Source of the DNA: Planctomycetota bacterium
Lineage (GTDB): Bacteria; Planctomycetota; Phycisphaerae; SM23-33
Reading direction: 5' to 3'
DNA: 64,000 nt
NCBI GenBank assembly: GCA_022705325.1
Contig: JAKJER010000004.1
Span: 129,724 to 193,723, forward strand
In this document: in pieces, positions 1 to 64,000 of the stretch
Numbering within the stretch: the first letter of the stretch is position 1
Layout: every line of letters starts with the position of its first letter
Program-made: the position numbers and the translations under genes
Notes under the pieces: generated by a model
What the model saw: only the letters and a program-made list of their open reading frames with translations
What the model was told of the DNA's origin: nothing
The model's database searches: none

Positions 1-1
1 G

Positions 2-1123
2 CGCAGGCCCGGGAGCTACCTGGCCATCTTCATCAACGGCTACGGCGGGGACCACCTGCCCAGGGAAGCCGAGAAGTTCGACAAGCTCCTGACCGCCATC
101 ACCCGCGAGGGGCATTTCAACGCGATACTCTGCCAATACTCGCCCGAGCGCGAGGAACTCTGCCGCAAGCACGGCGCGGCGATGGTGGTGGACCTGCTGG
201 CCGATCCGCACGTGTACAAGAGCCCCGACCCGTGCCAGGCGCTGCTGAAGAGGCTGCGGGGCAATGCAACCGTGGCCGCTTACCACCTGTGGAGCGACCG
301 GTTCGGCAGCACCGGGCCCGGCCGGGCGCGGGATATCGACAACGTCCACGCCTGGGACCCCACCCACGCCACGTTCTCGGGCACCTACAAGGCCGACGGC
401 ATCGGCTACCTGGCCAAGAGCGATTTCGTCAGCTACTACGACTTCTCGTGGAAGCGAGGCCCGGACAAGAACTTCCCCCACCTGCTGGCCGCGTGGAAGG
501 CGGCCTCCGCCCACGACGGCCGCCTGGGTCGCTACTGCGAGAGCGACGCCGGGCTGGCGGGCAAGGGTAATCCTAACCGCCTGCTGTACATCCAGACCAC
601 GTCCATCGCCTGCGGGCTGCGGGCGGCCATGTGGCACATCGGCTCGCGGATCATGAACATGGAGACGTTCCGGTTCAACCAGTACGGGCTGGACCTGGCG
701 TCGGTGAACGCATACCTCAAGCCCATGCGCGAGGAAATCGCGAAGATCGGCCTGCCGAAAGCGATCTACTCCACGCCGATCACGATGGACGCCAACCATC
801 GACCCGTCGAGGCGAAGGACGGCAAGCAGCCGATGCCTCCCGGCCTGGAGAACCATGCCTTCCCGGGCGACTTCTGGATCCAGCCCGCCGGCGGGGAGTT
901 CGTCATGGGCGTCTCGAAGTACGACGGCGGCGGCAAGGACGTCGTCTTCATCGCCAATCACGACGCGTACGGCGAGCAGAACGTCGTGCTCAAGCTCGGC
1001 CGGGCGGCCAAGCCCAGGCTCTTCAACCGCGCGACCGGCAAGTACGAGCCGCTGACGATCTCCGACGGCAAGATCAGCTTCAAGCTCGACCCGGCCGGCG
1101 GGGCGATCGTGCTGTTCGAGTGA
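2..1123 (+). CDS. hypothetical protein, 5'-truncated at window edge (C-terminal ~374 aa)
   Basis: Open frame continues from position 2 into ORF 182..1123; coherent non-low-complexity translation; stop at 1123. Confidence 0.55.
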   Translation, partial: RRPGSYLAIFINGYGGDHLPREAEKFDKLLTAITREGHFNAILCQYSPEREELCRKHGAAMVVDLLADPHVYKSPDPCQALLKRLRGNATVAAYHLWSDRFGSTGPGRARDIDNVHAWDPTHATFSGTYKADGIGYLAKSDFVSYYDFSWKRGPDKNFPHLLAAWKAASAHDGRLGRYCESDAGLAGKGNPNRLLYIQTTSIACGLRAAMWHIGSRIMNMETFRFNQYGLDLASVNAYLKPMREEIAKIGLPKAIYSTPITMDANHRPVEAKDGKQPMPPGLENHAFPGDFWIQPAGGEFVMGVSKYDGGGKDVVFIANHDAYGEQNVVLKLGRAAKPRLFNRATGKYEPLTISDGKISFKLDPAGGAIVLFE

Positions 1124-1126
1124 GGC

Positions 1127-2410
1127 TCACGCTCCCGGCACGATGGCCTTGTGCTCGCGGAGCGTCCGATGGATGTCGGCCAGGGGGACGTCCAGGGGAG
1201 TGGTCTTACCCTTGGCAGCCAGGGCGGCTGTGGCGCCGGCGGCCTGGCCCATGGCCATGCAGGAGGCCTGCACGCGGAGGGCGGAATTGGCCAGGCGGTC
1301 GCTGCTGACGCACCTGCCGGCGACGAGGATGTTGCGGCTGGTCTTGGGCGCGAGTGCTCGCAGGGGGACGGTCGGGACCACGCCCTTGGCCAGCGGCTTG
1401 GGCTTCACGCCCGTGCGGGTGTGGAGGTCGATGGGGTAGAAGGCGTAGCAGACGGCGTCGTCGTAGACCCGTCCGGCGGTGTAGTCCGCGTGGGTGATGA
1501 CCGTCTCGCCCAGGACGCGGTAGCTCTCGCGGAAGGCGGTCTCGCTCTGCAAGTGGATCAGGCGGGCGGGCTTGCCGCCCTTGGCGGGCGCCTCGCGCAG
1601 TCGCTTGAGAACGGCCTGGCGGCCGGTCAGGTTGGCCTGGGTTCGCGTGACGGAGTTCGACGAGTCGGCCCCGTGGACGTACAGGGCCTGGAGCTGCTCC
1701 CGGCCCGGCTGGTAGGGGTCGCCCACCTTGTACAGGATCGAGCCCGGCTGGGTCTCGTCCTCGCGGAGTCGTTCCAGGCCGATCATGCCGGCCAGATCGC
1801 CCCCGCCCGTGCAGTCGATGATCTGCCGGCACGCGATGCGACGTCGCGTGCCCGGGCCGACGCAGCGGACCGACCAGCCGTCGGCGGACTTCTCGGCGGA
1901 GAGGGGGAACTCGTAGTACGCGATCTTCACACCCGCCTGGAGGCACTTCTCCTCGGCCAGCAGGGCGTACACGTAGGGGTTGATCTGGACCTGGTGCTTC
2001 CAGTGCGGCACCTTCTGGGCCTGGAAATCCGGGAGCTGCCCGCCATCGGTCGCGACGGTCTCGGTTACGAGTTCCCAGCCGATGCCGGCGATGATCTGTT
2101 TGCCCCAGGCGTGAAACAGGCCCGGGAAGGCCACCCCGCCGACGGTCATCGTCCCGCCGAGCTGGCTGCCGCGCTCCACCAGCATCGTCTTGGCCCCCGC
2201 GCGGGCAGCCTGGATGGCCGCGATCGTTCCGGCCGTGCCGCCGCCGACCACCAGCACGTCGGCGTCGTCGTTCAGTTCGCCCGCGGCCGGCGCGGTCGGT
2301 TGGGCCTGCGGGTTGGCATCGGCCGCCCGTGCGGTCGCGGCAGCGGCCGCCGCTGCGCCCGCCAGGCGGAAGGAGTCGCGGCGGGTGATGGCGTTACGCG
2401 AAGTAGTCAT
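1127..2410 (-). CDS. FAD-dependent oxidoreductase with Tat-type signal peptide
   Basis: N-terminal MTTSRNAITRRDSFRLAGAAAAAA twin-arginine motif; GGGTAGTIAA dinucleotide-binding motif; ATG at 2408-2410. Upstream extension of the track ORF rejected. Confidence 0.75.
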   Translation of the reverse strand: MTTSRNAITRRDSFRLAGAAAAAAATARAADANPQAQPTAPAAGELNDDADVLVVGGGTAGTIAAIQAARAGAKTMLVERGSQLGGTMTVGGVAFPGLFHAWGKQIIAGIGWELVTETVATDGGQLPDFQAQKVPHWKHQVQINPYVYALLAEEKCLQAGVKIAYYEFPLSAEKSADGWSVRCVGPGTRRRIACRQIIDCTGGGDLAGMIGLERLREDETQPGSILYKVGDPYQPGREQLQALYVHGADSSNSVTRTQANLTGRQAVLKRLREAPAKGGKPARLIHLQSETAFRESYRVLGETVITHADYTAGRVYDDAVCYAFYPIDLHTRTGVKPKPLAKGVVPTVPLRALAPKTSRNILVAGRCVSSDRLANSALRVQASCMAMGQAAGATAALAAKGKTTPLDVPLADIHRTLREHKAIVPGA

Positions 2411-2532
2411 GCTGGAAGGCCTTTCATCAAACCTCGCCGAACCTACCTGCCGGCAGGCAGGCGGCAAGCCCTTCGACAGCGGCTGGTCACCGTCGAGGGC
2501 TTGCCATTCGGCGATGTCGCATGCTTTGGGTT

Positions 2533-4980
2533 CTACTCGTACGTGAACATGGCCGTGGCCTTGCAGGCCTTGTCGGCCTTCACGCGGACCCAGTGGGCGG
2601 AGAAGCCCTCGGGGAACTCGTGCGTCACGGTCTGCCCCGCTGGCACGGTGATCGTCTTATAGGTTCGCCAGAGGTCCAGTCCGGCGAACTCGACCTCGAC
2701 CTGAATGCTCACGTCGTCCTTGGCGTCGTGGTTGAGGCGAAGGGTCTTCTTGTCGTAGCCGGCCATCAGGTAGCGGTCGCTGGCCTTGCCCGGCTGGACG
2801 GCGGTGTCCTTCCACGGCCCGCCCACGCCGCGGGGCTTGCCCATCTTCCACAGATCGTCGATGTCGCCGAACCACAGGCCGACCTTGCCGTCGTCGCCGG
2901 CGAAGTAGTGCCCGTCCGCCTTGGCCGAGGCGGAGCAGCCGGCGATCACCAGCAGTCCGCGCCACGAGCAGAAGTCGGTGATGCGCTTGTTGTGAGTGCA
3001 GACGGGCTTGATGCGGGCCAGGCCGCCGGAGATGGTTCGCGGGGCGCAGAAGAAACTGCCGGCTGCGTTCAGCAGCGATCGCTCGGTGACCACCTCGCGG
3101 AGGGCCCTGGGCCAGCCGGTCGCGAAGGGCTTGTCGTAGGCCGTGGGGTGCCCTTTGGGCAGGCGGGCCCGCAACTTGCCCTCCATCGCGATCACCGACG
3201 CGTCGTCGATCTCGATCACCTGGTGCTGGATCGCGGTCTTCTCGCGGAGGAACTTGGCTGAGGCGCTGTCGGCCCCGGTGGGCGTGAACTTCATGTCGGG
3301 CGAGACCTGGCAGGTCTTCGCCTCGCCCGCCTTGCCCGAGGCGTCCACGGGCGTGGCCAGCACGCCCAGGAGGATCTTGTCGTCGCCCTCGCTGCGGAAG
3401 ACCGCCGACGTCCAGGCGCCTTCGGCGTCCACGTCGGCCAGGGCGGCGAACGGCTTGGCGTCGGTGACGGCCCCGCCGCCGGGCCCGTAGTGGAAGTACG
3501 CGGAGACCAGCACGTCCTGGTCGCTCTTGAGGCGGATCCACTGGGCGTCGAGGTCCTTGGGGAAGAGGTGGAACGCGTAGCCGCCCGCGGGGACGGTGAT
3601 CTTGCCGCCCTCGACCCACTGTCCGTCGCCGGTCTTGTCCAGCTCGTAGGTGAACGCAGCGTCCTTCTCGCCCTTGTGCGAGAGGTGGAGCATCTTCTGC
3701 GTGTAGCCGGTAAAGAGGTATGGATCGGACGGCTCGTTGGCCTTGGCTGTATCGCCCAGCCACACGCCGCCCCAGCCGGCGGGCTTGCCCGCCTGGGGCA
3801 GGTCGTCCCACCTGGTGAACCAGAAGTTCGAGCACGACTGGCCGTTGAGGCTGTTGAGCGTATCGCTCAGGCCGATCTTGCCGGCGGAGAAGCCGCTCTT
3901 GGCCGTATCGTCGCAGGCAAAGACCAACCGGCCGTTCCAGTCGCAGAAGTCGCCCGTGATCTTGAGGTAGGTCGCGATGGGCTTGAGCCCGCCGGTCTTG
4001 CCCGCGGTGAGCCCGCCGGGGAAGTCGAACCATCCGCCGTGGAGGTTCATCAGGAACCTGCCGCCCGTCACCTCGCGGATTCGCGGCCATTCCGTGTGCC
4101 ACCCGTGCGAGCCGGTGTAGCTGTAGTCGTGGATCGGCATGCGGTAGGTGTGCCACTTGCCCTGGCTGCACACCTTCAACAGCAGCGAGCGCTTGTCCCA
4201 GCCGATGGCCCACAGTGGGGCGTCCTTGTCGGGCGGGCCCAGGATGCCGCCAGGCCCGGTCACGTCCAGGAACTGCCTGCGCTCGATCAGCCGCCATTCC
4301 TTGCCGTCCCATTCGGCCAGGGCGCCGGCGTCCTCGGGACTCCTGGGTTTGGGATCGATGAAGTAGTCGAAGGGCTTGTATTTGTCGACCGAGCCGGCTG
4401 GGTGCTCGCCGTTGTTGGCGACGACCAGCCGCCCCTGTCCGCTGTAGCCGCCCTTGCCGTGCCAGCCGGGTACGGGTCGCTTGAACAGCAGCTTCGGTTC
4501 GAGCGTCTTGACGTCCACTTCGTAGATCAGCCCCTCCATGTCCAGGATGTAGAGCTTGCCCGCGGGGTCATTCAGGTGGCGGGCGGTGGCGGTGAGGCGG
4601 CCGAACATCTTCGAGTAGGGAATCGTTCGCACGTTGCCCTTGTCGTCGATGAAGTACGGGCCGATATTGAGCTGGTTGCTCTCCCGGTGGATCATGCGGT
4701 TGGCGGGCGTGCCGCCGATCGACTCAGGGCGGGTCACGATGGCCAGGTCCGGCGAGATCTCGTAGAGCTTGTCGTCGCTGCCGCTGGGGCAGTGCGGGCT
4801 GTAGGTGATGGCCCACAGCCTGTCCGCCCAGGGCACGACGGCCCCGATGCCGCACTCCCCGCTGTTGCGGTTGTGGACCGCCAGGTGCGGGTAACGCCCA
4901 CTGACGGACAACGGCTCGGCCAGGCCGACCGGGACCAGCACAAGGCCCGCGAGCAACGCGGGGAATACTGACTTCTTCAT
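2533..4980 (-). CDS. secreted hypothetical protein with internal tandem duplication (~2 x 390 aa)
   Basis: Signal peptide MKKSVFPALLAGLVLVPVGLA. Two homologous halves (DFCDWNGRLVFACDD / DFCSWRGLLVIAGCS; ...WIRLKSDQD / ...WVRVKADK). Confidence 0.6.
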   Translation of the reverse strand: MKKSVFPALLAGLVLVPVGLAEPLSVSGRYPHLAVHNRNSGECGIGAVVPWADRLWAITYSPHCPSGSDDKLYEISPDLAIVTRPESIGGTPANRMIHRESNQLNIGPYFIDDKGNVRTIPYSKMFGRLTATARHLNDPAGKLYILDMEGLIYEVDVKTLEPKLLFKRPVPGWHGKGGYSGQGRLVVANNGEHPAGSVDKYKPFDYFIDPKPRSPEDAGALAEWDGKEWRLIERRQFLDVTGPGGILGPPDKDAPLWAIGWDKRSLLLKVCSQGKWHTYRMPIHDYSYTGSHGWHTEWPRIREVTGGRFLMNLHGGWFDFPGGLTAGKTGGLKPIATYLKITGDFCDWNGRLVFACDDTAKSGFSAGKIGLSDTLNSLNGQSCSNFWFTRWDDLPQAGKPAGWGGVWLGDTAKANEPSDPYLFTGYTQKMLHLSHKGEKDAAFTYELDKTGDGQWVEGGKITVPAGGYAFHLFPKDLDAQWIRLKSDQDVLVSAYFHYGPGGGAVTDAKPFAALADVDAEGAWTSAVFRSEGDDKILLGVLATPVDASGKAGEAKTCQVSPDMKFTPTGADSASAKFLREKTAIQHQVIEIDDASVIAMEGKLRARLPKGHPTAYDKPFATGWPRALREVVTERSLLNAAGSFFCAPRTISGGLARIKPVCTHNKRITDFCSWRGLLVIAGCSASAKADGHYFAGDDGKVGLWFGDIDDLWKMGKPRGVGGPWKDTAVQPGKASDRYLMAGYDKKTLRLNHDAKDDVSIQVEVEFAGLDLWRTYKTITVPAGQTVTHEFPEGFSAHWVRVKADKACKATAMFTYE

Positions 4981-5013
4981 GTCCATGCTCCAATCGAAAA
5001 CCGAGAAATCCCC

Positions 5014-6207
5014 TCACCGCGGCAGGTAAACGCCGGCCGGGTCATCCCATTGCCAGTTGCCCAGGTCGAGGCCGACGGGCTTTCGAGGCCAGCCGGCCGA
5101 CAGACGCTGCTGGAGCTGGTCCCAGTGTCGCACGCCGCTGACGGCGTCGGCAGCCTCCACGTTGCAGGCGCCAACGGCCACGGCGGAACAGACCGTCTGC
5201 TCGGGCGAGAGGCCCTTGAGCAGGGCGGCCAGGAAGCCGGCGATGGTGCAGTCGCCCGAACCGGTGGTGCCCACGACGTTCACCTCGAAGCACGGTCCGA
5301 GCATGCGCCTGCCCGCCCAGGCGGCTGGGTCGGCGGGCCGGCAGCGCCCGATCCCGGCCACGCGGGAAACGTCGTCGCTGACCCGGAGGTAGAGCCCCTG
5401 GTCGCCCAGCTTGAGGGCGACGACGGGCGGCCCCATGGCGATCAGGCGCCCGGCAATGTCGTCGAGCAGGTCGGCGTCCACCGCCCGCATCACCTCGCCG
5501 CCCGTCCGCTCCGACAGGCGATCGAACAGCGGGCGGTCCAGCATGAACAGGATCTCGTCCAGGCTGGGCAGGAACACGTCCACCAACGGCAGGACGTTGG
5601 CCAGGAAGGCAGGCCAGTCGGCCCGACCGGCCGGGGAGTCCGGGTCGGGGCGGGCCATGTCCAGGCTGACGGTCAGGCCGATGTCCTTGACCCGCTTGAG
5701 GATGGCGGCGAATTCCAGGCCCGCGTCGGCGTAGCAGCGCCGCATCAGCGGCGGGTAGCCGAAATGGAACAGGCGCGGCGAGCCGGCAAGCAGGTCGTAG
5801 TTTACGTCGTCGCGGCCGAACGTGTCGTTGGCCCCGGGGCAATGGAGGAAGCTGCGGTCGATCCCCGGCGGGCTGAGCACGACGGTGTAGGAGCTCTGCT
5901 CGCCTGACTCGACGGACATGCCTTCGACCAGCTCGGCGGACTGCTGGCCGACCAGGTCGAGAATGGCCCGCCCGAAGACGTCGTCGCCGACCTTGCCCAT
6001 CAGGGCGGTGGGCAAGCCAAGGCGGTGCAGGGCCAACCCCGTGTTGGAGACGGCGCCGCCGGTGGAGATCGTCGCCCGTCCGACGTTGACCAGCTTGCCC
6101 GGCTTGAGCAACGAGCCGAAGTCGCCCGCTCCGCCGCCCTCGAATGTGGGGATGATGTCCAGGCAGATGTGCCCGGCCACGACTACCTGAGTTTCGTGCT
6201 TGGCCAT
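5014..6207 (-). CDS. PfkB-family carbohydrate kinase (ribokinase-like)
   Basis: Start MAKHETQVVVAGHICLDI verified at 6205-6207. N-terminal GG motif (FEGGGAGDFG) and C-terminal GTTGSGDCTIAGFLAAL anion-hole motif typical of PfkB kinases. Confidence 0.7.
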   Translation of the reverse strand: MAKHETQVVVAGHICLDIIPTFEGGGAGDFGSLLKPGKLVNVGRATISTGGAVSNTGLALHRLGLPTALMGKVGDDVFGRAILDLVGQQSAELVEGMSVESGEQSSYTVVLSPPGIDRSFLHCPGANDTFGRDDVNYDLLAGSPRLFHFGYPPLMRRCYADAGLEFAAILKRVKDIGLTVSLDMARPDPDSPAGRADWPAFLANVLPLVDVFLPSLDEILFMLDRPLFDRLSERTGGEVMRAVDADLLDDIAGRLIAMGPPVVALKLGDQGLYLRVSDDVSRVAGIGRCRPADPAAWAGRRMLGPCFEVNVVGTTGSGDCTIAGFLAALLKGLSPEQTVCSAVAVGACNVEAADAVSGVRHWDQLQQRLSAGWPRKPVGLDLGNWQWDDPAGVYLPR

Positions 6208-6474
6208 GGTGCGAAGGATACCGGCGGAAGGGGCCAGGGACAAGGGACTACGGACCGGGGACCGGGGGCTGGAGAGGCCCCCGGGACAACGCGGGCGCGC
6301 ATCTGCCTGCCGTCGTGCAGGCGCCCGAACGGTCGGAATTGTTTGGGCAGGCGCGGTGCGATTTCGTATAAGAAAGGCGAGTTCGCTGTGACCCTGAGCC
6401 GAAAGCTGGGAGGTGGATCTTCCGATGAATAGACGAAGATTGTGCATGCGGAGATTCGTTCAGAAGGGAATCGA

Positions 6475-8226
6475 ATGATCGTTGTACACGTGACGCATGA
6501 GGCAGTGGAGAAGATCGGCGGGATCGGCGCGGTCATCGCGGGGTTGATGAACGCCGAGGCGTACGCCAAGAACGTGACGCGGACGGTGATCCTGGGGCCG
6601 CTGTTGACGACTGATCGACCGGTCAACCGGCGGCTGGGCGAGGGCGGACACGTGCTCTACAGTTCCCTGGACGCCGTTGACCGCCCCCCCTGGCGCGAGA
6701 AGTTCCGTCCGATCGAGCGGACCCACGACTGCGGCATCATCTACGGCACGCGGCGCGTCGACGACCCCTGTACGGGGCGATCGGTCAAGGCCGAAGTCGT
6801 CCTGGTCGACGTCTTTCACGCCAATCAGCACCGCCTGAACCTCTTCAAGTACGAGCTGTTCAAGAAGTTCAACGTCCCCTCCGACCGCTTTCAGCACATC
6901 TGGGAGTACGAGGAGTACGTTCGCCTGGCCGAGCCCGGCTACGAGGCGCTCAAGGCCATCGGCTGCGTCAACGGCGAGGAGTTGGTGATTCTGGCCCACG
7001 AGTACATGGGCATGCCGACCGCGCTGAAGGCGGTCATGGACGGCTCGCCCTGCACTCGGACAGTCTTCTACGCCCACGAGGTGGCCTCGGTGCGTCCCAT
7101 CGTGGAAGCGGCCCGCGGCAACGACACGCTGTTCTACAACGTGCTCGCTGCCGCCGAGAAGGAGCAGCGGACCATCGAGGACGTCTTCCCCAGCGTTCAC
7201 GAGAACTACAAGCACCCGCTGGTGAAGGCTGCCCGCTACTGCGACCATGTGTTCGCCGTGGGCGACTACGTTGAATCGGAGTTGCGGTTCCTGGACCCGC
7301 ACTTCCGCACGCAGGCGATCGAGCTGGTGTACAACGGCATCCCGGCCGAGCCCATGACAGAGCTGGCCAAGCAGGCCAGCCTGGACCGGATGAAGGACTA
7401 CGCCAACGCCCTGGTGGGCTACCACCCGACGTGGATCTTCACCCACGTCTGCCGCCCGGTGGCCAGCAAGGGCATCTGGCACGATCTGGAAGTGCTTCAC
7501 GAACTGGAGGGCCTGTTGAAGGCCCGCGGCGAGTCGGCGGTGTACTTCCTGCTGGGCACGCTGGCGGGGCAGCGCCGCAGCCAGGACATCCGCCACATGG
7601 AGAAGGTCTACGGCTGGCCGGTCAACCACGAGAAGGGCTACCCGGACCTGTGCGGCGGGGAAGAGGGCCTGGGCGACATGTTCGCTCAGTTCAACCGGGA
7701 CCATTCCGCCGTGCAGGCCGTCTTCGTCAACCAGTGGGACTGGAGCCGGCGCTTCTGCGGCGACCGCATGAGCGAGGACATGACCTTCCAGGACGTTCGG
7801 GCGGGCACCCACGTGGAGTTCGGGCTCAGCACCTACGAGCCGTACGGGATCGCGCAGTTCGAGCCGCTGGGGTTCGGCGGGCTGTGCGTGGTGACCAATG
7901 TCTGCGGGTGCGCGGGCTTCGCCCGCTGCGTGGCCGGGGACGAGGACGTCAGCGGCAACATCCTCCAGGCCGACTACCTCCAACTCGACGGTCCGATGAC
8001 CGTCGATCAGATCCTCCACACACCCTACGAGCAGCGCGAGGCGGTGGAGTGGGCCGAGGCCAAGCGCATCGCCGGCCTGATCGCCGACCGCCTGCCCCGC
8101 GACCTGGAGACGCTCCGGGCCCGCGTCAAGAGCGGCTTCGAGCTGGCCAGCCGCATGAGCTGGGAGAAGGTCGTCGAGGACTTCTTCCTGCCCAGCCTGA
8201 AAAAGACGGTCAAGAACAACAAGTAG
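6475..8226 (+). CDS. GT3-type (eukaryotic-like) glycogen synthase family glycosyltransferase
   Basis: Motifs HEAVEKIGGIGAVIAG, ILAHEYMG, TVFYAHEVA and VVTNVCGCAGF align in order with the yeast Gsy2 motifs ATEVANRVGGIYSVL, HFHEW, TTHAT and TTNVSGFG. Confidence 0.6.
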   Translation: MIVVHVTHEAVEKIGGIGAVIAGLMNAEAYAKNVTRTVILGPLLTTDRPVNRRLGEGGHVLYSSLDAVDRPPWREKFRPIERTHDCGIIYGTRRVDDPCTGRSVKAEVVLVDVFHANQHRLNLFKYELFKKFNVPSDRFQHIWEYEEYVRLAEPGYEALKAIGCVNGEELVILAHEYMGMPTALKAVMDGSPCTRTVFYAHEVASVRPIVEAARGNDTLFYNVLAAAEKEQRTIEDVFPSVHENYKHPLVKAARYCDHVFAVGDYVESELRFLDPHFRTQAIELVYNGIPAEPMTELAKQASLDRMKDYANALVGYHPTWIFTHVCRPVASKGIWHDLEVLHELEGLLKARGESAVYFLLGTLAGQRRSQDIRHMEKVYGWPVNHEKGYPDLCGGEEGLGDMFAQFNRDHSAVQAVFVNQWDWSRRFCGDRMSEDMTFQDVRAGTHVEFGLSTYEPYGIAQFEPLGFGGLCVVTNVCGCAGFARCVAGDEDVSGNILQADYLQLDGPMTVDQILHTPYEQREAVEWAEAKRIAGLIADRLPRDLETLRARVKSGFELASRMSWEKVVEDFFLPSLKKTVKNNK

Positions 8227-8249
8227 CCGGTAGCCAGTGGCCGGTAGCG
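8223..8249. repeat. inverted repeat arm L (GTAGCCGGTAGCCAGTGGCCGGTAGCG), partner at 8571-8605
   Basis: Seen directly; the reverse complement shares the GTAGCCGGTAGC and GGTAGCCAGTGG modules with arm R. The two arms flank a low-GC 320-bp segment. Confidence 0.5.
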
Positions 8250-8534
8250 TCAGGTCATCATGAGGACCAGGAGGGCCATCATGGAGATGCACGCCTCCAC
8301 AAGCAGGAACTGCCAGAGCCGGCGATAGGCGTAGTAGACGGATTTCACCAGGACGATAAAGCCGAATATCGTCAATATCCCGATCAGATCATCGAAATCC
8401 AGACCATGCCTTCCAGGGTGATCGAAGCCGATGTCGCCGAACACAATCACCAGCACCAGCAGGATCTGCAGGGCTGTGCCTCCGATGGTCACAGCGAGGT
8501 TCGTGGGATCGATTCTGCGTTTTTTGCGTTTCAT
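8250..8534 (-). CDS. small two-TM membrane protein (95 aa) in a low-GC island
   Basis: MKRKKRRIDPTNLAVTIGGTALQILLVLVIVFG...: two hydrophobic helices; ATG at 8532-8534 with upstream GGGGGA; GC visibly lower than its surroundings. Confidence 0.4.
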   Translation of the reverse strand: MKRKKRRIDPTNLAVTIGGTALQILLVLVIVFGDIGFDHPGRHGLDFDDLIGILTIFGFIVLVKSVYYAYRRLWQFLLVEACISMMALLVLMMT

Positions 8535-8570
8535 TCCCCCGTCTCGCTGTGAAACCTGGAACGGCAGCAA

Positions 8571-8605
8571 CTCCACTGGCTACCGCTCCACCCGCTACCG
8601 GCTAC
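8571..8605. repeat. inverted repeat arm R (CTCCACTGGCTACCGCTCCACCCGCTACCGGCTAC)
   Basis: Seen directly; inverted relative to 8223-8249. Confidence 0.5.
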
Positions 8606-9591
8606 TAGTGTAGAATCTCGCCTTTGGTCACATCGCCCTTGACGTCCAGGAGCTGGATGGAGGCGGGGCAGCGGAAGTTCTTGTGGTCGGCGAAGGTCCA
8701 GACGACCTTCTTGTCCGGCGTGACCTCGATGATCTGCGCGGTCTTGCCGAGGTTGCCGTGTCCCAGCCAGTTGGTCATGACGGTGTTGCCGTTGGGCAGC
8801 CGCTGGAGCCCGGTCATGAACTTGAGGCCCACGCCTTCCAGCTCATCCCTGCGGACCTCCCAGACGACCTTGCCGTCCTTGTCCACCTCTACCACGCCCG
8901 AACCTCGCTTCTTGTCGGCGTCGCCCTCGGCGATCAGAGTGTTGCCGTTGGGCAGACGGATGACGCTGTGCGGGCCCCCGGGCGACGCGCAGGACCAGAC
9001 TTCCTTGCCGTCGGCGTCGTACTCCTTGACCGCCTTGAGCCCGTAGTGGGCCACCAGGTAGTGCCCGTTGGCCAGCTTGCGGGCGTTGCGCATGAAGGCG
9101 TGCCCGCCGCTCTTGCCTTCCGACAGCAGGCGGATCTCCTTGACGATCTTGCCGGAGGGGTCCACCTCCAGAAGCTTGCCGCTGCTGCATTCGCCGATGA
9201 ACGTGTTCCCGTCGGGCAGCCGCTGGCAGGCGTACACCTCGCTGGGCGAGCGGCGGGTCTGGACGTTGCCGTCCTTGCCCTTGGCGGCGGATTCCACCAT
9301 CGTGCCCACGTGCTCGAAGATCACCTTCTTGTCGCGATTGACCTCCTTGACGCCGTGCCCGGTGACGAACAGCACGTTGCCGTTCGGCAGCAGCCAGACG
9401 TCGTTGCAGTTGGGGGCGGGAAACTCCCACTCGATCTTCCCCTCGGCTGAAACGAACGCAACCTTGCCCGCGGAGTAGTCGCCGCAGACGAAGGGATGTC
9501 CCTGGCCTTGCTGGACGGTCTGTTCGGCGGCTGAAGAGAACCCGGCAACAGCGGTCAGGACGAACAGGGCGATCAGGATCCGCGCGGTCAT
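8605..9591 (-). CDS. secreted beta-propeller repeat protein (LPNGN repeats), function unknown
   Basis: Signal peptide MTARILIALFVLTAVAGFSSA. Recurring LPNGNxL blade-like motifs occur about every 45 aa. Confidence 0.6.
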   Translation of the reverse strand: MTARILIALFVLTAVAGFSSAAEQTVQQGQGHPFVCGDYSAGKVAFVSAEGKIEWEFPAPNCNDVWLLPNGNVLFVTGHGVKEVNRDKKVIFEHVGTMVESAAKGKDGNVQTRRSPSEVYACQRLPDGNTFIGECSSGKLLEVDPSGKIVKEIRLLSEGKSGGHAFMRNARKLANGHYLVAHYGLKAVKEYDADGKEVWSCASPGGPHSVIRLPNGNTLIAEGDADKKRGSGVVEVDKDGKVVWEVRRDELEGVGLKFMTGLQRLPNGNTVMTNWLGHGNLGKTAQIIEVTPDKKVVWTFADHKNFRCPASIQLLDVKGDVTKGEILH

Positions 9592-9788
9592 GGTGGAGTC
9601 TCCTTACGGTTATGCTGGGGGTTAACGGCCGGGGATTTCTCCGATTGCCCCAAGGACGAGGTTGACGCGGACGGTGCATGAGAATACGATTAGCAGCACG
9701 GGCCGCACAAGGCCCACCGCAGGCAGGTGGCCGGAGCACGTCTGGTGCCGGCTGGCTGGATGCTGCGGCGTTGTTGGGAGCAGAGCTT

Positions 9789-10694
9789 GTGGCAACGGAC
9801 GCGATACGGCCATTCCGTCATGCTGAGCGGCGAGCGGCGTTCACGCTGGTCGAATTGTTGGTGGTGATTTCCATCATCGCCCTTCTGCTGAGCCTGCTGA
9901 CGCCCACGCTGTCGCGGGTCAAGGCCATGGGCCGTCGAACGCAGTGCCAGGCGAATCTCCGCCAGATCCATACCGCCGCCACCAGCTACCAGGCCATGTA
10001 CCGCGGGGCCCTGGTGTCCGTGCACCCGCCGGTCAAGATGCCTGAGGACGGCGGGGACGAGGCATGGGTCGAACCTCCACCCGGTTGGCAGCAGCGGCAT
10101 CCCAAGTGGCCCAACAACGACAAGTTCTGCGTCAACGACATGCTCCGACAGTTCGTCGGGGGCGGCACGCTGGAGATGGCGGGCACGTCCAAGCGCGGCA
10201 ACGAGGCCTTGTGGTACTGTCCCTCGGCCTTTGAGACAAACAACAGCGCCTGGAACCACCGCCGGCTCGACTACGGCCTCAACCACTACGGGCGGGGCAC
10301 CGGAGAAACGGGCAAGTACTGGGACTCCATGAGCGGGAAAATCGAGGGCAGAAGCAACGAGGGCAACTTCCCCAGGCACGCCAGCAACATCGGCCGGACG
10401 ACGGTCATCTGGTTCGCCGACGCCGAGAATGACACCAGTCCCGAGGACATCGGCGGCGTCTCTCGCGGCAAGCTGGCCGCCGAGGGCGGAGACCACTGGC
10501 CCCTCCAGGTCAGCTTCAACCTCTACGCGTACATCCGCCACCTGATGGGGTACAACGCCGTTCAGTTCGACGGCACGGCCGTCTGGCACGACGGCGAACG
10601 GATCGACCCGGACAAGCCCGAGTCTGAACGGGCCGAAGAGGCCAGGCTCCGGGTGGAGAAGTGGTTCATCTACAAACCGCGGGTCCAAGGCTGA
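9789..10694 (+). CDS. prepilin-type N-terminal cleavage/methylation domain protein (DUF1559-like pseudopilin)
   Basis: AFTLVELLVVISIIALLLSLL class-III signal/pilin motif. No in-frame ATG nearby, so a GTG start at 9789 is proposed (uncertain). Confidence 0.6.
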   Translation: MATDAIRPFRHAERRAAFTLVELLVVISIIALLLSLLTPTLSRVKAMGRRTQCQANLRQIHTAATSYQAMYRGALVSVHPPVKMPEDGGDEAWVEPPPGWQQRHPKWPNNDKFCVNDMLRQFVGGGTLEMAGTSKRGNEALWYCPSAFETNNSAWNHRRLDYGLNHYGRGTGETGKYWDSMSGKIEGRSNEGNFPRHASNIGRTTVIWFADAENDTSPEDIGGVSRGKLAAEGGDHWPLQVSFNLYAYIRHLMGYNAVQFDGTAVWHDGERIDPDKPESERAEEARLRVEKWFIYKPRVQG

Positions 10695-10704
10695 AGGGGC
10701 GTCT

Positions 10705-12198
10705 ATGCGTCGCGGCCTCATCGTTGCCTCCCTTGCCGCGTTCTGCCTGGCGCCCGTCGCGGCCCGTGGCCAGGGCGCACCTGTCGTTCGGGCCAAGTCC
10801 AAACCAGACCGGCAGTGGAGAGAATACCCCACCCGCACATTGGAGCACCTAACGGGCTTTCGCCCCGCCGACCGCCCGATCCCTCTGTCCGCGTATGGCG
10901 GACGGGCCGACCGAAAGCAGAAGGCCACCGGCTTCTTCCGCGTTCAGAATGTCCACGGGCGGTGGTGGCTGGTCGATCCGGAAGGCTGCCTGTTCCTGCA
11001 CGTCGGCGTGGTGTCGGTCCGGCCGAACCTGTCGGCGGGCAGCCGCTCGGCCTACGAGCGGCGGTTCGGCAGCGAGGAGAAGTGGGCCGCCACGGCGGGC
11101 GGGCTGCTCGCCGACCACGGCTTCAACGGCACCGGAGCCTGGAGCGACAACGCCGCGCTGCGGGCCTGCCCGCGACCGCTCGTGTACACGCAGATCTGGA
11201 ACTTCATGAGCGGCTTTGGCGGCAGCAAGAAGCTCACCCGCCAGAAGCCCGGGCACAAGGGCTATCCCAACGACTGCTTCCCCGTCTTCCACCCGGACTT
11301 CGAGCGCTGGTGCGACCATGCCGCCCAGGCGCTGGCGGCCACCAAGGACGACCCGTACCTGCTGGGGCATTTCAGCGACAACGAGTTGCCTTTTCCCGAC
11401 CGCCTGCTTGACAAGACGCTCGCCCTGGACGAGTCGGACGCGGACATGGTCCACAATCTGCGGGCTGGGCGTCAGTGGCTCCAGCGGCGCAAGCCCTTGG
11501 GATCCCTTACGGGGGGCCGATCGGCCTCCAGCCGGGACATCACCGACGCCGATCGCGACGCCTTTCGCGGCTACGTCTTCGAACGATACCTCGAGATCAC
11601 CACGCGGGCCATTCGCAAGCACGACCCCAACCATCTCTGCCTGGGTCCGCGCCTGCACGGACAGGAGAAGAAGAGCCCCGCGGTCTTCGCCGCGGCGGGG
11701 AAGCACCTCGACGCCGTGGCCGTCAACTACTACGGCGTCTGGACGCCCGAGGCGGCCACCCTGGCCGACTGGACCCGCTGGTCCGGCCGGCCTGTGCTTA
11801 TCACCGAGTGGTACGTCAAAGGGGCCGACGCGCCGGGACTGGCCAACACCACCGGGGCCGGCTGGATCGTCCCCACCCAGGCCGATCGCGGGCGCTTCTA
11901 CCAGAACTACGTCCTGGCGCTGTTGGAGTCGCGCAGTTGCGTGGGCTGGCACTGGTTCAAGTACCAGGACAACGATCCGCAAAGCCGCACCGCCGACCCG
12001 TCCAACCTGGACTCCAACAAGGGCATCGTCGATGGGACGTTCCAGCCTTATCTGCCCCTGCTGGAGCGGATGGGCCGGCTCAACGCCCGCGTCTACGAAC
12101 TGGCGGACCATTTCGACCGCAAGACGAGGCGACAGGCCTCGTCCGCCCCAGGCGCCCGCCAGCCTGGTGGGTTGACGTCGCAGGCGGATCGGCAATAA
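10705..12198 (+). CDS. secreted glycoside-hydrolase-like TIM-barrel protein (clan GH-A-like motifs)
   Basis: Signal peptide; HFSDNELPF (acid/base-like NEP) and LITEWY (nucleophile-like) motifs. A 10-nt gap after the pseudopilin gene. Confidence 0.55.
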   Translation: MRRGLIVASLAAFCLAPVAARGQGAPVVRAKSKPDRQWREYPTRTLEHLTGFRPADRPIPLSAYGGRADRKQKATGFFRVQNVHGRWWLVDPEGCLFLHVGVVSVRPNLSAGSRSAYERRFGSEEKWAATAGGLLADHGFNGTGAWSDNAALRACPRPLVYTQIWNFMSGFGGSKKLTRQKPGHKGYPNDCFPVFHPDFERWCDHAAQALAATKDDPYLLGHFSDNELPFPDRLLDKTLALDESDADMVHNLRAGRQWLQRRKPLGSLTGGRSASSRDITDADRDAFRGYVFERYLEITTRAIRKHDPNHLCLGPRLHGQEKKSPAVFAAAGKHLDAVAVNYYGVWTPEAATLADWTRWSGRPVLITEWYVKGADAPGLANTTGAGWIVPTQADRGRFYQNYVLALLESRSCVGWHWFKYQDNDPQSRTADPSNLDSNKGIVDGTFQPYLPLLERMGRLNARVYELADHFDRKTRRQASSAPGARQPGGLTSQADRQ

Positions 12199-12250
12199 TG
12201 TGTGCAGCGGCAGCCAGCGACGACTCGCGGATTCCAGGAAAGCAGCAGCC

Positions 12251-14092
12251 ATGACTACCCATTTGAGACTCCTTGCGGCGGCGGTTCTGGGAGGATTGGC
12301 ACTTACGGGCCTGGAGCGGCCAGCCCGCGCGGACGAGCGCAAGTCCATCACGGACCAACTCAAGACCGCCCCCAAGCCCGCCCCGGCCGTTCCGGCCGCC
12401 CCAAGGCCCACCAAGGAACAGACGCTGCTGACGTACTATCTCCACATGCACCACTACGCCCTGCGGTCGCGCAACTGGCTGGTGCGGTCGATGGCCGTGG
12501 TGGGCCTGTCGAGGATCGACGACCCGAAGGTGACCGAAAAACTGCTGGAGGTGCTGGGCGGGGGCAAGACGGCCCTGTCGGCTGAGGAGTTGGCCAAGGC
12601 CCGCGAACAGCGGGCCAAAGAGGCCAAGGCCATGGCGGCGGCGGGGTTCGTTATCCCCCGCGACGAGGCTTCGGGCAAGACCGATCTGCCGGGCGACAAC
12701 CTGGTGCGGGCCTTTGCCTGGCAGGCCCTGGCCGGGCGGTACGGCTCCATGACCAGCCCGCAGCGCAAGCAGTGGCGCCAGTGGGCCGTGGACCTGTGCC
12801 GCTCCAACAGCCTGCCGGGCGACCTGAGGCTGGACCTGGTTCGCCTGCTGGAGGCCGAGGGGGCCACCGAGGAGAACCTCCAACTCTTCAGCCTGCTGTT
12901 CGCCCATACCAACTGCCTCGACCCCTACGACATGCGGACACTTCAGGCCATGCGCGAGCTGGTGGCCCGATGGAAGCATCCCGAGTTGATCAAGGCCCTG
13001 ATTGCAGCCATGGGAGACCTCAATAAAGCCTACCGGGCGGAGTACCTGCTGGGCGACCTGAAGGCCAATGTGCCCGCGTCGGCCTCGCTGGTCAAGAAGG
13101 GCTCGAAGGTCCTGTGGCGCGAGGTGCAGTCGGCGTGGGTGGAGTGGTTCAAGCAGAGCGGTCCGAAGGACGTGCCGGCGATCAAGCCGGGGCCCTTCCG
13201 CAGCCACGGCTTGCTGCCCAGGCCCGAGAAGATCACGAACGCCGACGACCCGAAATGGCGCCGCGACCTGGAGATCGAGAAGTTCCGCCTGGACCCCATC
13301 GACGTGGCCTTTGTCGTCGACGCCACCGGGTCGATGACGGCCGTCGTCAACTGGGTCAAGAGCGACGTGCTCAAGATGATGCGGGCGTTCAGCCTCATCA
13401 GCCTGGAGCCGCGCATCGGCGTGACGTTCTACCGCGACCACGGCGACGAGTACGTGACCAAGGTCTTCGAGTTGACCGGCGACGCCCACTCCCTGACCCG
13501 GGCCATCCAGTTCGCCCGGGCGGGCGGCGGGGCGGACATTCCCGAGGCCGTCTTCGACGGCCTGCGCGACACCTTCGACAAGATGGGTTGGAGCCGCGGC
13601 CAGTCCATCCGCCGCATTGTCATCCTCGTCGGCGACGCCCCGCCCCACGAGAACACCCTGGACGACATCGAAAAAATGGTCAAGGCCGCCGCCAAGCTCG
13701 GGACGAGCGTGTACTGCATCAAGGTCAAGACGCCCAAAACCGGCGACGTCGGCTGCTTCGATCAGATCGCCAGGTGGGGCAAGGGCAAGAGCATGTGGGG
13801 CGACTTCTCCAAAACCCCCCAGCCGAACTCTACCGACCTGGCCGAGCCGGTCGACCTCAATAGCCCCGACCACCAGATCTTCTGCGAAGTGCTCAAGGGG
13901 ATCACGCCCACAGGCTACCATGACCGCATCGAGCCGTTCGTGACTGTCCTGTCGCAATACGTGCAGACGCCCTCGGCTGAGAACCGCGAGCATTTCGACG
14001 ACGAAAAGACCATCAAGGCCCGCCAGGCCGCCGCCCGCGCCCGCCGGGGCCGGGGCGGCGGGGGGGGGAGGCCCAACCCCAGGGCCCAATGA
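12251..14092 (+). CDS. secreted von Willebrand factor A (vWA) domain protein with helical-repeat N-terminal region
   Basis: MIDAS motif VVDATGSM..., then GGGADIPEA and VGDAPPH. Signal peptide MTTHLRLLAAAVLGGLALTG; ATG at 12251. Confidence 0.7.
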   Translation: MTTHLRLLAAAVLGGLALTGLERPARADERKSITDQLKTAPKPAPAVPAAPRPTKEQTLLTYYLHMHHYALRSRNWLVRSMAVVGLSRIDDPKVTEKLLEVLGGGKTALSAEELAKAREQRAKEAKAMAAAGFVIPRDEASGKTDLPGDNLVRAFAWQALAGRYGSMTSPQRKQWRQWAVDLCRSNSLPGDLRLDLVRLLEAEGATEENLQLFSLLFAHTNCLDPYDMRTLQAMRELVARWKHPELIKALIAAMGDLNKAYRAEYLLGDLKANVPASASLVKKGSKVLWREVQSAWVEWFKQSGPKDVPAIKPGPFRSHGLLPRPEKITNADDPKWRRDLEIEKFRLDPIDVAFVVDATGSMTAVVNWVKSDVLKMMRAFSLISLEPRIGVTFYRDHGDEYVTKVFELTGDAHSLTRAIQFARAGGGADIPEAVFDGLRDTFDKMGWSRGQSIRRIVILVGDAPPHENTLDDIEKMVKAAAKLGTSVYCIKVKTPKTGDVGCFDQIARWGKGKSMWGDFSKTPQPNSTDLAEPVDLNSPDHQIFCEVLKGITPTGYHDRIEPFVTVLSQYVQTPSAENREHFDDEKTIKARQAAARARRGRGGGGGRPNPRAQ

Positions 14093-14110
14093 ACCACTCG
14101 GCGGTCGCGC

Positions 14111-14866
14111 TCAGTTCCTGTCCATGACCTCGTTGGCCATCCATCCGCACGCGCCGGTCCCGACGGGATCGAGCTGGTGCGGGCCAACGCTGTTGGCGTG
14201 TCCGTCGCAGTAGCCTGCGCCGGCCAGGGCATCGTGGCGAAAGTGGAACGTGGCGTAATTGGTCTTGCTTGAGCCGTGCTTGTAGAGCGGGTAGACGTAG
14301 ATCTCCTCGTTCAAGACGGCGTTCTTTGTTCGCGCGGCGTCAGCGAACAGGATGGTCTCGGTCGGGCGTCTGATCTGGTCGAGCCGCGCCGGCCTGGCAT
14401 AGCTGGTCATTCCGCAGGCGCCATCGTCAGTGTCCACGTCGGGATCGCCGGCGACGTACTGGCAGTTGATGCCGTACCCGGAGACCTGGCCCGAACCGAC
14501 GTACTTGACCGACCGGGTCGAGAAGGAAGGGCAGTCGAGCATCTTCTTGTCGCCCAGGTATCGCCACAGCGGGCCGCGCGAGACGTCCATGCAGGCCAGG
14601 CCGCCTTCCTTGTAGTACGCCCCGCACCAGGCGATCGAGTCGGGCGAGCCGATCACCCAGGCGGGCGGATAGGATTCCTCCTCCTGGGCGTACAACTGCG
14701 TTGCCAGTCCCAGGCTGCGAAGGCTGCTCTTGCAGACGGCGGCCTGAGTGAGCTTCCTGGCCTGGTTCAGCGTGGGCATGAGCATGCCCGTCAGCATCGC
14801 GATGATGGCCACGACGACCAGCAACTCGATAAGCGTGAAAGCCCGGGTGTGCGGGGCGCGACTCAT
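14111..14866 (-). CDS. prepilin-type N-terminal cleavage/methylation domain protein (DUF1559-like)
   Basis: MSRAPHTRAFTLIELLVVVAIIAML leader with the conserved Glu+5. Confidence 0.7.
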   Translation of the reverse strand: MSRAPHTRAFTLIELLVVVAIIAMLTGMLMPTLNQARKLTQAAVCKSSLRSLGLATQLYAQEEESYPPAWVIGSPDSIAWCGAYYKEGGLACMDVSRGPLWRYLGDKKMLDCPSFSTRSVKYVGSGQVSGYGINCQYVAGDPDVDTDDGACGMTSYARPARLDQIRRPTETILFADAARTKNAVLNEEIYVYPLYKHGSSKTNYATFHFRHDALAGAGYCDGHANSVGPHQLDPVGTGACGWMANEVMDRN

Positions 14867-15720
14867 GGTTGCGACTCCTGTGTGCGTTGCGGGTTCGACG
14901 TTGAAGGGCGCGTCGACCTGCCGAGCCGGACGGACCGGCTCGCGCCGGCGGCGACGACGATCTGGGGCCGGCCCGAGATCGGGTTGGGCTGGACATGGAC
15001 GGTGGCGCCATATGTCTGCAGGATCTGCTGCGAGGTCAGTACGTCCGCCACAGGCCCGGCGGCCGAGACCCGCCCTCCGTCCAGCAGGACCAGGCGGTCA
15101 CAGTATTCCGCCGCCAGGTTCAGGTCGTGGAATACGCCCGCCACCGTCAGGCCTTGGCGGCAGTTGAGCCGGGCGATGAGGTCCAACAGGGCCAACTGAT
15201 GGGCGATGTCCAGGTGGTTGGTCGGCTCGTCCAGCAGAAGGACCTGGGGCTGCTGGGCCAGGCACATGGCCACCAGGGCCCGCTGACGCTCGCCCCCGCT
15301 GATGTGGGTCACGCTGCGGTCGGCGAGGTGAGAGACGTCGGCCAGCCGCATCGCCCGCTCCGCGATCCGGCGGTCGCGGCGGCTGGGACCGCTCAGACGT
15401 CCCAGGTGCGGGCTTCGCCCCATCATCGCCACCTCGCGAACGCTGTACGGCAGATCCAGCCGCACGTCCTGTGACAGGCAACTCATCGTCCTCGCCAGCT
15501 CGCGCCGGCTGACGGTGCGCAGGTCTCGCCCCCCCAGAAGCACTCGGCCGGCGCGGAGCCCCAACACGCCGCTGACCGCCCGCAGCAGCGTGGTCTTGCC
15601 GCAGCCGTTGGGCCCCAGCAGGCCCAGGAACTCGCCTGGGCGAACCTCCAGGCTCACTCCGTGCAGGACCATCGTCCGCCCGTATCCAGCCGTGATGTTC
15701 TCGGCGGTTAGCATGCTCAT
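14863..15720 (-). CDS. ABC transporter ATP-binding protein (FecE/BtuD-like)
   Basis: Walker A GPNGCGKTT, signature LSGGERQR, Walker B LLLDEPTNHLD. ATG at 15718-15720 forms an ATGA overlap with the permease stop. Confidence 0.8.
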   Translation of the reverse strand: MSMLTAENITAGYGRTMVLHGVSLEVRPGEFLGLLGPNGCGKTTLLRAVSGVLGLRAGRVLLGGRDLRTVSRRELARTMSCLSQDVRLDLPYSVREVAMMGRSPHLGRLSGPSRRDRRIAERAMRLADVSHLADRSVTHISGGERQRALVAMCLAQQPQVLLLDEPTNHLDIAHQLALLDLIARLNCRQGLTVAGVFHDLNLAAEYCDRLVLLDGGRVSAAGPVADVLTSQQILQTYGATVHVQPNPISGRPQIVVAAGASRSVRLGRSTRPSTSNPQRTQESQP

Positions 15721-16688
15721 CCCAACCCGCGCCGGCGACGGCGCAACAGAAACAGGAAGAACGGCCCGCCCAGGAAGGCCGTCACCACGCCGATCGGAAT
15801 CTCCAGCGGCGCCAGGACGGTTCTCGCGAACGCGTCGGCCAGCACCAGCAAGCTCGCCCCCGCCAGGGCCGAGGCCAACACCAGCCTGCGGTGGTCGGGG
15901 CCGCAGGCCAGGCGGACCGCATGGGGCACGATCAGCCCGACGAAGCCGATCAGCCCGCAGGCAGCCACCGTGGCCGCCGTCACCAGCGAGCCGACCAGGA
16001 AGAAGACCACCTTGGTCCGCTCCACCGTCAGGCCCAGGTGGGCGGCGGGTTCCTCCCCGAGCGTCAACAGGTTCAGGCCTCTCGCCAGCAGCGCCGCCGC
16101 CACCGTGCCCGCCAGCACAGTCCCCGTTACCGCCCATAACAGTCCCCAATCGAAAATCTGAAGGTTCCCCAGCAGCCACCAGATTACGTTGTGCATCTCC
16201 TGCGAGGACGAGAGCGAGACCAGGAACATCAGCAGGCTGCCCATGAGCGAGCTGACGATCACGCCGGCCAGCAGGAGCGTCTGGACGCCCACTCCCCCCT
16301 CCGTCTGCCGCCCCAGCAGGTACACCAGGACAATTGTCAACGTGCCTCCCACGAACGCAGCCGCCGGCAGCGTCCATGGGCCAAGGGCGGCCAGACCCAG
16401 CAGGATCGCACCGGCCGCTCCCAACGCCGATCCGGACGAGACTCCCAGCACATACGGGTCGGCCAGCGGGTTGCGCAACAGCGCCTGGAAGATAACGCCG
16501 GCCACCGACAGGCCCGCCCCAGCCACGATCCCCAGTGCAATGCGGGCCAGCCGCAACCGGACGATCCCCGAGTCGAGCAGTTCCGAAAGCGGAACGTGCA
16601 CCGCCCCGGCGAACACCGATGCCAGGGAGGCCGCCGCCAGCACGGCTGTCAGCGCGCCGTAGATGACCCAGTCATTCGTCCTTCGCAT
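15717..16688 (-). CDS. ABC transporter permease, FecCD/BtuC family
   Basis: About 10 TM segments with a typical FecCD-family hydrophobic profile (GxxxGxxxG-like helices). Start MRRTNDWVIYGAL at 16686-16688. Confidence 0.8.
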   Translation of the reverse strand: MRRTNDWVIYGALTAVLAAASLASVFAGAVHVPLSELLDSGIVRLRLARIALGIVAGAGLSVAGVIFQALLRNPLADPYVLGVSSGSALGAAGAILLGLAALGPWTLPAAAFVGGTLTIVLVYLLGRQTEGGVGVQTLLLAGVIVSSLMGSLLMFLVSLSSSQEMHNVIWWLLGNLQIFDWGLLWAVTGTVLAGTVAAALLARGLNLLTLGEEPAAHLGLTVERTKVVFFLVGSLVTAATVAACGLIGFVGLIVPHAVRLACGPDHRRLVLASALAGASLLVLADAFARTVLAPLEIPIGVVTAFLGGPFFLFLLRRRRRGLG

Positions 16689-17625
16689 GAAGGTCGCTCT
16701 CCTTCGGGTCGTTGAGGCCGCCTGTCGGCGTATGCCCATACAACCGCTTCGCCAGGACCCGGACCCCGTCCACCAGTCGCGGTCCCGGCCGCAACAGCAG
16801 GTCGTTCGGGATGTCGCGGACAATTCGCCCCGTCTTGACCGCGGAGATATCGTCCCACCCGATCCGTCCGGCCAGTTCCTCCGTGCTTGCGGAGGACCGG
16901 CTCATGTAGGTGAGGACGATGACGTCCGGGTTCCACTGGATTATTTGCTCGGGGCTGACGCGGGGAAATGGCTGGGGCAGGTTGTGGGCCACGTTGACCC
17001 CGCCGGCGCGGTCGATCACCTCGTCGATGAAGCTGCCCCCGCCGACCGTGGTGATCGGGTCGTTCCAGATCTCGACATACACGCGCGGGCGGCGCTCCGG
17101 CGGGACCGTCCGGTAGAGGCCGGCGGTCCGATCGAGTTCCGCCCGCATGGCCGCCACGACGGGCCCGGCCCGCTCGGGCCTGGCGACCGCCTGCGCGATC
17201 GCATTAATCGCCTCAAACAACTCCCTGAAGTTCCGCGGCTGAACGTCCAGCACTCGCATTCCGGCCTTGTCCAGAGAGCCGGCCGCCCCGCGCTTGTCCA
17301 GCCCCGAGGCGACCACCAGGTCCACGCGCAAGGCCAGAAGGGTCTCGATGTTGGGCGAGCCGAAGCCTCCGACGCGCGGGATGTCCCTGGCCCGAGGGGG
17401 GTAATCGCATTTGTCAGTCACGCCGACCAACAGATCCTCCAGACCCAGGCGAAACAGGATCTCCGTTGTGCTGGGCGCCAGAGACACGATCCGCGTTCCG
17501 GCGGCCGGGCCTCCAGGCCGGATCGTCCGCCGGCCCCCCAACAGGGCGACGCCGGCGGCAAGTCCAGCCGCGACCGCCACCGCGATCAGCCACTTCCACG
17601 CGTTTGGCCCGAGGAGCCGAATCAT
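16672..17625 (-). CDS. periplasmic substrate-binding protein, BtuF/FecB (cluster A-II) type
   Basis: IVSLAPSTTEILFRLGL...DLVV motif typical of cobalamin/siderophore SBPs. Start MIRLLGP at 17623-17625; 4-nt overlap with upstream cobO. Confidence 0.7.
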   Translation of the reverse strand: MIRLLGPNAWKWLIAVAVAAGLAAGVALLGGRRTIRPGGPAAGTRIVSLAPSTTEILFRLGLEDLLVGVTDKCDYPPRARDIPRVGGFGSPNIETLLALRVDLVVASGLDKRGAAGSLDKAGMRVLDVQPRNFRELFEAINAIAQAVARPERAGPVVAAMRAELDRTAGLYRTVPPERRPRVYVEIWNDPITTVGGGSFIDEVIDRAGGVNVAHNLPQPFPRVSPEQIIQWNPDVIVLTYMSRSSASTEELAGRIGWDDISAVKTGRIVRDIPNDLLLRPGPRLVDGVRVLAKRLYGHTPTGGLNDPKESDLHAKDE

Positions 17626-18155
17626 CGTTCCACCCCGACCTGGGCGGGCAGACCCGCGTAGAATGCGTGCTTGAGGCACCGCATCTCCGTGGCGGTGTCG
17701 GCGGCCTCGATCAGGCCCGGCGTAGCGTTCCGTCCGGTCAGAACGATGCACGCGTCGGCTGGCGCGTGCTGTACGCACTCCAGCACGAGACGCTCCTCGA
17801 TCAGCCCGCACGAAACGGCCACGCAGACCTCGTCCAGGATCACGACGGCGTACCGACCGGATGCGACGATCTGCCGGGCCCGCACCAGGCACGCTTGAGC
17901 GGCGGATTCGTGGTCGGCGAAGCAGTCATCCTCTCGCGCGACGAGGAATCCTCGCCCCGCCTGGACGACATCCACCCCGGGCACGTGAGCGGCGGCGGCG
18001 ATCTCGCCGACTGTCGAGTCGTTCTTGATAAACTGGATCACGCAGACCCGCAGGCCGTGTCCAGCCGCCCGCAGCGCCAGGCCCAGGGCGGCGGTCGTCT
18101 TGCCCTTGCCGTCTCCGGTGAACAGAAGAATTCGCGGTCGATCCGTCATCATCAT
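17622..18155 (-). CDS. cobO: cob(I)yrinic acid a,c-diamide (corrinoid) adenosyltransferase CobO/BtuR
   Basis: ILLFTGDGKGKTTAALGLALRAAGHG closely matches the BtuR/CobA P-loop (IIVFTGNGKGKTTAAFG). Start chosen at the MMMTDRPR ATG triplet 18147-18155; the upstream M at 18233 is possible. Confidence 0.75.
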   Translation of the reverse strand: MMMTDRPRILLFTGDGKGKTTAALGLALRAAGHGLRVCVIQFIKNDSTVGEIAAAAHVPGVDVVQAGRGFLVAREDDCFADHESAAQACLVRARQIVASGRYAVVILDEVCVAVSCGLIEERLVLECVQHAPADACIVLTGRNATPGLIEAADTATEMRCLKHAFYAGLPAQVGVER

Positions 18156-18407
18156 CGTTCTCGCATCCATGGATAGAGGGGTCATCCGTTGGGGCCCACC
18201 CAGCGCAGGCGCCCAGGCCGCCCAAGGCGGCACCGCGGGTCAGGGGGAGGGGCCAGGCATGGCGGGAAGTCCTTTCTCGGCGACCTGGTGACGACCGCGG
18301 GCTGGCCCGGGCGCAAGGCCAGACGGCGACAGCCTGGTGGAGATTGCTGGCCGCCACGGGCGGCGCCGGACGAGCGCGTGCTTGCCCGGCCCGTGCGCGA
18401 GCGGGCC

Positions 18408-18446
18408 AACAAGAAGCCCCGGTCTCCGCGAGGGGGGCGCCGGGGC
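18408..18446 (-). terminator. candidate attenuator/terminator hairpin in the riboswitch expression platform
   Basis: Minus-strand RNA GCCCCGG-N17-CCGGGGC followed by UUCUUGUU, between the aptamer and cobO. Confidence 0.3.
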
Positions 18447-18539
18447 ATGGGCGTGCGTTCTGAGACAGTCCCGGCCGCCGATTGACTCGCGAAGGTCAAA
18501 CCAGGTTGGTTGCAGGCAGGTCTTCTGGCTTCCGGGTCA

Positions 18540-18682
18540 TCCTCTCGCCGCGCCTTCCCACCCGGACCACGCGTCCGGACAGTGGCTTTTGCGGCGGTCG
18601 TCGCCGGTTACAGCGGCGCGTCCGCGGCCGATTCACACGGCCTTCCCTTTTCGTCCGCCTGTAGCGGACAACCTGCAACGGC
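18540..18682 (-). ncRNA. cobalamin (AdoCbl) riboswitch aptamer
   Basis: Minus strand reads GUCCGC-UACAG-GCGGAC GAAAAGGGAAGGCCGUGUGAAUCGGCCGCGGACGCGCCGCUGUAACCGG ... AAAAGCCACUGUCCGG ... GGGUGGGAAGGCG. All core blocks are present in order: AAnAGGGAA, GGUGnGAAUCC, CCCGCnnCUGUAAnCGG, B12 box GCCACUG and GGGAAGGC. It lies 5' of the cobO-btuFCD operon. Confidence 0.7.
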
Positions 18683-18686
18683 AGTC

Positions 18687-18715
18687 ACTCTACAACCCGT
18701 CAAGCCGGGTGTCAA
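18687..18715 (-). promoter_or_regulatory. sigma70-type promoter for the riboswitch-cobO operon (TTGACA-17-TAGAGT)
   Basis: Minus strand: TTGACA (18715-18710), 17-nt spacer, TAGAGT (18692-18687). An AT-rich UP-like tract lies immediately upstream (18716-18750). Confidence 0.55.
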
Positions 18716-18803
18716 GTCATGTATTACGTTTATTCTTATTCATATTACGATGCCCGTGGCGCCCGATCCCGGTGCCTGGGGCCATGGGCGGCAGTTCGCC
18801 GGT

Positions 18804-20042
18804 TCACGGGCCCTCGAAGAAGCCCAGGAACACTTCGCGCAGGTCCTTGCCGAACTGCTGCCAGGCCGCCGCCGTGGCGGGTTGTTTCAGGCCGGCGATC
18901 CAGTTGGCGTTGAACTCCAGCACGCAGGCGTCGATGCCGAACCGCTCCAGCAGCCCCTCGCCGATGCTGCCCGGGTTGCGGAAGCTCGAACCCGAACTGC
19001 CCTCGGTGAACCACGTGTGCTTGCGGAGCAGTTGTTCCAGGCGGGCCATGCGGGCCAGGTGTGCGTCGAGCTTCACGTTCGGCCGAGAGATGTGCAGCCC
19101 GCCCCCTTCGTCGTTGTGGAAGTCGATCAGCAGGTCCGGCCGGCGGCCCCGGTCGATCATGCCCTTGAGCCACGTCTCCAGGGCGTGGTTCTCGGGGGCC
19201 AGGCGCGGGTCGGGCGGCTTGTCCCAGTTGCGGTTGAGGTCCTTGCCCAGCAGGTTGAATCGCGTCCAGCCGCGGGCCACGCCGTCCTTGTTGGCCATGG
19301 GCATTACGTACAGGCAGTAGCGCTCCAGGCAGCGGCGCGAGAGGGCGTCGTCAACCAGCAGGGCGCGGATCAGGCCCTGGGCCACCCAGTTGCCGCCCGG
19401 CTCCCATGCGTGCGCCCGCGCCCGCAGCACAACGCGGTGCGGGGCGTCCGGCTTGCCCACGCGGATGACCTCCAGATCCCGGCCTTCGACCGTCTTGCCG
19501 ATCGTCGTGATCTCCACCAGCGGATTCGGTCGGATCTCCGCGATCAGGCGGTCCAGGTCGCTGATGCGGTAGGGCTCCAGGCGGGCCACGAACAGCGAGC
19601 CGCCCTCCAGCTTCACGCGGAAGCGCAGGGCGTTGCCCTCGATCTTCTCGGTGGGCGTGGTGGTCCAGGTTCGTCCGTCCGCCGAGACGAAGCAGGCGGT
19701 CTTCTTGGAGATGGGCGAGCCGGGCCGCCCGTTCCAGACATTGTCGAAGTTGTGCAGGACGACCGTGAGTTCGGCGCCGCTTCGGCCCTGGAGTTGGAAG
19801 AACCAGTGCCCGGCCGCCCGGTTAGGCGAGTTGCGTTCGTAGTCGTACGAGAGATACACGTGGACCGTGCCGTCGGCGTCGACGGACCATTGCAGGGGCG
19901 AGGCGTTCTCGAAGGCTGTGCTGATGAAGGCAAGATCGGCCGGGGCCGATGCCGGTTGGGTCGCCGGGGGTGCTCCTGTGGCGGCATGGATCAGGCAAAG
20001 AGCGGAAGAGACTGCCCAGACGGCCTTGCGATCGCTATGCAT
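18804..20042 (-). CDS. secreted M14-family zinc carboxypeptidase-like protein
   Basis: Signal peptide; HAWEPGG (HxxE zinc ligands), NRNW and DFHNDEGGG motifs characteristic of peptidase M14. Confidence 0.65.
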   Translation of the reverse strand: MHSDRKAVWAVSSALCLIHAATGAPPATQPASAPADLAFISTAFENASPLQWSVDADGTVHVYLSYDYERNSPNRAAGHWFFQLQGRSGAELTVVLHNFDNVWNGRPGSPISKKTACFVSADGRTWTTTPTEKIEGNALRFRVKLEGGSLFVARLEPYRISDLDRLIAEIRPNPLVEITTIGKTVEGRDLEVIRVGKPDAPHRVVLRARAHAWEPGGNWVAQGLIRALLVDDALSRRCLERYCLYVMPMANKDGVARGWTRFNLLGKDLNRNWDKPPDPRLAPENHALETWLKGMIDRGRRPDLLIDFHNDEGGGLHISRPNVKLDAHLARMARLEQLLRKHTWFTEGSSGSSFRNPGSIGEGLLERFGIDACVLEFNANWIAGLKQPATAAAWQQFGKDLREVFLGFFEGP

Positions 20043-20150
20043 GGCAAGTTCCTTTCTGCGGGTCGGGCGGCTTGGCAGTATACCGCACGTGCGTGTTCAG
20101 GCAACAGCACGCGACGCTGGGCGTTTGGAGAGCAGAAAGCCAGGCGGACC

Positions 20151-22133
20151 ATGAGAGAACGAATTGCAGGCTGCATTTTGGTGGTGATGTTGTCAGCGGG
20201 GGCGATAGTCTCGCAGCCGAACGCGGGTGCGGAAGCTCCCCCGGCGGCGCCGGTGAGCAACGGCGGCTTTGAAGCCGGCCGGGCGGACGGACTGCCGACG
20301 GGATGGCATGGCCCGGCCCGCTCCTTCGCGAGGGACGAGTCGATCGCTCGCGGGGCGAGTTCATCGCTGCGCTACCGCAACGGCGACGCGGCCCGCTATG
20401 AACTCTGCACGCAGCGGCTGGCGTTGCAGGCGGGGGCCAAGTACGAGTTCTCGGCCTGGATCAAGACGGACAACATCCGAGGCGGCGACGCCGGCGGCGG
20501 GGCGGCGATCTGCATGGAGTGGTCCGGCAAGGACGGCAAATGGATGGGCGGGCACTACCCGTCGGGGTTGACCGGCACGAAGGACTGGACGCGCGTAGTC
20601 GGCGTGGTTCGCGTGCCGCGGGAGGCAGCATCGTTCACGATCACGTGCTACGGCCGTCCGAAGACGACGGGCACGGCCTGGTTTGACGACGTCGAGGTCC
20701 GCCGCGTCTTCGACCCGCCCCTGGACAGCTTCGTGGCGGCGCCGAACTATCGCGGCTGGCTGAGGGCCGACGACCCGGCAGAGGTCCGCATTCGCGCTCG
20801 TCTGAACCTGCTGGACGTGCAGAGCGGGGCGGAGGAGCTGAAGCTGGAGGCGGCCCTGCGGGATGCGAGCGGACGGGTGCTGGCCCGGGCGGACGCTCGT
20901 CCGAAGGGAGAATCGCACGAGCTGACACTGACGGTCGCGGAGCTGGCGCCCGGGGGGTACCAGGCGGAGATACGCCTGCTGGACGGTCGCGGACGGGAAC
21001 TGGGGCGGAATCTCCACGAGTTGCGCCGCCCGGAGAAGGCCTTCGGCCCGCGCGTCACGATCGACCGTCATGGGCGGACGATTGTCGAGGGCAAGTGCTT
21101 CCTTCCGCTGGGCATGTATTTCAGCAGCATCAACGAGAAGGACCTCCGCCTGCTGGCCTCGGGGAAGTTCAACTGCGTGATGCCCTACGGATCGCCCAAT
21201 CGGGAGCAAATGGACATGGCCCAGCGGCTGGGCATGAAGGTGATCTACTCGGTCAAAGACTTGTACGCCGGTTCAATGCATTGTCCCAAGCACATCAAGA
21301 CGGTCGCCGACGAGGAGCGGGCCGTGCGCGATCGACTGAAGGAGTTCCGAGACCACCCCGCGCTGCTGGCCTGGTACCTGAACGACGAGCTGCCGCAGTC
21401 GTTCATGGACCGACTGGAGGCCCACCAGAAATGGGCGGTCCAGGACGATCCGAACCATCCCACGTGGGTGGTGCTCTACCAGGTGGACGAGCTGGCCGAC
21501 TACGTGCGGACGTTCGACGTGATCGGGACCGACCCGTACCCTATCGGGCGACACGCGCCGAGCATGGCCGGGCAGTGGGCCCGGCAGACAGTGGGGACGT
21601 TTGCAGGCGCCCGCCCGGCGTGGATGGTGCCCCAGGTTTTCAATTGGGGCAACTACGAGAAGGGCGACAAGAGCAGGCTTCGCAGCCCGAGCTATGAGGA
21701 AATGCGGTCGATGGCCTGGCAGTGCCTGTGCGAGGGGGCGACGGGACTGATCTTCTACTCGTTCTACGACCTGCGGCGCAACGTTGACGTGAGCTTCGAC
21801 GAGCAGTGGGGGCGGCTGACGCGGGTGGTGAGCGAGATCGACTCGCTGGCCGACGTGTTGTTGTCGATCGAGCCGACGGGCGAGGTGCGGGCGGAGGCGG
21901 TGCCGGGAGGCAAGTCGTGGCTCCACTGGACGGCCCGGCGGCGAGGCGGGCGCCTGTTCCTCTTCTGCGTCAACAACGGTGACGGGGAGGGAGAGGTGGC
22001 CGTGACGCTGCCCCGCCCGGCCGGGCAGGTGAGGCTCCGCGGCGGCGGGGCGGGCCCGGCGGTGAAGGGACGTTCCTTCCGCGACAGGCTGGGCAAGCTG
22101 GAGGTGAAGGTGTACGAGGTGGAGGAGAAGTGA
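20151..22133 (+). CDS. secreted CBM4/9-like carbohydrate-binding module + GH-A-like TIM-barrel glycoside hydrolase
   Basis: Signal peptide; NGGFEAG...GWHG CBM4_9-type start; YLNDELP and FNWGNYE motifs; ATG at 20151. Confidence 0.55.
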   Translation: MRERIAGCILVVMLSAGAIVSQPNAGAEAPPAAPVSNGGFEAGRADGLPTGWHGPARSFARDESIARGASSSLRYRNGDAARYELCTQRLALQAGAKYEFSAWIKTDNIRGGDAGGGAAICMEWSGKDGKWMGGHYPSGLTGTKDWTRVVGVVRVPREAASFTITCYGRPKTTGTAWFDDVEVRRVFDPPLDSFVAAPNYRGWLRADDPAEVRIRARLNLLDVQSGAEELKLEAALRDASGRVLARADARPKGESHELTLTVAELAPGGYQAEIRLLDGRGRELGRNLHELRRPEKAFGPRVTIDRHGRTIVEGKCFLPLGMYFSSINEKDLRLLASGKFNCVMPYGSPNREQMDMAQRLGMKVIYSVKDLYAGSMHCPKHIKTVADEERAVRDRLKEFRDHPALLAWYLNDELPQSFMDRLEAHQKWAVQDDPNHPTWVVLYQVDELADYVRTFDVIGTDPYPIGRHAPSMAGQWARQTVGTFAGARPAWMVPQVFNWGNYEKGDKSRLRSPSYEEMRSMAWQCLCEGATGLIFYSFYDLRRNVDVSFDEQWGRLTRVVSEIDSLADVLLSIEPTGEVRAEAVPGGKSWLHWTARRRGGRLFLFCVNNGDGEGEVAVTLPRPAGQVRLRGGGAGPAVKGRSFRDRLGKLEVKVYEVEEK

Positions 22134-22157
22134 CCGCTTCGTCAGAGAGCTTCGGCG

Positions 22158-23723
22158 CTAGGCGGGGTCGGAAGGCGTGACCTCGACGGGCGGGAGGGTC
22201 TCCGCGCCGGATGCCTGGGGCGTCTCGACCTCAAGAAGCGAATCGCCGAGCTTGTCAACTTGTCTCAGGAATGCCGTCACCACATCCGGGTCAAGCTGGG
22301 TGCCGGCGGCACTGCGGATGATGGCCGCGGCGTTGCGGCCATGCGTTGCCCCGCGGAACGATCGAGCGGAGGTGATGGCGTCGAAGCTGTCGGCGACGGC
22401 GACGATCCGGGCCGTCAGCGGGATCGCACGTCCCGCCAGCTTGTCAGGATACCCGCCTCCGTCGAAGCGTTCGTGGTGGGAGCGAACACCCGGGATCACC
22501 ATCTCCAGGAATTGCGTACCGCTGAGGACTCTGGCCCCGATCAGCGGGTGGCGGCGCATGAGATCCGTCTGCCGATCATTCAGCCGACCCGTGCAGAGAA
22601 CGATGTCGTCCGGCAGGGCCAACATGCCCACGTCGTGCAGCAGCGCCGTCAGTTCGACCCGCTGGACGATCTGCTCGGGCAAGGCCATCTCGCGTGCGAT
22701 CAGCCTGGCATACTGCCTGACTTTGCGGGCATGGTCGGCCATGTGCGGGTCGCGACGTTCCATCGTGGCGACGACGTCCTGAAGCGCCCGCACGAAAAGC
22801 GACTTGAACTGCGTGTCCAGCGAGGCCAGGTTGTCCTTCAGGTGGGTCATCCGATTCTGGGCGCGACCGTCTCCCGCCTCCGCTTCCTCCAGCACGTGGG
22901 ACTGAACGAACCGGTTCCGCCCTTGTTTCTTGGCTTCATACATGGCGCGGTCGGCCAGGGCAAACAGGTCCCGGGCCGAATGGATCTGCCCGGAGTTCAG
23001 GTCCGCAATGCCGATGGAGGCGGTTGTATTGACCCGCTCCTCATTCAGGACGACCACCTGACTTCGGACGCCGGTCAGGATCCGCTCGGCTACCACCGTG
23101 CTGCTGGTGGCGGAGGTGCCAGGCAGGAGAATGGCGAACTCGTCGCCCCCCAGCCGGGCCGGCAGATCGGTCTTGCGCCCGCAAGAGACCAGGACGTTCG
23201 CCACGGCCTTCAGCAGGTCGTCACCCGCCTGGTGGCCGGCAGTGTCGTTGATGGCCTTGAACAGGTCCACGTCGAGCAGGATCAGCGACAAGGGACGGTT
23301 GAATCGCTGCGCATCGAGGAAGGCCCGCTCCAGTTCCACGTCGAACTGTCGGCGGTTGGACAGGCCCGTCAGGTGGTCCGTCTTGGCTTGGCTGGCGAAA
23401 CCGCCAAAAATCTCCCGAATTCTGCGGGCCAGAGCCAGCGGTTCGGCGTGCAGATTCCGGGTGAACTCCTCTTCGCAGAGGTTGTCTCCGAGCTGGATCT
23501 GGCCTACGCGGTCCAACAGCCTTCGCAGGGGGTTCGCCAGCACCAGGATCGCCACCGCTGTCACCAGGACCACTCCTCCACTGGCCAGGATGAGAAGACC
23601 CGCCATTCGTCCGGTGTTGCCGAAGGTCGCCCCGCTGACACGCATGCCCAGCAGGAAGAACCCCGCGGCGACCAGGACCGCGATCAGGGTCAAAAGAAAA
23701 GCGGATGAGCATCGCAGCTTCAT
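22158..23723 (-). CDS. membrane-anchored diguanylate cyclase (GGDEF) fused to HD-GYP phosphodiesterase domain
   Basis: Two N-terminal TM helices; RLGGDEF active site; HDVGM...HHERFDGGGYP HD-GYP motifs. Start MKLRCSS at 23721-23723. Confidence 0.8.
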   Translation of the reverse strand: MKLRCSSAFLLTLIAVLVAAGFFLLGMRVSGATFGNTGRMAGLLILASGGVVLVTAVAILVLANPLRRLLDRVGQIQLGDNLCEEEFTRNLHAEPLALARRIREIFGGFASQAKTDHLTGLSNRRQFDVELERAFLDAQRFNRPLSLILLDVDLFKAINDTAGHQAGDDLLKAVANVLVSCGRKTDLPARLGGDEFAILLPGTSATSSTVVAERILTGVRSQVVVLNEERVNTTASIGIADLNSGQIHSARDLFALADRAMYEAKKQGRNRFVQSHVLEEAEAGDGRAQNRMTHLKDNLASLDTQFKSLFVRALQDVVATMERRDPHMADHARKVRQYARLIAREMALPEQIVQRVELTALLHDVGMLALPDDIVLCTGRLNDRQTDLMRRHPLIGARVLSGTQFLEMVIPGVRSHHERFDGGGYPDKLAGRAIPLTARIVAVADSFDAITSARSFRGATHGRNAAAIIRSAAGTQLDPDVVTAFLRQVDKLGDSLLEVETPQASGAETLPPVEVTPSDPA

Positions 23724-23879
23724 CGAGGTGCCTCTATTCTGGAATTTCCGGGAGATCCGGACCGTCTTCGGATTCTGCTCGTCGGGGGGCGCGTCTCTCG
23801 CGCCTTGCGGACATACACCCACTTCTGTATCGGCTCGTTCCGCAAGCGACTTCTCCCGTTTTTGCGATCATCGGTTACA

Positions 23880-25826
23880 ATGGCGGCCAGCGAACGCAGG
23901 AGCCTGATTGTGGGTTGGAACGCGATGGGACAGATTGTGCTGGGCTGGTTGGTGTGGGGTTCCGCTCTGCTGGGCGTGGGGTTGTTGCTCCGGCGGCTTT
24001 GGACGCCGCGCGGGCTTCGCCCAGCCGGGTTGCTGGTGACGTTCTGGACCGGCTTGTGCGGCATGATCTTCCTGCTGCAGATATGGCACCTGCTCTGGCC
24101 GGTTGGCTTGACAGCGACGATCGTCCTGTTGGCGTTGGGTGGTCTGGGGCTGGTGTTGGGGCGGCGCGAGCTGGCGATGATGCTGGGCGAAGAGGCCCTG
24201 CGGCGCCCGGTGGTGTTGGTGGCGGCCCTGGCAGCGGGGATGTGGCTGGCCAATCGCGGACTGGGCCCGAACTGCTGCTATGACAGCGGCGTCTATCACA
24301 TCCAATATGTCGAGTGGGCCAAGGCGTATCCGATCATCCCCGGGCTGGGCAACCTCCACTGCCGTCTGGGCCACAGCAATGCCATACTCCTGGTCGCGGC
24401 CGCGATGGACCACTTCCCCGCGCCCGGCCGGGCGAGCCACTTCATGTATCCGTTGCTGGTGCTTTCCCTGTGGCTGGCGATGATCGGTGCAGCGGGGCGG
24501 CTGATCCGCCGCGGGCGGGCGGGCGACGCGGGCGCCGTGTTCTACCTCCTGTTCGCGTTCGTGCTGCTGGAGTGGACGCTGCGCGAGTCGTTCTTCAGCA
24601 GCTTCCACACCGATCTGGCCGGCATGATCCTGCTGCTGGTGGCGACCGGGGTCCTGCTGCAATTCCTGCGAGGCCTGCACGAGTCGTCGCCCGGCCAGGT
24701 GCGGGCGGACCTGGTGACGATGGCGGTCTTCGCGGGGGCGATGATCGCGATCAAGATCAGCATGGGCGTAGCCGCCGTCGCGCTGGGAGCGACGGCTTTC
24801 GTGGCGGCGTGGGTGGCGCTTGGCGACCCGGCTGGGCGAGCGGCGATGGGCGGACCAGCGTGCCGTCCCGTGCGATCACTGCTGGCGACCACGGTGTGGA
24901 TGGCCCTGGCGGGTCTGGCGTTCGTGGCCCCGTACGTCGCGCGCAACGCGATCCAGACAGGCTATCCGCTGTACCCCAGCGGGGCCTTTGCCCTGAACGT
25001 GGACTGGAAGATGCCCGACGCTCGCCGCGACTGGCAGTATCGCCAGATCGCCAATTGGTCGCGGGCCGAGGTGCAGGGGGCGGTGTTGCCGCCGGTGCCG
25101 GAGAACTGGTTTCCCGGCTGGCTGGAGCGATTCCTGGCCCGCAAGCTTCTGCTGGTCCTGCCGCTGGTGCTGACGGCAGGAGCGGTTGTGCTGACGCTGG
25201 CGGTCGGGCGTCGGGGAGAGCAGCGATTGCCCAGGCGGTGTTGGCTGGCGGTGGCGCCGCTGGCGGCGAGCCTGGCGATCTGGTTCGTGATGGCCCCCGA
25301 CCCGCGCTACGGTGGGATGGCCCTGCTGTGGGCCCTGGCGGCGGTGACGGTGTCGCTGGCGGCGGCCCGGAGTCTGTCGCAGGCGCCGGCGTGGGCGGTG
25401 CGGCTGGCTGCGGCGGCGTACGTGGCGGCGGCGTTCTTCCCGATAATCGTGCTGAGCCCTCTGGACAAGGCGGAGATGGAGAATCGGCCGGTGCTGGCGG
25501 CGGTGGTGGACGAGATTCTCATGCCGCCGGGCGAGGACGGAGGCTTCCACCGGCCGCCCAGCTTCCCCAGCACGAGCTACACCACGCCCTCGGGCCTGAC
25601 GGTCACGATTCCGGTGCTTCGCAAGGAGAAGTGGGTCCGCGTGGACGTGGGCGGAGGGATGTTCTTCTGGGGCACCGAGCACGAGAAGGAAACCGAGCTG
25701 TATTACGTGCCCATTCCTTCCACGCCTTATCCCTCGCCGCACCTGGCGCTTCGTAAAGCGGGCGACCTGCGGAGCGGCTTTCGGTTTGTGCCTCTGCCTC
25801 CCGGCGCGGATGAGCAGCACCCGTAG
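23880..25826 (+). CDS. large polytopic membrane protein, GT-C-like (candidate polyprenyl-phosphate-sugar-dependent glycosyltransferase)
   Basis: >12 predicted TM helices with a C-terminal soluble region. Convergent with, and adjacent to, a GT2 polyprenyl-P-sugar synthase gene. Start uncertain (23805 to 23925). Confidence 0.45.
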   Translation: MAASERRSLIVGWNAMGQIVLGWLVWGSALLGVGLLLRRLWTPRGLRPAGLLVTFWTGLCGMIFLLQIWHLLWPVGLTATIVLLALGGLGLVLGRRELAMMLGEEALRRPVVLVAALAAGMWLANRGLGPNCCYDSGVYHIQYVEWAKAYPIIPGLGNLHCRLGHSNAILLVAAAMDHFPAPGRASHFMYPLLVLSLWLAMIGAAGRLIRRGRAGDAGAVFYLLFAFVLLEWTLRESFFSSFHTDLAGMILLLVATGVLLQFLRGLHESSPGQVRADLVTMAVFAGAMIAIKISMGVAAVALGATAFVAAWVALGDPAGRAAMGGPACRPVRSLLATTVWMALAGLAFVAPYVARNAIQTGYPLYPSGAFALNVDWKMPDARRDWQYRQIANWSRAEVQGAVLPPVPENWFPGWLERFLARKLLLVLPLVLTAGAVVLTLAVGRRGEQRLPRRCWLAVAPLAASLAIWFVMAPDPRYGGMALLWALAAVTVSLAAARSLSQAPAWAVRLAAAAYVAAAFFPIIVLSPLDKAEMENRPVLAAVVDEILMPPGEDGGFHRPPSFPSTSYTTPSGLTVTIPVLRKEKWVRVDVGGGMFFWGTEHEKETELYYVPIPSTPYPSPHLALRKAGDLRSGFRFVPLPPGADEQHP

Positions 25827-25870
25827 ACTTCAGTTCCGCTCGCGGCCAGGCGAGGCTGTGGAGTCTGTGT

Positions 25871-27049
25871 CTACTCGCCTGCCTTCGCCTTTTCCGCCAG
25901 CGCCCAGATGACCCGGATAGACGCCCCGGCCAGGGCCAACCAGCCCGAGAGGGCGACGCAGCCGGCGGCGGTCCACAGCAGTCCGAGCCGGGCAGCCGGC
26001 ACGAAGAGGGCGATCAGGAACACCACCAGCGCGACGACGAAGAAGAACACGCCCGCGAAGACGAGTTTCTTGGGCCTGGCCAGGCGATGCAGCAGGCGTT
26101 GGCCCGCGGTGGGGGGCTTGAGCGGGCCCAGCAGCGACCAGTTGGCCTGGCGGCAGAGCAGGCCCGCGAACAGGGCCTGGAGCAGGACGAAGACGAACCC
26201 GCCGCCCAGCACCGCCGTCATCGCGGGCGGCGCGCCCACCAGCCAGGCGAGCAGGGCGGCCACGCCGCCGGCCAGGGCGAATAGAACGCCCATCGCCGCC
26301 ATCATGGCCACCGGCTTGTAGCAGGCTGCGGTGAAGAGAATCGTGGACAGGAACTTGATGCCGTCCTTGACCACGCGAAGCTTCGACTCGCCCACCCGCT
26401 CCTCGTAGGGCATGGGGACTTCCTCGATCTTCAATCGCGGATCGAGCAACGCGGTGCAGCTCATCACCGGGGTGAAGTGCAGCCCGCTGGGCTGGGGGGC
26501 CAGGTAGGGCAGGCAGCTTCGCTTCATGATCCGCATGCCCGAGGCGGAGTCGGTGAGCGACTTGCCCGAGATCAGGGCGATCAGCCCGGCGAAGAAGCGG
26601 TTGCCGATCCGCCGCACCAGGGGCATCTTGGTCTGCGGGGTCAGGCGGGCGCCCAGGACGATATCGGCGTCGGCTTGGTCCAGGCGGTTGACCAGTTGCA
26701 CGCAGAAGCCGGGGTCGCATGTGCCGTCGGCGTCCATGAAACCGACCAACTCGGCGTCGGTGGCCGCGTAGCCGGCCTGGATGGCGGCCCCGTACCCGCG
26801 GTTCTTCTCGAAGCGGACCTTGACGACCTCGTCGTAGCGGTCGGCGATCTCCTGGGTGCGGTCGGTCGAGCCGTCATTGACGAACACCACCAGCATCTCG
26901 CGGACGCTCGTCTGGGCGGTCACCTGCTCGCGGGCGGCCAGGGCTCGCTCCAGCGTCGAACCGATGGCGTCCTCTTCGTTCAGCGCGGGGATCACCAGGG
27001 CCAGGCGCCGGCCCGCGGCGGCGGGTTCATTCTTTTGTTCACTCTGCAC
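25871..27049 (-). CDS. GT2 family glycosyltransferase, polyprenyl/dolichyl-phosphate hexose synthase-like (GtrB/ArnC/DPM1-like) with C-terminal TM helices
   Basis: LALVIPALNEEDAI, VFVNDGSTD and MDADG (DxD) motifs, plus a C-terminal membrane domain. GTG start at 27047-27049. Confidence 0.75.
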   Translation of the reverse strand: MQSEQKNEPAAAGRRLALVIPALNEEDAIGSTLERALAAREQVTAQTSVREMLVVFVNDGSTDRTQEIADRYDEVVKVRFEKNRGYGAAIQAGYAATDAELVGFMDADGTCDPGFCVQLVNRLDQADADIVLGARLTPQTKMPLVRRIGNRFFAGLIALISGKSLTDSASGMRIMKRSCLPYLAPQPSGLHFTPVMSCTALLDPRLKIEEVPMPYEERVGESKLRVVKDGIKFLSTILFTAACYKPVAMMAAMGVLFALAGGVAALLAWLVGAPPAMTAVLGGGFVFVLLQALFAGLLCRQANWSLLGPLKPPTAGQRLLHRLARPKKLVFAGVFFFVVALVVFLIALFVPAARLGLLWTAAGCVALSGWLALAGASIRVIWALAEKAKAGE

Positions 27050-27091
27050 CAGTAGGCTCCTTCATCAGTCTGGCCCGGTCGGCGGCAGGGG

Positions 27092-28075
27092 CTACGAGCC
27101 GTACCCGTCCGGGTGTGCCGAATGCCATCGCCACGCGCTGGCGATGACTTCCTCCAGGTTCCTCACCTTCGCCCGCCATCCCAGCACCTGCTCGGCCCGG
27201 TCGGCCAGGGCATACATGGCCGGGGCGTCGCCGGGGCGGCGGGGAGACTCCACGACGGGGATATCACGTCTGGTCACCTTGCGAGCCGCTTCGATCACCT
27301 CGCGGACGGAATGCCCGCGCTGCGTGCCCAGATTCAGGACCATCTGCCGGCCGGGCTCGAGCCGCTCCAGGGCGGCCAGGTGCGCCTCAGCCAGATCGTC
27401 CACGTGGATATAGTCGCGAATGCACGTGCCGTCGGGCGTGTCGTAGTCCGTGCCGAAGACGGCGACATGCGGCCGTTTGCCGGCCGCCACTTGCAGCACC
27501 ACCGGGATCAGGTGGATCTCCGGGTCGTGGTCTTCGCCCAACGTGCCGTCCAGGGCGGCCCCCGCAGCGTTGAAGTACCGCAGGCAGGCCGAGCCCAGAC
27601 CCCAGGCCGGGCCGCAATCCGCCAACGCCTGCTCCATCATGCGCTTGGTCCGCCCGTATGGGCTGATAGGCTCGGTGGGCATGTCCTCGGTAATGGCGGG
27701 TTTGGACGGCAGGCCGTAGACCGTGCAACTCGAACTGAAGACCAGGCGACAGATCGACAACTCCGCCATGGCCTCCAGCAGGTTGATCGTGTTCACCACG
27801 TTGTTGCGGTAGTATCGCAGCGGAAACTGGACGGACTCCGCCGGCTGGAGGAACGCGGCGAAGTGCAGCACCGCGTCGGGTCGGAAGGCAGCCAGTTCCG
27901 CCCGCAGAGCGGCGCGGTCGGCCAGATCGCCCACGCAGATCTCGTCGGCCGGGGCGGCCGGGCGGTGGCCCGTGCTGAGGTTGTCGTAGATGCGCAGGCG
28001 GTGGCCGGCCTGACGCAGCCGCTTGGCGCAATGGCTGCCCACATATCCGCACCCGCCGGTGATGAAGACGTTCAT
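27092..28075 (-). CDS. galE: UDP-glucose 4-epimerase
   Basis: MNVFITGGCGYVGSH Rossmann motif and YxxxK (SPYGRTK) catalytic motif; about 327 aa. Confidence 0.8.
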   Translation of the reverse strand: MNVFITGGCGYVGSHCAKRLRQAGHRLRIYDNLSTGHRPAAPADEICVGDLADRAALRAELAAFRPDAVLHFAAFLQPAESVQFPLRYYRNNVVNTINLLEAMAELSICRLVFSSSCTVYGLPSKPAITEDMPTEPISPYGRTKRMMEQALADCGPAWGLGSACLRYFNAAGAALDGTLGEDHDPEIHLIPVVLQVAAGKRPHVAVFGTDYDTPDGTCIRDYIHVDDLAEAHLAALERLEPGRQMVLNLGTQRGHSVREVIEAARKVTRRDIPVVESPRRPGDAPAMYALADRAEQVLGWRAKVRNLEEVIASAWRWHSAHPDGYGS

Positions 28076-28161
28076 TCGCAGTTCCTTGGCACTGCGGCGC
28101 CCGGCGGCCGCCCGAAAACAACGCAACCACCTGTCGCCGATACTACTGTATCGGCAGAAAG

Positions 28162-31100
28162 TCAGCGGGTAATGACATACAAGAAGATAGCGCCTGGCGG
28201 AAGCCCGCCGGCCCGCCCGCCGGCGGCCGCGTTCACCTCGAGCACGCCGCTCCGCAGCGCGTCCGCCGGCACGGCCTGCGACTTGATGGTCACGTTCATC
28301 TTCTCGCGATTGGTCAGGCGGGGATCCGCATCGAGCTTGACCAGCTCGATCTTCGACGCCTTCTGCATCGGCAGATGCAGGCGAACGCCCGTGCAGCCGT
28401 CGCCGAAGTCCTTCGCGTCATGCTTGCCGTCGAGTTTTCGGGAGACCAGCAGCACGCAGTAGCGTCCGGCGTCGCGGAAGGCGTAGGCGCCCACCAGGGG
28501 CAGGTCCGCCTTGCCGCGGCGGATGGTTGGGACGCCGCGTTCCTCGACGGCGACCAGGTCGCCCGCCGCCCAGCGGTTGCGGATGGTCATGGCCAGCCAG
28601 GCCGGCGAGGGACGGAAGCCCTGCGAGAAGACCGAGTGGCTGTTCCAGTGGTTGCCCTGCCCGTAGCTGAAATAGCACTGCTCGCTCCAGCCGTAGAGAT
28701 AACTCCGCATCCAGCCGTCGACCGCGCCGACGGCCTGGGCCAGGCTCTTGCCGTACCGCTCGTTGGTTTCGACCTGTCGGGCGTCGGCCCGGCCGGGCAG
28801 AGCGAACCCGCCGGGCCCGCCTTCGTAGGCGGCCATGTCGTACTCGGGGCGGACCTTGGCCAGGGCCTCGCGGGCCTGCCCCATGCGGACCTCTCCTGCC
28901 TCCGGCCCGGCCAGGAAGCTCACCAAGCACTCCTGCACGCCGTGGTCGTCGTAGGTGCGGGCCGAGTAGTCGCCGGTCTCCCACTTGGGACCGACGTAGT
29001 TGGCGTGCCCCAGCAAGGTTGCCCCGGGGCAGGCCTGCATGGCTTCCTCGCCGTAGCCGGTCACACGCCCGTCCTTCTGGATGCGCCCGTCATAATTGCC
29101 GCCGAGGCAGAAGCGGATCTTCGCGTCAAGGTTGCCCTGTTTCCAGTACGGGCTCTTCTTGATCGTGTCGATGAGGTACTGGCAGAACAGGCCATACTCC
29201 CGCCCGCCCTGGTGGACGGCGTTGCGCGTGGCAAAGCCGATCCAGTCGTCGAAGACGCCGTTATGCCACGTCTCGTTGCCGAACTCGATGACCAAGCCGC
29301 CGAATTCATCCACCCAGGGCACGTTCGTTCCCCGCTGCACCGTACGCCGATACGCCCAGGGCTTGGTCTGGGGCGTGTCGCGGGCCGGGTCGTACGTGGC
29401 GGCCAGGTACTCGACCAAAGCGTGCCAGTCCGCCTCGCTGTGCACGATGTGCTGGATGACCAGCCAGGGACGCATGCGGTCGGCGGGGCCCTTGCCGGTG
29501 GCCAGGTCGAACGTCAGGCCCTGCGGCAGCGTCATCCGCAGCGTCGGCTCGACGTACGTCCGCCAGTTGGGCGCGATGTTCGAGTTGGCGTGCCAGGACA
29601 GGATCGACTCCATCGTCGCGTCGCGGTCCAGGAACCAGATGCGATGGGCCCCCTTGCGCCCGGTGGGCGGTTGGGTGCTCAACAACTCCTCCAACACGAT
29701 CGGGTTAGGCACGTAGGGCTTGGCGGTGTCGGCGGGGCTGTCGCAGCGAAAGACGCGGCAGTTGTCCATCCACAGCGTGCCCGGGCCGGTGAAGGTGAAC
29801 GTGTGTCCGAAATGCCAGGTCTCGGTGGGGCGCTCGGGCCCCACAAACTCGTGTGTGTACTTCTTCCACTGCGAGGAGACCTGGAACTCCTTGCGGATGT
29901 CGGGATATCCCCGGCCGAAGGAGAAGGTCACCTTCCCACCATCGGCCAGGCCTTCCTGCCGCAGCCAGACTTCGAGACGGTAGGTCTTGCCGGGGTCGAG
30001 TTGTCCGTACCACAGCGACTCGCCTCCGCGCTGCGTGCCGATGAAGACGAACTGACTGATGGACTGCTCGCCCGCCTGGGCCCGCACCTGCATGCAGCGT
30101 CGGCCCGGCTCGTCCATCTCCGCGGGCGTCTCGCCGTGGGGGGCGAACGAGAAGGACAGCTTCGACGTGTCGCCGTTCCAGTACCAGCCGGGCGAGTCCA
30201 TGGGGTTGCCGATCCCACGGACGCGGGGGTTGACGTAGCGCATGTCGAAGTTGTCGAACGCCCGCTCCAGGACGACGTAATCCCACGCCATGAGTCCGGG
30301 CGTGTCGGCGGTCACATATACCCGCTGTTGCTGGCGGGCGGCGGGGGAGGTGGACCGCTTGAGTCGATAGGCAACAGCGCCGTCGCTGGCCTGCCAAGTC
30401 AGACGGACACAGCCGTCCCCGGCCTGGGCCTTCAGGTCTGCAGGCGGCTGAAGCGGCCCAGAGACGGGATTGGGCTTGGAGGCGTTGAAGACGTACAGAC
30501 GCGACTGACTCTTGCCGCCAGCGTCGGCAACGGTAACGGTGACGGTGGCGTCGGTGGGGCGAGTGGCGACCTTGCCGCTGACGCACCCGGTGTCCGGGTC
30601 GATGCTCAAGCCGTTGGGCAGCCCCGTTGCCTGCCATCGCAACGGCGCCTGGCCGCCGTGGACGTGCGGCGTGAAGGTGATGTTCTTGCCCGGCTGGAGG
30701 TCCGGCAGTTTGTCGCCGTCTCCGACGACGAGAATCTGTGGGCCGGTGTTCGTGCCGGCGGCCGGAGAGGCGCTGGCCTCGTTGGAGGCGGGCGATTCCT
30801 TGCCGTCCGCACCGATGGCATGGACGGTGTACCAGTACGTCCGGCCGTTCTGCACGCCAGAGGCGTCGGTCGCGGCCAGGTTGCCGTGGCGTATCCAGCC
30901 GTTGGGGAAGACGACGCTGTAGGTGTCGGCGACCCAGCCGCCGTCGGGCAGGTTCTTGTCACCCTCGGGCACGATCTGTCCCGCACCGACCAGCACCACG
31001 TGGTGCGAGGCGGACAGGTCAAAGTAGTTTCCGTCCGCTCGCAGGGGCAGGGCTTTGCCCTCCTTGTCGACGATGCGGTAGACCCGCAGGCGTGCGCCGC

Positions 31101-31428
31101 TGAGAAAGCCGCTGGCCCACAGGTCCCACCAACTCGTGCCGGGCCCGTCGATCTCGAACCAGGTCTTGCCTGTCGTTTCATCTCGGCCACACTTCTTGAT
31201 GCGATGAAGATTGCGCCAGACGGGCGGCTCGTTGCCGCTGTTGCGGACGAAGTTGTTGGCCGCCCACTCGATCGCTCCGCACCCCCCCCAGCCGTTGGCG
31301 CCGATGGGGGGCACTTTGTCGGCTGGGCGGAGTACGCGGTCGGTGACGGTGAATTCCGCCATGTCGGCGGCGAGAGTGAAACCGGTCGCCGTCAGGGCGA
31401 TCACGAGAGCAAGCAAGCCGTGGCGCAT
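28162..31428 (-). CDS. large secreted multidomain protein (FN3-like, He_PIG/Ig-like and putative carbohydrate-active domains)
   Basis: Signal peptide MRHGLLALVIALTATGFTLAA (ATG at 31426-31428). LPNGLSIDPDTGCVSGK putative Ig (He_PIG) motif; VRLTWQASDGAVAYRL FN3 motif; 1089 aa. Confidence 0.6.
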   Translation of the reverse strand: MRHGLLALVIALTATGFTLAADMAEFTVTDRVLRPADKVPPIGANGWGGCGAIEWAANNFVRNSGNEPPVWRNLHRIKKCGRDETTGKTWFEIDGPGTSWWDLWASGFLSGARLRVYRIVDKEGKALPLRADGNYFDLSASHHVVLVGAGQIVPEGDKNLPDGGWVADTYSVVFPNGWIRHGNLAATDASGVQNGRTYWYTVHAIGADGKESPASNEASASPAAGTNTGPQILVVGDGDKLPDLQPGKNITFTPHVHGGQAPLRWQATGLPNGLSIDPDTGCVSGKVATRPTDATVTVTVADAGGKSQSRLYVFNASKPNPVSGPLQPPADLKAQAGDGCVRLTWQASDGAVAYRLKRSTSPAARQQQRVYVTADTPGLMAWDYVVLERAFDNFDMRYVNPRVRGIGNPMDSPGWYWNGDTSKLSFSFAPHGETPAEMDEPGRRCMQVRAQAGEQSISQFVFIGTQRGGESLWYGQLDPGKTYRLEVWLRQEGLADGGKVTFSFGRGYPDIRKEFQVSSQWKKYTHEFVGPERPTETWHFGHTFTFTGPGTLWMDNCRVFRCDSPADTAKPYVPNPIVLEELLSTQPPTGRKGAHRIWFLDRDATMESILSWHANSNIAPNWRTYVEPTLRMTLPQGLTFDLATGKGPADRMRPWLVIQHIVHSEADWHALVEYLAATYDPARDTPQTKPWAYRRTVQRGTNVPWVDEFGGLVIEFGNETWHNGVFDDWIGFATRNAVHQGGREYGLFCQYLIDTIKKSPYWKQGNLDAKIRFCLGGNYDGRIQKDGRVTGYGEEAMQACPGATLLGHANYVGPKWETGDYSARTYDDHGVQECLVSFLAGPEAGEVRMGQAREALAKVRPEYDMAAYEGGPGGFALPGRADARQVETNERYGKSLAQAVGAVDGWMRSYLYGWSEQCYFSYGQGNHWNSHSVFSQGFRPSPAWLAMTIRNRWAAGDLVAVEERGVPTIRRGKADLPLVGAYAFRDAGRYCVLLVSRKLDGKHDAKDFGDGCTGVRLHLPMQKASKIELVKLDADPRLTNREKMNVTIKSQAVPADALRSGVLEVNAAAGGRAGGLPPGAIFLYVITR

Positions 31429-31837
31429 GTGGGACTCCTTCATGAAAACGGCACCCAGTATAACGGGCCCGAACGGCCGACCACAGAGGAACCAGGAAAG
31501 AACCGTCCAAGCCACTTCGCACCTGGCTCGTCGGCCAGACGGCGCAACAGGGAAGGCACTAAAGGTGCGACTGACAAAGGCGAGCCCAGCCGACCGCCTG
31601 GCCCCCGACAACCGGAAGACCGATCAGTTCTTCCAGCCCTGCTCGCCTTCTGTCGCGGCCGACGGCGCCAAATCCGTGCTTTAGGCCGATTAGACATTCT
31701 GGGTATACCTGTAAATGTCCTTAATTATTCATGTTATGAAATACGCCATGCCGCAGAGCCCGGCCAGGTCCCACAGTCACGTCGTCGAGCTGGCCGCCTC
31801 TCGTGGCTTGCCGCTCGTCGTGCATAAGAAAGTCTTC

Positions 31838-31866
31838 TTGAGTCTTGTCCGGGTGGCGTGTAGAGT
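31838..31866 (+). promoter_or_regulatory. candidate sigma70 promoter for carB (TTGAGT-17-TAGAGT)
   Basis: Seen directly: -35 at 31838-43, 17-nt spacer, -10 at 31861-66. Lies downstream of an unusually AT-rich 70-bp tract (31685-31750); about 125 nt before the carB ATG. Confidence 0.3.
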
Positions 31867-31991
31867 ATCGCCCGTTTGCCTGGTGCTGGGCTAGGCACGT
31901 TTCTTCGGGAAAAGGAACGTCCCTCGACAACCGCAGGGTGTATCCCTGCGCGCACACGTGCGGTCGGGGGCGGCAAGAACGGAGCACTTTG

Positions 31992-34900
31992 ATGCCACGT
32001 CGCGACGACATCCACAAGGTGATGATCATCGGTTCGGGCCCGATCGTGATCGGGCAAGCCTGTGAATTCGACTATTCCGGCACTCAGGCCTGCAAGGCCC
32101 TCCGCAAGCAGGGCTATCAGATCGTCCTGGTCAACTCCAACCCGGCCACCATCATGACCGACCCGGGGATGGCCGACGTGACGTACATCGAGCCGCTCAA
32201 CCTGGAGCGGATGACCGAGATCATCGAGAAGGAGCGTCCCGACGCCCTGTTGCCCAACCTGGGCGGGCAGAGTGGGCTGAATCTCTCCAGCGAGCTGGCC
32301 CGTGCCGGGGTGCTGGAGAAGTTCGGCGTGAAGGTCATCGGGGTGGAGATCGACGCCATCCAGCGCGGCGAGGACCGCCTGGCCTTCAAGCAGACCATGG
32401 AGAGGCTGGGCATTGAGATGCCCAAGAGCAAGATCGCGTACACGGTGGAGGAGTGCGAAGCCATCGCGGCGGAGCTGGGTTTCCCCGTGGTTGTCCGCCC
32501 CGCCTATACGATGGGAGGCACGGGCGGCGGGCTGGTCTACAACGTCGAGGAACTGCGGGTGATCGCCGGGCGCGGGCTGGCTGCCAGCCTGGTCGGGCAG
32601 GTGTTGATCGAGGAGTCGGTGCTGGGCTGGGAGGAACTGGAGTTGGAGGTCGTCCGCGACGCCAAGAACCAGATGATCACCGTCTGCTTCATCGAGAACA
32701 TCGACGCGATGGGCGTCCACACGGGCGACTCGTTCTGCTCGGCGCCCATGCTGACGATCAGCCCCGAACTGCAGGCCCGCCTGCAGGACTACTCGTATCG
32801 CGTGGTGGAGGCCATCAAGGTCATCGGCGGGACCAACATCCAATTCGCCCACGACCCCAAGACCGGGCGGGTGGTCATCATCGAGATCAACCCCCGGACC
32901 AGCCGCTCCTCGGCCCTGGCGTCGAAGGCTACCGGATTCCCCATCGCGCTGATCAGCTCGATGCTGGCCTCGGGCTTGACGTTGGACGAGATTCCCTACT
33001 GGCGCGACGGCACGTTGGACAAATACACGCCCTCGGGGGAGTACGTGGTGATCAAGTTCGCCCGATGGGCCTTCGAGAAATTCAAAGACGCCCAGGACAA
33101 GCTGGGCACCCAGATGCGGGCGGTCGGCGAGGTGATGGCCATCGGCAAGAACTACAAGGAGGCTTTTCAGAAGGCCATCCGCGGGCTGGAGAACGGCCGG
33201 CACGGCCTGGGTTTCGCCAAGAACTTCAACTCGTTGTCCCTGGAGGAACTGATGGCCCGCCTGCGCGAGCCCACCAGCGAGCGCCAATGGCTCATGTACG
33301 AGGCCCTGCGCAAGGGCGCTGACGTACAGCAGCTATTCGCCCTGACTCATATCAAGCCCTGGTTCATCCAGCAGATGAAGGAGATGGTCGAACTGGAGGA
33401 GCAGATGCTGCAGTATAAGGGGCGGTTCGAGCAGATGCCCGATGAACTGCTGGTTCAGGCGAAGAAGGACGGTTTCGCCGACGCCTATCTGGCCAGGATC
33501 CTCAAGGTCAAGGAGGCCGATGTTCGCGCTCGCCGCACGAAGCTGGGCGTGGTCGAGGGGTGGGAGCCCGTCCCGGTCAGCGGCGTGGAGAACGCGGCCT
33601 ACTACTTCTCCACGTACAATGCCCCGGACAAGACCACCACGACCGACAATCGCAAGGTGATGGTGCTGGGCGGCGGCCCCAACCGCATCGGGCAAGGGAT
33701 CGAATTCGATTACTGCTGTGTCCACGCCGCCTTCGCCCTGAGGGAGATGGGCTTCGAGACCATCATGGTCAATTGCAATCCGGAGACCGTCTCCACCGAC
33801 TACGACACATCGGACAAGCTCTACTTCGAGCCGCTGACGGTCGAGGACGTGCTGGCCATCCACGAGAAGGAAAAGCCCGAGGGTGTTATCGTGCAGTTCG
33901 GCGGGCAGACCCCCCTGAACATCGCCAGAGAGTTGGAGGCCAACGGCGTGAAGATCCTGGGCACCAGCCCCGAGATGATCGACCTGGCCGAAGACCGCGA
34001 CCGCTTCCGCCGGAAGATGGAGAAGATGGGCATCCCCATGCCCGCCAGCGACATGGCCAGCACCATCGAGGAGGCGCTGGGGGCCGCCGCGCGGATCGGG
34101 TACCCGCTGATGGTCCGTCCGTCATACGTGCTGGGCGGGCGCGGCATGGAGGTGGTGCACGACGAGGACATGCTCCGCCAGTACGTGGCGGCCGCGGTCG
34201 ACGTGACGCCCGAACGACCCATCCTGATCGACAAGTTCCTCGACAACGCCATCGAGTGTGAAGCCGACGCCATCAGCGACGGGCACAGCGCTTTCGTGCC
34301 GGCGGTGATGGAGCATATCGAGCTGGCCGGCATTCACAGCGGCGACTCGGCCTGCGTCATTCCACCCATCAGCATCCCCGCCAAGCACCTGGACATGATC
34401 AACGATTATACCCGCCGTATCGCCCAGGAACTCGGCGTGGTGGGTCTGATGAACATCCAGTACGCCATCGCCAAAGACGTGCTGTACGTCCTGGAAGCGA
34501 ATCCCCGCGCGTCTCGGACCGTTCCGCTGGTCTCCAAGGTGTGCAGCCTCAACATGGTCCGCGTGGCCACCCAGCTCATGCTGGGGCGGGGCATGGACGA
34601 GATGAACCTCAACCACCGCAAGGTGCCCCACTTCGGGGTCAAGGAAGCCATCCTGCCCTTCAATATGTTCCCTGAAGTGGACCCGGTGCTTGGGCCGGAG
34701 ATGCGCTCCACGGGCGAGGTGCTGGGCCTGGCCGACTCGTTCGGGCTTGCCTACTACAAGGCCCAGGAGGCCGCCCAGCAGAAGCTGCCCACCGAAGGAA
34801 CGGTGCTCATCAGCGTCAGCGACCGGGACCGCCCGGCCGTTCTGCAGGTAGCCCAGCAGTTCGCGGAGATGGGCTTCCGCCTCCTGGCCACCCGGGGCAC

Positions 34901-35198
34901 CTGCCGCTTCCTGAGCGAGAACAACGTCACGTGCGACTTGGTCCACAAGCTTCGCGAGGGCCGGCCCGACATCGTGGACGCCATCACCAATCGCGAGATC
35001 CAGTTGGTCATCAACACCCCGCTGGGCAAGCGGGGCCAGAGCGACGACTCCTACATTCGCAAGGCGGCCATCAAGTACAAGATTCCGTACGTGACGACGC
35101 TGGCGGCCGCCATCGCCGCCGGACGCGGCATTGCCGCCTCACGCAAGGGCCGAGGCGGCGTCAAGTCGCTCCAGGGCTACCACGGCGACATCGTCTAG
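31992..35198 (+). CDS. carB: carbamoyl-phosphate synthase large subunit
   Basis: MPRRDDIHKVMIIGSGPIVIGQACEFDYSGTQACKALR is canonical CarB; two ATP-grasp halves and an MGS-like C-terminus; 1068 aa; ATG at 31992. carA is not adjacent in this window. Confidence 0.92.
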   Translation: MPRRDDIHKVMIIGSGPIVIGQACEFDYSGTQACKALRKQGYQIVLVNSNPATIMTDPGMADVTYIEPLNLERMTEIIEKERPDALLPNLGGQSGLNLSSELARAGVLEKFGVKVIGVEIDAIQRGEDRLAFKQTMERLGIEMPKSKIAYTVEECEAIAAELGFPVVVRPAYTMGGTGGGLVYNVEELRVIAGRGLAASLVGQVLIEESVLGWEELELEVVRDAKNQMITVCFIENIDAMGVHTGDSFCSAPMLTISPELQARLQDYSYRVVEAIKVIGGTNIQFAHDPKTGRVVIIEINPRTSRSSALASKATGFPIALISSMLASGLTLDEIPYWRDGTLDKYTPSGEYVVIKFARWAFEKFKDAQDKLGTQMRAVGEVMAIGKNYKEAFQKAIRGLENGRHGLGFAKNFNSLSLEELMARLREPTSERQWLMYEALRKGADVQQLFALTHIKPWFIQQMKEMVELEEQMLQYKGRFEQMPDELLVQAKKDGFADAYLARILKVKEADVRARRTKLGVVEGWEPVPVSGVENAAYYFSTYNAPDKTTTTDNRKVMVLGGGPNRIGQGIEFDYCCVHAAFALREMGFETIMVNCNPETVSTDYDTSDKLYFEPLTVEDVLAIHEKEKPEGVIVQFGGQTPLNIARELEANGVKILGTSPEMIDLAEDRDRFRRKMEKMGIPMPASDMASTIEEALGAAARIGYPLMVRPSYVLGGRGMEVVHDEDMLRQYVAAAVDVTPERPILIDKFLDNAIECEADAISDGHSAFVPAVMEHIELAGIHSGDSACVIPPISIPAKHLDMINDYTRRIAQELGVVGLMNIQYAIAKDVLYVLEANPRASRTVPLVSKVCSLNMVRVATQLMLGRGMDEMNLNHRKVPHFGVKEAILPFNMFPEVDPVLGPEMRSTGEVLGLADSFGLAYYKAQEAAQQKLPTEGTVLISVSDRDRPAVLQVAQQFAEMGFRLLATRGTCRFLSENNVTCDLVHKLREGRPDIVDAITNREIQLVINTPLGKRGQSDDSYIRKAAIKYKIPYVTTLAAAIAAGRGIAASRKGRGGVKSLQGYHGDIV

Positions 35199-35238
35199 AC
35201 CCGGCCAGAGGATCCCTCTGACCTTCCTTGGTGATGAT

Positions 35239-35270
35239 GAGCCCACGGGCCACTGCCCGTGGGCTCTTTA
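35239..35270. terminator. rho-independent terminator after carB (convergent gene pair)
   Basis: GAGCCCACGGG-CCACTG-CCCGTGGGCTC followed by TTTA; positioned between the carB stop and the 35292 stop. Confidence 0.5.
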
Positions 35271-35291
35271 CCTGCAACGAACCGTGCTATC

Positions 35292-35855
35292 TCAAGCCTC
35301 GACTTCCTGGGGCTGGGGCACTGCCTGGGCCGGCGGGGCTGAGGCGGCCTCCTTCTGGGCCTGGAAGTTCGCGTACATGGTGCGGAAGACGACGGTGGCG
35401 TAGCCCAGCAGCGACCCGGCCAGACACGTGATCAGCATGACGAGGATCTGGAAACCGGGCGTGGCGTTTCCGCTGGGCATGTTGATGGTGCTGAGGGCGA
35501 AGTAGGCGCCGGCGCCGATGAAGTAGGCCGGAATGTAGTCGATGTAGGGCGCCTTCTCCATGCAGATGACCGTGAAGGTCACCAGCGCTCCGACGACGGC
35601 GACCACCGGATTGGACCCGCCCAGCATGCCGGCCAGCCAGAAGATCAACACGCTGGCCAGCACGCCCAACATGTAGCAGACCATGGCCCGCAGCCCGGCC
35701 TTGGGAGTCGCTCCCGCAATGAAGTAGAGGGCCCACGTCTGGAAGATGGCCCATGAGACCAGATAGGCGGGTGCGAACGAGCACCCATAGATGCAGATGA
35801 AGGCGAGGCAGGCGATGATGCCGGCGTGGGGCAGGAACTTGACGAGTTTGTTCAC
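35292..35855 (-). CDS. hypothetical integral membrane protein (5-6 TM)
   Basis: Hydrophobic helices throughout with a C-terminal Ala/Pro/Gln-rich tail; coherent ORF. Confidence 0.55.
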   Translation of the reverse strand: MNKLVKFLPHAGIIACLAFICIYGCSFAPAYLVSWAIFQTWALYFIAGATPKAGLRAMVCYMLGVLASVLIFWLAGMLGGSNPVVAVVGALVTFTVICMEKAPYIDYIPAYFIGAGAYFALSTINMPSGNATPGFQILVMLITCLAGSLLGYATVVFRTMYANFQAQKEAASAPPAQAVPQPQEVEA

Positions 35856-36112
35856 GAAGCTCTCCTGAAAGTGGAATTTCGGACCGTCCGAAACGACAAG
35901 TGAGCGGTATAATCGTCGCCTACGGTCCAGGAGTCAATCGTCTTCTCGTGGATCCGGAACTTGCGCGGGCCAAAGGTGAGCGATCCGCCGTCCGTCTCGC
36001 CGACAGGGGGGCGGGTTCCGCGACCGGGCCGATCGCGGAAATCTGCGGTTGTCGCGCGCGTTTGTTCTCACCAGAGACGATGGGCAAAGGGCATTCCATC
36101 AGGACTGTGGGC

Positions 36113-36907
36113 ATGAGTCAGACTGGGCAAGACGCATGGACAGTTCGCGCGTTCATCCGGCGGCGTGCGGCGTTCACGCTGGTTGAGTTGCTGATCGTGG
36201 TTTCGATCCTGTCTCTGCTGTTGAGTATTCTGACTCCGACCCTGTCGCGATCCAAGGAACTGGCGCGGCGGGCAATATGCGCCAGTAACCTGCGGAACGC
36301 GGGCAACGCTCTCAACAGTTACGCTTCAGAGAGCCGCCAGATGCTTCCCCCGGTAGGCGCCTGGTATATGAACGACATGATGATGTACATCCTGTACGAG
36401 CGGTACGGCGGGGTGAATCCTGTCGGGTTCAACAGCCTGGGCTACCTGGAGCGCGACGGCTTCGTCCCGATGCACGGGGACATGTTGTTCTGTCCCAGCG
36501 AGACCAACGACTGGCTCTGCAATTCGCGAGGCAACCTGGACAACGGCAACTGCCTGCCGTGGAACGGGGGCTCCGGATTCGCCCCCCAGCAGATGGTGCC
36601 GGCCGACAAGGACAAGTACACCTGGATGAACAAACGGTCGGCGTATATCCGGCGCACGCTGGGCGAGACCAGCGGCGCGAGTTGCCGGGGGCTGGAGCGT
36701 CTGGGCAGCCAGGCGTTCCTGGCCGACATCTTCAACAGCGCCGGCCACGTGCGGACCCGTCACAAGGAGGGGGTCAACGTGTGGTACGGCAGCGGGCGCG
36801 TGGCCTGGATCATCCCGCCCGAGTCGTTGCAGTGGCCCGACGGGTCCTACTCCGGGGGGCACGAGAAACTCCGCCCGCTGTGGGAGCATTTCGACATGAC
36901 CGAATAG
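36113..36907 (+). CDS. prepilin-type N-terminal cleavage/methylation domain protein (DUF1559-like)
   Basis: RAAFTLVELLIVVSILSLLLSIL motif. ATG at 36113 (alternative 36080). A paralog of the 9789 and 14111 genes. Confidence 0.65.
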   Translation: MSQTGQDAWTVRAFIRRRAAFTLVELLIVVSILSLLLSILTPTLSRSKELARRAICASNLRNAGNALNSYASESRQMLPPVGAWYMNDMMMYILYERYGGVNPVGFNSLGYLERDGFVPMHGDMLFCPSETNDWLCNSRGNLDNGNCLPWNGGSGFAPQQMVPADKDKYTWMNKRSAYIRRTLGETSGASCRGLERLGSQAFLADIFNSAGHVRTRHKEGVNVWYGSGRVAWIIPPESLQWPDGSYSGGHEKLRPLWEHFDMTE

Positions 36908-36970
36908 ACGAACAAAGGGCCGACCCGTTGAGGTCGGCCCTTGGACTTGCGGGGTTCTCCGGGCGGCGGG

Positions 36971-37423
36971 TTATCCGTCGCGAGGCTGCGTGGCGGGCTG
37001 GGTGGTCGGCTTGGGCAGCCAGCGCTCCAGCAGTTCCCGATAGTACTCGTCGAACTTCGGTTTCTGCTCGCTCGTCAGCACCAGTTGCATCTGGTTCTGG
37101 AAGGTCAACATCACCCGCTCGATGTCCACGCGCCAGCTATTGCGGATCTCCTGGTACTCGCGGGTTGCGCTGAGGGTGAGGCGGCGGACCTTGTCTTCCT
37201 GTTCCCTGGTCAGACCGACGCGGTCGTCGATCTCCCTCATCCATCTCTCGGCCCGTTCTTCGTTAGTCTTGGGTCTGGCCCGTTCGACGGGCGGGACCAG
37301 CCATTTGTACAGTCCGGCTCCGATGACGGCCCCGGCCAGGAACGTGATGATGGCGGAGACCAGCGGGGCCCACTGAAGCCGGCGTGGCGGCACGAGCGGA
37401 TGATGGTGGGAGTGGTCGGTCAT
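36971..37423 (-). CDS. membrane-anchored LTXXQ-motif (CpxP/Spy-like) periplasmic protein
   Basis: N-terminal TM helix; LTREQ and LTSEQ motifs about 50 aa apart; directly follows the anti-sigma-like ORF. Confidence 0.5.
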   Translation of the reverse strand: MTDHSHHHPLVPPRRLQWAPLVSAIITFLAGAVIGAGLYKWLVPPVERARPKTNEERAERWMREIDDRVGLTREQEDKVRRLTLSATREYQEIRNSWRVDIERVMLTFQNQMQLVLTSEQKPKFDEYYRELLERWLPKPTTQPATQPRDG

Positions 37424-37678
37424 TTAGATCACCGGGGCTACGATGCGCATAATTTCGCTGAAGGCGTCGGTGGGGGCTGGCGGCGCCTGAAACAGGGCCG
37501 CCAGGGCGACCATGGCCGCGGCAGCCGTCGAGGCGGCCGTGAACGCCCACAGCAGGACGTTGCTGGGCCTTCGGGTTTCCCCGATGGCCTCCAGGATTCC
37601 GCCGGCAACATCCACCAGCGGGGGGGCATCGCCCCGTGCCGCCTGGGCCAGCTTGGTCAGTAGTTCATCGGTATTCAT
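37424..37678 (-). CDS. small putative anti-sigma factor-like membrane protein
   Basis: 84 aa, with a C-terminal hydrophobic segment; immediately downstream of the ECF sigma gene. Function assigned by position only. Confidence 0.35.
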   Translation of the reverse strand: MNTDELLTKLAQAARGDAPPLVDVAGGILEAIGETRRPSNVLLWAFTAASTAAAAMVALAALFQAPPAPTDAFSEIMRIVAPVI

Positions 37679-37695
37679 GGGACTCTCCGGCTTCT

Positions 37696-38253
37696 CTATT
37701 CTACTATCGCGGTTTTTCCGCTCTTTTCCAGTATGGCCTTAAGTTTCTTTCGGGCACGGTGGGCCTGGACCTTTACCATGCTTTGACTCCAGCCGGACCG
37801 CTCGGCTGCTTCGGCCACCGAAAGCTCTTCCAGGTACAGCAGCGTCAGGACCAGGCGGTCTCGCGGGGGCAACTGTGCCAGAAGGCTGTGCAGGAATTCG
37901 GCGGCCTCGTGGCTCTCAACGATCCCTTCGTCCCTGGCCACAAACGCGTCCCAGTCCTGCAGGGCCACGGCCTGGTTCGTGGTTCGTCGCCGGCGTTTCC
38001 AGAACCTGTAACCCACGCGCGTGGCGATGCGGTTGAGCCAGTTGGCGAATGGCGCCGTGCCGCGATAGCTCTTGAGGCTCATATACGCATCAACGAACAC
38101 GTCCTGCACAAGCTCTTCCAGTTGCCGGCGGTCCCGTGTGAACCGCCACATCCGCCGAGCGATCTCTTGCTGGTATTGCTCCACCAGCCTCTTGTAGGCG
38201 GTGGCGTCCCCAGCCAGCGTGGCCTGGATTTCCACTGTATCGGATCGCTCCAT
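37696..38253 (-). CDS. ECF-subfamily RNA polymerase sigma-70 factor
   Basis: Region 2 (LVQDVFVDAYMSL..YRG) and region 4 HTH (LSVAEAAERSGWSQSMVKVQAHRARKKL) motifs. Confidence 0.8.
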   Translation of the reverse strand: MERSDTVEIQATLAGDATAYKRLVEQYQQEIARRMWRFTRDRRQLEELVQDVFVDAYMSLKSYRGTAPFANWLNRIATRVGYRFWKRRRRTTNQAVALQDWDAFVARDEGIVESHEAAEFLHSLLAQLPPRDRLVLTLLYLEELSVAEAAERSGWSQSMVKVQAHRARKKLKAILEKSGKTAIVE

Positions 38254-38554
38254 GTACGCATGGTATCCAGGCCCGGCCGGGCTGTCCAGCCATCGCTGCG
38301 GCCTTCCGATACTTCAGGCCATACGGATTGTGGCGCGACCCCTTGGGCTGGTTACACATGTTTCATCCGTCCGGGAGGGACTGTGACGGGACCGCAGGGG
38401 GCGGGCACAAGCCGAGCGGTACCCCGGGCGGCCCGTCTGGGAGAAAAAACGAGCCTGTCGGTGTAACCATCGTCTGCGAGCAGCCACTGACACCCTGAAG
38501 CCTGAATTATCAGGAGCAAACCCAGGAGCTCAAGACAGGAAAGGTTGGTGCAGC

Positions 38555-38962
38555 ATGAAGAATGCAAAAGTCCTTGTGGGAGCAGTCGTTGCAGTGGCGG
38601 TGGTCTTCCTGCTGGCCGAGCCGTCGATGGCCGCCGGAGGGTTCCACTTCTCCCTCGGCGGAGGTTGGGGCGGGCATAGCTATCGCTCAAGCGGTTTCCA
38701 CGGCGGGTTCGGCAGGAGCTATGGCGGGTACAGTTCTCACTACCGTCCCTCTTACCACCATTATCCGTCGTATCAGCATCGTCCTTCGTACAGTTGGCCG
38801 TCCTACAACTATCGGCCGTCGTACTACTCGTACCCCCGGCCGATCTATTCGCCGCCGACTTACTACGTCTCGCCCAGCTACTACTACTCCCGTCCCAGCT
38901 ACTACAGTCCCTCGCCGATGATCATCCGCAGCTATCCCAGCACCTACTACCGGTGCTGGTAG
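38555..38962 (+). CDS. secreted low-complexity Tyr/Ser/Pro/Arg-rich repeat protein (RPSY/YY repeats)
   Basis: Signal peptide MKNAKVLVGAVVAVAVVFLLAEPSMA; AGGAG-like RBS; 27 Tyr in about 110 mature residues; divergent from the ECF sigma gene. Confidence 0.5.
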   Translation: MKNAKVLVGAVVAVAVVFLLAEPSMAAGGFHFSLGGGWGGHSYRSSGFHGGFGRSYGGYSSHYRPSYHHYPSYQHRPSYSWPSYNYRPSYYSYPRPIYSPPTYYVSPSYYYSRPSYYSPSPMIIRSYPSTYYRCW

Positions 38963-38999
38963 ACGACTGAGAAGTTGCCGGGGCAGATGCAAATCAAAA

Positions 39000-39029
39000 G
39001 GCCGGCGCCCGGGAGGGCGCCGGCCTCTT
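39000..39029. terminator. bidirectional rho-independent terminator
   Basis: GGCCGGCGCCC-GGGA-GGGCGCCGGCC: an 11-bp perfect stem with a U-tract (UUUUGAUUU) on the minus-strand side. Confidence 0.55.
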
Positions 39030-39049
39030 GACGTGGTGCGGGGGCTGGA

Positions 39050-39754
39050 TCAGAGGGTCTTCTTGATCTGCGTGATGATGTCCTTGACCACCTGTTTGGC
39101 GTCGCGGGTGGCGGCGGCGTTGGAGATGTTCTCCTTGACTGCCTCGTTGTCGGGCGTCTGCTCGATGCCGGCTGCCACGATCTGCAGGGCTTGTTCGGTG
39201 CGGGCGGAGTTGCGCGTGGAGAGGTAGAGCCAGACGGCCGCAGCCACGCCGGCCAGTCCCAGCAAGACGAGGGCGGCCCATGGGTAGGCCTCAAAGGCCA
39301 TGCCCGCCACGATAAAGGCGGCGCCCAGGCCGATGACGCCCAAGCCGATCTTCCGTCCGCCGGAGACGAACATCAGGACGGCGCCACCGGCCAGGGCGCA
39401 GAGGACGCCGGCGGTAATCAGAAGCACGGGGCCGCGGGCCGGCGGCTCGACCGGTTCCATCCCGCCGAAGTCGGCGCCGTCGCCGGTGACTTTGAGCGGC
39501 TTGACATGGGTGATTGTCTCGCCGGGACTGGCGCCCGCCAGCGACATGACTCGCGTGGCCGAGACGGTCCGCGTGACGGTTCGCTGATCGGCCGTTACGG
39601 GGGCGGCTCCGGTCGGGGGAGCATCCGGCAGCCCACGCTGGTAAGACTCGTGAATCCTGGCGGTGCTGCACCCGCCGGCGCACATGGCGGCCAGCAGCAG
39701 GATGATCGGGACGACCAGCATGAAACACGCGAGATACGGACGGTTGGGATTCAT
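39050..39754 (-). CDS. putative lipoprotein/membrane protein (possible lysis-associated)
   Basis: Signal + lipobox-like AAMCAGGC; central TM helices; amphipathic C-terminus. Lies at the distal end of the phage-like cluster. Confidence 0.4.
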   Translation of the reverse strand: MNPNRPYLACFMLVVPIILLLAAMCAGGCSTARIHESYQRGLPDAPPTGAAPVTADQRTVTRTVSATRVMSLAGASPGETITHVKPLKVTGDGADFGGMEPVEPPARGPVLLITAGVLCALAGGAVLMFVSGGRKIGLGVIGLGAAFIVAGMAFEAYPWAALVLLGLAGVAAAVWLYLSTRNSARTEQALQIVAAGIEQTPDNEAVKENISNAAATRDAKQVVKDIITQIKKTL

Positions 39755-39794
39755 GGCGTTCTCCGAAAGGGGGTTCGAAGGGGCGGTTACGGCG

Positions 39795-40001
39795 TCACTT
39801 GTGCGAGCCCAGGACATAGCCCAGGATCATCAGCACGGTCGCCTTGGTCAGACTCCACAGCCGTGCGGCCCATGTGGCCCGACTGCTGAGCAGGGCGTCC
39901 AGTCGTGTTTCGATTCCCGTCAGGCGATGCTCAATTCGTTGGAACTGCTCGGCGCACAGGACGGGCACACTGGGACTGGAGGGGCGTTCACATTCGGACA
40001 T
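39795..40001 (-). CDS. small C-terminally membrane-anchored protein (68 aa; holin-like position)
   Basis: Soluble N-terminus and a single C-terminal TM helix (VLMILGYVLG). Confidence 0.3.
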   Translation of the reverse strand: MSECERPSSPSVPVLCAEQFQRIEHRLTGIETRLDALLSSRATWAARLWSLTKATVLMILGYVLGSHK

Positions 40002-40055
40002 AGAGGTTTCCTGTCTGGTGTTCCCCCGTGGGGCGGGCGGCCACGGCGTGGAGAG

Positions 40056-40331
40056 TTAGAAACGATCCTCGGGACAGACGAAGGCAGGGTCCTGAAGACA
40101 GGCGTAGAGGTCGCCCGAGACGCCGGTCTGGATGTCCACGCACCTTGGCCCGGCTGTTCCGGGGCCTTTGACCAGGCGCCGACACAGTCGTCCGCATCGG
40201 CTGGCGGTGACGCAGAGCATCAGGCGAAGGGCGAAGGCGGCCTCGGCCTTTCCTTCGACGAACAGGCGAGCCAGGTGGGCCCGCCGGCGACGCAGGCCAA
40301 CACCGTCATCGCCTCGACAGCGTGAAGTCAT
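40056..40331 (-). CDS. small Cys-containing hypothetical protein (91 aa)
   Basis: ATG at 40329-40331 sits 5 nt after the upstream stop. Weak call; the composition is Arg-rich. Confidence 0.25.
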   Translation of the reverse strand: MTSRCRGDDGVGLRRRRAHLARLFVEGKAEAAFALRLMLCVTASRCGRLCRRLVKGPGTAGPRCVDIQTGVSGDLYACLQDPAFVCPEDRF

Positions 40332-40338
40332 GCAGCCC

Positions 40339-40770
40339 TCAGAAGGTGATGGTAACGGTCTGGCCCAAGCAGCGGTCCTGGCCCGGGAGGGAGAAGGTGC
40401 CGACGAAACTCCCGTCGACACAGAAGAGATCATCGGCGGAGACGACGCCCTCGAAGATCAGGTCCTCGGTGCCCGCGTAGGCGGCAATCCATACCCGCCA
40501 GTTTCCGTCGGCGTGACAGGAGATGTTAAGGTTGAAGTCGCTGCCGGTTTCCCAGTCGCACCAGCCGCCGTACCAGACCCAGGCGGCTGGCTCGTGGGGC
40601 ACGTAGCCGGCAAAGACGTAGGGGCCGCCGACGCTGCCGACGCATTCGCACTCGCCAGAATCGACCACCACCAGCGGGGCGGGCTGATCGCTCGTGCTGC
40701 AGGCGGCCTGGCTGCATGGCTGTCCGCAGCAGCAGCCAGCCTGGTGGTAGATTCCGCCCATCAGAGGCAC
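40339..40770 (-). CDS. hypothetical Cys-rich protein (143 aa)
   Basis: CCCGQPC...CEC motif and a coherent beta-rich composition; overlaps the upstream gene stop by 10 nt. Confidence 0.45.
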   Translation of the reverse strand: MPLMGGIYHQAGCCCGQPCSQAACSTSDQPAPLVVVDSGECECVGSVGGPYVFAGYVPHEPAAWVWYGGWCDWETGSDFNLNISCHADGNWRVWIAAYAGTEDLIFEGVVSADDLFCVDGSFVGTFSLPGQDRCLGQTVTITF

Positions 40771-41507
40771 CCTCCGTCCACGCCGTTCTCGTAGGCGAAC
40801 CAGTACTCCACCGTGTCTTGTCCTTGCAGTAGGAAGCGGACCTCGTGCATCCGCACCAGGCAGCCGGCCGGGCAGGGCTGGAGTTCAAAGGAATAGCGGC
40901 TGGAGGCCAGGTTGGCAGGATCCACGCCATTGCCTTCGACGTGTCCATCCTGGCCGGTGTTTGCATCCTCGACACTGTTTCGGCCGGGCAAGGTCATGCC
41001 GGCGTCCGACCGTCCGCCGCCGCCGGCCGACCAACCGCCGTAGCCGGCGGCCGTCTTCTGCACCTCCGTCCAGGCATACAGCCACTGGTTGGATCCGGCT
41101 GCCTGAGAGGCGCCGATGCGGGCCCAGAACACGCCGGTGTCGCCGATGTCCAGGAGCACCTCCAGACAGCCGCCCTGGGAGTCCGGGCGGGCGTACTGCT
41201 CCCAGAACCGGACCAGGGCGCCGACCCGACCGGCAGCGCGATTGTCAAAGTCCCGGGCGGTTCTTTCCCGATGGCCGTCGACGGCGTCTACCCAGCCGCC
41301 TTGGCCTTGGTTGGCCTGGCTGTCCCAGTGCTGTTCCCAGATCGTGTACAGCCCCCCGCCGTCATTCTGGGCTATCCGAGCCACGCCCTGGCGAAGCACT
41401 TCCGGGTAGGCGGTGGGCCTGTCATGCAAGACAATCCTGTCGGCCGCGGCGGCCTGGGCCTGCTGGAGCCGGCGAAAGTCGGTCAATTGTCGGCGGGCGA
41501 TGGTCAT
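40761..41507 (-). CDS. hypothetical phage-like structural protein (248 aa)
   Basis: ATGA overlap with the upstream 731-aa gene; Gly/Trp-rich. Confidence 0.5.
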   Translation of the reverse strand: MTIARRQLTDFRRLQQAQAAAADRIVLHDRPTAYPEVLRQGVARIAQNDGGGLYTIWEQHWDSQANQGQGGWVDAVDGHRERTARDFDNRAAGRVGALVRFWEQYARPDSQGGCLEVLLDIGDTGVFWARIGASQAAGSNQWLYAWTEVQKTAAGYGGWSAGGGGRSDAGMTLPGRNSVEDANTGQDGHVEGNGVDPANLASSRYSFELQPCPAGCLVRMHEVRFLLQGQDTVEYWFAYENGVDGGCL

Positions 41508-43699
41508 CGGGTCACCTGAAGCAGGGGGGTGTCCAGGAGGAGTTCGGTCTTGTTGACGCCTTCGGCGAAGTCCCAGTTCACACCGGCGATCAGCGGCACG
41601 TAGGCACTCGTCGCGGCCGCCTGAAGGGAGATGTTCCTGCCTGCGGTGCCGGCCAGGCCCGTGCCGACCGGGTAACGCTGCGGACGAGCCAGGTACCGTA
41701 GCGTGATCGATCCGTGAACCAGGGCGTCCTCGGCGCTGTCGCGGATTCGCCGGGCGTAGGCGTCGATCGACTCACGGGTGGACTCGTAATCGGTGACGGT
41801 GGTGGGCAGCGAGGCGTCCAGGGGCTGGTCGAGCACATCCCGCCAGCGGAACCGGTCATCCGCCCGCACCACGCGATGCGTGGACAGCGGCCAGGAACTA
41901 CTGCCCCCGCGTGGGGCCTGGCCGACGACGGCCCGGTCACACTCCACACTCCCGAACAGTCGCAGCCGAATGCGCGGGCTCGTGCCCCGCAAGGCGTTGT
42001 TCAAAAGCGTCAGATACGTGTAGTGGCCGTAGTCATTCTTCAGGGCGTCGGCGGCGTCATGATAGGGCCTCCAGAGATGAATCCGCGGGTGGTCGATGGT
42101 GAAACCGGCCCGGTCGCTCCAGATACGCACACAGGGGACGCGAATCCAGGAGTCCTCGGCTGAGTCGATGGCGATCTCCACCCGGGCCGGGTACACCTGT
42201 GCGGCTCCGGAGGGCGCTGTACAGGTGAACGTGGCGGAGACGGGTCTGGGCCGGCGGAGGAAGTCATCTTCCTCGCCAACGCCGAAGGCAGACAGGTCCG
42301 GCAGGACCGCCTTGCCCTGCACGTCGCAGATCAGCCCGCTCAAGGCGCCGTCCTCGTTCCACGCGAACGAGCGGAACACATGGTAGTTCTCGTGCGACCA
42401 GGTGTCGAAGCAGACGGCGAAATCCGCGTGGGCTTGCACCGACGCCCAGCCTCCGCCGCCGACGTTCCCGTACGGATCGGCATAGGTCTGGAGGTCGTTG
42501 GCGCTGTCGGTTCGATCCCAGCAGGGGTGCAGGTCGCGGGTCTGAGGGTCGGCGTGAAACTCCAGGCACACCTGGAGACGTCTCTGGTCGCCGATCACGG
42601 TGACGGCGTTGCAGACCTGGTGATTGTCGCGGACGACATGCAGGCGCTGCACCTCCGACCGGCGTCCTTCCAGGTCGGCCGTCGTGGGCCGGCTCGACGT
42701 CAACGGGGCCATGTACGGACGGGCGATTCCGCTGTCATCGCCGGCGGGCCTGTGCAACGGGAACACCAGGAGAGCGTGGCGGGCCAGGCCATCCTCGTCA
42801 GTGCGGGCCCATGGCTCGACGGCGAAGCCGAAACCGACAGGCAGGAGGACAGCGGCGATCGCCTCCAGCAGATTCAGGCCCTCAACGTTGACTTCCGCGA
42901 TGGGCGTGGCGCCCAGCGTGGCGGCGATGGCGTCCCAGACGGTGGCGGCCGACGAGAGCACCTGGCCGTCGTCCACGTACTCGACCAGGCTCCGCAACGC
43001 CGCATAGGCTGTCCAGTACTCCGCCTCGATGGCCGCTCCGCCCGCGAGGGACACCCGCCGGCCGGGCGGCTCGAAGACGCGACATGCACGCTGCGAGTCG
43101 CCGCGGGTGAGCAGCGACCAGGCGGACTGACTGGCGTTGGGCCGCCCGCTCTCGTTGAAGATCACCCGCAGGTATCCGCCGAAGGTGCTCTCGCGAGTGC
43201 ACTGCTGGGGAGGCAGTTCGCCGTGGATCTCCGACTCGTCCGCGGCAGGCAGCTTGTGCCACTGTCCGCTGACGACCAGCCCGCGCAACAGCACCTCCGG
43301 TCCATAGGCGACGTACTGCACTGATTCAACATCGTCGCTCGACTGGACGAGCAGCTCCTGCTGGGCGATGGAGCCTCGAAACCACTCGATCTCCCGGCCG
43401 TCGGGGGCGGACTCGCGCAGAAGCAAGCGATCGCCGGCTCGGCGAGAGGGGGCGTCATCGACGTGCCGCGGCAGACCCTGTGTCGGCCCCTGGCCCAGCA
43501 GGCAGCGGGCGCGGAGCGTGCTGAGACGGCCGTTGCATCCCCAGGACATCCGGACCGGCTGAAGGTGCGATTGGGGCCTGGGGCAGGACCAATCCGCCTG
43601 ACCGGCCTCGCCGCAGACGGTCGACGCGGCATAGAGGACCAGTCGAGGAGGACGGTAGACGACGCCGGTGTCGGGATGTGTAAAGGTCAGGGTGGTCAT
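41504..43699 (-). CDS. large phage-like tail/baseplate-type structural protein (731 aa)
   Basis: The largest ORF in the distal tail-like gene block. Call is by position and size only. Confidence 0.5.
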   Translation of the reverse strand: MTTLTFTHPDTGVVYRPPRLVLYAASTVCGEAGQADWSCPRPQSHLQPVRMSWGCNGRLSTLRARCLLGQGPTQGLPRHVDDAPSRRAGDRLLLRESAPDGREIEWFRGSIAQQELLVQSSDDVESVQYVAYGPEVLLRGLVVSGQWHKLPAADESEIHGELPPQQCTRESTFGGYLRVIFNESGRPNASQSAWSLLTRGDSQRACRVFEPPGRRVSLAGGAAIEAEYWTAYAALRSLVEYVDDGQVLSSAATVWDAIAATLGATPIAEVNVEGLNLLEAIAAVLLPVGFGFAVEPWARTDEDGLARHALLVFPLHRPAGDDSGIARPYMAPLTSSRPTTADLEGRRSEVQRLHVVRDNHQVCNAVTVIGDQRRLQVCLEFHADPQTRDLHPCWDRTDSANDLQTYADPYGNVGGGGWASVQAHADFAVCFDTWSHENYHVFRSFAWNEDGALSGLICDVQGKAVLPDLSAFGVGEEDDFLRRPRPVSATFTCTAPSGAAQVYPARVEIAIDSAEDSWIRVPCVRIWSDRAGFTIDHPRIHLWRPYHDAADALKNDYGHYTYLTLLNNALRGTSPRIRLRLFGSVECDRAVVGQAPRGGSSSWPLSTHRVVRADDRFRWRDVLDQPLDASLPTTVTDYESTRESIDAYARRIRDSAEDALVHGSITLRYLARPQRYPVGTGLAGTAGRNISLQAAATSAYVPLIAGVNWDFAEGVNKTELLLDTPLLQVTR

Positions 43700-43711
43700 A
43701 GCGGTATGGGT

Positions 43712-44311
43712 TCAAGGGACCACGTCGGTCAAGGTGACGCCTTGGTTGGGCGGCAGGCCGATGGCGACGATGGGGCCGACGGGCCGGGCCGGGCGAGACT
43801 CCACCCCGCCGGCCGTTCGGGCGGCGACGTGGAAATAGCGGGTTTGTCCATGTGCCAGCGTCAGGGTACAGGAGTACTCGCCGTCTCGCGTGAAGGGGAC
43901 GGTGAGAGCCGGTTGGGCGCCGGACATCTGCGGTGAGGGACCGTGGTAGACGGTAAACTCGGCCACGGCGGGGCCGCCGGCCGGGGTGAGGCAGGACCAG
44001 GTGAGGCGGACGCGGGCGTTGCTGATGGCCTGGCCGGCCAGGCCCAGGACCCCGGGCGGCCGCGGGCCCACGTAGAGGCCCTGGGCGTCGGTCTCGAACT
44101 GGACCCAGCAGGAGACGCCGTCTTCCTCGATGTCGTCGGCCACGGCCCGCAGGGCGTAGGCGTAGCGGTGCGAGGGGGCGTGGCCCAGGGCCTCCAGTTG
44201 GACCGAACTGGCGGAGGCGGGCGCGGTGGCCACGGGCGTGGAGAAGTCCACGTCGCAGATACTGCCAAGCCCACGGTAGATCCGGTATCCGGTGAAAGGC
44301 ATGATGGGCAC
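43712..44311 (-). CDS. hypothetical phage-like structural protein (199 aa)
   Basis: Co-directional with a 12-nt spacing; beta-rich composition. Confidence 0.45.
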   Translation of the reverse strand: MPIMPFTGYRIYRGLGSICDVDFSTPVATAPASASSVQLEALGHAPSHRYAYALRAVADDIEEDGVSCWVQFETDAQGLYVGPRPPGVLGLAGQAISNARVRLTWSCLTPAGGPAVAEFTVYHGPSPQMSGAQPALTVPFTRDGEYSCTLTLAHGQTRYFHVAARTAGGVESRPARPVGPIVAIGLPPNQGVTLTDVVP

Positions 44312-44326
44312 CAGGAAGAAAGGGAA

Positions 44327-45088
44327 TCAGGACCAGGTGAGCAGGCCGCTGGAAAAGACCCGCCCGTCATGCTCGGCCAGTACGTATCGCGAAGCGGCGC
44401 CGGCGACGGTGAGCGTAAGGACGACGGCGCCGTCGGCGTCGGAGATCAGTTCATAATCGGCGTTGGCCTGCAACTCGCGCAGCAGCGTGCCGGTGGTGAG
44501 CGCGACGCTGTTGCCATCGGCGGAAGGCTGGCCGTAGTCGCCTGTCGCCACCCACACGCGCAGACGCGTGCGGCCCGGCGGGCCTTGAACGGTGACGGTA
44601 CGCGCATCGTCGACCTCGGCGCCGGCACTGACGGCCAGTCCGCCGGCCGGGCGGAACAACGCGAGCGAACGACAGTCGGTGAGGTCAGCCTGGGTGAATG
44701 CGCCGTCGCTCACGATGATCGACGCCAACGGCACGTGGGGCCCCTGGGGAAAGCCGCTGGTGCTGACCGTCAGTGTGCCGTCAGCCAGGAGGTAGACATA
44801 ATTGGTCTGGTTGTTGGTGAGGCCTTGTGCGGACGATCCGGCGTACGTGCGGGCCTGGAAGCCATCCCAGAACCGTCCCGCGCGGACAGCGAAGGTCGAG
44901 GCAGCGTCCTGGTACACACGGAGGGCGTTGCCGGGCGTCCGTCCGAGCGTGAGCAGGCGGTCCAGGCAGCGAAAGACCGTGGTGTAGTAGGGGCTTTCGC
45001 CGATGGCGGGAAAGACGAAGTCGGTGTCGGCATCGGTCGTGCCGCTGAGGGCGTTCGCTTGATCGCTGGTCAATGGCGTTTCGCTCAT
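44327..45088 (-). CDS. hypothetical phage-like structural protein (253 aa)
   Basis: Co-directional and tightly spaced. Confidence 0.45.
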   Translation of the reverse strand: MSETPLTSDQANALSGTTDADTDFVFPAIGESPYYTTVFRCLDRLLTLGRTPGNALRVYQDAASTFAVRAGRFWDGFQARTYAGSSAQGLTNNQTNYVYLLADGTLTVSTSGFPQGPHVPLASIIVSDGAFTQADLTDCRSLALFRPAGGLAVSAGAEVDDARTVTVQGPPGRTRLRVWVATGDYGQPSADGNSVALTTGTLLRELQANADYELISDADGAVVLTLTVAGAASRYVLAEHDGRVFSSGLLTWS

Positions 45089-45102
45089 GGGAGGTTCCTT
45101 GA

Positions 45103-45828
45103 TTACAGGTCGCGGCTGGGCGTGAAGCTCAGGGTCAGGGTGTCGCTTTGAGGGTCGTACGACTCAACGGTCAGGTTCGACGGCGGCTGGGGCGGCGAGG
45201 TGACGGTGATGGTGGACTCCCAGTCAGCCAACACGTTTCCGCAGGCATCCTCGACGACCGTCCGCAACGGGTACTGTCCGCGGGGCAGAGGCGGGGAGAC
45301 CCAGGCGAGCATGTCGCAGTCGAAGCCGAACTCGCCGTATCCGAAGTACAGGCCCAGCCCGTAGGACTCGGGGGCGTCCCAGCCGAACCCGCCAGAATCC
45401 CACGCGGCGCCGAATCCGCCGGCCCGCTCGCCGTCGTCGTAGACTGGCTGACTGTGGACCAGACGCGAGGCCTGGTCCTCGCCGGCCTGGCCCAGATAGA
45501 CGTCCCATCGATCGTCATTGCGGTAAGGGGCAAGGGTTTGCGGCATACGGACGCGGAGCCTGGAGGCGGGTGCGGCGCCCGTAACCTCCCGCCAGTAATT
45601 GACCTCGGCCTGGGCGGGATCGACCGCCAGCAGGAAGACCCGTTCGTCGCCCCCGAGGGCGGGCAGGGCGAACTCGACCTCGCCTGCCTGAGGGACGGTC
45701 CAGGCGGCCAGCCGCCCGGCGACGTAGGCCTGCACAACCTTGTCCGTATGGGCGGTGCGGGCGCGAATGACTCGCCCCAGGACGGTCGGGTATGAGCCGA
45801 GGTACGAGATGCCTGTGGTGTAGTACAT
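45103..45828 (-). CDS. hypothetical phage-like structural protein (241 aa)
   Basis: Co-directional; Gly/aromatic-rich middle region. Confidence 0.45.
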   Translation of the reverse strand: MYYTTGISYLGSYPTVLGRVIRARTAHTDKVVQAYVAGRLAAWTVPQAGEVEFALPALGGDERVFLLAVDPAQAEVNYWREVTGAAPASRLRVRMPQTLAPYRNDDRWDVYLGQAGEDQASRLVHSQPVYDDGERAGGFGAAWDSGGFGWDAPESYGLGLYFGYGEFGFDCDMLAWVSPPLPRGQYPLRTVVEDACGNVLADWESTITVTSPPQPPSNLTVESYDPQSDTLTLSFTPSRDL

Positions 45829-45936
45829 GAATTCCCTCGTTCGCAGTGCGCCCGCAAGGGCGTCTTGAAGATCGCCTCGAACGGCTGGGTGAAAGCTGTC
45901 TCGCGGCCTGCCTCCTGGCAGGCGGCGTCGCGAACG

Positions 45937-46344
45937 CTACGGCGTCAATTGGCGGACGAGGGCCTGGACACGAAGGACCGCGCGATAGCCCGTGGGCCTT
46001 GGCGAGACGCTCATGAGTCCGGCCGGTCCGTACGACAGCAGCAGACAGTTGGAATAGGCCGTGCCGTCCGCGCCCACATAGGCGGCCACGGTGGCGCCGT
46101 CGGCCAACTCCTGCCGGGCGCGCAGCAGGGTCTTGAGGGCGGCGCAGGCCAGATCGGGGGTGGCGGCCTGGGCGGCCAGCACGCCGCGGACCTGAACCTG
46201 GCGTCCCGCCCGCCCGTGGGCCTGGACGTACTCGCCGTCCACCCCGGGCAGCGTCTCGAAGTAGACGCGGGGTCGGGGGCTGGCCGGCGCGTCGGCGCCG
46301 GCTGCGGAACAGAGCGCAACGGAGTTGAACATGGGGCTGGCCAT
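45937..46344 (-). CDS. hypothetical protein (135 aa)
   Basis: Coherent ORF within the cluster. Confidence 0.4.
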   Translation of the reverse strand: MASPMFNSVALCSAAGADAPASPRPRVYFETLPGVDGEYVQAHGRAGRQVQVRGVLAAQAATPDLACAALKTLLRARQELADGATVAAYVGADGTAYSNCLLLSYGPAGLMSVSPRPTGYRAVLRVQALVRQLTP

Positions 46345-46424
46345 GGGGTCCTCGTGTGAATGGGTCGTGGAGGCGGCTCTGGCTGCGGGGTCTGCGGGCT
46401 CAGCGCAGAAGACCGTCGCCTCCG

Positions 46425-46910
46425 CTAGAACGCCTGGGGCGTGTGGTCCTGGTCTCCACCGCGAACCAGCGGCGGCTGGGTCTTGTCCTGGGACGGCTGG
46501 ACGTGTTGCACGGCGGGCATGTGCACGTCGCCGTAGATGATGATCGAACCGGTGCCCTGGACCGGCAGCGGCGAGGAGACGTCTTTGCTGTCCTGTACGG
46601 CCTGGCGGACGTGCCGGCCCAGTTCCGAGAACTGCGGCAGGTCGCCGGCGTCGATCGGCGAGGTCTCGGCGGCGGCGCTTTCCAGACCGGCGCCGGGCAG
46701 CCTGTCGCCGCTCGGCTGGCTGGGGAAAGACGCACGTGCGTCTGTAGGGGCGGATAGACCGGTCGGTACGGAGTCGGCTGGATCATCCGACGGCCCCGGC
46801 GAGCCGGTCAGGCGATCGGCTGTGGCGGATCGGGGCACGGGAACGCTGGTGACGCCTCCGGCTGCGACGGCGCCGGCGAGTTGGGCGGTAATGGGAATGG
46901 TGATCGACAT
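46425..46910 (-). CDS. hypothetical protein (161 aa)
   Basis: Coherent ORF; Pro/Ser-rich linker regions. Confidence 0.4.
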   Translation of the reverse strand: MSITIPITAQLAGAVAAGGVTSVPVPRSATADRLTGSPGPSDDPADSVPTGLSAPTDARASFPSQPSGDRLPGAGLESAAAETSPIDAGDLPQFSELGRHVRQAVQDSKDVSSPLPVQGTGSIIIYGDVHMPAVQHVQPSQDKTQPPLVRGGDQDHTPQAF

Positions 46911-46940
46911 AGATATCTCCGCTTATGTTGCGGCACGCGG

Positions 46941-47498
46941 TCAGGTTGACGACTTTGCTCGTCTGGCGGCCCGCCACAGGCGTCTGATCCAGCCGGAGCG
47001 AGCGGGTTCGGTTGGCTCGGCGGACAACCGGTCCACCGGCAGGCCGGCGGCCCACGCAAGCAACTGGGCAATCCACACGGGGGGCTGATCGGTGTCGAAG
47101 GCAAGCAGGTCGGCCAGTTGATCGTCGGTCAGGTCGTACTGGCGTCTCAGAAGCCGCCCGGCCAGGTCGAAACAGGCGGCCAGAAACTTGCCGCCCTCGC
47201 CTTCGAGTTCCATGTGTCCGCCGACGCTCTGCCCGCAGCGGCGACAGACTCGTGTTTGCAGCGGGGCGAGCTTGAGCAGGCTGCGTGCCCGGCTTTCGGA
47301 ATCTCTGGCGGAACGGAGGCGGATCCCCGTGCGACCGTCGCCGTCGAAGACCGGCTCGACGCGAAGACCCCGCGGGGGGATGCAGAAGTCGACGCCGTGT
47401 AGCGTGAGTTTCGGACACAGGTCGCCGTGAAGGACCTCGTCGCCGACAGGGCGGGCGCAGCGGCTGCGAAGTTGCTTGAAGTAGGGGAGGCTGCTCAT
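46941..47498 (-). CDS. hypothetical protein with a 4-Cys zinc-ribbon-like motif (185 aa)
   Basis: ATG at 47496-47498 (MSSLPYFKQ). C-x10-C ... CRRC motif. It is the only believable part of the 530-aa track ORF. Confidence 0.45.
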   Translation of the reverse strand: MSSLPYFKQLRSRCARPVGDEVLHGDLCPKLTLHGVDFCIPPRGLRVEPVFDGDGRTGIRLRSARDSESRARSLLKLAPLQTRVCRRCGQSVGGHMELEGEGGKFLAACFDLAGRLLRRQYDLTDDQLADLLAFDTDQPPVWIAQLLAWAAGLPVDRLSAEPTEPARSGWIRRLWRAARRAKSST

Positions 47499-47506
47499 GG
47501 GGACTG

Positions 47507-47911
47507 TCACGCGATCGCCACGGGGTCGGTTGCGCCGTCGCTGCTGGACGCGATGAACTCGACGGTCGCCGACGAGGCGGCATCGTGGGCGACGCTGTTC
47601 GAGACGCCGGTGACGATGACGTTGGAGATGGTGACCGTCTTGTCGGCGGCGCCCTTGGCGTCTTTCCAGACGAAGCTGAGCGTGCCGGACAGTCCGTCCA
47701 GTGCCTCGGCGCCGGCTGGGTCCAAGGTGGTCAGGGCGCCCGAGACGCTGGCCGAGCCGACCTCGGCGACGGGCTCGAAGACGTCGGCGTCGCCGCTGGC
47801 GTGGATCTCGGGGCGTTTCTTGATCACGCGGACGGCTTGGACCCCGTACAGGGCCGTGCCGGCAAGGGTCACGTTTGAGACGTTCTTGAACACCTGATAG
47901 TTGATGGCCAT
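47507..47911 (-). CDS. small phage structural protein (134 aa; tail-tube/Ig-like candidate)
   Basis: Size and composition (Val/Ser/Ala/Thr-rich beta protein) are typical of major tail or Ig-like decoration proteins. Assigned by position only. Confidence 0.45.
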   Translation of the reverse strand: MAINYQVFKNVSNVTLAGTALYGVQAVRVIKKRPEIHASGDADVFEPVAEVGSASVSGALTTLDPAGAEALDGLSGTLSFVWKDAKGAADKTVTISNVIVTGVSNSVAHDAASSATVEFIASSSDGATDPVAIA

Positions 47912-47944
47912 GGGAGGTTCCTTTGGGTTCGGATCTGCGGAGGT

Positions 47945-48442
47945 TCAGTTGGCCGTTGGACCGTCCAGCGTGTAGGTAACGCTGAGGGGCAGGGCGGCGA
48001 TGGCCCACGGTGCGGACTCGGCAGTGTCGAGACTGGGAGGAGCGAAGGCAACGGCGGGCATCGCGTGGCGTCCGTCGCCCCAGTCGCAGGCAGCGGCGGG
48101 GCGAGCCGCGCCGACGGCATTTCGGGCGGCGTTGGCCAGGCGGAGGATCTCTTGCAGGCGGGCCGACTCGTCCACGCCCGCGGGCACCTTGACGGCCAGC
48201 AGGACCTCCATTTCCACCCGGCAGGCCAGATGCTCGTCGGGAGTCGGCTGCTGGTGGGTCCCCAGGTAGCGGACGACGGCTGCGGGCGAGGTGCGGAAAT
48301 GGCACTCCCGGGCCTGCTGGGGCGAGGTGGTCAGCGCGACGGAGGCGAAGACGGCCTGGCCGCCGATGGCGGCGGAGGCCAAGGCGTCGCGGACGTCGGC
48401 CAGGATGGACCAGTCGGTATTGGCTACGGTGATGTCGGGCAT
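47945..48442 (-). CDS. hypothetical phage-like protein (165 aa)
   Basis: ATG at 48440-48442, preceded by a GGAG RBS and a structured leader. Confidence 0.5.
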   Translation of the reverse strand: MPDITVANTDWSILADVRDALASAAIGGQAVFASVALTTSPQQARECHFRTSPAAVVRYLGTHQQPTPDEHLACRVEMEVLLAVKVPAGVDESARLQEILRLANAARNAVGAARPAAACDWGDGRHAMPAVAFAPPSLDTAESAPWAIAALPLSVTYTLDGPTAN

Positions 48443-48563
48443 GGGAAACTCCGGGGATTTGCGATTGTCGATTTGCGATTGTCGATTGGGTTCGCTGGTC
48501 GGGGAGGGCCAATCGACAATCGAAGATCGTCAACCTGCCTGACGGCAGGCAGGTCGAGAATCT
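48443..48563 (-). repeat. structured intergenic element A: 2 x 14-nt tandem repeat + inverted copy + AACCTGCCTG hairpin
   Basis: ATTTGCGATTGTCG x2 (48457-48484); inverted partner CCAATCGACAATCG (48509-48522); hairpin ACCTGCCTG-ACGG-CAGGCAGGT (48533-48554). Confidence 0.55.
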
Positions 48564-49424
48564 CTACAGCCGTGTCACGTACCTGGCCCCGACGGAGCGT
48601 GCGTGGTCGGCTTGTCCGCCGGCGTCGGGGTCGCTGACGAGGGCGAGGTTCCAGGCGGCGATGGCTTCCTTGCGCTTGAGGTCGTGGTAGTCGCGAAGGC
48701 GGCTGTACATGGTGTCGTCGGCGCGTTCGTGGCAAGAGCCGAAGGCCAGCATGAGGGCCCAGTGGACGGCCGTCTCGCGGAGCTGATCGGGACTGGCCAG
48801 GCGGCGGAAGTCCGGGGTGGCTCGGCCGGCCGCGGGCCAGTTACGGTGCTCAGGCGCGCCGAACCCGCCGAGTTGGACGGCGTACTGCTGCGAGGCGGTC
48901 AGCAGGGTCTTGCGCGTGGCGGCGGCGCAGAACCGGGCCATGCCGGCCTGGGTCTCATACACGTCGCTGCCGAGTTGATCGAGGTTCTGGTACTCCTCCC
49001 GCAGGTGCTCATCGACGCAAAGGCAGACCAGAACGGGGACGCTCTGCTCGGGGTCGGCCACGTACCGTTCGAAGAAGAACTCCCCGGCCAGTCGGCTGGA
49101 GTTGACGCTCTGGAGAGTGCAACGGGCGGCGCGGGCGTCGAGGGTGGCCAGGTCGGCCGACCCGGAGGCGACCTGGTGCTCGGCGGCGCAGGCGGGGTCC
49201 TTGTAGAGCCGGACGGTTGCCTGGTCGCCCTCTCTGGTTGAGCGAAGGTAGAGCCAGCCGCCGTGTGTATTGCCCGAGTTGCGGGTGTCCAGCCCGGTAA
49301 GCGACCAGCGGGAGGTCTGGATCTCGTTGCGGTCTTCGTAAGCGTAGGCGTAATCGAAGGCCAGCGGAAGGTCCTGGGCCGGCCCGGACGACGCCGTCGC
49401 GAAGAACGTGAAGGTAGTGGTCAT
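48564..49424 (-). CDS. hypothetical phage-like structural protein (286 aa)
   Basis: Start MTTTFTFFATASS at 49422-49424. Confidence 0.5.
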   Translation of the reverse strand: MTTTFTFFATASSGPAQDLPLAFDYAYAYEDRNEIQTSRWSLTGLDTRNSGNTHGGWLYLRSTREGDQATVRLYKDPACAAEHQVASGSADLATLDARAARCTLQSVNSSRLAGEFFFERYVADPEQSVPVLVCLCVDEHLREEYQNLDQLGSDVYETQAGMARFCAAATRKTLLTASQQYAVQLGGFGAPEHRNWPAAGRATPDFRRLASPDQLRETAVHWALMLAFGSCHERADDTMYSRLRDYHDLKRKEAIAAWNLALVSDPDAGGQADHARSVGARYVTRL

Positions 49425-49438
49425 GGGCGGGTCCTTGT

Positions 49439-50428
49439 TTACGAGACGGCGATGGCTGCGGGGTTGGGGTCGAACTCGTAGCCGGCGAGCTGGCGGTGAC
49501 ACCAGTACGCACCGGCGTCGAGCTTGAAGGCGACCTGGCCCAGGGCGGTGGTGTACTTGGTGCCGGCGATGACGTTGCTGCCGGCCTGGTCGGTGGAAAT
49601 CCAGACGGCTGCCCCGTCCAGCGGGGTGCCCAGGTTGTCGGTGATGGTGATAGTGACGTCGAGGGCTCCGCTGCCGGTCAGGCCGCCGATCGACGCGACG
49701 GCGGTCGCAAGACCGTCCAACTCGTCATCGACCGATCCTCCAGCGGGTGCACCGGGCGAAGGGGCGAGCTTGAGGGCGTCGCGAACCTGCTGTGGCGTCA
49801 GGGCGCTGCCGCCGGCCGGGGCCTGCTCCAGGGCGTTCTCGGTCAGCCGATAGACCGCCCCGTCGGCCTCCAGGGCTGTATCCACCTTGTCCGTGACGGC
49901 CTTGACGGCCGCTACATCGTCGTTTGCCGGGGCGGTATAGTCAGCCGCCGCCAGGCGGGTGTTGACCTGCGTGTTACTGGCCGGATCGGCGGGGAGGTTG
50001 TCGGTCTTGGCCTTGATGGCGGCCACGTCCGAGTTGGCCGGCTCCGTGTAGTCCGCGTCGGCCAGCCGGCTGCCAACCGTGGCGTCGATGCGGCTCAGTC
50101 CGAGGGCGGCTGCGTCGTTCGGGTCGAAGGCGACGACCTGGACGCTCTCGCCTGGGCACTCGGCCGTGTTGGCGGACTTGTAACGTGTCTCGATGGACGT
50201 GCCTGCGGTCTCCACTGCCGACTGAGTCAGTTCGGCGTAGTATCGGCCGTTGCCGACAGAGACCAGCGTCCCAATTCCGGTGTCGGTCCAAGCTCCACCG
50301 TCAGAGGAAATCTGAGGCTGCCCGCTGGCTTCGCCAGTTTCGGGCGTGAGGCCGTCGGTTACGTCCACCAGGTGGAAGTACACTCGCCGGCGACTTGCGG
50401 TGGATTCATTTGCCTTGATGAGTTTCAT
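49439..50428 (-). CDS. fibre-like protein with internal sequence repeats (329 aa)
   Basis: Strong GGAGG RBS; ATG at 50426-50428; repeated ADYTxPANxDVAAxKAxTD units. Confidence 0.55.
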   Translation of the reverse strand: MKLIKANESTASRRRVYFHLVDVTDGLTPETGEASGQPQISSDGGAWTDTGIGTLVSVGNGRYYAELTQSAVETAGTSIETRYKSANTAECPGESVQVVAFDPNDAAALGLSRIDATVGSRLADADYTEPANSDVAAIKAKTDNLPADPASNTQVNTRLAAADYTAPANDDVAAVKAVTDKVDTALEADGAVYRLTENALEQAPAGGSALTPQQVRDALKLAPSPGAPAGGSVDDELDGLATAVASIGGLTGSGALDVTITITDNLGTPLDGAAVWISTDQAGSNVIAGTKYTTALGQVAFKLDAGAYWCHRQLAGYEFDPNPAAIAVS

Positions 50429-50430
50429 TG

Positions 50431-51273
50431 TCAAGCGTACCTCCGTCGGAGGATGTAACGGTTGAAGAAGAACGGGTAGGTGGAAGGCCCCACCGGGACG
50501 ATGAACACTCGCCGTGTGCTGAGCGTTCGCAGCATCCCCCATCGACGAGAGGGATGCCAGAGATCGTAGACCTCCGCGTCGGTGAGCACGCGGTTGTATA
50601 CTCGGACTTCGCCAAGTCTCCCAGCAAAGTACCGGCTGAACGAGCCGCCCCAGTACAGCATTCCGATGGACATGACCGTGGCGGCCGGCTCGTTGGTGGT
50701 TGACGCGTCTGTGCCTTTGGCTGAGCCGTTCAGCCAGGCGATGGAGGAGCCGTTGGCGTTGACAGCCCCGGTGGCCAATGCCCACTGCCCGGTGGGATAT
50801 GCCTGCATACTCTGGGCGGCTGAGGCGTTTGAGCCGTCATATACGCCCATTCTGACCGGGTCGCCTGCTGTGTCGCCCACAAGGTCAAGCGACATGATGG
50901 CCGTGCTGCTTGCGTAGGAGCTTTTGCCAAAAAGCACTTGGCGTGTAGTGCTGCTGGTGGAGTTGAACCAGGCCGAGATCGTGCAGCCCCGGTTGAAGAA
51001 CGGGGTGGCGATCTTGCTCAGTCTGTCGCTGCTTCCGTTGTACAGCGCGGAGCGACCGAATGTCCTGTCGCCCACCACGGATGGGTAGTCGCCGGAGTCG
51101 GTGATGGGATGTCGCCGCAACGCCAGGTCGGATGCCCCGCCAATGACGCTCGACGCCAACCAGAATGGGTAATAGGCAACCAGCCCGCGCGACTGCGGGT
51201 GGGACCAATCGACCGGCTGGGCCAGGTCGATCTGGTCGGCTCGCGGAGGCCCAGGATTGGTCCAGTCTCCCAT
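50431..51273 (-). CDS. LamG (concanavalin A-like lectin, Laminin_G_3) domain protein
   Basis: CTISAWFN...LFGK...GRLGEVRVYNRVLTDAEV matches the Laminin_G_3 signature (xISAWxK...G.IDEVRIYNRALS.EEI). Confidence 0.6.
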   Translation of the reverse strand: MGDWTNPGPPRADQIDLAQPVDWSHPQSRGLVAYYPFWLASSVIGGASDLALRRHPITDSGDYPSVVGDRTFGRSALYNGSSDRLSKIATPFFNRGCTISAWFNSTSSTTRQVLFGKSSYASSTAIMSLDLVGDTAGDPVRMGVYDGSNASAAQSMQAYPTGQWALATGAVNANGSSIAWLNGSAKGTDASTTNEPAATVMSIGMLYWGGSFSRYFAGRLGEVRVYNRVLTDAEVYDLWHPSRRWGMLRTLSTRRVFIVPVGPSTYPFFFNRYILRRRYA

Positions 51274-51275
51274 GA

Positions 51276-51737
51276 TTACGCCCCCGCGTCACTGTGAGGC
51301 GTGACGGTCAGTGCGTGGTCGCTTCCGGTTCCGCTCAAGGCTTGGCCGGTAGCGTCGTTGTAGACCACCAGGACCAGATAGCGGGCCTGTACGCGAACGT
51401 GGCAGGCCGCCACTTGACTGTCGGTGTCGGCGTCGGCCACCAGAGGCTTCAGTTCGTCCAGGTTGCGCAGGTCGTCCACGTCGCTGAAGGCCGCGTCCGA
51501 TCCGCTGCATCCGCCGGGATAGTTGGAGTTGGTCTCGCACCAGGCGGCAAACAGCCGCAGCAGCGTTCCGCTTGTGGGGGCCGAGGCCCACTTCGTCCGC
51601 AGGCGGATGAGTACCTCGGAGGCGTGGTTGGCTCCCAGGTCGATCAGCGTGGACTGGCGGGCCGAGCCGCTGGCCAGCGAGTCGAGCGTGATGGTCGCAG
51701 TTACGGGAGTGTCCTGGGTCTTGTAGAAGGTGGTCAT
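51276..51737 (-). CDS. hypothetical phage-like protein (153 aa)
   Basis: 4-nt overlap with the upstream gene. Confidence 0.45.
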   Translation of the reverse strand: MTTFYKTQDTPVTATITLDSLASGSARQSTLIDLGANHASEVLIRLRTKWASAPTSGTLLRLFAAWCETNSNYPGGCSGSDAAFSDVDDLRNLDELKPLVADADTDSQVAACHVRVQARYLVLVVYNDATGQALSGTGSDHALTVTPHSDAGA

Positions 51738-52183
51738 GATTTCGCAATCCTCCCATCAGGCCTGTCAGGCTTCAGGGCGTTGGAGATGTCGTTGACGGTC
51801 AGGCCAGGGAAGTCCCGCTCGGCGACGGAGCCGGGGCGGGTCTTGTTGGCGTTGATGCGGGCTCGGCTGGAAGGCTTGTCGGCGAGCACGATGTCGGCAA
51901 AGACAGCCGCACTGTCGCCCTGCATGTCCACCTGGCCGGCGATCAACAGAACGCTCAGGTGTTGGAGCTGCTGCGTGGAGAGGTCCATCCGCTCGGTCGG
52001 GTCGATCAGGGCGTCGAACTCGACGGCATCGACGCGGCCACGGGGGACTTGGATGTCGTCCCGTACGCGGCTGAGTTCGGTCAGGATGTCGGCGTCCCGC
52101 CCGAGCCGGGCGTGGTCGGCCAACTGCGGGTCGGCCTGGATCCGGAGACGCAGGCTCTGGGAGTCGGATTCAGTCAGGGGCAT
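51734..52183 (-). CDS. hypothetical phage-like protein (149 aa)
   Basis: ATG at 52181-52183 (MPLTESDSQ). The upstream Arg/Pro-rich extension of the track ORF is rejected. Confidence 0.45.
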   Translation of the reverse strand: MPLTESDSQSLRLRIQADPQLADHARLGRDADILTELSRVRDDIQVPRGRVDAVEFDALIDPTERMDLSTQQLQHLSVLLIAGQVDMQGDSAAVFADIVLADKPSSRARINANKTRPGSVAERDFPGLTVNDISNALKPDRPDGRIAKS

Positions 52184-52227
52184 GATAGTCCTCGATGTTC
52201 GAGTGCAAGGTCGGTCCGCCGCCGGCA

Positions 52228-53169
52228 TCAGCGGCCGGTGCGAAGGCGATGCGGGGCGAGCAGTCCGGCGAGCAGGGCGGGGTCGGCGAGTTCCTTTGTG
52301 CTGAACTGTCTGCACGCCAGGTGGAAGAGGTAGTTTCGTACGGCCGCCGGCGCCTGGTCTTCGCTGGGGCCGAGGTCGCCGTCGGCCATGGAGGCCAGCG
52401 CCCGAGGCAGGTCCGCCAGCGAGCAGCGCCGGGCGACGCGTGCAATGGTGTAGGAAGCGGGGCCGAGGGCCAGAAGCGGACACCCGGCGGCCAGGGCCTC
52501 GTTGCCCGAGTTGGAGTTGATGGTGACGGCGAAGCGAGCGCCCGCCAGCGCGTCCTGGAGGGACCCGTCGATCACCCGGGCCCTTCCGGTCCAGCCGAAC
52601 CGCCAACTCGAGCTGGGATGGACGCGTACGCGGATGTCCAGGTCGCAGGGGGAGGCGTCCTGGACGGCCTGCACCAGGGGCAAAGGGTGATGCAACTCGC
52701 AGCCGTCGAGTTGGCTGTCGCAGGCGACCTGGAGCAGCAGGAGCAGGTAGCCGTGGCGGCGCGAGCGAAGCGGCTGGGGCAGACGCCCGTAGGAGCCGAC
52801 GAAACGGGCCTGGCCCTCCGGCGGGGCCGGGGCACGGAGGATGTCTTGGCGGGCCCACGAGGCGGTGTGACTGAAGCCCTGCGGGTCGAGTTGCGTGAAG
52901 CGATAGCGATCGAAGAAGCCGCGTTCCATGACGATCACGTGCAGGCCGCGGCGGCGGGCGTCGGCGGCGACCTGGCCCCAGAAGCCCTTTCGGCCGTTCC
53001 ACAGAAACAAGGCTTCGGGCAGTTCGGAGAAGCCGCCCAGGCGGCAATCGGCGCTGGGAGCGAGTACCTGCACCGAGTGGCCCAGGACCTCCAGACCCGC
53101 CTTCAACGAGGCGAACGGCTCTTCGGGGTTGGCGAAGCGGCGGTTGTCGCAGAGGATTCCGACTCGCAT
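52228..53169 (-). CDS. Capsule_synth (KpsC/KpsS/LpsZ-like) family glycosyltransferase-like protein
   Basis: C-terminal FAVTINSNSGNEALAAGCPLLALG resembles the conserved Capsule_synth GT-B motif (V.T.NST.G.EAL..GKPV). ATG at 53167-53169. Confidence 0.45.
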   Translation of the reverse strand: MRVGILCDNRRFANPEEPFASLKAGLEVLGHSVQVLAPSADCRLGGFSELPEALFLWNGRKGFWGQVAADARRRGLHVIVMERGFFDRYRFTQLDPQGFSHTASWARQDILRAPAPPEGQARFVGSYGRLPQPLRSRRHGYLLLLLQVACDSQLDGCELHHPLPLVQAVQDASPCDLDIRVRVHPSSSWRFGWTGRARVIDGSLQDALAGARFAVTINSNSGNEALAAGCPLLALGPASYTIARVARRCSLADLPRALASMADGDLGPSEDQAPAAVRNYLFHLACRQFSTKELADPALLAGLLAPHRLRTGR

Positions 53170-53855
53170 GATGGTCCTGTCAGATGGGTGTAGTGAGTGG
53201 CCGTGACGGCTTGAAGGCGGCTTCGGGGCGAGAGGTTCCACAGATGCCCGCCGAGCTGGCGCACGGCCCGTGCGGCGGCGGCGAACTGCTCCTCGACGCT
53301 CGCAGGCGGCGGGCGGTCGTATTGACCCTGCCAGCCCTCTTCGGCATGGTCATAGGGGCTGACCATCCGCGGGTGGCCGCCGTGGTAATCCAGACCCAGG
53401 AAGTAGATGCGCCGGCAGCCCTGGAAGAACGCCCAGTTGGCGGCCATCAGGCAGACGGACGAGTTGGCCAGGACGGCGGCCTCGCGGTTCTCGTCCAGGA
53501 CGGGCCGCTCCTGCCACGGGCCGTCGAAACGGAGGAACTGGTCGCAGTGGGTCACGCGGCGGTCGGCGGGTCCGACCTTCCAGGCCGGGCAGGGCTTCCA
53601 AAGCTCCTCGTGGTACCGGATGCCCCATTTCTGCTCGTGCCAGAGGTTGCGATAGGTGTCGCGGATGACCATGGCGTGGAGCGTCGCGCGGCGGAGGGCG
53701 GCGAAGGCCAGGCAACGGTTGGTGCCGACGATCAGGAGATCAGGGACCCTTCGCAGTGCGGACCAGAACGCCGGCGGCACCGAGTCGATGGACGGCCCGT
53801 TGCCCAGGACGAGGGCGACCTGGCCCGCGGGCGGCTGTCTGCTCGTGTGGGGCAT
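53103..53855 (-). CDS. GT42/DUF115 (CstII-sialyltransferase / Maf / MptE-like) family protein
   Basis: LVLGNGPSIDSV, LLIVGTNRCLAF and NSSVCLMAANWAFFQGCRRIYFLGLDY parallel CstII IAGNGPSL, DVFRCNQF and SGVYMCAVAIALGYKEIYLSGIDFY. 67-nt overlap with the downstream gene. Confidence 0.5.
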   Translation of the reverse strand: MPHTSRQPPAGQVALVLGNGPSIDSVPPAFWSALRRVPDLLIVGTNRCLAFAALRRATLHAMVIRDTYRNLWHEQKWGIRYHEELWKPCPAWKVGPADRRVTHCDQFLRFDGPWQERPVLDENREAAVLANSSVCLMAANWAFFQGCRRIYFLGLDYHGGHPRMVSPYDHAEEGWQGQYDRPPPASVEEQFAAAARAVRQLGGHLWNLSPRSRLQAVTATHYTHLTGPSCESESSATTAASPTPKSRSPR

Positions 53856-54069
53856 GGAGTCTGTTCTCGACGGCAAATGAGACCCCCGGGGGCCGCCCGG
53901 GCCACGGACAGGGAGGCACAAAGGCGGACGCGAAGCGGCGTCGTTCTCCTGTCCGTAGCTGCCGGGCGGCGAGGGGGAAGGAGCGATTCCCCCGGGCGGG
54001 TTCACGATTTCACGGGTCGTCGGACGGTCGAGAACTCATGCGACTCGTCCTTTATCCGTGGATTTCGTG

Positions 54070-55116
54070 CTACACGCTGGCGTTGAAGACGCCCTTGACG
54101 ATCTTGAGCTGGCGGTGATCGTCGTAGTCCTCGTCCCAGTTGGAGGCGGTGGCCAGCTCGGCGTCGGTGGGGTTGTCGGTGGCCGACGCCCACTTCATGC
54201 CGTAGACCTCGTACTCCACGTCGAAGTCCTCGCGGACGTAGGACATGCTGGACTGCTTGAGGATGTCCCGCTGCAGTTCGATGCCCTGGTCGTAGAGGAT
54301 GGTGGCGCCCAGCGAGCCCACGCCCAGGCCCAGCACGACGTATTCGGCGTAGTAGCTGCTGGTGAGGGCGGAGATCAGGGCCGGGGCGTCGCAGACGATG
54401 ACGCGGCGCCCGAAGGCCTGGACCACGTCCTGGTAGATCGTGGCGCCGGCGACGCGGTCGAACTGGTAGTTGCCGATCGAGTCGCCCACCAGGTCGGCGA
54501 AGACGGCCGAGGGCATCACGAAGGCGGCGATGTCCTCGCGGGCGTCGGACATCTTGGCCAGCAGGAGGTTGAGGTGCGCCATCGTGGCGGTGACCTTGGC
54601 CCCGGCGGTCTTGCCCCGGGCGACGTCCAGGATGTGGGCGTCGGCGGCAGGCGTGTCGGCGGAGTCGACGGCCGCCACGGCCGCCGCCAGCAGGTTGTTG
54701 CGGATGCGCAGCAGCTTGTTGTCGGCGAACTGCTGGCCGAGGTTGACCATGGCGGAGGTCATGTCGAACTTCCGCCCGGCCTTGCGGGCCTGGATGTCGG
54801 TGATGCTGACCGGCCCGCAGCCGAGGGTCTGGCGGACGAGCTTGCCGCCGGTCATCTCGAGCTTCTTGACGTCGACGGCGTCGCCGGGGTTGGCGTTGTC
54901 GCGCCGCCCGATCAGGTCGCTGATGGGCTTCCAGCGGGCGGTGTCGGTGAAGTCGCCGCCGGCGGCCATCTGCCGCGCGGGGTCGCTCTCCAGCACGAGG
55001 GTGCCGCCGCTGGCGGCGTTGAACAGGTCGATCTTCTCCACGGTGCGGCGGTATTCCTCCGCGCGCAGCGTGTCTTTGTAGACCATGTCGGAGGGGGCTC
55101 CGTACTCGGTAGTCAT
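54070..55116 (-). CDS. putative major capsid protein (348 aa)
   Basis: Lies immediately after the scaffold-like genes and portal; the size is typical. An unusual low-GC 215-nt leader lies upstream. No family motif could be confirmed by eye. Confidence 0.45.
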   Translation of the reverse strand: MTTEYGAPSDMVYKDTLRAEEYRRTVEKIDLFNAASGGTLVLESDPARQMAAGGDFTDTARWKPISDLIGRRDNANPGDAVDVKKLEMTGGKLVRQTLGCGPVSITDIQARKAGRKFDMTSAMVNLGQQFADNKLLRIRNNLLAAAVAAVDSADTPAADAHILDVARGKTAGAKVTATMAHLNLLLAKMSDAREDIAAFVMPSAVFADLVGDSIGNYQFDRVAGATIYQDVVQAFGRRVIVCDAPALISALTSSYYAEYVVLGLGVGSLGATILYDQGIELQRDILKQSSMSYVREDFDVEYEVYGMKWASATDNPTDAELATASNWDEDYDDHRQLKIVKGVFNASV

Positions 55117-55332
55117 AGGATTCCTTTCGGTTGGGGAAGGTTTGGTTTCGAGACGCGGGTGGGCGTGCTGCCCGGGGTGGGACCAGCAGGCTCTCTATCA
55201 CCAAGCTCACCGAGGCCACTACGATCAGAAAGGAAAAAGAAAGAGATCACGATGTCTTTGTGTTCTCTATCTTCTTTCTTCTTGAGCTTTGCGAGCTTTG
55301 TGCTCTTTGTGATTTGAGCTGCTTGCCGAGGA

Positions 55333-56154
55333 TCAGGACTGGCGCCGCTGCGCCAGTTGGAGATAGGCGGCCGGGCCATGGCGGGCGATGAACTCGGCCT
55401 TGGCCCGCGGGTCGCGGTCGAGCGTGCGGATGTCGACGGCCGGCGGCGCCGTGAACCCGCCGTGGGCGCCGCTGCCGGTGTCGTGCGAGGGCGGCAGGAA
55501 GTGGCTGCCTTCCCGGGCGAGCCAGTCGGCCACGAAGTTGCGGACGCTCACGGGCGACTCGTCAGCCGGGTCAAGCTGGACCGCTCCGTTCTCGTCGAGC
55601 ACGCGGACGGCGGGCTTGTCGTCGTCAAGCTCGACGCGGATCCGCGGGCCCAGCAGGGCGGCCGCCTGCGCGAGCATCCGCTCGCCGTTGGCGCAGCCGC
55701 GTCCGACGCCGCAGGCGGCGAGCGTCTTGTGCAGTTCGCTCAGGCCGGCCAGTTCGCGGACGGCGGCGGTCAGCCGCTCGATGCGGGCGTCCTTGACGGC
55801 CAGGTCGTCGGCGGCCAGGCGCAGACGCTGGTACTCCTCGTGCTGCTCGGGCGGCAGGGCCCGCGGACGGAGCTGTTCCAACTCGCCCTCGGCCTTCTGC
55901 GCCCGCTGACGATACTTACGGCTCTGCCCGGCCTCGCGCAGGTACTCCGCCTTCCAGTCGCGGTCGGCGGCGTCGCCGGGGCGATCGGCGCCGGGCGGTT
56001 CGTCAGCCGGCGGCTCCGCGGCTGCAGCCGCGTCGTCGGTTGCGGTGGATGCCGCCCCTCCGGGCGGCGGATCGTCGGCGGCGAAGAACACCCGGAATTC
56101 TTGCGGACGACGGAGACGGGGAGTTTCGAACCTGCTACGGTAGGATGGGATCAT
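55333..56154 (-). CDS. scaffolding-like coiled-coil protein (paralog 2)
   Basis: Ala/Glu/Arg/Leu-rich predicted coiled coil. Its C-terminal LDRDPRAKAEFIARHGPAAYLQLA is shared with 56213-56791. Confidence 0.45.
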   Translation of the reverse strand: MIPSYRSRFETPRLRRPQEFRVFFAADDPPPGGAASTATDDAAAAAEPPADEPPGADRPGDAADRDWKAEYLREAGQSRKYRQRAQKAEGELEQLRPRALPPEQHEEYQRLRLAADDLAVKDARIERLTAAVRELAGLSELHKTLAACGVGRGCANGERMLAQAAALLGPRIRVELDDDKPAVRVLDENGAVQLDPADESPVSVRNFVADWLAREGSHFLPPSHDTGSGAHGGFTAPPAVDIRTLDRDPRAKAEFIARHGPAAYLQLAQRRQS

Positions 56155-56212
56155 CGGCTTTCCTGTCAATGCACTGGGTTTCGAGTCTCTCTATGGCGGG
56201 CAGGTGTCTCAG

Positions 56213-56791
56213 TCACTTGCTCTTTGCTCTGGCCCTGGCGGCGAGGTCGATGAAGGCAGCGCTGCCGTGTCGGGCGATGAACTGGGCCTTGCGCGCGGGG
56301 TCGCGGTCGAGGGCGGTCAGCAGTTCGACGGGATCGACCTGGTCGACGTCGGCGGCCCCGTTGACGACGGCCCGGGCCTGACGCTGGCTGGCGCTGCGCT
56401 GGAGCGACTGGCGGAGCAGCGGGTTGTCCTGCACCTCGCGCAGGAGGAACTCGGTGGGGTTGGGCTCGATGCGGACCTCGCCGTCGCCCGCGACCCGGCA
56501 CTGGAAGCGGTGAGCGTACGCGGCGGCCGCCTGGCTGGACAGGCCGACGTTGGCGGCTGCCTGGGCCAGGGCCTGGTTCAGCGCCGCGGCCGCGTAGTGG
56601 GTGCGGAGGGCGGCGTTGTCCCGCTCGGCCTGATCGAGCAGGTCGCGCTGGGCGCTGGCGTCCTGGACGGCGGCCAGCAGCTCGTCCACGCGGGCCTGGA
56701 GGTGGGCGTTTTCCTGCTGGAGGGCGGCCAGCGTGTCGGCGTCGGCGGGGGCGTCGGGGGCAGCGGCGGCAGGGGGAGACGTTTCGGACAT
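56213..56791 (-). CDS. scaffolding-like coiled-coil protein (paralog 1)
   Basis: LAALQQENAHLQARVDELLAAVQDA coiled coil; C-terminal LDRDPARKAQFIARHGSAAFIDLA. ATG at 56789-56791. Confidence 0.45.
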   Translation of the reverse strand: MSETSPPAAAAPDAPADADTLAALQQENAHLQARVDELLAAVQDASAQRDLLDQAERDNAALRTHYAAAALNQALAQAAANVGLSSQAAAAYAHRFQCRVAGDGEVRIEPNPTEFLLREVQDNPLLRQSLQRSASQRQARAVVNGAADVDQVDPVELLTALDRDPARKAQFIARHGSAAFIDLAARARAKSK

Positions 56792-56889
56792 AGCGGTTCC
56801 TTTGGCTGGGCGGAGACTGTGTGGCAAGGGGCGGTTCCGTGAAGACGCAAGCGTTTCGGAGGGTCAAGGAGCGGCGGACGACAGAGCCG

Positions 56890-58341
56890 CTAAGACTGGA
56901 AGCTCGCGTTCTCGATCTGTGCCAGGGCGTCGGCGTACGCCTTGTCGTCCTCGCCGGCCAGGGCGTCGAGGACCTTACGGAGCAGGATCTTCAGCAGGGC
57001 CGGAGCGCCGCCGTTGCGGTGCAGGCCCATGGAGACCAGTTCGCGTGCCTGGGCGATCAACTCGTCAGCGCCGGTGAGCACGTACTTCTTGTTGTACTCC
57101 ACGTCATAGCGGACCTGCTCGACGGGCACGCGTTGGCCCTTGTAGCGGCAGACGGCCAGGTGGATCAGTTCCCGCTCGACCTGTTCGAGATGGACGGCGG
57201 TCATGCGCATCTCGTTGTCGAGATCGGTCCGCTCGACGGCGACCTGGACGCCGGAGGTCGCCCGGCCGCGGAGTTCGCCGGCGGCGCCGGTGAGCTTGCC
57301 GATGCGGAGGATCGCCTCCACAAGGGTGCGGGCCAGTTCGATCTTGGCCTGGATGTGGGCCACGTCGCCGCTGATGTTGTGGATCTGCGAGCCGGCGGGC
57401 AGTGCCCAGCAGCCCATGGGCGTGATCTCGGCGGGGATCTTGTCCGCCTCGACGCCGGTGGCGACCAGGAAGGCGATGTTGCGGTAGACGTCGATCTGGA
57501 CCTGCGAGAGCAGGTTGAGCAAGTAGCGGGCGATCGGCGCGATCCGCGTCAGCAGCGACAGCGGGACCTTTGGGTAGTCGCTCCGCACCGACTCCTTGTA
57601 GTAGAACGGCACGACGGGGCAGCGACCCAGGGCGATGGGGCCGCTGGCCACGGTGACCGAGCGGTCTTCGCCCTCGCCGCTGACGCGATAGAGGCGCCAC
57701 TGGTCGCCCGTCAGCGTGAGGTAGCGTCGCTCGCCCGAGGTCGCGTGCGTCTCGTCGTCGGCGGGGGCGGCGCCCAGGTCGTATCGGACCCAGCGGTATC
57801 CTCCACCGTGGTCGCAGGCCCAGTCGAGCCGCTCCAGCGGCCCGAAGGCGTGCAGGTAGGGCAGCAGGCCGAGGCTGCGCTCCTGGGCCAGCGTGAGCGG
57901 CGCCGCCCCGGCCGGGGGCGACTGCTTGTCTACGACGAAGTCCACGCCGTTGACGTAATGCATGACCAGGGCCCGCCGCATGAAGGCGTCGATAGGCGTT
58001 CCGGCGCCGTCGACGTTGCGGAGGAACTCGGCCAGGAAGTCGGCGAAGGGCGAGTCGTCGAACCGCCTGGCGGGCGGGGTGCGGAAGAGGTTGTCCACGC
58101 GGAGGTGGATGAGTTCGCAGCAGGGGTCCAGGGCGAGGGCGGCGTTGCGGCGCCAGGCGTACTGGGCGGGCGGTTCGCCGGCCTGCTCGCCCCCGGAGCC
58201 GAAGGCGTCCAGGTACCGCCCGCCGCGGAGCACGTGCAGGTGCATCTCGGCGAAATCGCGATTGAGTTCCCAGGCCGGACGGAACTGCTCGTACAGCGGG
58301 TGTGCGGCGGCAGGGTCGAAGTCGGTGGGGTGTGCGGTCAT
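56890..58341 (-). CDS. putative portal protein (483 aa)
   Basis: Immediately downstream of the large terminase; portal-like size. Assigned by synteny. Confidence 0.45.
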   Translation of the reverse strand: MTAHPTDFDPAAAHPLYEQFRPAWELNRDFAEMHLHVLRGGRYLDAFGSGGEQAGEPPAQYAWRRNAALALDPCCELIHLRVDNLFRTPPARRFDDSPFADFLAEFLRNVDGAGTPIDAFMRRALVMHYVNGVDFVVDKQSPPAGAAPLTLAQERSLGLLPYLHAFGPLERLDWACDHGGGYRWVRYDLGAAPADDETHATSGERRYLTLTGDQWRLYRVSGEGEDRSVTVASGPIALGRCPVVPFYYKESVRSDYPKVPLSLLTRIAPIARYLLNLLSQVQIDVYRNIAFLVATGVEADKIPAEITPMGCWALPAGSQIHNISGDVAHIQAKIELARTLVEAILRIGKLTGAAGELRGRATSGVQVAVERTDLDNEMRMTAVHLEQVERELIHLAVCRYKGQRVPVEQVRYDVEYNKKYVLTGADELIAQARELVSMGLHRNGGAPALLKILLRKVLDALAGEDDKAYADALAQIENASFQS

Positions 58342-58469
58342 GGAGACTCCTGAATTGCGGAATGCGGATTGCGGAATGCGGAATTCGGCATCGGACCACG
58401 GATTGCGGCGCTGCGAACCTGCCTGCCTTTGGGCAGGTTGCGGAATTCGGAATCCGCATCCGCGGTCAG
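58342..58469 (-). repeat. structured intergenic element B: 2 x 14-nt tandem repeat + AACCTGCCTG hairpin + inverted copy
   Basis: ATTGCGGAATGCGG x2 (58354-58381); hairpin AACCTGCC-N8-GGCAGGTT (58416-58439); inverted imperfect copy (58441-58465). Same architecture as 48443-48563. Confidence 0.55.
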
Positions 58470-59894
58470 TTACGACATCCCCAGCCGCACGACGCCGATG
58501 GCGCTGCTGCGCCGCCGATTGACGTAGAAGTATCGCAAGGCGTCGGGAATGTGCTCGTGCTCCTGGGGGTCCTGGGGCTCGTCGATGTACACGCCGTTCA
58601 CGCGGCGGTTGCGATAGTTGAGCATCGCCTGGACGAACGGTCGATTGCCGCCGTGGTCCACGTAGAACAGCGTGGGCGGTCCGGCCGCCGGACGCAGTGC
58701 CGCCCGCACAAGCTGGATGCCGTTGCGGACCTCGCGGGCCTCAGGCGCCAGGGTGTATGTGCACGGGATGCCGGCCTGGGCGAAGGCCTCGATGGCGCTC
58801 AGGCCCGTCTGGTCGTTGCGGTTCCGTCCGGCCGGGTCGCAGTAGGTGGCGGCGACGTCGCTGAGCCGATGCCCGTGGATGTACGCCGCGTGCCGCCCCA
58901 GCGTGGCGTTCTCGGCCTGGTAGGTGTCCAGCACGGTTACGTTGCCCTGTTTGTCCTCTCCCAGCCACAGGCAGACGAAGGTCGCGACGCCCCAGTCAAT
59001 GGCCCGGTAGACCGTCAGAGTCTCTCCGGCACGGGGCAGGGCGTGGACCTGCGGGTCGAAGGCCGCATACACCAGCCCGCGAGCGGTGGGGCGGGCGCAT
59101 TCGTACTCGGCCCGCCAGGTGTCGATGTCCAGCTTGCTGAAGGCCTTGATGGCGTCGTCGATGGCCAGCAGGCCCTCGGCCTCGGCGGCGATTCCCAACA
59201 GGCGGTCCGGGTCGCCGTGGCGCTCGCGAGACTTGGCCAGGCAGGGTTTTCCCAGCGGGCAGTCTCGACAACCCGCGCCGTTGTCGTGTCGTTCGGGCGG
59301 GCACCTCTCGATGACCTCCCAGACGTTCCACTTGTGCAGTTTCACGCCGTTGGCGGGGCGGTTGTCGATGAGCTTGCCCATCAGCCCGCCGCTGCGGTGC
59401 CAGGTGGAGGTATAGACGGTTCGGGCCGGGCGGCCGGGCGAGGAAGCGAGCATCCCGACGGCGGCGCGGTCGATCTCCGGATCGATCTCGTCCAGTTCGT
59501 CCTCGAAAAGGCGGTGGACCTTGGGCCCGCGGACGGCGGCCTGGCTGGCGGCGACGATCTCCATTCGTCCGCCGCCCACCTCGGTGCGGGTTCGGCGGAG
59601 CAGCGGGCGACGCTCGCTCAGCGCGGTGGTGCACCAGCGTTTCCAGTACTCGTAGAGCGTGCCGGCCTGCGCCTGGCTGCCCGAGAGCACCCGGGCCTCC
59701 AGGCCGTCGGTCCGCGAGAACTCGCAGGCCGCGATGACGGACGCCGAGAGCGTCTTGAGCCCCGAGCGGCAGGCCCAGGCGGCCATGTCCTGATGCGAGT
59801 TGGTGATCGCGTCGGCGACGAAGCGAAGCGGCGTGCTGTGGCCGGGCGTGAATGACTTGTCGGGCAGCACCAGGTCGAAGTGGGTCCGGAGCAT
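58470..59894 (-). CDS. phage terminase large subunit
   Basis: ATPase region with VHRLFEDELDEIDPE (Walker-B-like acidic block) and a C-terminal RNaseH-like nuclease region (YCDPAG...D). N-terminal start uncertain (59894 vs 59999). Confidence 0.7.
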   Translation of the reverse strand: MLRTHFDLVLPDKSFTPGHSTPLRFVADAITNSHQDMAAWACRSGLKTLSASVIAACEFSRTDGLEARVLSGSQAQAGTLYEYWKRWCTTALSERRPLLRRTRTEVGGGRMEIVAASQAAVRGPKVHRLFEDELDEIDPEIDRAAVGMLASSPGRPARTVYTSTWHRSGGLMGKLIDNRPANGVKLHKWNVWEVIERCPPERHDNGAGCRDCPLGKPCLAKSRERHGDPDRLLGIAAEAEGLLAIDDAIKAFSKLDIDTWRAEYECARPTARGLVYAAFDPQVHALPRAGETLTVYRAIDWGVATFVCLWLGEDKQGNVTVLDTYQAENATLGRHAAYIHGHRLSDVAATYCDPAGRNRNDQTGLSAIEAFAQAGIPCTYTLAPEAREVRNGIQLVRAALRPAAGPPTLFYVDHGGNRPFVQAMLNYRNRRVNGVYIDEPQDPQEHEHIPDALRYFYVNRRRSSAIGVVRLGMS

Positions 59895-59988
59895 CCTGCA
59901 AAGCGGCCGGAGGTCCGGCCGCGAGGGCTCGCCTTTCGCGCTCGACCGCTCTGCCCGATCGGGGGCCGGTTGGCAGCGGGTCCTGGGC

Positions 59989-60420
59989 TTACTCATCATC
60001 GGGTGGCTCGATGGGCATGGCCTTGAGGCGCTCGCGGACGTTCTGGAGGTGGCGCCGCAGGCTCAACTCCGACGGGTCATCGCTCGGACCGGGATCGTCC
60101 GTGTCGGGGCCGGGAGGGAAGAGCTGGAGCAGGAACTCGCGGCACTTGCGGCCGAGTTCGCCCTTGTCCTCCTTGCCCACCTGAAAATGGTCGAGGATCA
60201 GTTCCTCCCGCAGACCCTTGCCCAGGCGGGCCGTTTCCGCGTCGGCCAGCCGTCTCATCTGGTCCAAACGTTGTTTGAATGCCGGCCGGCGCTGGCCGTT
60301 CACGAGCGCCACCAGGTTCTTGTACGTCATGTTGTGCTTCGCGGCTATCTGCCTGAGCGGCAGCCTGGCCGAGACCAGGTCGCAGATCAACTCGTCGTCG
60401 TTATAGTAGCTCCGTCTCAT
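59989..60420 (-). CDS. small HTH protein (terminase small subunit candidate), paralog B
   Basis: ATG at 60418-60420. PLRQIAAKHNMTYKNLVALVNGQRRP HTH is a paralog of 60417-60839; acidic C-terminus. Confidence 0.45.
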   Translation of the reverse strand: MRRSYYNDDELICDLVSARLPLRQIAAKHNMTYKNLVALVNGQRRPAFKQRLDQMRRLADAETARLGKGLREELILDHFQVGKEDKGELGRKCREFLLQLFPPGPDTDDPGPSDDPSELSLRRHLQNVRERLKAMPIEPPDDE

Positions 60421-60839
60421 GCGTTTCCCTCGTGGCTGATCGTTCGTGAAAGAATGTACTCGCGCGATCTTCCGGCCGCGCGGGAGGAGCCCGTCCGGAT
60501 GATCCGCATGTGGCGGCGGAAGGCGGCCAGGGCTTTGCGCCGGACAAGAGCCCGCAGGCGGTTGTCGAGTGTGCGGCGGGCCTTGCGGATGTCCCGCTGG
60601 AGGTGAGGACGGCGCTGGCCCGCGGCGATCTTGTTGACCAGTTCGACCGAAACGCCCAACTCGCGGGCGATCTCGGCGGTCGGTCGGCGCCTTCGAGCCA
60701 GTTCGAAGACCAGGACGGCCTCGTCGTACGCTTTGCGCTGGGGGACCACTGGCCGATCCTTGGGCGTTTCGGGGTTCAGATGCTTTGCCTTTCCCGCATC
60801 GGGGGCTGCCGTTGTTTGTCCCTCCCGTGGTAAGGACAT
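60417..60839 (-). CDS. small HTH protein (terminase small subunit or regulator candidate), paralog A
   Basis: ATG at 60837-60839. PTAEIARELGVSVELVNKIAAGQRRP HTH. It is the first gene of the cluster. Confidence 0.45.
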   Translation of the reverse strand: MSLPREGQTTAAPDAGKAKHLNPETPKDRPVVPQRKAYDEAVLVFELARRRRPTAEIARELGVSVELVNKIAAGQRRPHLQRDIRKARRTLDNRLRALVRRKALAAFRRHMRIIRTGSSRAAGRSREYILSRTISHEGNA

Positions 60840-61123
60840 TTCGAAGGGCGTTTTGTGGCAACAAAATCCGAGCGAAAGACTAGATCGGCATAAAATGCTT
60901 TCATTTAAGGCGTTATGAACGAAGAAAAACTTCGTTCTGAGCGGTTTTTCCATCCAGGCAGTGCGCGGGCCGAATCTGGGTTACGGTACTTGCCCGACTT
61001 CGCTCATCAGGACTGCCCGACAAGACAGCCGTTCTTTGCGGCGGGAAGACTTGAGCGTTCTTTTCAGTTGTCAAGAGGCCTGCCAGAACTGACAATCGTC
61101 TGCCGCCTCCGTGCGCAAGGGAT

Positions 61124-61915
61124 ATGACCGTGAGCAGGAAGAAGGACTTCATTCCGGGCATCTTCAACTACTGCGATCGCTGGTGCGAGCGGTGCGAGTA
61201 CACACGTCTATGCCGGCTGGCTGCCGACCTGGAGAAGGCTGAGCGACGCCGGCGCCGCAAGGGCAAGGACCCGGCCGACGACTCGATCGACGGGGCGATG
61301 GAGGAAGTGGGGCGGTCGTTCGAGGTGGTCGCACGGGCTCTGCGAAAGCGGGCCAGGAAAGAGGGCTGGGACCTCGACGCGATCGACACCGCCGCCATCG
61401 ACGCTCACGAGAGCGACCTCCGCCGGCGATGCGAGCAGCATCCGCTGGCCCTGGAGGCCCGCCAGTGGTGCCGCGAGGGCATGAAGCTCGTGAAGGACCT
61501 CCAGCCGCTGCTGCGGTCCGAGGGCGAAGACCTCCAGCGCCGAGGCGACTTCATGGACGTGCAGGACGAGGCCGACCGCTTCGAGGCCTTGGCCCAGGCG
61601 ATGGAGGTGGTGGCCTTCGACTCCACGCTCGTGGCGGCCAAGATGCGCCGCGCGATCGACGGCCTGCTCGAGTCGGCCGACGAGACCGACTTCATGCACG
61701 AGATCGGCCTGGAGGACGCCAACGGCTCCGCCGCGGTGATCCTCCGCTGCCTGAAGCGCGATCGCCCGGCCCTGGTGCGGATCTACGAGCACGACGAGCG
61801 TCTCGAGGAGCAGGCCCTGGGGCTGCTGGCCCGGCTGGACCGCATGGAGAAAGGTCTGGCCGAGGTCCTGCCCGGCGCCCTGACGTTCGTCTGGCCGCCG
61901 AAGGCGGAAGAATGA
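61124..61915 (+). CDS. hypothetical protein with N-terminal CxxxCxxC...C motif, divergent from the phage-like cluster
   Basis: AAGGGA RBS; ATG at 61124. CDRWCERCEYTRLC cysteine cluster; the rest is acidic and helical. Confidence 0.5.
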   Translation: MTVSRKKDFIPGIFNYCDRWCERCEYTRLCRLAADLEKAERRRRRKGKDPADDSIDGAMEEVGRSFEVVARALRKRARKEGWDLDAIDTAAIDAHESDLRRRCEQHPLALEARQWCREGMKLVKDLQPLLRSEGEDLQRRGDFMDVQDEADRFEALAQAMEVVAFDSTLVAAKMRRAIDGLLESADETDFMHEIGLEDANGSAAVILRCLKRDRPALVRIYEHDERLEEQALGLLARLDRMEKGLAEVLPGALTFVWPPKAEE

Positions 61916-61966
61916 GTGCGGCAGTCTCCCTGCGGGTGATGCGGGGGCTGATAACCTGAAGGCGGT

Positions 61967-63115
61967 TCATTTCGAAGGGGCGGCCAGGCTGCTCTTGGCG
62001 TCGTATTTCTCGTGCAGGCGCGTCCAGTAGGGCTTCCAGTACTTGTCGTAATAGTCGAGGGCGGCCTCTTCGATGTGGTCGAGTTCAACGGCCTTGGGCG
62101 CCTTGGCGGGGTCGTAGCCCTTGAGGTGGCCCTGGCCCGCGCGGAGGCGGGGCGAGACGAACCGCCACGGGCGGTCGCCGAGGACCTCGGCCAAAATCTT
62201 CGACAGCTCCGGGTCGTACGTCTTGAGCTGGTCGCGCGTGTGGAGCTGGCTGTGATCGTGGTCCATGGTGCGGTTGGTGTCGTACCAGTCCTGGACGCCC
62301 TCGGCGAAGTACTCCTGGCGGTTCTTGCCGGCATAGCACTGCTTGGGCCCGCCGAAGACGATGAGGACCTTGTCGTCCTTGGCGACTGTCGCCTTTGAGT
62401 CGGCCGGCTTGGAGTTGACCAGGATGCTCCCCCCGTCCATGCAGCGGGCCAGGAAGTCGCGCGGCTGGTCCGGGAAGGACTTGGCCAACGCGTCCAGCAG
62501 GCTGACGGGCTTGTCGCTCTTGACCCGCCGGAACCGCTGGGCGGCGTAGGCGTCGTTGTAGAGGCCCTTGGCCCTGGCGTTCTCGAAGGCGGCTGCCACG
62601 CGCTCGCGCAGGGGCTTGTCGAGGCCCGCCGCGTCGATGACGTGGCCGAACTCGTGGATGAGGATGCTCTCGAGCTGCATGCCGCCCTCGTACTCCAGCA
62701 CGTCCTCCTCGCTGAACAGCGCGGTGGCCCGGCCGTTCTTGGTCCCCAGGTTGCCGCGGTTGCGCCAGTTGTAGAAGTCCAGTTCCTTGCCGGTCTTCTT
62801 GCTGGGGTAGTGGGGCAGGTCGCTGACCAGTTCGGTGCAGCCGACCAGGATGCACAGCACCCCCCGCTCGCTGATGCGGCGGGCGACGTCGGGGCGGAGG
62901 TTCTTCATCACCTGGTCGATCTGCCAGGCGGCTTCGAGGTGGGCGAAGTCCGAGACCTTGTCTGAGGAGACGACGAGCACGTTGTGCACCAACGTGCCCT
63001 TCTTGTAGTAGTCCGTCAGCTTGTACTCGGCCGCCTGCTCCTTGGAGATCGGCTGCACGCGCGGCTGGTCGGCCCGGCCGAGCGCCGCGGCCGCGAGGAC
63101 GCACGCGGCGAGCAT
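61967..63115 (-). CDS. secreted zinc metallopeptidase-like protein (HExxH)
   Basis: Signal peptide MLAACVLAAAALGRA; ILIHEFGHVIDAAGLD zincin motif. Confidence 0.6.
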   Translation of the reverse strand: MLAACVLAAAALGRADQPRVQPISKEQAAEYKLTDYYKKGTLVHNVLVVSSDKVSDFAHLEAAWQIDQVMKNLRPDVARRISERGVLCILVGCTELVSDLPHYPSKKTGKELDFYNWRNRGNLGTKNGRATALFSEEDVLEYEGGMQLESILIHEFGHVIDAAGLDKPLRERVAAAFENARAKGLYNDAYAAQRFRRVKSDKPVSLLDALAKSFPDQPRDFLARCMDGGSILVNSKPADSKATVAKDDKVLIVFGGPKQCYAGKNRQEYFAEGVQDWYDTNRTMDHDHSQLHTRDQLKTYDPELSKILAEVLGDRPWRFVSPRLRAGQGHLKGYDPAKAPKAVELDHIEEAALDYYDKYWKPYWTRLHEKYDAKSSLAAPSK

Positions 63116-63248
63116 CCCCAAGCGGAAGTGAGGGCGGTGCGTCAGGAGTCGCGTACGACAGTGGATCGGCTTATCATCCATGCGGAGAACATATCGCCAT
63201 CGTCCGAGTCAGGTCAAGGCGACTTGCGAGCGGCGGGAGGGCGCCTAT

Positions 63249-63406
63249 CAGTCCGTTGAAAAAGGCCGCCCAACGTAGCATGGGCGTCTCGCCCATGTGT
63301 ACCACGGGCATCTTGCCCGTGGAATTGTCCGAAAGACAGCAACTCCCACGGCCGGGACGGCCGTGGCACACGGGCAAGATGCCCGTGCTACTTTTCCAAC
63401 GGACTG
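63249..63406. repeat. composite nested palindromic element (REP/MITE-like or structured RNA)
   Basis: Outer IR CAGTCCGTTGAAAAAG / CTTTTCCAACGGACTG; inner palindromes CATGGGCGTCTCGCCCATG, CACGGGCATCTTGCCCGTG, CCACGGCCG-GGA-CGGCCGTGG and CACGGGCAAGATGCCCGTG. Confidence 0.5.
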
Positions 63407-63444
63407 CTATGCGGCCCGAGGCGAGTCCGGCCTTCAGGAAGCGC

Positions 63445-64000
63445 TTATGAGTTTACGGGCAGGGCGCGTGCGGCGAGGGCGGCCAGAGCATAGCAGGCGG
63501 CGGCGACGAGCACGAGGCTGCGAAAGCCGACGGCCATGGCCAGCAGCGGGGCGGCCAGCGCGGCCGCCACGGAGGCCACGCCGTTAACCGCCCAAGCCCA
63601 GGGGACCAGGGGCGAGGCCGCTCGGCCGAGTTGACGCATGGCGGAGGGGAAGAGGTGGCCCATGGCCAGGGCAAGCGGCGCGATGATCGCTTCGACCAGG
63701 AGGACCCGCCATGGCAGCGTCAGCGGCTGAACCAGGGTCAGGAGGTCGTCGAGGGCCAGAAGGTAGAACAGGGCGGTGGCGACCACGCAGAGCCCGCCGA
63801 CCCGCATGATCCGTTGCGGCGAGGCCGCCCAACGGGAGGAGGCCGCGCTGCCCATGCCGGCGAAGACAAGAAAGCCCGCGATCACGGCGGCGGCGGAATA
63901 GACGGGGTTGCCTACGGCAAGGATGAGCCTCTGGAAGAAGCCGACCTCCAGCAGCATGAAGCCCGCGCCCATCAAGAGGAAACAGGCGAGCGAAGCGGCT
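63445..64000 (-). CDS. polytopic membrane protein, probably 5'-truncated at window edge
   Basis: Continuous hydrophobic TM helices. The frame is open to the window end upstream of the listed Met. Confidence 0.5.
   Translation of the reverse strand, partial: AASLACFLLMGAGFMLLEVGFFQRLILAVGNPVYSAAAVIAGFLVFAGMGSAASSRWAASPQRIMRVGGLCVVATALFYLLALDDLLTLVQPLTLPWRVLLVEAIIAPLALAMGHLFPSAMRQLGRAASPLVPWAWAVNGVASVAAALAAPLLAMAVGFRSLVLVAAACYALAALAARALPVNS

Follow-up and report, generated by a model that had tools for sequence, protein, structure and literature searches.

Cobalamin riboswitches are the most widespread riboswitch class. Members of the family RF00174, such as the leaders of E. coli btuB and the Salmonella cob operon, combine a B12 box with helices P1–P6, a peripheral extension and an L5 loop that faces P13. 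They lie upstream of B12 transport and salvage genes, where repression is expected when B12 is abundant. We analyzed a leader with the same elements and the same type of downstream genes on the minus strand of a 64,000-nt stretch of DNA (the window) from an uncultured, high-GC planctomycete lineage. In E. coli, the btuB riboswitch acts on the ribosome-binding site, whereas the window leader has a terminator-type expression platform. It also departs from the RF00174 consensus in having ACGCG instead of UCCCG in L5, with a matching CGCG in L13, and from the E. coli btuB and Salmonella cob leaders in the 345 nt that separate the aptamer from the first gene.

The logic of P13, kissing loop, antiterminator and terminator has been worked out by mutagenesis in the metE riboswitch of Priestia megaterium, which is transcriptional and repressing (PMC10327014). 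We propose the same logic for the window, in which a kissing loop would stabilise P13 and thereby allow the terminator to form. In Priestia megaterium this mechanism comes from mutagenesis, whereas that of the window is a prediction; the predicted antiterminator is also more extensive, since it takes in the P13 loop and the 3′ arm of the terminator. The metE and ppe2 leaders of Mycobacterium tuberculosis are likewise long and come from a high-GC organism, with a short ORF bearing a Shine–Dalgarno (SD) sequence between aptamer and gene. However, they are atypical class II translational switches whose uORFs overlap with, or are coupled to, the main gene (PMC11260477), whereas the putative mini-ORF of the window stops 87 nt short of cobO and resembles the remnant of a duplicated cassette.

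The proteins encoded downstream belong to the three Pfam families of the type II importer BtuFCD and to the BtuR/CobO adenosyltransferases, as known from E. coli and Salmonella. In the window, by contrast, all four genes are present in one riboswitch-controlled operon, with no BtuB/TonB partner nearby. We know of no E. coli equivalent of the prepilin-type H-X9-DG gene that is coupled to btuD in the window. Its product has both terminal motifs of the DUF1559/H-X9-DG paralogues (PF07596, PF07963) of Planctomycetota and Verrucomicrobiota, and its subfamily differs from other DUF1559 proteins in that the gene directly follows a btuFCD-type ATPase gene in every context examined.

Promoter and aptamer

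An earlier reading of this DNA, made from the sequence only, had proposed a near-consensus TTGACA-17-TAGAGT promoter, a cobalamin aptamer, a terminator-like hairpin and four coupled genes on the minus strand. We observed the promoter at 18687..18715 (minus strand). It is of the sigma-70 type, with the −35 element TTGACA at 18715..18710, a 17-nt spacer and the −10 element TAGAGT at 18692..18687, and agrees with the consensus at 10 of 12 positions. No other promoter-like site is present in the region 17900..19000, where 0.1 such sites were expected from shuffles. Transcription probably starts at ∼18680, just 5′ of P1.

When the whole window was searched with Rfam cmscan, the sole match was RF00174 (Cobalamin) at 18691..18498 of the minus strand, with 114.9 bits (E = 4.5e-28), which is 3.6 times the gathering score of 31.5 bits. 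The alignment is untruncated, spanning model positions 1–189 of 189, and within clan CL00101 no family scores better here than RF00174. The aptamer (18498..18691) lies on the same strand as cobO and the btuFCD-like genes and upstream of them, with no gene in between. The B12 box GCCACUG at 18586..18580, also named in the sequence-only reading, aligns with the consensus GCCACUG. P1 is formed by nine contiguous pairs between GUUGCAGGU (18679..18671) and GCCUGCAAC (18517..18509); its outermost four model pairs are the only ones that are not formed. The L5 loop ACGCG, which is part of the aptamer, lies inside GGACGCGCC.

We compared this leader with five homologous leaders from metagenomes (L049, L061, L062, L063 and L064), whose aptamers score 91–120 bits. 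When one genome per species was scanned, no close relative turned up (top CobO match, 59% identity); the close leaders were obtained from protein-cluster look-ups and a 22-mer scan of metagenomes. Another contig, L048, encodes a CobO 94% identical to that of the window and diverges from the window upstream of ∼18215. As it starts with the Illumina adapter GCTCTTCCGATCT, it is probably chimeric and was left out of the leader inference.

In all six leaders the B12 box is the same, and the TTGAC of the −35 element and the TA...T of the −10 element are invariant, while their flanks are not conserved. P2 and the P6 extension both carry compensatory changes. For P2, the window has the stem UGUCCGC/GCGGACG, compared with GCCCCGG/UCGGGGC in L062 and GCCC/GGGC in L064; both sides are altered, and they still pair. 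The peripheral P6 extension helix, GUCCGG/UCCGGG in the window and aligned there at high posterior probability, is GCCUGG/UCCAGG in L049. In P1, a U-A pair is replaced by U-G in three sequences, and L049 has one mismatch. Thus, of the two outcomes that had been named as speaking against a riboswitch, neither was observed: the Rfam score lies well above the threshold, and both P1 and P2 pair.

Judged from its P6 extension, the aptamer is of class I (adenosylcobalamin-type) and not of class II, and its predicted ligand is a corrinoid. The full-length leader has no extra folding stability over shuffled sequence (z = 0.10), so global stability is uninformative here. The riboswitch is genuine but ordinary, and adds one example to a well-known class. 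It was said to escape ORF-based annotation. That holds trivially, but pipelines that use Rfam pick it up immediately; it is useful for annotation and in itself unsurprising.

Five translationally coupled genes

Five minus-strand genes follow the leader, translationally coupled through overlapping stop and start codons. The first, cobO (17622..18152), encodes a cobO/btuR-type ATP:corrinoid adenosyltransferase of 176 aa. It matches PF02572 (CobA_CobO_BtuR) with 183.8 bits against a cut-off of 25.7, over profile positions 3–171 of 172, and falls just below the cut-off of the equivalog TIGR00708 (151.8 against 167.75). Its start codon, ATG 18152, is common to L048, L053 and L049, and coding periodicity begins at ∼18170–18150. 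The second gene (16672..17625) encodes a BtuF-like periplasmic substrate-binding protein of 317 aa (PF01497, Peripla_BP_2; 117.8 bits), and its ATG at 17625 overlaps the cobO stop codon (ATGA). It is followed by the gene of a BtuC-like FecCD-family permease of 323 aa (15717..16688; PF01032, FecCD; 285.8 bits), whose ATG at 16688 creates a 17-nt overlap with the end of btuF, and by that of a BtuD-like ABC ATPase of 285 aa (14863..15720; PF00005, ABC_tran; 111.5 bits), whose ATG at 15720 overlaps the btuC stop codon (ATGA). The fifth gene (14111..14866) encodes a prepilin-type H-X9-DG (DUF1559-like) protein of 251 aa (PF07963), with its ATG at 14866 overlapping the btuD stop codon (ATGA). The four coupled genes proposed earlier are therefore of the cobO, btuF, btuC and btuD types as described, but the fifth had been overlooked. 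The genes had also been placed next after the hairpin; they are on the same strand, but the cobO ATG lies 345 nt past the 3′ end of the aptamer.

The best NCBIfam matches of the transporter subunits all score below their cut-offs (BtuF, 100 against 234; BtuC, 260.7 against 461; corrinoid ATPase, 269.2 against 537). B12 as the substrate is thus suggested by the gene context and the best-match family, and not by equivalog membership. Pfam scans of the 29 other ORFs of the window did not find any further B12-related gene, and the operon has no outer-membrane component or genes for nucleotide-loop remodelling. As these genes are absent and a copy of the leader occurs elsewhere (on contig L062, see below), the description of the locus as a complete regulon was overstated. 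What the data support is control of the cobO-btuFCD operon by the promoter, the cobalamin aptamer and a terminator-type platform.

Expression platform and mode of control

P13 (18482..18499, minus strand) is the hairpin UUGAC-CUUCGCGA-GUCAA, with a folding energy of −3.9 kcal/mol when folded alone. Its loop CGCG is complementary to the CGCG of L5, four pairs being possible, and neither loop varies among the six leaders. P13 is identical in the window and in L049, a leader reached independently by way of CobO; the P13 22-mer served to fetch the remaining four, whose P13 identity is by construction. As both loops are invariant and four of the six leaders were selected on P13, the set holds no internal covariation for a kissing loop. 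The family consensus of L5, UCCCG, would pair with CGGGA (PMC10327014). Compared with this consensus, the central pair is changed from C:G to G:C in the window, a double change. Following the published P13 and kissing-loop model (PMC10327014), we propose an L5–L13 kissing loop.

The hairpin and U-rich tract that had been noted after the aptamer are present at 18406..18445 (minus strand) and conserved in the five homologous leaders, with hairpin energies of −14.6 to −22.6 kcal/mol. This intrinsic-terminator-like element consists of CCCCGG...CCGGGG (18445..18417; −14.6 to −18.8 kcal/mol for the hairpin alone) followed by CUUCUUGUUGG (18416..18406). The inner stem varies with pairing kept, whereas the outer stem is invariant across the six leaders, so covariation gives evidence neither for nor against the outer pairing. 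L061, L063 and L064 carry a U-tract of U5–U7, whereas the tract has a degenerate sequence in the other three leaders (window, L062 and L049). In the window it has 6 U in 11 positions with a longest run of two, and intrinsic termination may be weak because of these interruptions. Clear terminators occur 60–100 nt past the aptamer in other PVC-group cobalamin riboswitches as well (L004, L009, L011, L005 and L065).

The proposed 5′ strand of the antiterminator, GGCGGCCGGG (18470..18479, minus strand), pairs with the 5′ arm of the terminator, CCCCGGCGCC. RNAalifold returns this structure as the consensus for the six platforms; it contains 28 pairs, most of them kept in five or six of the sequences. 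The window platform also adopts it at minimum free energy (−43.3 and −39.9 kcal/mol in separate folds), and locking P13 yields P13 plus the terminator, at −39.1 kcal/mol. Without constraint, the minimum-free-energy fold contains the antiterminator in three of the six homologues and already the terminator in L061, L062 and L064, so the antiterminator is not uniformly favoured thermodynamically. We infer the exact antiterminator pairing from these folds.

We consider it likely that this platform works as an OFF switch, in which a P13 locked by corrinoid lets the terminator form and the antiterminator forms otherwise, with the five-gene operon downstream. The promoter at 18715..18687 would start the transcript at ∼18680, and its first ∼180 nt would fold as the class I aptamer. 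With corrinoid bound, L5 (ACGCG) would kiss the loop of P13 (CUUCGCGA) and P13 would stay shut; the hairpin and U-rich tract at 18445..18406 would then form and transcription would end. In the ligand-free RNA, the P13 loop, the 3′ side of P13 and GGCGGCCGGG would pair with the terminator's interior and 5′ arm, and the 3′ arm of the terminator would pair with CCUGG, which lies just 5′ of P13. RNA polymerase would read through this antiterminator and across the 345-nt leader into the five coupled genes. The importer and the adenosyltransferase would thus be made only when B12 is scarce.

The leader continues past the terminator into a conserved spacer (18302..18407, minus strand). There, RNAalifold pairs block C (GGCCCGCUCGCGCA, 18407..18394) with block D (CUGGCCUUGCGCCCGGGCCAG, 18322..18302), with a variable stretch between them; both blocks are near-invariant, and covariation argues neither for nor against this helix. 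A search of 18100..18520 for a second known RNA in Rfam, at E up to 10, yielded nothing above noise (Guanidine-III and sX13, 13.8 bits each). We found no coding periodicity in the spacer. Two ORFs that reach into it, 18182..18499 (105 aa) and 17926..18357 (143 aa), were rejected as coding, with a GC content by codon position of 0.65–0.82 in all phases compared with 0.7/0.5/0.87 in real genes; indels between the window and L049 break their frames, and they were discarded as leader peptide or gene. Further downstream (18240..18278, minus strand), an SD-like block GAGAAAGGA (18278..18270) precedes a 6-codon mini-ORF from ATG 18260 to TGA 18240 (MPGPSP*). An identical 6-codon ORF, ending at the same position, recurs in L062 and L063, and in L061 the aligned SD and a GTG open a real prepilin-type gene (FTLVELLV...). 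Going by these alignments, the mini-ORF is probably the relic start of a gene originally served by the leader. Contig L062 carries a near-identical copy of the leader before a different gene, so the regulon probably comprises more than one operon. The cassette of promoter, aptamer, terminator, spacer and SD appears to have been duplicated, with copies before several regulon genes, including those of further prepilin-type and secreted proteins. The OFF-switch model has no need of the conserved helix or the mini-ORF in the 345-nt leader.

The aptamer could be real and the main control still be exerted past the hairpin, by Rho-dependent termination or translational control in the C-rich leader, possibly involving translation of the SD and mini-ORF at 18278..18240; the hairpin at 18445..18406 would then be a pause site or weak terminator. 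The degenerate U-tracts of the window, L062 and L049 fit this explanation, and so do the 345-nt non-coding leader that is C-rich on the transcript (plus-strand GC skew of +0.07 to +0.10 over 18100..18549), the conservation of blocks C, D and E past the terminator, the 6-codon ORF shared by three leaders with its SD and stop position, and the precedent of uORF-coupled B12 riboswitches (PMC11260477). However, the perfect U5–U7 tracts of L061, L063 and L064 argue for ancestral intrinsic termination, and the mini-ORF ends too far from the cobO start (87 nt) for direct coupling to be apparent. In addition, L049 lacks the stop of the mini-ORF, its ORF continuing for ∼46 codons, and neither the aptamer nor P13 pairs with the SD-like block. 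We therefore regard control past the hairpin as rather unlikely. The imperfect U-tract and the distant first gene might even suggest a decayed riboswitch that regulates nothing. We give hardly any credence to such decay in view of the full-length 114.9-bit match with B12 box and P1 intact, and of a promoter, aptamer, P13 and terminator that are kept, with compensatory helix changes, in relatives whose CobO is only 81% identical.

It is also conceivable that the riboswitch controls the operon but that the ABC transporter imports a non-corrinoid, such as haem or a siderophore, leaving cobO as the only B12-related gene. PF01497, PF01032 and PF00005 are common to iron-siderophore, haem and B12 importers, and the transporter misses all NCBIfam equivalog cut-offs, with haem and F420-0 models close behind the B12 models. 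Yet a B12/corrinoid model is the best NCBIfam match for all three subunits, and a cobalamin riboswitch precedes the four translationally coupled genes. In L004, L056, L060 and the P0195 contig, moreover, orthologous transporters are part of operons for cobalamin biosynthesis or salvage. Together, these points make another substrate very improbable. The corrinoid-responsive OFF switch remains our preferred reading.

The prepilin-type protein of the fifth gene

The fifth protein scores 29.2 bits with PF07963 (cut-off 21.2) and 23.0 with TIGR02532 (cut-off 16.3). The N-terminal methylation motif FTLIELLVV and the C-terminal H211-X9-D221-G222 are legible in its sequence; across 54 members of the subfamily, neither H211 nor D221 varies, and the conservation of G222 is 90% or higher. 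Most homologues have a recorded PF07596 match, but the window protein has none at E up to 0.001. An AlphaFold model (pLDDT 88.5) shows a long helix at the N-terminus, as in pilins, and a head rich in beta structure (residues ∼65–251). In a fold search with this model, the N-terminal helix alone matched type IV pilins, weakly (E = 0.18), and no PDB match was found for the head domain, so the structure gives no functional clue. Our literature search returned no published function for the DUF1559/H-X9-DG family, no paper joining DUF1559 with cobalamin, and none joining riboswitch, Planctomycetes, B12 and pilin.

If the locus holds any new biology, it lies in this pilin-like protein with its link to the transporter. 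We tentatively suggest that the protein is an overlooked part of corrinoid uptake, under riboswitch control, in Planctomycetota (mainly Phycisphaerae), and see the apparent cassette duplication as related to this, although we would sooner doubt this proposal than rely on it. Its head might capture corrinoids while mounted on a pseudopilus or tethered to the membrane, and the protein could pass B12 to BtuF or aid its crossing of the envelope where BtuB and TonB are not encoded nearby. If the subfamily takes part in corrinoid capture, this would give the very large DUF1559/H-X9-DG family its first functional foothold and hint at the B12 uptake route of these bacteria.

The members form a discrete subfamily of ∼250 aa in roughly 80 clusters, with bit scores of 164–557 compared with 116 or less for other paralogues. 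Their genes were found immediately after an ABC ATPase gene in all nine contexts examined. At four of these loci, namely the window and three others, an RF00174 aptamer is present upstream, on the strand of the gene. Cobalamin riboswitches reliably point to B12-related functions, and at these four loci they mark a DUF1559/H-X9-DG member. The window protein is 49% identical to the product of the last gene of the cobalamin operon in L004.

The cobalamin aptamer, its homologues and the promoter

From the Rfam covariance-model scan, we observed an RF00174 (Cobalamin) match at 18691..18498 on the minus strand (114.9 bits, E 4.5e-28; gathering score 31.5 bits), which was the sole Rfam family exceeding its gathering score on that strand of the window. 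The match was untruncated over 189/189 model positions, and the outermost four model pairs were the only ones not formed. The alignment contained the B12 box GCCACUG (18586..18580, minus strand), nine uninterrupted P1 pairs between GUUGCAGGU (18679..18671) and GCCUGCAAC (18517..18509) on the same strand, and the peripheral extension that characterises class I aptamers. The aptamer proposed here by the sequence-only reading is confirmed, far beyond chance; judged from its sequence, the element has all testable defining features of RF00174, with a putative L5-L13 kissing loop. Any Rfam-based annotation would detect it, and its class is already known.

A one-genome-per-species collection contained nothing closely related: CobO identity peaked at 59%, and the top matches came mostly from Planctomycetota and other PVC-group metagenome-assembled genomes. 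Homologous leaders were reached by two routes. Protein-cluster look-ups gave the contig L049 (CobO 81% identical, aptamer of 120.2 bits, leader of 375 nt), and a 22-mer from the P13 hairpin gave four JGI contigs, L061-L064, each with an RF00174 aptamer (91-120 bits). In the alignment of these five leaders with that of the window, both strands of P2 and of the P6 extension vary with pairing preserved, and these paired changes support the aptamer fold. Both the P1 and the P2 pairings of the earlier proposal hold up. Another contig, L048, starts with an Illumina adapter (GCTCTTCCGATCT, 1..13, plus strand), and unrelated coding-like sequence (1..170, plus strand) replaces its leader upstream of the equivalent of window position 18215; the assembly is probably chimeric. 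L053, from a relative as close as L048, agrees with the window leader.

The sigma-70-like promoter TTGACA-17 nt-TAGAGT was found where it had been described (18715..18687, minus strand), matching 10/12 consensus positions. It was the sole such site within 17900..19000, where shuffled sequences led us to expect 0.1. Across the six leaders the -35 TTGAC and the -10 TA...T are invariant amid unconserved flanks, which supports the promoter assignment. Directly upstream of the -35 lies the A/T-rich CGTAATATGAATAAGAATAAACGTAATACATGAC (18716..18750, minus strand) in a genome of 67% G+C, which may be an UP-element-like feature; CGTAATAC from this stretch is common to the window, L049 and L063.

P13, the putative terminator and the long leader

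Directly 3′ of P1 is the P13 hairpin, UUGAC-CUUCGCGA-GUCAA (18499..18482, minus strand), whose loop CGCG is complementary to CGCG of L5 (GGACGCGCC). The family consensus of L5 is UCCCG, for which the L13 partner would be CGGGA (PMC10327014). Relative to this consensus, the central pair has changed from C:G to G:C in the window with both partners altered; the swap is compatible with a kissing loop, but both loops are invariant within the six leaders. Fifty nucleotides farther along, we also recovered the hairpin and U-rich tract of the sequence-only reading (CCCCGG...CCGGGG followed by CUUCUUGUUGG; 18445..18406, minus strand). In the homologues its outer stem is invariant and its inner stem varies but still pairs (CGC/GCG, CCGC/GCGG, CGCC/GGCG, UGC/GCA). 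The U-tract is U5-U7 in L061, L063 and L064 and degenerate in the window. Other PVC-group cobalamin riboswitches among the fetched loci have obvious terminators 60-100 nt 3′ of the aptamer.

When the six platforms were folded together by RNAalifold, a competing fold was obtained instead of the two hairpins, with 28 pairs mostly retained in 5-6 of the six. In this fold the terminator interior pairs with the P13 loop and 3′ side, its 5′ arm with GGCGGCCGGG (18479..18470), and its 3′ arm with CCUGG immediately 5′ of P13. For the window platform, this antiterminator was the minimum-free-energy fold (-43.3 kcal/mol), and forcing P13 shut with its loop unavailable gave P13 plus terminator (-39.1 kcal/mol). 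The unconstrained fold already includes the terminator in L061, L062 and L064. According to these predictions, the terminator hairpin would form when P13 is held closed with its loop engaged, and with P13 open the antiterminator would pair with the terminator arms and interior. The predicted logic is the same as that of the Priestia megaterium metE corrinoid riboswitch, where the P13/terminator/antiterminator logic was established by mutagenesis (PMC10327014). As far as prediction goes, the window element behaves like a repressing transcriptional corrinoid riboswitch.

The interpretation that this riboswitch controls cobO-btuFCD is supported, but a leader of 345 nt, overlooked in the earlier reading, lies between the aptamer 3′ end (18498) and the cobO ATG (18152). 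We found neither coding periodicity nor an Rfam match in this leader. On the minus strand it carries a helix of blocks C (18407..18394) and D (18322..18302) paired round a variable interior, an SD-like GAGAAAGGA (18278..18270) and a 6-codon mini-ORF, MPGPSP* (ATG 18260 to TGA 18240). This region (18240..18407) is conserved in the five homologous leaders. L062 and L063 share this 6-codon ORF, stop position included, and L049 has lost the stop. In L061 (~940..1206, plus strand) the SD and GTG aligned to the mini-ORF start genuinely initiate a prepilin-type gene (FTLVELLVAVAIIALL..., VSRPAFTLVELLVAVAIIALL...), which suggests how the window's mini-ORF probably arose as a relic. The L062 leader (~960..1570, minus strand) is near-identical to that of the window from P1 to the mini-ORF stop and differs in P2, promoter flank and downstream gene, the last encoding a secreted, signal-peptide protein starting MMKFGWTVVAVAALSAFAQG. 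This suggests a regulatory cassette duplicated within one population or genome.

The simplest reading of these alignments would be that the whole cassette, including the first codons of the original gene, was copied before several genes. The main rival mechanism is that the mini-ORF or the C/D helix may be functional, for which the riboswitch-linked uORFs of Mycobacterium tuberculosis offer a precedent (PMC11260477). Long post-terminator leaders recur in this group: in L065 the 430-nt leader from aptamer/terminator to btuF is not homologous to that of the window. Within it (4740..4920, plus strand) are short repeats rich in A/T, AAATTGAAAATTGAAAATTGCAAACTGCAAATTG and a stretch resembling it.

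A pilin-like subfamily associated with btuFCD-type transporter genes

All four coupled genes of the sequence-only reading are present and overlapping on the minus strand: cobO (CobA_CobO_BtuR, 183.8 bits; ATG 18152), btuF-like (Peripla_BP_2, 117.8 bits; ATG 17625, overlapping the cobO stop as ATGA), btuC-like (FecCD, 285.8 bits; ATG 16688, 17-nt overlap with btuF) and btuD-like (ABC_tran, 111.5 bits; ATG 15720, overlapping the btuC stop as ATGA). The cobO ATG is the one ATG common to three close relatives, and coding periodicity begins there. A fifth gene had been missed (14111..14866, minus strand); its ATG 14866 overlaps the btuD stop as ATGA, and a convergent VWA-domain gene lies 18 nt past the end of the operon. 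To call this a complete regulon was an overstatement. The best NCBIfam matches of the transporter subunits were BtuF, BtuC and corrinoid-ATPase models, none reaching the equivalog cut-off, and we therefore infer B12 as the substrate from context.

The fifth product, a DUF1559-like protein of 251 aa, combines a prepilin N-terminal methylation motif (PF07963, TIGR02532) with an H-X9-DG motif at the C-terminal end (H211 to D221-G222). Among 54 relatives H211 and D221 do not vary, and G222 shows conservation of at least 90%. In the database search its subfamily was discrete, with ~79 clusters at 164-557 bits and 42-95% identity and the next match at 116 bits. The subfamily is associated with btuFCD-type transporter genes: the orthologue directly follows the Peripla_BP_2/FecCD/ABC_tran trio in 9/9 contexts examined, usually with stop/start overlap. 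These represent nine distinct proteins, those of the window and L004 and the homologues P0121 (L053-L055), P0160 (L056, L057), P0175 (L058, L059), P0193 (L060), P0154 (L065), P0172 (L066) and P0195. The window, L004, L058 and L065 each have an RF00174 aptamer upstream in the same orientation. In L004 the pilin-like gene is the twelfth and last of an aptamer-headed operon (cobC, cobU, cobT, cobS, cobD/Q, cbiB, cobO, cbiA, btuF, btuC, btuD, pilin-like), and in L058, L061, L063 and L064 a cobalamin riboswitch precedes additional prepilin-type genes. The AlphaFold model (pLDDT 88.5) has a pilin-like helix of 50 residues and a head rich in beta structure; for the head no PDB match was found. In the literature searched, no paper connected DUF1559 with cobalamin. 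We infer that the protein may have a role in B12 capture. This transporter-coupled H-X9-DG prepilin-like subfamily deserves follow-up more than the riboswitch itself.

Two more ORFs of the window have the PF07963 motif (9666..10694 and 35843..36907, plus strand); neither adjoins B12 genes, and their presence fits the large paralogous expansion that this kind of gene has undergone in Planctomycetota. The L058 operon comprises a prepilin-like gene, an unknown gene, btuFCD and a DUF1559-like gene. Its 380-nt leader holds, after the RF00174 aptamer (3857..4086, plus strand; 88.2 bits), a sub-threshold RF01482 (class II AdoCbl) match with its own GCCACUG (4288..4412, plus strand; 29.3 bits, E 0.0015; gathering score 50), and the two may form a tandem arrangement. 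Two unrelated RNA elements were also observed: L003 has a c-di-AMP riboswitch (9663..9799, plus strand; RF00379, 100.3 bits) lying ~2 kb downstream of cobO, and L066 has an Acido-Lenti-1 RNA (6289..6346, plus strand; RF01687, 39.5 bits).

Follow-up and report, generated by a model that had tools for sequence, protein, structure and literature searches.

A phage late operon without recognisable mobility genes, inherited vertically in an uncultured planctomycete lineage

Does a run of phage structural genes lodged among ordinary host genes mark a gene transfer agent (GTA), a domesticated or defective prophage, or an element that still moves? The question is raised by a 64,000-nucleotide stretch of DNA (the window) that corresponds to contig MWDR01000006.1 of the uncultured 'Planctomycetes bacterium ADurb.Bin126'. 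An initial annotation proposed a GTA-like element or a domesticated or defective prophage. The defective-prophage half of this proposal stands: structural-only content, a single fixed site, dS like that of the flanks and low dN/dS (0.07-0.5) together indicate a vertically inherited, selectively maintained phage remnant. The GTA half is not demonstrated; a terminase deletion in the sister-lineage contig L076, the scattered loci of relatives, a relative with phage early genes, a probably large head and the lack of a recognisable lysis enzyme or regulator speak against a strict GTA. With slightly better than even confidence, we interpret the cluster as a domesticated defective prophage, namely the late operon of a temperate Planctomycetota phage that is missing its integration, regulation, replication and recognisable lysis genes and is kept by selection in the ADurb.Bin126 lineage.

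Gene content and boundaries

The cluster, originally described as some 22 kb of co-directional structural genes, lies on the minus strand and runs from the start of the first small HTH gene at 60749 to 39050 (21.7 kb). Its 28 tightly packed ORFs are 94% coding, with six start/stop overlaps, and form one late-phage operon for DNA packaging, capsid and tail (Table 1). HMM searches uphold the earlier TerL, portal and major capsid protein (MCP) calls and support a scaffold as well; 18 of the 28 ORFs have no match in either HMM library. The cluster has host-like GC, with a dip and a lineage-specific insertion at c10-c13, where c12 (0.63) has the lowest GC among cluster genes longer than 100 aa.

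Table 1. Features of the cluster and its upstream region (window positions).
Feature	Coordinates	Strand	Length (aa)	Description	Basis
c01	60417-60749	-	110	small HTH-like protein	TerS-like by position only
c02	59989-60420	-	143	second small HTH-like protein	called gene; position, HTH-like motif
TerL	58470-59999	-	509	large terminase	phrog_5653 4e-8, phrog_10250 3e-4, phrog_9 7e-3
Portal	56890-58341	-	483	portal protein	phrog_145 4.5e-34
c05	56213-56791	-	192	coiled-coil-like, scaffold-type C-terminal motif	motif in common with c06
c06	55333-56154	-	273	scaffolding protein	phrog_206 head scaffolding protein 1.3e-11
MCP	54070-55116	-	348	major capsid protein, SPP1 Gp13-like	PF20036 2.8e-48, phrog_247 2.2e-33
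c08	53103-53855	-	250	enzyme-like, invariant N-G-x-S-x-D motif	conserved beside MCP
c09	52228-53106	-	292	Capsule_synth (KpsC/KpsS-type sugar transferase)-like	PF05159 6.5e-6 (26.3 bits, cutoff 20)
c10, c11	51276-52183	-	149, 153	lineage-specific ORFs	
c12	50431-51273	-	280	concanavalin-A/LamG-domain protein	PF13385 1.3e-17; phrog_8510 virion structural protein 1.7e-11
c13	49439-50428	-	329	C-terminal Ig-like/CarboxypepD_reg-like domain	weak Big_1 5.5e-4, CarboxypepD_reg 7.3e-4, both under curated cutoffs
c14	48564-49424	-	286	neck/tail part	most conserved post-capsid gene in family
c15	47945-48442	-		small virion-module gene	conserved
c16	47507-47911	-		small virion-module gene	conserved
c17	46941-47498	-		small virion-module gene	conserved
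c18	46425-46910	-	161	Pro/Ser-rich, fast-evolving	
c19	45937-46344	-		tail-module gene	conserved
c20	45103-45828	-		tail-module gene	conserved
c21	44327-45088	-	253	tail-fibre/receptor-binding-type	AF2 model, pLDDT 85.7
c22	43712-44302	-	196	possible minor tail protein	weak phrog_23968 minor tail 1.2e-4, phrog_1696 1.8e-4
c23	41504-43699	-	731	largest ORF	position, same-place homologues
c24	40761-41507	-		lineage-specific ORF	
c25	40339-40761	-		lineage-specific ORF, Cys-rich	
c26	40056-40331	-		lineage-specific ORF	
c27	39795-40001	-		C-terminal TM helix	hydropathy
c28	39050-39754	-		lipoprotein-like signal, TM helices	hydropathy
Non-coding block	60815-60867			conserved	66-118 nt upstream of c01
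g263	61124-61915	+	263	divergently transcribed neighbour	

Among the packaging genes, c01 and c02 are TerS-like only in position and an HTH-like motif; c01 has no Pfam or PHROG match and c02 no HMM match. An HTH...GQRRP motif, recognised by eye, is common to both, although the two proteins show no significant BLASTP similarity. In a few relatives TerL is preceded by ORFs 29-40% identical to c01, and the 3' end of c02 overlaps the TerL start by 11 nt. In an alignment of 41 family TerLs, 115 columns reach 95% conservation or more, and the TerL of the cluster keeps every one; these appear to include Walker A-like residues (R78/G80/K82/T83), D167-E168 and the acidic residues D335, D388 and D486. 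The portal has 120 homologues, of which all that carry a taxon name belong to Planctomycetota, and its best deposited-phage match, 24-26% identical, is annotated as a portal. Of the two proposed scaffold paralogs, c06 is a recognisable scaffolding protein; c05 has no HMM match and has in common with c06 only a 29-aa C-terminal motif (62% identity, E 8e-9). The MCP is 28-31% identical to MCPs of phages of 36-45 kb, which would imply a head of ~40 kb, so the capsid is probably big enough to hold the whole 21.7-kb cluster.

The ORFs beyond the MCP had been read as about 20 tail and fibre genes. LamG-domain c12 and c21, with its fibre fold, agree with that description; most of the others match no family, and c09, perhaps with c08, resembles sugar-transferase-type enzymes rather than tail parts. 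c08 has no Pfam or PDB match and adjoins the MCP throughout the window-type family, including L068, a relative with phage early genes. PF05159 is also precomputed on c09 homologues. For c10 and c11 we found no homologue in any related locus and no HMM match. Domain matches make c12 a probable fibre or decoration protein of the virion. c14 recurs at 28 related loci, and an alignment of 19 sequences shows 28 invariant columns; it has only 55 clusters among 1.84 billion representatives and no PHROG, PDB or deposited-phage match. c15-c17 match no family, and their homologues in relatives are 36-54% identical and keep their order; one gene of the terminase-less cluster L075 shares 29% identity with c16 as well. 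Homologues of c18 were not found beyond the closest lineages, and those of c19 and c20 occur in about 20 loci. The middle of c20 is rich in Gly and Trp, its C-terminus is Ig-like, and a bacterial Ig-like domain protein (2yn3) is matched by the c20 profile at 3.4e-5.

The c21 model supports a tail-fibre-type protein: among PDB entries, Foldseek ranks the tail fibre of cyanophage A-1(L) first (8kec, E 2.4e-5), and its BFVD matches are proteins of Caudovirales, DUF2793, Mtd_N and receptor-binding proteins among them. c23 has no Pfam, PHROG or phage match; homologues at 39-40% identity occupy the equivalent place in relatives, and one L075 gene is 24% identical. It is probably a distal tail or host-recognition protein and is not tape-measure-like. 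No family match was obtained for c24, c25 or c26, which have orthologues in the sister lineage L073 under purifying selection (dN/dS 0.14-0.29). c27 and c28 (dN/dS 0.07 and 0.19 against L073) match no lysin or holin family, and could possibly be release/holin-like or exclusion membrane proteins.

The initial annotation saw no integrase, lysogeny switch, replication genes or tRNA, and this holds on wider search. Neither the 28 ORFs nor the flanking 39 kb on the left and 12.4 kb on the right include a family for integration, recombination, repression, replication or lysis; no tRNA lies in the cluster or flanks, and no att-like direct repeats were found. Nor is any lysin, holin family, regulator, tape-measure or sheath protein recognisable in the cluster. 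In pooled Pfam scans of related loci, integrase is absent among 25 of the 26 families matched downstream of c21 (12 metagenome loci) and among the 25 listed of 69 families upstream of TerL (13 genome loci).

Both flanks are host DNA, as first proposed. On the left are the ECF sigma module, an N_methyl protein, DUF1097 and CarB, then 31 kb of housekeeping genes; on the right, to 12.4 kb past the cluster, are 263-aa, 404-aa and 808-aa proteins, a PCMT methyltransferase, an inositol phosphatase, a phosphodiesterase and a GGDEF protein. The 263-aa neighbour, g263, adjoins the element in two lineages and was not found beside any distant relative. Its all-helical AF2 model (pLDDT 87.7) has no fold match, and it carries an invariant N-terminal Cys motif. 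About 52 of the 53 nt of the non-coding block upstream of c01 are identical to L076, where nearby genes stand at dS 0.3-0.4. The terminase-deleted variant keeps this block too, which is a candidate promoter/operator for the 28 genes.

Vertical inheritance and purifying selection

The cluster passes down vertically as part of the chromosome, and purifying selection keeps it intact. It occupies the identical site in every conspecific assembly found, at 99.1-99.995% nucleotide identity across seven further assemblies or samples; records comprise 12-16 contigs. Sister lineages bear a matching neighbour on each flank, a comparison that covers close lineages and draws the left and right flank each from a different short contig. 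In L073, c18-c28 lie beside the matching ECF-sigma/N_methyl/DUF1097 flank, with dS of 0.38-0.93 in the cluster and 0.46-0.77 in the flank, and dN/dS of 0.07-0.34 in the cluster (0.51 for c18, at 47% aa identity) and 0.07-0.24 in the flanks. Over this ~8 kb of orthologous sequence every ORF length is kept, with no stop or frameshift. Other comparisons give dN/dS of 0.23-0.45 for head genes against L072, 0.20 for the portal against L076, and 0.12-0.48 for c14-c23 against a closer lineage (dS 0.07-0.22). Across diverged sister lineages all ORFs are intact, and the agreement of element dS with that of flanking host genes argues against independent acquisition. Defective prophages commonly evolve under purifying selection, which alone is no proof of particle production.

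Relatives span a range of states. L068 (JAJFUU010000025.1), a Planctomycetota (pro)phage, has a like virion module, with TerL 58%, portal 57% and MCP 51% identical, plus c08, c09 and c14-c17 in the same order. Upstream of TerL it carries at least 8.5 kb of early genes (a RusA resolvase, an N6/N4 DNA methylase, a sigma-70 region-4 protein and many small ORFs), where the window has host genes. An Xre-type HTH_3 gene sits just upstream of the late operon in several relatives, and IMG/VR classes related contigs as viral. Structural-only clusters are bounded by host genes on both sides in L075 and L077 and on one side in L067, L070 and L078/79. Neither of the mini-clusters L075 and L077 has a terminase next to it; both are otherwise intact and flanked by housekeeping genes. 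Distant relatives sit at unrelated loci. In L076 (portal 90%, g263 84% identical and beside the element), a clean 2.44-kb deletion has removed c01, c02 and TerL except for a stub of the TerL 3' end, so at least one population can do without packaging. The early-gene relative, the scattered loci, the terminase-less L076, L075 and L077 and the lack of a recognisable lysin, holin family or regulator are observations that run against interpretation as a domesticated prophage.

A possible particle and competing explanations

Gene content suggests how such an operon could work. From the conserved region ahead of c01, all 28 genes would be transcribed together. Portal, c05/c06 scaffolds and the Gp13-like capsid protein would form procapsids, possibly sugar-modified by c08/c09, which c01/c02 and TerL would fill by headful packaging. 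Because the element cannot excise or replicate, the packaged substrate would have to be chromosomal DNA, loaded either at random (GTA/PBSX-like) or directionally from a pac site within the cluster (lateral-transduction-like). A tail in which neither a tape-measure nor a sheath protein is recognisable, and which carries c21 and LamG/Ig-type fibres, would then be attached. Release may be aided by c27/c28 and a lysin not among the recognised genes, and uptake of the cargo could follow. It is plausible, on these grounds, that the cluster produces a GTA- or PBSX-like particle.

A strict GTA would be a more specific version of the domesticated-prophage reading: a host-controlled particle that carries roughly random chromosomal fragments to related cells and is maintained for that transfer. 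Structural-only content that recurs in the phylum, vertical inheritance, purifying selection, host-like GC and a TerL intact at all conserved positions are consistent with it. However, one sister-lineage contig has lost its terminase, the locus is not conserved across the wider taxon, and the MCP relatives suggest a head that fits the whole cluster, unlike GTAs described so far; we consider this version unlikely, if a serious contender. Terminase would be expendable if the particle's benefit were independent of DNA packaging, as in a PBSX-like killer or a capsid/tail assembly for competition, adhesion or defence. L076 structural genes remain intact and selected despite terminase loss, L075 and L077 persist without terminase amid housekeeping genes, and fibre, LamG and Ig-like proteins are many. 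This explanation is nonetheless doubtful, since TerL of the window lineage is fully conserved with no disabling change, terminases could be encoded elsewhere in the L076, L075 and L077 genomes, and the selection seen in L076 may predate its terminase loss.

Alternatively, the terminase deletion could signal a non-functional remnant that is being lost, its intactness owed to recent inactivation or chance. An unrecognisable regulator and lysin, the existence of an early-gene relative, and an insertion and GC dip at c10-c13 suggestive of past mosaic exchange would all fit such decay. But the truncated architecture, with its tail end abutting the ECF-sigma flank, is common to lineages ~0.6 dS apart. 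Had the sequence decayed neutrally over such a distance, dN/dS would approach 1 and ORFs would be broken, where we observe unbroken sequence at host-flank-like dN/dS; intactness holds at dS ~0.1 also. We therefore regard decay as improbable. A still-mobile phage or satellite, with integration and replication functions that escape recognition or come in trans from host recombinases or a helper phage, is very improbable. The unmatched ORFs leave room for unrecognised function, relatives occupy many different chromosomal sites, and related contigs are classed as viral; yet no integrase, recombinase, transposase or replication family occurs in the element or at relatives' ends, att repeats and tRNA are lacking, dS equals that of the host flank, and every conspecific assembly carries the element at one and the same site.

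Comparison with known systems

Like RcGTA of Rhodobacter capsulatus (Alphaproteobacteria), the domesticated prophage that we favour is a chromosomal cluster of co-directional packaging, head and tail genes that lacks integrase, replication and lysogeny genes and is inherited vertically under purifying selection. The two have no sequence homology: the window MCP is SPP1 Gp13-like, and no RcGTA-type family was matched. The RcGTA cluster is about 15 kb, whereas the window cluster is 21.7 kb, probably has a full-size capsid and is conserved in place only among close lineages. PBSX, which forms Bacillus subtilis killer particles that package host DNA, likewise combines terminase, capsid and tail genes in an immobile late operon at a fixed site without int/rep, and the HTH_3 genes upstream of related late operons add to the likeness. 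In contrast to PBSX, the window copy is without an HTH_3 repressor, contractile sheath/tube proteins and a recognisable holin/amidase cassette, and its proteins are unrelated and belong to a different phylum.

Capsid-forming phage satellites (cf-PICIs) and tailocins are also partial phage structural gene sets resident in chromosomes. cf-PICIs have integrase and replication genes and no tails, and tailocins are without capsid, portal and terminase; the window element shows the opposite pattern to each. Domesticated defective prophages, immobilised mobile elements under purifying selection (PMC8987985), are the category that our data directly support: autonomy is lost, inheritance is vertical and dN/dS is well under 1. 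The window element differs from them in that it keeps a whole virion-plus-packaging module rather than single exapted genes, and in that several related clusters in the phylum show this condition too.

Gene content and boundaries of the cluster

The phage-like cluster consists of 28 co-directional ORFs (c01 to c28 in order of transcription) that run along the minus strand from 60749 to 39050, as judged from third-position GC and the recorded gene calls. It is 94% coding, with start-to-stop overlap in six ORF pairs, and GC content across the window is 64-69%. Packaging, head and tail proteins are all encoded in this chromosomal cluster; TerL, portal, scaffold and major capsid protein (MCP) are identified by HMM, and the fibre by fold. 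The identity of c21 comes from fold alone: its AlphaFold model resembles the tail fibre of cyanophage A-1(L) as well as Caudovirales proteins of the receptor-binding type. Pfam families matched in the cluster are PF20036, PF13385 and PF05159. Only sub-threshold matches were obtained for c13 (Big_1 and CarboxypepD_reg) and c27, and 18 of the 28 ORFs have no Pfam or PHROGs match. The initial annotation had described two TerS-like proteins and two scaffolds. The position of c01 and c02 ahead of TerL and their HTH-like motif agree with the former, with no further basis for TerS; the two proposed scaffolds have a common 29-residue C-terminal motif, to which their likeness is limited.

Features of the cluster and its surroundings (window positions)
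Feature	Position	Strand	Basis or remark
TerL, large terminase	58470-59999	-	phrog_5653, 4e-8 (HMM)
Portal	56890-58341	-	phrog_145, 4.5e-34 (HMM)
Scaffold (c06)	55333-56154	-	phrog_206, 1e-11 (HMM)
Major capsid protein, SPP1 Gp13-like	54070-55116	-	PF20036, 2.8e-48 (HMM)
Enzyme-like pair c08 + c09	52228-53855	-	directly after capsid gene
Insertion c10-c13	49439-52183	-	between c09 and c14
LamG-domain virion protein (c12)	50431-51273	-	PF13385, 1e-17 (HMM)
c21, tail fibre type	44327-45088	-	AlphaFold model, pLDDT 85.7
Tandem repeat, TerL-portal gap	58356-58388		TGCGGAA x4.7
Tandem repeat, c14-c15 gap	48456-48487		GATTTGCGATTGTC x2.3
Conserved non-coding blocks between g263 and c01	60815-60867, 60942-60968, 61061-61099
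Gene for 263-aa protein (g263)	61124-61915	+
Gene for 404-aa protein (g404)	61967-63181	-
Gene for 135-aa protein	38555-38962	+	signal peptide
Cobalamin riboswitch	18498-18691	-	Rfam, 115 bits
Left flank	left of 39050		secreted low-complexity protein, ECF sigma module, N_methyl protein, DUF1097, CarB
Right flank	right of 60749		263-aa, 404-aa and 808-aa proteins, PCMT methyltransferase, inositol phosphatase, phosphodiesterase, GGDEF

The enzyme-like pair c08/c09 is kept across the window-type family (loci L067, L068 and L078), including L068, where phage early genes are present. The product of c09 scores above the Pfam cutoff for Capsule_synth (KpsC/KpsS-type sugar transferases); that of c08 has an invariant N-G-x-S-x-D motif and no family match. 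The two may serve in virion glycosylation. The c10-c13 segment is a lineage-specific insertion that is missing from all distant relatives and has the lowest GC of the cluster (0.63-0.67); it codes for the LamG-domain protein, an Ig-like protein and two ORFs without an assigned role.

The tail was difficult to type. Profiles built from alignments of c14, c16, c20 and c08 retrieved nothing useful from the PDB, and PHROGs searches with 101 homologues of c14-c22 gave two weak matches only. No tape-measure-like or sheath-like ORF is present in the cluster, and no sheath or tube family was matched in it. The gene order of Pelagibacter phage HTVC111P, a weak portal relative, was considered as a guide and set aside as not comparable.

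Pfam and PHROGs searches of the 28 ORFs revealed no integrase, recombinase, transposase, repressor, replication or lysin family, and the membrane proteins c27 and c28 are the sole candidates for a lysis or release function. Genes for integration, excision, replication or a lysogeny switch are likewise absent from 39 kb of left flank and 12.4 kb of right flank, the latter read by extending the source contig 9.2 kb beyond the window end. Beyond CarB on the left are 31 kb of ordinary genes (e.g. FecCD, BtuR, epimerases, GGDEF, glycosyltransferases). No HTH_3, Cro/CI, DnaB, primase or RusA-type family occurs in or beside the element; such switch and replication families do turn up in its relatives. 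No tRNA was found in the window, and a direct-repeat search of 36-64 kb for att sites gave only short imperfect matches in coding regions, which we rejected. An ordinary prophage, with an integrase, repressor, replication module and att repeats near its ends, was thus looked for and not found. Virion proteins have HMM support, which disposes of the proposal that none would; together with the host genes on both flanks and the lack of a tRNA or repeat, this confirms the structural-only phage-like cluster of the initial annotation.

A conserved non-coding block (60815-60867) lies upstream of the operon, and the ECF sigma module adjoins the cluster. Promoter and terminator scans did not exceed shuffled expectation, save for a sigma-70-like site at g263 and a hairpin after the MCP gene. 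All three blocks between g263 and c01 are nearly identical in a lineage with neighbour-gene dS of 0.3-0.4; the one nearest g263 holds an inverted repeat, TTGTCA-N17-TGACAA, that overlaps the sigma-70-like promoter. The g263 product has a family of 47 proteins in which the N-terminal motif NYCDRWCxRC-x5-C is invariant; its confident all-helical AF2 model has no informative match among solved folds. At the other end, the 135-aa protein between the cluster and the ECF sigma module has a repetitive body extremely rich in Tyr, Ser and Pro. Rfam returned a single, unrelated cobalamin riboswitch, in a region that also holds FecCD, a periplasmic binding protein and a corrinoid adenosyltransferase.

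Relatives in Planctomycetota

The portal has 120 homologues, and all that carry a taxon name come from Planctomycetota or Phycisphaerae. Family loci number 24 in species-representative genomes, with a further 32 IMG/VR contigs. TerL, portal, c14-c17 and c19-c22 form the family core; c05, scaffold, MCP, c08 and c09 are common to closer relatives, and c10-c13, c18 and c24-c28 are lineage-specific. None of the fetched relatives with a portal identity of 30-66% has the host genes that flank the window element, g263 and g404 included, and relatives with visible boundaries lie between housekeeping genes unlike the window's flanks. ORFs in the fetched loci were called heuristically. In L068, TerL is preceded by RusA, a DNA methylase and numerous small early genes, so this locus resembles a section of a complete phage genome. 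L067 and L070 are structural-only, with host genes and a few small HTH genes upstream; L078/79 are structural-only as well and end directly at frr-pyrH-tsf.

Two further loci, L075 (3777-17704 of a 402-kb contig) and L077 (5161-16953, in a complete 3.25-Mb Mucisphaera sp. genome), are compact clusters of 12-14 kb with housekeeping genes on either side and neither terminase nor integrase. They have another portal and capsid type (SPP1_portal, SU10_MCP) together with c16- and c21-like tail genes and, in L075, a c23-like gene. In Phycisphaerae these loci make up a second type of phage-like cluster that is structural-only.

Pooled Pfam scans on crude ORF calls covered 75 ORFs upstream of TerL (13 genome loci) and 102 ORFs downstream of c21 (12 metagenome loci, found with c21 as query). 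The families listed, 25 of 69 upstream and 25 of 26 downstream, comprise housekeeping families, four HTH_3 proteins and one DnaB/SSB pair; no integrase is among them, and a weak one could hide among the 69 upstream.

The neck/tail proteins c14 and c23 have no match by tblastn in 50,697 deposited phage genomes; TerL has one weak match there, and c14 falls in only 55 clusters among 1.84 billion representatives. The nearest deposited relatives of the MCP, at 28-31% identity, are found in phages of 36-45 kb, an indication that the head may hold more than 21.7 kb. A phage of a cultured Phycisphaerae strain, Phage-ZRK32, has been reported (PMC10945688). It was not among the deposited-phage matches of any query, in a collection that may not include it.

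Inheritance, selection and loss of the terminase

The window matches MWDR01000006.1 of GCA_002071695.1 ('Planctomycetes bacterium ADurb.Bin126') at 100% identity, and the cluster occupies the same site, with nucleotide identity of 99.1-99.995%, in seven further MAGs or metagenomes. Among these conspecific assemblies 21 of the 28 cluster genes have no SNPs, a level of variation too low for dN/dS. In the same assemblies, where most cluster genes show zero differences, g404 is hypervariable, with 28 synonymous and 25 non-synonymous differences plus indels; L076, a sister lineage, has a different gene in its place.

Sister lineages permit a longer view. The 14.4-kb contig of L073 carries orthologues of c18-c28 followed by the window's flank: small secreted protein (the 135-aa protein, 82% identical), ECF sigma, 84-aa, 150-aa, N_methyl protein and DUF1097. 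Between window and L073, dS is 0.38-0.93 for cluster genes and 0.46-0.77 for flank genes; dN/dS is 0.07-0.34 for c19-c28, 0.51 for c18 and 0.07-0.24 for the flanks. ORF lengths agree within three residues, with zero stops or frameshifts in the cluster orthologues. For the head genes, compared with the sister lineage L072, dN/dS is 0.23-0.45, and in a closer lineage (dS 0.07-0.22) it is 0.12-0.48 for c14-c23; the c13 value from that comparison was discarded as an artefact of ungapped alignment. These rates indicate that the element is diverging at the host's pace, under purifying selection. Shared flanks, whose left and right neighbours come from different short contigs, flank-like dS and low dN/dS together place the truncated element at this site before the lineages split. 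The proposal of a conserved locus thus holds for sister lineages, which have the same neighbours, but not across the wider taxon.

L076 departs from this pattern at the terminase. Its portal is 90% and its g263 orthologue 84% identical to the window's, and on the one contig from which this is known (1-4670) c01, c02 and TerL are removed by a clean 2.44-kb deletion (window 58353-60794). The g263 intergenic region is joined straight to the portal gene, which now sits behind the promoter region; a short TerL 3' stub and the upstream block 60815-60867 are kept. At least one related population has therefore lost its terminase genes. L076 has another short repeat at the position of the TerL-portal gap. 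The window TerL, by contrast, shows no loss at any of the 115 positions with 95% or higher conservation across 41 family members, the ATPase and nuclease acidic residues among them.

Possible roles and comparison with known systems

As read from gene content and substitution rates, our data directly support the view that the cluster is a defective prophage that has been domesticated: a late operon from a Planctomycetota phage, now immobile, passed on vertically and kept by selection. If an intact terminase-portal-capsid-tail set can neither excise nor replicate, its most economical role would be to form particles that package chromosomal DNA, either at random, as in gene transfer agents (GTAs) and PBSX, or directionally from an internal pac site. 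Known GTAs are recognised from such a signature, a selected virion-plus-packaging operon without self-propagation, and the window element is an operon of this kind. That it is a GTA in the strict sense is nonetheless doubtful, if a serious minority possibility: the terminase is lost in L076, the locus is not conserved beyond close lineages, the head is probably full-size, and no regulator or lysin is recognisable. The terminase-less clusters L075 and L077 hint at a particle role independent of DNA, a less likely possibility. An inert remnant is unlikely, given zero decay over a dS of ~0.6.

A broader reading, speculative and unlikely as it stands, is that the window element belongs to a set of immobilised head-tail clusters found throughout the phylum Planctomycetota (Phycisphaerae), kept for phage-like particles that carry DNA or otherwise benefit the host. 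Such a set, which includes the terminase-less versions of 12-14 kb, one of them in the complete Mucisphaera genome, would amount to a GTA-like system of independent origin and the first one of the PVC superphylum; its capsids may be sugar-modified by c08/c09. Full-text searches of one library of papers found no description of a GTA in Planctomycetota and no study of domesticated prophages in Phycisphaerae, and to our knowledge the routes of horizontal gene transfer in this phylum are poorly characterised. If particles are made, they would affect gene flow in the anaerobic-digester communities where ADurb.Bin126 recurs; if not, the locus nevertheless gives a clean example of how a defective prophage of 22 kb can be retained long-term. 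With similar bounded clusters in other Phycisphaerae, including the complete Mucisphaera sp. genome, the idea may become testable in culture.

The GTA class is defined by a chromosomal cluster for packaging, head and tail, which the window element shares. The element also agrees with this class in having no integrase, excision, replication or lysogeny switch, hence no self-transmission, and in vertical inheritance under purifying selection; it differs in that GTAs keep an orthologous locus across a wider taxon. GTA particles also carry random host DNA in place of the element's own genome, in a head too small for the encoding cluster, and are made under host regulators and released by lysis; here the MCP relatives suggest a larger head, and the upstream block, the ECF sigma module and c27/c28 would at most be candidates for such control and release. 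The RcGTA family is marked by an HK97-type capsid and portal and by GTA-specific domains. By gene content the window element would work alike, without sequence homology of the head-tail genes. Unlike an intact temperate prophage, it has neither an integrase or recombinase at one end and att repeats, nor a repressor/anti-repressor switch and replication module. Phage satellites (PICI/cf-PICI) have their own integrase and replication or primase genes and use a helper tail, whereas the window element lacks those genes and has its own fibre and tail-type genes. Tailocins and contractile injection systems are tail-only; the window element has capsid, portal, scaffold and terminase. PBSX, a late operon with terminase and capsid at a fixed site and no int or rep, is alike in these respects, but its Xre-type repressor, contractile sheath and tube, and holin-amidase cassette have no counterpart here. 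In general terms, the window element fits the class of recruited, immobilised mobile elements (PMC8987985).

Follow-up and report, generated by a model that had tools for sequence, protein, structure and literature searches.

Lineage-specific repeat insertions as the probable origin of two hairpin-forming spacers in a Planctomycetota prophage operon

Two spacers, E1 (48443-48563) and E2 (58342-58469), in the structural operon of a prophage carried by a Planctomycetota chromosome on balance probably represent lineage-specific insertions of small repetitive, hairpin-forming DNA at cistron junctions. Within the analysed stretch of 64,000 nt (the window), each spacer appears to be made of two modules: a 7-nt tandem array with an inverted partner array, here called a foldback, and a copy of a 20-bp palindrome, PAL-20. 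Comparison with related loci showed that these modules exist, recur, outpace the flanking genes in turnover and are missing from most homologous junctions. Both building blocks occur in the host chromosome too and are thus not phage-specific.

E1 and E2 lie on the minus strand, in an operon that contains TerL, portal, scaffold and MCP genes, which bears out the proposal of a first-pass annotation that a family of structured intergenic elements resides in a phage operon. The portal homologues all come from Planctomycetota/Phycisphaerae MAGs. E2 fills the gap between the terminase TAA stop (58470-58472), directly upstream, and the portal start. E1 separates two conserved unnamed genes, the upstream one of which ends in a TAG stop at 48564-48566 and had no match in Pfam and PDB searches. 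In mRNA sense, both spacers run in the order stop codon, hairpin(s), array, ribosome-binding site (RBS) and ATG, and a strong RBS (GGAG or AGGAG) and gene start do adjoin each element, the genes being on the minus strand (Table 1).

Table 1. Positions of spacer parts, neighbouring genes and further repeat copies in the window
Feature	Position	Strand	Basis or remark
165-aa gene downstream of E1	47945-48442	-	homologues in 18 loci
E1-side RBS GGAG (48449-48452) and ATG (48440-48442) of the 165-aa gene	48440..48452	-	sequence
E1 3' array, ~4.5 units of 7 nt (CAATCGA/CAAATCG, mRNA sense)	48456..48489	-	TRF
E1 5' arm, mRNA sense CGATTGTCGATTGG (inverted copy)	48509..48522	-	sequence, fold
E1 PAL-20 copy, 19/20	48534..48553	.	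0.00 expected by chance
Conserved 312-aa structural-module gene without assigned function	48564..49502	-	homologues in 22 related loci
E3, third structured spacer, scaffold stop to MCP ATG	55117..55332	-	fold; MCP PF20036, 2.8e-48
Portal protein gene, downstream of E2	56890..58341	-	phrog_145, 4.5e-34
E2-side RBS AGGAG (58347-58351) and portal ATG (58339-58341)	58339..58351	-	sequence
E2 3' array, ~4.7 units of 7 nt (TTCCGCA/ATCCGCA, mRNA sense)	58353..58388	-	TRF
E2 degenerate PAL-20 copy, 16/20, of CCTGCCTGCCGGCAGGCAGG	58418..58437	.	sequence
E2 5' arm, mRNA sense GCGGATGCGGATTCCGAATTCCGC, complements part of the 3' array	58440..58463	-	sequence, fold
Terminase large subunit gene	58470..59999	-	phrog_5653, 4.4e-08
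Host-region PAL-20 copy, 19/20	2442..2461	.	sequence
Host-region foldback, GTAGCCG heptamer array and inverted copy	8222..8606	-	tandem/inverted repeat finding

The annotation had described a shared architecture for the two regions, and we indeed found a perfect 14-nt tandem, an inverted partner arm and a GC-rich hairpin in each. TRF reported the 14-nt tandem at 2.3 copies in E1 (48456-48487) and 2.1 copies in E2 (58354-58382), both at 100% match; the true period, however, is 7 nt, with sub-periods CGATTGT x3.9 at 48462-48488 and TGCGGAA x4.7 at 58356-58388. The inverted copy of the unit was likewise recovered in both. In E1, the 3' array exceeds the 5' arm in length and so allows two pairing registers, one with arms of 25 nt (88%) and one with arms of 21 nt (86%). 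Minus-strand RNA is predicted to fold at -50.7 kcal/mol in E1 (z = -5.4) and at -53.7 kcal/mol in E2 (z = -3.15). The third structured spacer, E3 (z = -2.5), consists of a long, imperfect hairpin whose 5' arm is rich in purines (CACAAAG/GCAAAG) and whose 3' arm is rich in pyrimidines.

The hairpin in each region had been attributed to an identical 10-mer, AACCTGCCTG. In the window it does have just two exact matches, at 48532 and 58416; tolerating one mismatch gave 10 matches compared to 4.07 expected, a count that no shuffle reached. The 10-mer proved, however, to be part of a sharply bounded 20-bp perfect palindrome, PAL-20 (CCTGCCTRCCGGYAGGCAGG). The E1 copy starts 10 nt past the stop codon, and the E2 copy forms, together with its flanks, the hairpin AACCTGCC...GGCAGGTT (58416-58439). 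PAL-20 is the only motif common to E1 and E2, whose units differ from each other. In the host region, a further copy lies in a spacer ~31 nt upstream of a gene start, which brings the window to two near-perfect copies and one degenerate copy; up to 6 copies were found in one 29.5-kb viral contig. Also in the host region, the two arms of a foldback (8222-8250 and 8573-8606) flank a 94-aa ORF at 8252-8534.

The same type of architecture was found again in ~45 related loci, with unit sequence changing from locus to locus. Among 597 kb of related loci the commonest array period was 7 (53 arrays), and an inverted partner lay within 400 nt of 34/55 period-7 arrays compared to 5/33 period-6 arrays. 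About 30 elements are laid out as stop, 5' array, variable centre, 3' array, RBS and ATG. On the operon strand, elements begin ~0-40 nt (median ~11) past the stop and end ~13-35 nt before the ATG, and of 38 elements, 25 had a plausible RBS and start within 80 nt downstream on this strand, compared to 7 on the opposite one. One unit can serve several junctions of the same phage (GGCAACA twice in L004, CGCTGAGGA twice in L009, and likewise in L019 and L022), and the units GTAGCCG, AATCCGC, CTATAGGTC and AGGCTGG are common to distant phages. That two low-complexity spacers look alike by chance, or that the assembly is at fault, might be argued from there being just two such elements in the window, with differing units and an imperfect E2 hairpin. 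We consider this reading effectively refuted and leave it next to no probability: shuffles do not reach the observed counts, the tandems are perfect, dozens of independent assemblies show the architecture again, and G:U and compensatory forms are found among the PAL-20 variants. In addition, E2 persists, with natural substitutions and a 7-nt indel, in L026 (portal 99% aa), which is an independent metagenome contig.

In more distant relatives, L027 (portal 90% aa) and L025 (80% aa), the spacers are unrelated to E2, yet the RBS and ATG align. The conservation in homologous clusters on which the annotation had staked its proposal was not found: spacers could not be aligned between phages with coding DNA 89% and ~78% identical, whole spacers being swapped between close relatives precisely at gene boundaries. 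A CTATAGGTC hairpin lies 3' of the portal gene in L027; the window lacks a hairpin at this place. Of 18 relatives compared at the E1 junction, 15 have spacers of 9-52 nt without long hairpins, and L008 and L050 carry long hairpins unrelated to E1. At one homologous junction of L015 and L022, the arms are ~93% identical, with one compensatory A-T to G-C double change, and enclose a 130-nt centre that is unalignable; this arm conservation could reflect selection on the stem.

A scan confined to sigma-70-type promoters (-35/-10, 16-18 nt spacing), and so without planctomycete promoter types, found none in E1 or E2. Terminator-like sites were also absent from both, their region-wide count equalling the shuffle expectation, and an intrinsic terminator was rejected, since the stems are followed by RBS sequence with no T run. 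Rfam 15 gave nothing at gathering score in either spacer; the sole match in E1, to a miRNA precursor, was at chance level (E = 0.5, 24 bits vs a gathering score of 79). The idea of a phage late-gene regulatory signal is therefore not supported, because the sequences are unconserved, the E1 junction is mostly short and devoid of long hairpins, neither promoter- or terminator-like sites nor Rfam families fall within the spacers, and both building blocks occur in the host, the palindrome in other phyla too.

The spacers might nonetheless be adaptive cis-acting RNA structures of the late operon: sites where RNase III or another activity processes the mRNA, elements stabilising the 3' end of the segment upstream, or coupling devices. 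In the last case a ribosome that terminates would melt the foot of the structure and free, or come close to, the following SD. The number of array copies would be the tuning knob. Such roles would fit elements that fill the spacer on the operon strand, the stable folds of E1, E2 and E3, the conserved arms of L015 and L022 around a diverged centre, and the proposal that heptamer repeats just 5' of start codons are translational regulators elsewhere (PMC4679880; bioRxiv 10.1101/2022.06.06.494920). Arm composition depends on orientation: 25 of 32 elements have a 5' arm rich in purines and G and a 3' arm rich in pyrimidines (Wilcoxon p = 1e-4), a statistic that overstates independence because several elements are mutually homologous; so strong an orientation bias argues against neutrality of the elements toward transcription. 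In the window, stop-proximal sequence can pair with the next SD in E1, E2 and E3 (-9.0, -12.4 and -8.0 kcal/mol). Across 21 elements, however, this complementarity was no better than in three controls (mean -5.7 vs -5.6 to -6.4 kcal/mol; p > 0.6), and a translational-coupling helix was rejected as a family trait, leaving individual cases only. Sense-strand arm mismatches comprised 33 G:U vs 57 A:C, so that the wobble or compensatory excess that would mark selection on pairing was absent; structure conservation by compensatory changes, for which the annotation had proposed a test, came down to the single L015/L022 pair. Sense and antisense folding energies showed no systematic difference. The arms are near-perfect DNA palindromes, and their matching looks DNA-level. 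Considering also that the element is missing from most homologous junctions or replaced outright between close relatives, that its building blocks occur outside operons and in a tRNA, and that no Rfam family or terminator-like site matches, we regard an adaptive RNA structure as rather unlikely and any regulatory role of E1 and E2 as putative. The predicted stems are 14-40 bp long, and an RNase III processing site is recognised by at least ~20 bp of dsRNA together with in vivo cleavage; RNase cleavage and translational control are possible consequences of the modelled hairpins.

Recombination sites of a modular element, also suggested by the annotation, come closer to the evidence, which itself points to small inserted or mobile repeat DNA. 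The arrays and palindromes could alternatively act as DNA-level sites, either bound by a phage or host protein (stoperator-like roadblocks, nucleoid proteins) or used as linker homologies for module exchange, a reading compatible with the recurrence of one unit at several junctions per phage, the units common to distant phages, the near-perfect palindromic arms and the wholesale spacer swaps at gene boundaries. We judge it improbable, however: E1 and E2 have different units, the PAL-20 that they share is also found in chromosomes of the host and of Patescibacteria, the variety of units is too great for a single binding protein, no candidate for which was identified, and symmetric DNA sites would not be expected to show a bias in orientation to transcription.

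PAL-20 itself has the behaviour of a discrete unit. It was recovered in 184 distinct contexts on viral and metagenome contigs of 29-71% GC. It is dispersed in Planctomycetota, at least one Patescibacteria contig and many viral contigs, and other contigs hold housekeeping genes. Palindromic symmetry ends at 20 nt in 141/184 contexts, with no flank consensus. As for the motif next to tandems, for which the annotation had proposed a scan, a 7-nt array lay within 150 nt in 33/187 PAL-20 windows vs 215/5027 random ones (odds ratio 4.8, p = 2e-11). The motif is also present in unrelated genomes. Heptamer arrays are interrupted in phase by PAL-20 in 9/179 contexts compared to 33/8950 controls, and in low-GC loci PAL-20 lies outside long open frames in 67% of cases vs 21% for random positions. 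In one case it occupies the variable loop of a tRNA-Met, where subtracting exactly 20 nt from the 92-nt tRNA yields the canonical 72-nt form. No target-site duplication was seen at PAL-20; removing exactly 20 nt restores both array phase and tRNA loop. By its 20-nt boundary, the tRNA loop and the in-phase interruption of arrays, PAL-20 would qualify as a discrete insertion of the kind represented by SDR-like small dispersed repeats. HIP1 occurs at 0.014 per kb in the PAL-20 loci. Pfam scans of ORFs, covering part of the window, revealed no transposase, RAYT (Y1 transposase) or other mobilising enzyme. With regard to MITEs, whose marks are terminal inverted repeats, target-site duplication and a parent IS, inverted arms are present and no parent IS was seen.

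We favour insertion of small repeats through the following steps. Arrays would lengthen and shorten as replication slippage adds or removes 7-nt units, intrastrand template switching or gene conversion may create the inverted arm and maintain its match in the DNA itself, and PAL-20 probably arrives as a 20-bp insertion. The spacer would be transcribed as part of the operon and close on itself in the mRNA, so that the upstream stop and the next RBS stay a few nucleotides apart in space, with the G-poor arm presumably adjoining the RBS. Selection may act mainly as a filter on tolerated inserts, which on the best reading are tolerated because they fold shut. Likely side effects in the mRNA would be an obstacle for exonucleases, a potential target for RNase III, and a next cistron whose translation is tunable by unit number. 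A bolder version, doubtful though not far-fetched, is that PAL-20 (CCTGCCTGCCGGCAGGCAGG) is a cross-phylum mobile palindrome that inserts without target duplication and prefers heptamer arrays or hairpin loops, that foldbacks are a prokaryotic/phage counterpart of foldback transposons, and that together they form an undescribed repeat ecosystem remodelling phage-operon junctions and tuning cistron expression. If so, PAL-20 would be among the smallest mobile DNAs known, in Planctomycetota, Patescibacteria and their viruses, and foldbacks would consist of conserved tandem-repeat arms around a variable centre, sometimes with a small ORF.

That 7-nt tandem repeats are over-represented in bacterial spacers has been remarked on for decades, with no accepted origin or function (PMC4692102, PMC4679880). 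The locus joins heptamer arrays, inverted partners and a 20-bp palindrome that recurs unchanged at 29-71% GC, and close relatives of the phage operon supply 'before and after' junctions. Two questions therefore become directly testable: whether the repeats are generated and spread by slippage and template switching or by enzyme-driven insertion, and whether repeat-built intercistronic hairpins alter how the mRNA is processed or how much the structural genes yield relative to one another. For annotation, conspicuous hairpins of the E1/E2 type are not conserved regulatory sites, and PAL-20 can inflate or break tRNA calls.

Several known systems invite comparison. Stoperators of cluster A mycobacteriophages are one asymmetric 13-14 bp motif, present many times per phage genome in a single orientation; stoperator-like repressor sites were rejected here, as E1 and E2 units differ and the shared PAL-20 is symmetric and also found in host and unrelated genomes. 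The RNase III hairpins of phage T7 are long intercistronic stems of polycistronic mRNAs, directly upstream of the next RBS, conserved and with characteristic internal loops. E1 and E2 resemble them in position, but T7 sites are conserved and not built of tandem units, and the E1 and E2 stems are predicted only. Eukaryotic Foldback (FB) transposons have long inverted arms of short tandem repeats around a variable centre with possible cargo. The host-region foldback, with its ORF between the arms, is similar, differing in domain of life and size scale; no transposase or target-site duplication was identified in the ORFs and sequences scanned here.

Heptameric intergenic SSRs comprise the cyanobacterial STRR, Xanthomonas GGGAATC and Nostoc GGGGAYT repeats (Rehm et al. 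2015, PMC4692102; Mazel et al. 1990 cited there). Xanthomonas genomes each hold 70-75 cases of two convergent (inverted) arrays with stem-loop potential, and array length and sequence vary widely between close relatives at one junction, for which polymerase slippage was proposed (PMC4692102). E1 and E2 share with these SSRs, including STRR-type repeats, tandem 7-nt units in non-coding spacers, strongly intergenic and sometimes within operons. Unlike them, many units coexist here, even in one phage, most are not G4-forming, the hosts are Planctomycetota and phages, and the arrays bracket whole intercistronic spacers with a 5'-purine/3'-pyrimidine bias. STRR1-3 proper have the units CCCCAGT, TTGGTCA and CAACAGT in heterocystous cyanobacterial hosts; the units CGATTGT and TGCGGAA and the Planctomycetota/Phycisphaerae origin of the portal homologues exclude this assignment.

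Direct TAACTGA heptamer repeats lie upstream of start codons (MacGregor 2015, PMC4679880) and Nostoc heptamers near them (bioRxiv 10.1101/2022.06.06.494920); for both, a post-transcriptional role through S1, Csp or CsrA binding was proposed, not shown (same sources). Like E1 and E2, these arrays stop a few nucleotides before the RBS or start and are patchily distributed across phyla, but they are single-unit and nearly always direct without an inverted partner, whereas here units differ and the array is usually sequestered by a complementary arm. REP/REPIN sequences and their RAYT transposases (Bertels and Rainey 2011, PMC3116915) provide short dispersed extragenic palindromes, often between co-directional genes, whose transcripts form hairpins able to stabilise upstream mRNA (PMC3116915). 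PAL-20 is likewise short, dispersed and palindromic; in the ORFs scanned it had no RAYT gene, REPIN-type doublets were not seen, and it is conserved across phyla whereas REPs are lineage-specific. The SDR4-6 repeats of Nostocaceae, which Elhai et al. in 2008 reportedly described as 21-27 nt units, are said to be insertions into otherwise conserved sequence and hairpin/repeat contexts. PAL-20 is alike in being a tiny insertion-like unit, but it is a 20-bp perfect palindrome of different sequence, and SDR4-6 belong to cyanobacteria whereas PAL-20 belongs to Planctomycetota, Patescibacteria and viral contigs.

E1 and E2 are spacers between minus-strand genes of a phage structural module, in a window of ~67% GC whose remainder is cellular, with carB, genes for a PfkB kinase and an N-methyl pilin-like product, and a cobalamin riboswitch. 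Because cellular genes fill the rest of the window, we conclude that the module is a prophage or phage-derived cluster within the chromosome. Portal homologues were found only in Planctomycetota/Phycisphaerae MAGs and metagenome contigs, and sequence searches of Pfam, PHROG and PDB found nothing for the genes flanking E1. The scanned region has two sigma-70-like matches, one of them in a low-GC (46%) non-coding stretch between divergent ORFs upstream of the module; this stretch may be a control region of the operon.

Coordinates of the genes, spacers and repeat features in the window
Feature	Position	Strand	Match
TerL-like gene	58470-59999	-	phrog_5653
Portal gene	56890-58341	-	phrog_145, 4.5e-34
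Scaffold-like gene	55333-56169	-	phrog_206
Major capsid protein gene	54070-55116	-	PF20036, 2.8e-48
Cobalamin riboswitch	18498-18691	-	RF00174, 114.9 bits, E = 4.5e-28
E1	48443-48563
E2	58342-58469
E3	55117-55332	-
PAL-20 copy in E1	48534-48553		19/20
PAL-20 copy in host spacer	2442-2461		19/20
GTAGCCG arms, host part	8222-8606
94-aa ORF between GTAGCCG arms	8252-8534	-
Low-GC stretch, candidate control region	60815-61100
Sigma-70-like match	61068-61096	+
Nested intergenic structure	63239-63416	-

The first-pass annotation had described E1 and E2 as tandem repeats with an inverted copy and a hairpin, set ahead of an RBS, and this was upheld by TRF, exact-word counts, an inverted-repeat finder and folds with shuffle controls. 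Read in mRNA sense, E2 runs from the TerL TAA through a 5' arm, a GC-rich hairpin, a spacer and an array of ~4.7 heptamers to AGGAG and the portal ATG, and E1 from a TAG through a GC-rich hairpin, a 14-nt 5' arm, a 19-nt loop and an array of ~4.5 heptamers to GGAG and ATG. A third structured spacer, E3, extends from the scaffold stop to the capsid ATG and folds into a long imperfect hairpin (-67.9 kcal/mol, z = -2.5), with a purine-rich 5' arm bearing CACAAAG/GCAAAG repeats and a U-rich 3' arm; its CTTTGTG/CACAAAG unit was found again in a related locus, L022. Elsewhere in the window, a complex nested intergenic structure has 26-nt arms (85%); within them, the self-palindromic CACGGGCAAGATGCCCGTG occurs twice (23-nt arms, 96%), alongside other small hairpins, and heptamer periodicity is absent.

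The spacers were compared across portal-anchored loci drawn from genome, viral and metagenome collections, together with close relatives, a set of 45 sequences (597 kb) after redundancy removal. Homology-based gene calling was dropped, since conserved out-of-frame ORFs in high-GC DNA distorted the calls across loci, and junctions were defined instead by local stop/RBS/start criteria; gene models in high-GC loci are approximate. Period 7 was the most frequent tandem-array period in this set (53 arrays), and an inverted partner lay <=400 nt away for 62% of period-7 arrays, compared to 15% of period-6 arrays. In ~30 elements with a common layout, a stop codon is followed by a 5' array, a centre that varies (10-150 nt), a 3' array complementary to the first, then RBS and ATG; as some of these elements are homologous to each other, the counts lack full independence. 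The unit sequence of these foldbacks varies between elements (GGCAACA, GGTGAGA, CGCTGAGGA, GTAGCCG, AGGCTGG, AATTGCA, GAATGGAT, CTATAGGTC); some units occupy several junctions within one phage and some reappear in distant phages. GTAGCCG also occurs in the window's host region, where an array abuts the stop of a plus-strand gene, its inverted copy abuts the stop of a minus-strand gene, and the two arms bracket a lower-GC 94-aa ORF without a Pfam match. From its sequence, this region looks like a foldback carrying cargo.

Other repeat forms were observed in individual loci. In L008, one and the same hairpin repeat (…GGGACAGTCCCCATTTTCGCT…) is found at the TerL-portal and E1-equivalent junctions (~2400-2560 and 10353-10521), which suggests that genome-specific dispersed hairpin families exist besides the heptamer arrays. 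In L019 (12929-13209), a heptamer foldback with CAATGGA / ACTGTCA arms has a centre of ~4 tandem copies of a ~24-nt unit, each copy a hairpin (CCCGGCGCGCCGGG).

The sequences of E1 and E2 are not conserved in homologous clusters. E2 is kept in the locus L026 (portal 99% aa), with substitutions and a 7-nt array indel. The spacers of L027 (portal 90% aa; coding DNA 89% nt) and L025 (80% aa) were unalignable with those of the window, although RBS and ATG still align. Downstream of its portal gene, L027 has a 9-mer hairpin in a position that an unrelated spacer takes in the window and in L026. At the E1-homologous junction, 15 of 18 relatives have spacers of 9-52 nt with no long hairpins, and two others bear unrelated long hairpins. 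TerL-portal junctions, read by eye, carried some array or hairpin in ~13 of 22 cases and little or no spacer in 9. Since the spacers are unalignable or short in relatives, E1 and E2 are inserts specific to this lineage rather than conserved signals.

Selection for RNA structure would be another way to account for such spacers. Apart from a chance miRNA-like hairpin match, neither spacer had an Rfam hit at E <= 1 or at gathering score, and no promoter or terminator sites were detected in E1 or E2. Sense and antisense MFE did not differ systematically, and arm mismatches comprised 33 sense G:U versus 57 A:C, leaving strand-specific RNA selection unsupported; pairing of the stop region with the SD as a general translational-coupling helix was negative against three controls. 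Together, these results argue against long-term RNA-structure selection. Some transcription-related constraint is indicated by the composition of the arms, since 25 of 32 elements (p = 1e-4; some elements homologous) have a 5' arm rich in purines and G and an RBS-proximal arm rich in pyrimidines, by the position of the elements on the operon strand, with both neighbouring genes running the same way, and by the L015/L022 junction, where conserved arms with a single compensatory change surround an unalignable centre. In folds of the window's three spacers, stop-proximal sequence can pair with the next SD in each, a pairing confined to the window and not general in the family. Effects of the spacers on mRNA stability, processing or translation would be plausible.

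The 10-mer that the first-pass annotation saw in both spacers is indeed present in each, but it is part of a longer element, a 20-bp perfect palindrome (PAL-20, CCTGCCTRCCGGYAGGCAGG). Two 19/20 copies occur in the window (chance expectation 0.00), one in E1 and the other in a host spacer, ~31 nt before a gene start; the E2 copy matches at 16/20. The gene downstream of the host copy has an N-terminus (MTTSRNAITRRDSF...) that by eye resembles a twin-arginine signal, and another hairpin (GGCAAGCCC...GGGCTTGCC) precedes this copy. Exact PAL-20 was found as 57 copies in 48 viral stretches and in at least 120 metagenome stretches; L020 has three copies fitting the 20-mer pattern and one shorter relative. 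Among the matches listed, 184 distinct contexts were obtained from loci of 29-71% GC; for 141, symmetry breaks off at precisely 20 nt, and no consensus emerged in the flanks. The sole PAL-20 contig with taxonomy established, a low-GC one, is from Patescibacteria (by AspRS); others carry ProRS, Mur ligase, FtsK or NuoL. High-density, REP-like spread did not fit the single copy present in most retrieved stretches, and a cyanobacterial origin did not fit a HIP1 density of just 0.014 per kb. The PAL-20 sequence was not found in the literature searched.

PAL-20 behaves like a discrete insertion. In low-GC loci it is intergenic in 67% of cases, compared to 21% of random positions. Adjacency to 7-nt arrays is 4.8x as frequent for PAL-20 as for random sites drawn from the loci that contain it (p = 2e-11). 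Arrays are interrupted by PAL-20 with the 7-nt phase kept in 9 of 179 contexts, versus 33 of 8950 controls. L083 (2239-2330) has a tRNA-Met(CAT) with PAL-20 in its variable loop, and removal of exactly 20 nt leaves a canonical 72-nt tRNA. Two metagenome contigs that are unrelated and differ in GC (48% and 71%), L166 (~90-330) and L125 (~3090-3180), have exact PAL-20 flanked by the E2 unit (AATCCGC/TTCCGCA), and in L166 an inverted array also lies downstream, making it a near-replica of the E2 layout. Pfam scans for a candidate mobilising enzyme, over ORFs of the window and of PAL-rich viral contigs, returned phage structural and packaging genes or nothing.

Further PAL-20 contexts were noted. 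A copy seemingly lies in the D-loop of a tRNA fragment (L094, ~490-560), another in tRNA-like sequence that resembles the L083 tRNA in truncated form (L054, ~8570-8660), and two precede a T-arm (L069, ~270-380). In L077, L078, L107 and L179, PAL-20 is beside or within a widespread small hairpin repeat (CTCCCCTCTCC…GGAGAGGG…GGGGTGAGG), splitting its loop in L179 and following the intact hairpin in L107. In L005 (4738) and L038 (1464), the TerL-portal junction has a GGTGAGA/GGTTAGA foldback that bears, at its 3' end, a direct tandem (AACCTGCCAACCTGCC) of the PAL-20 half-site AACCTGCC.

Taken together, our data best fit small repeat DNA that would arise and be kept uniform at the DNA level and would insert into operon junctions, where inserts seem to survive if folded shut with G-poor sequence beside the RBS. 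The very small SDR insertions of Nostoc, reportedly described by Elhai in 2008 (a work cited in PMC3116915 and PMC5861425), count among the closest precedents. So do the heptamer repeats found between genes of cyanobacteria and Xanthomonas, which include inverted pairs in convergent orientation and vary rapidly (PMC4692102), the TAACTGA repeats ahead of start codons (PMC4679880) and REP/REPIN elements (PMC3116915). Compared to all of these, the family described here adds a multi-unit vocabulary, a setting in Planctomycetota phages, a 5'-purine/3'-pyrimidine orientation bias and the cross-phylum palindrome PAL-20 with its association with heptamer arrays.
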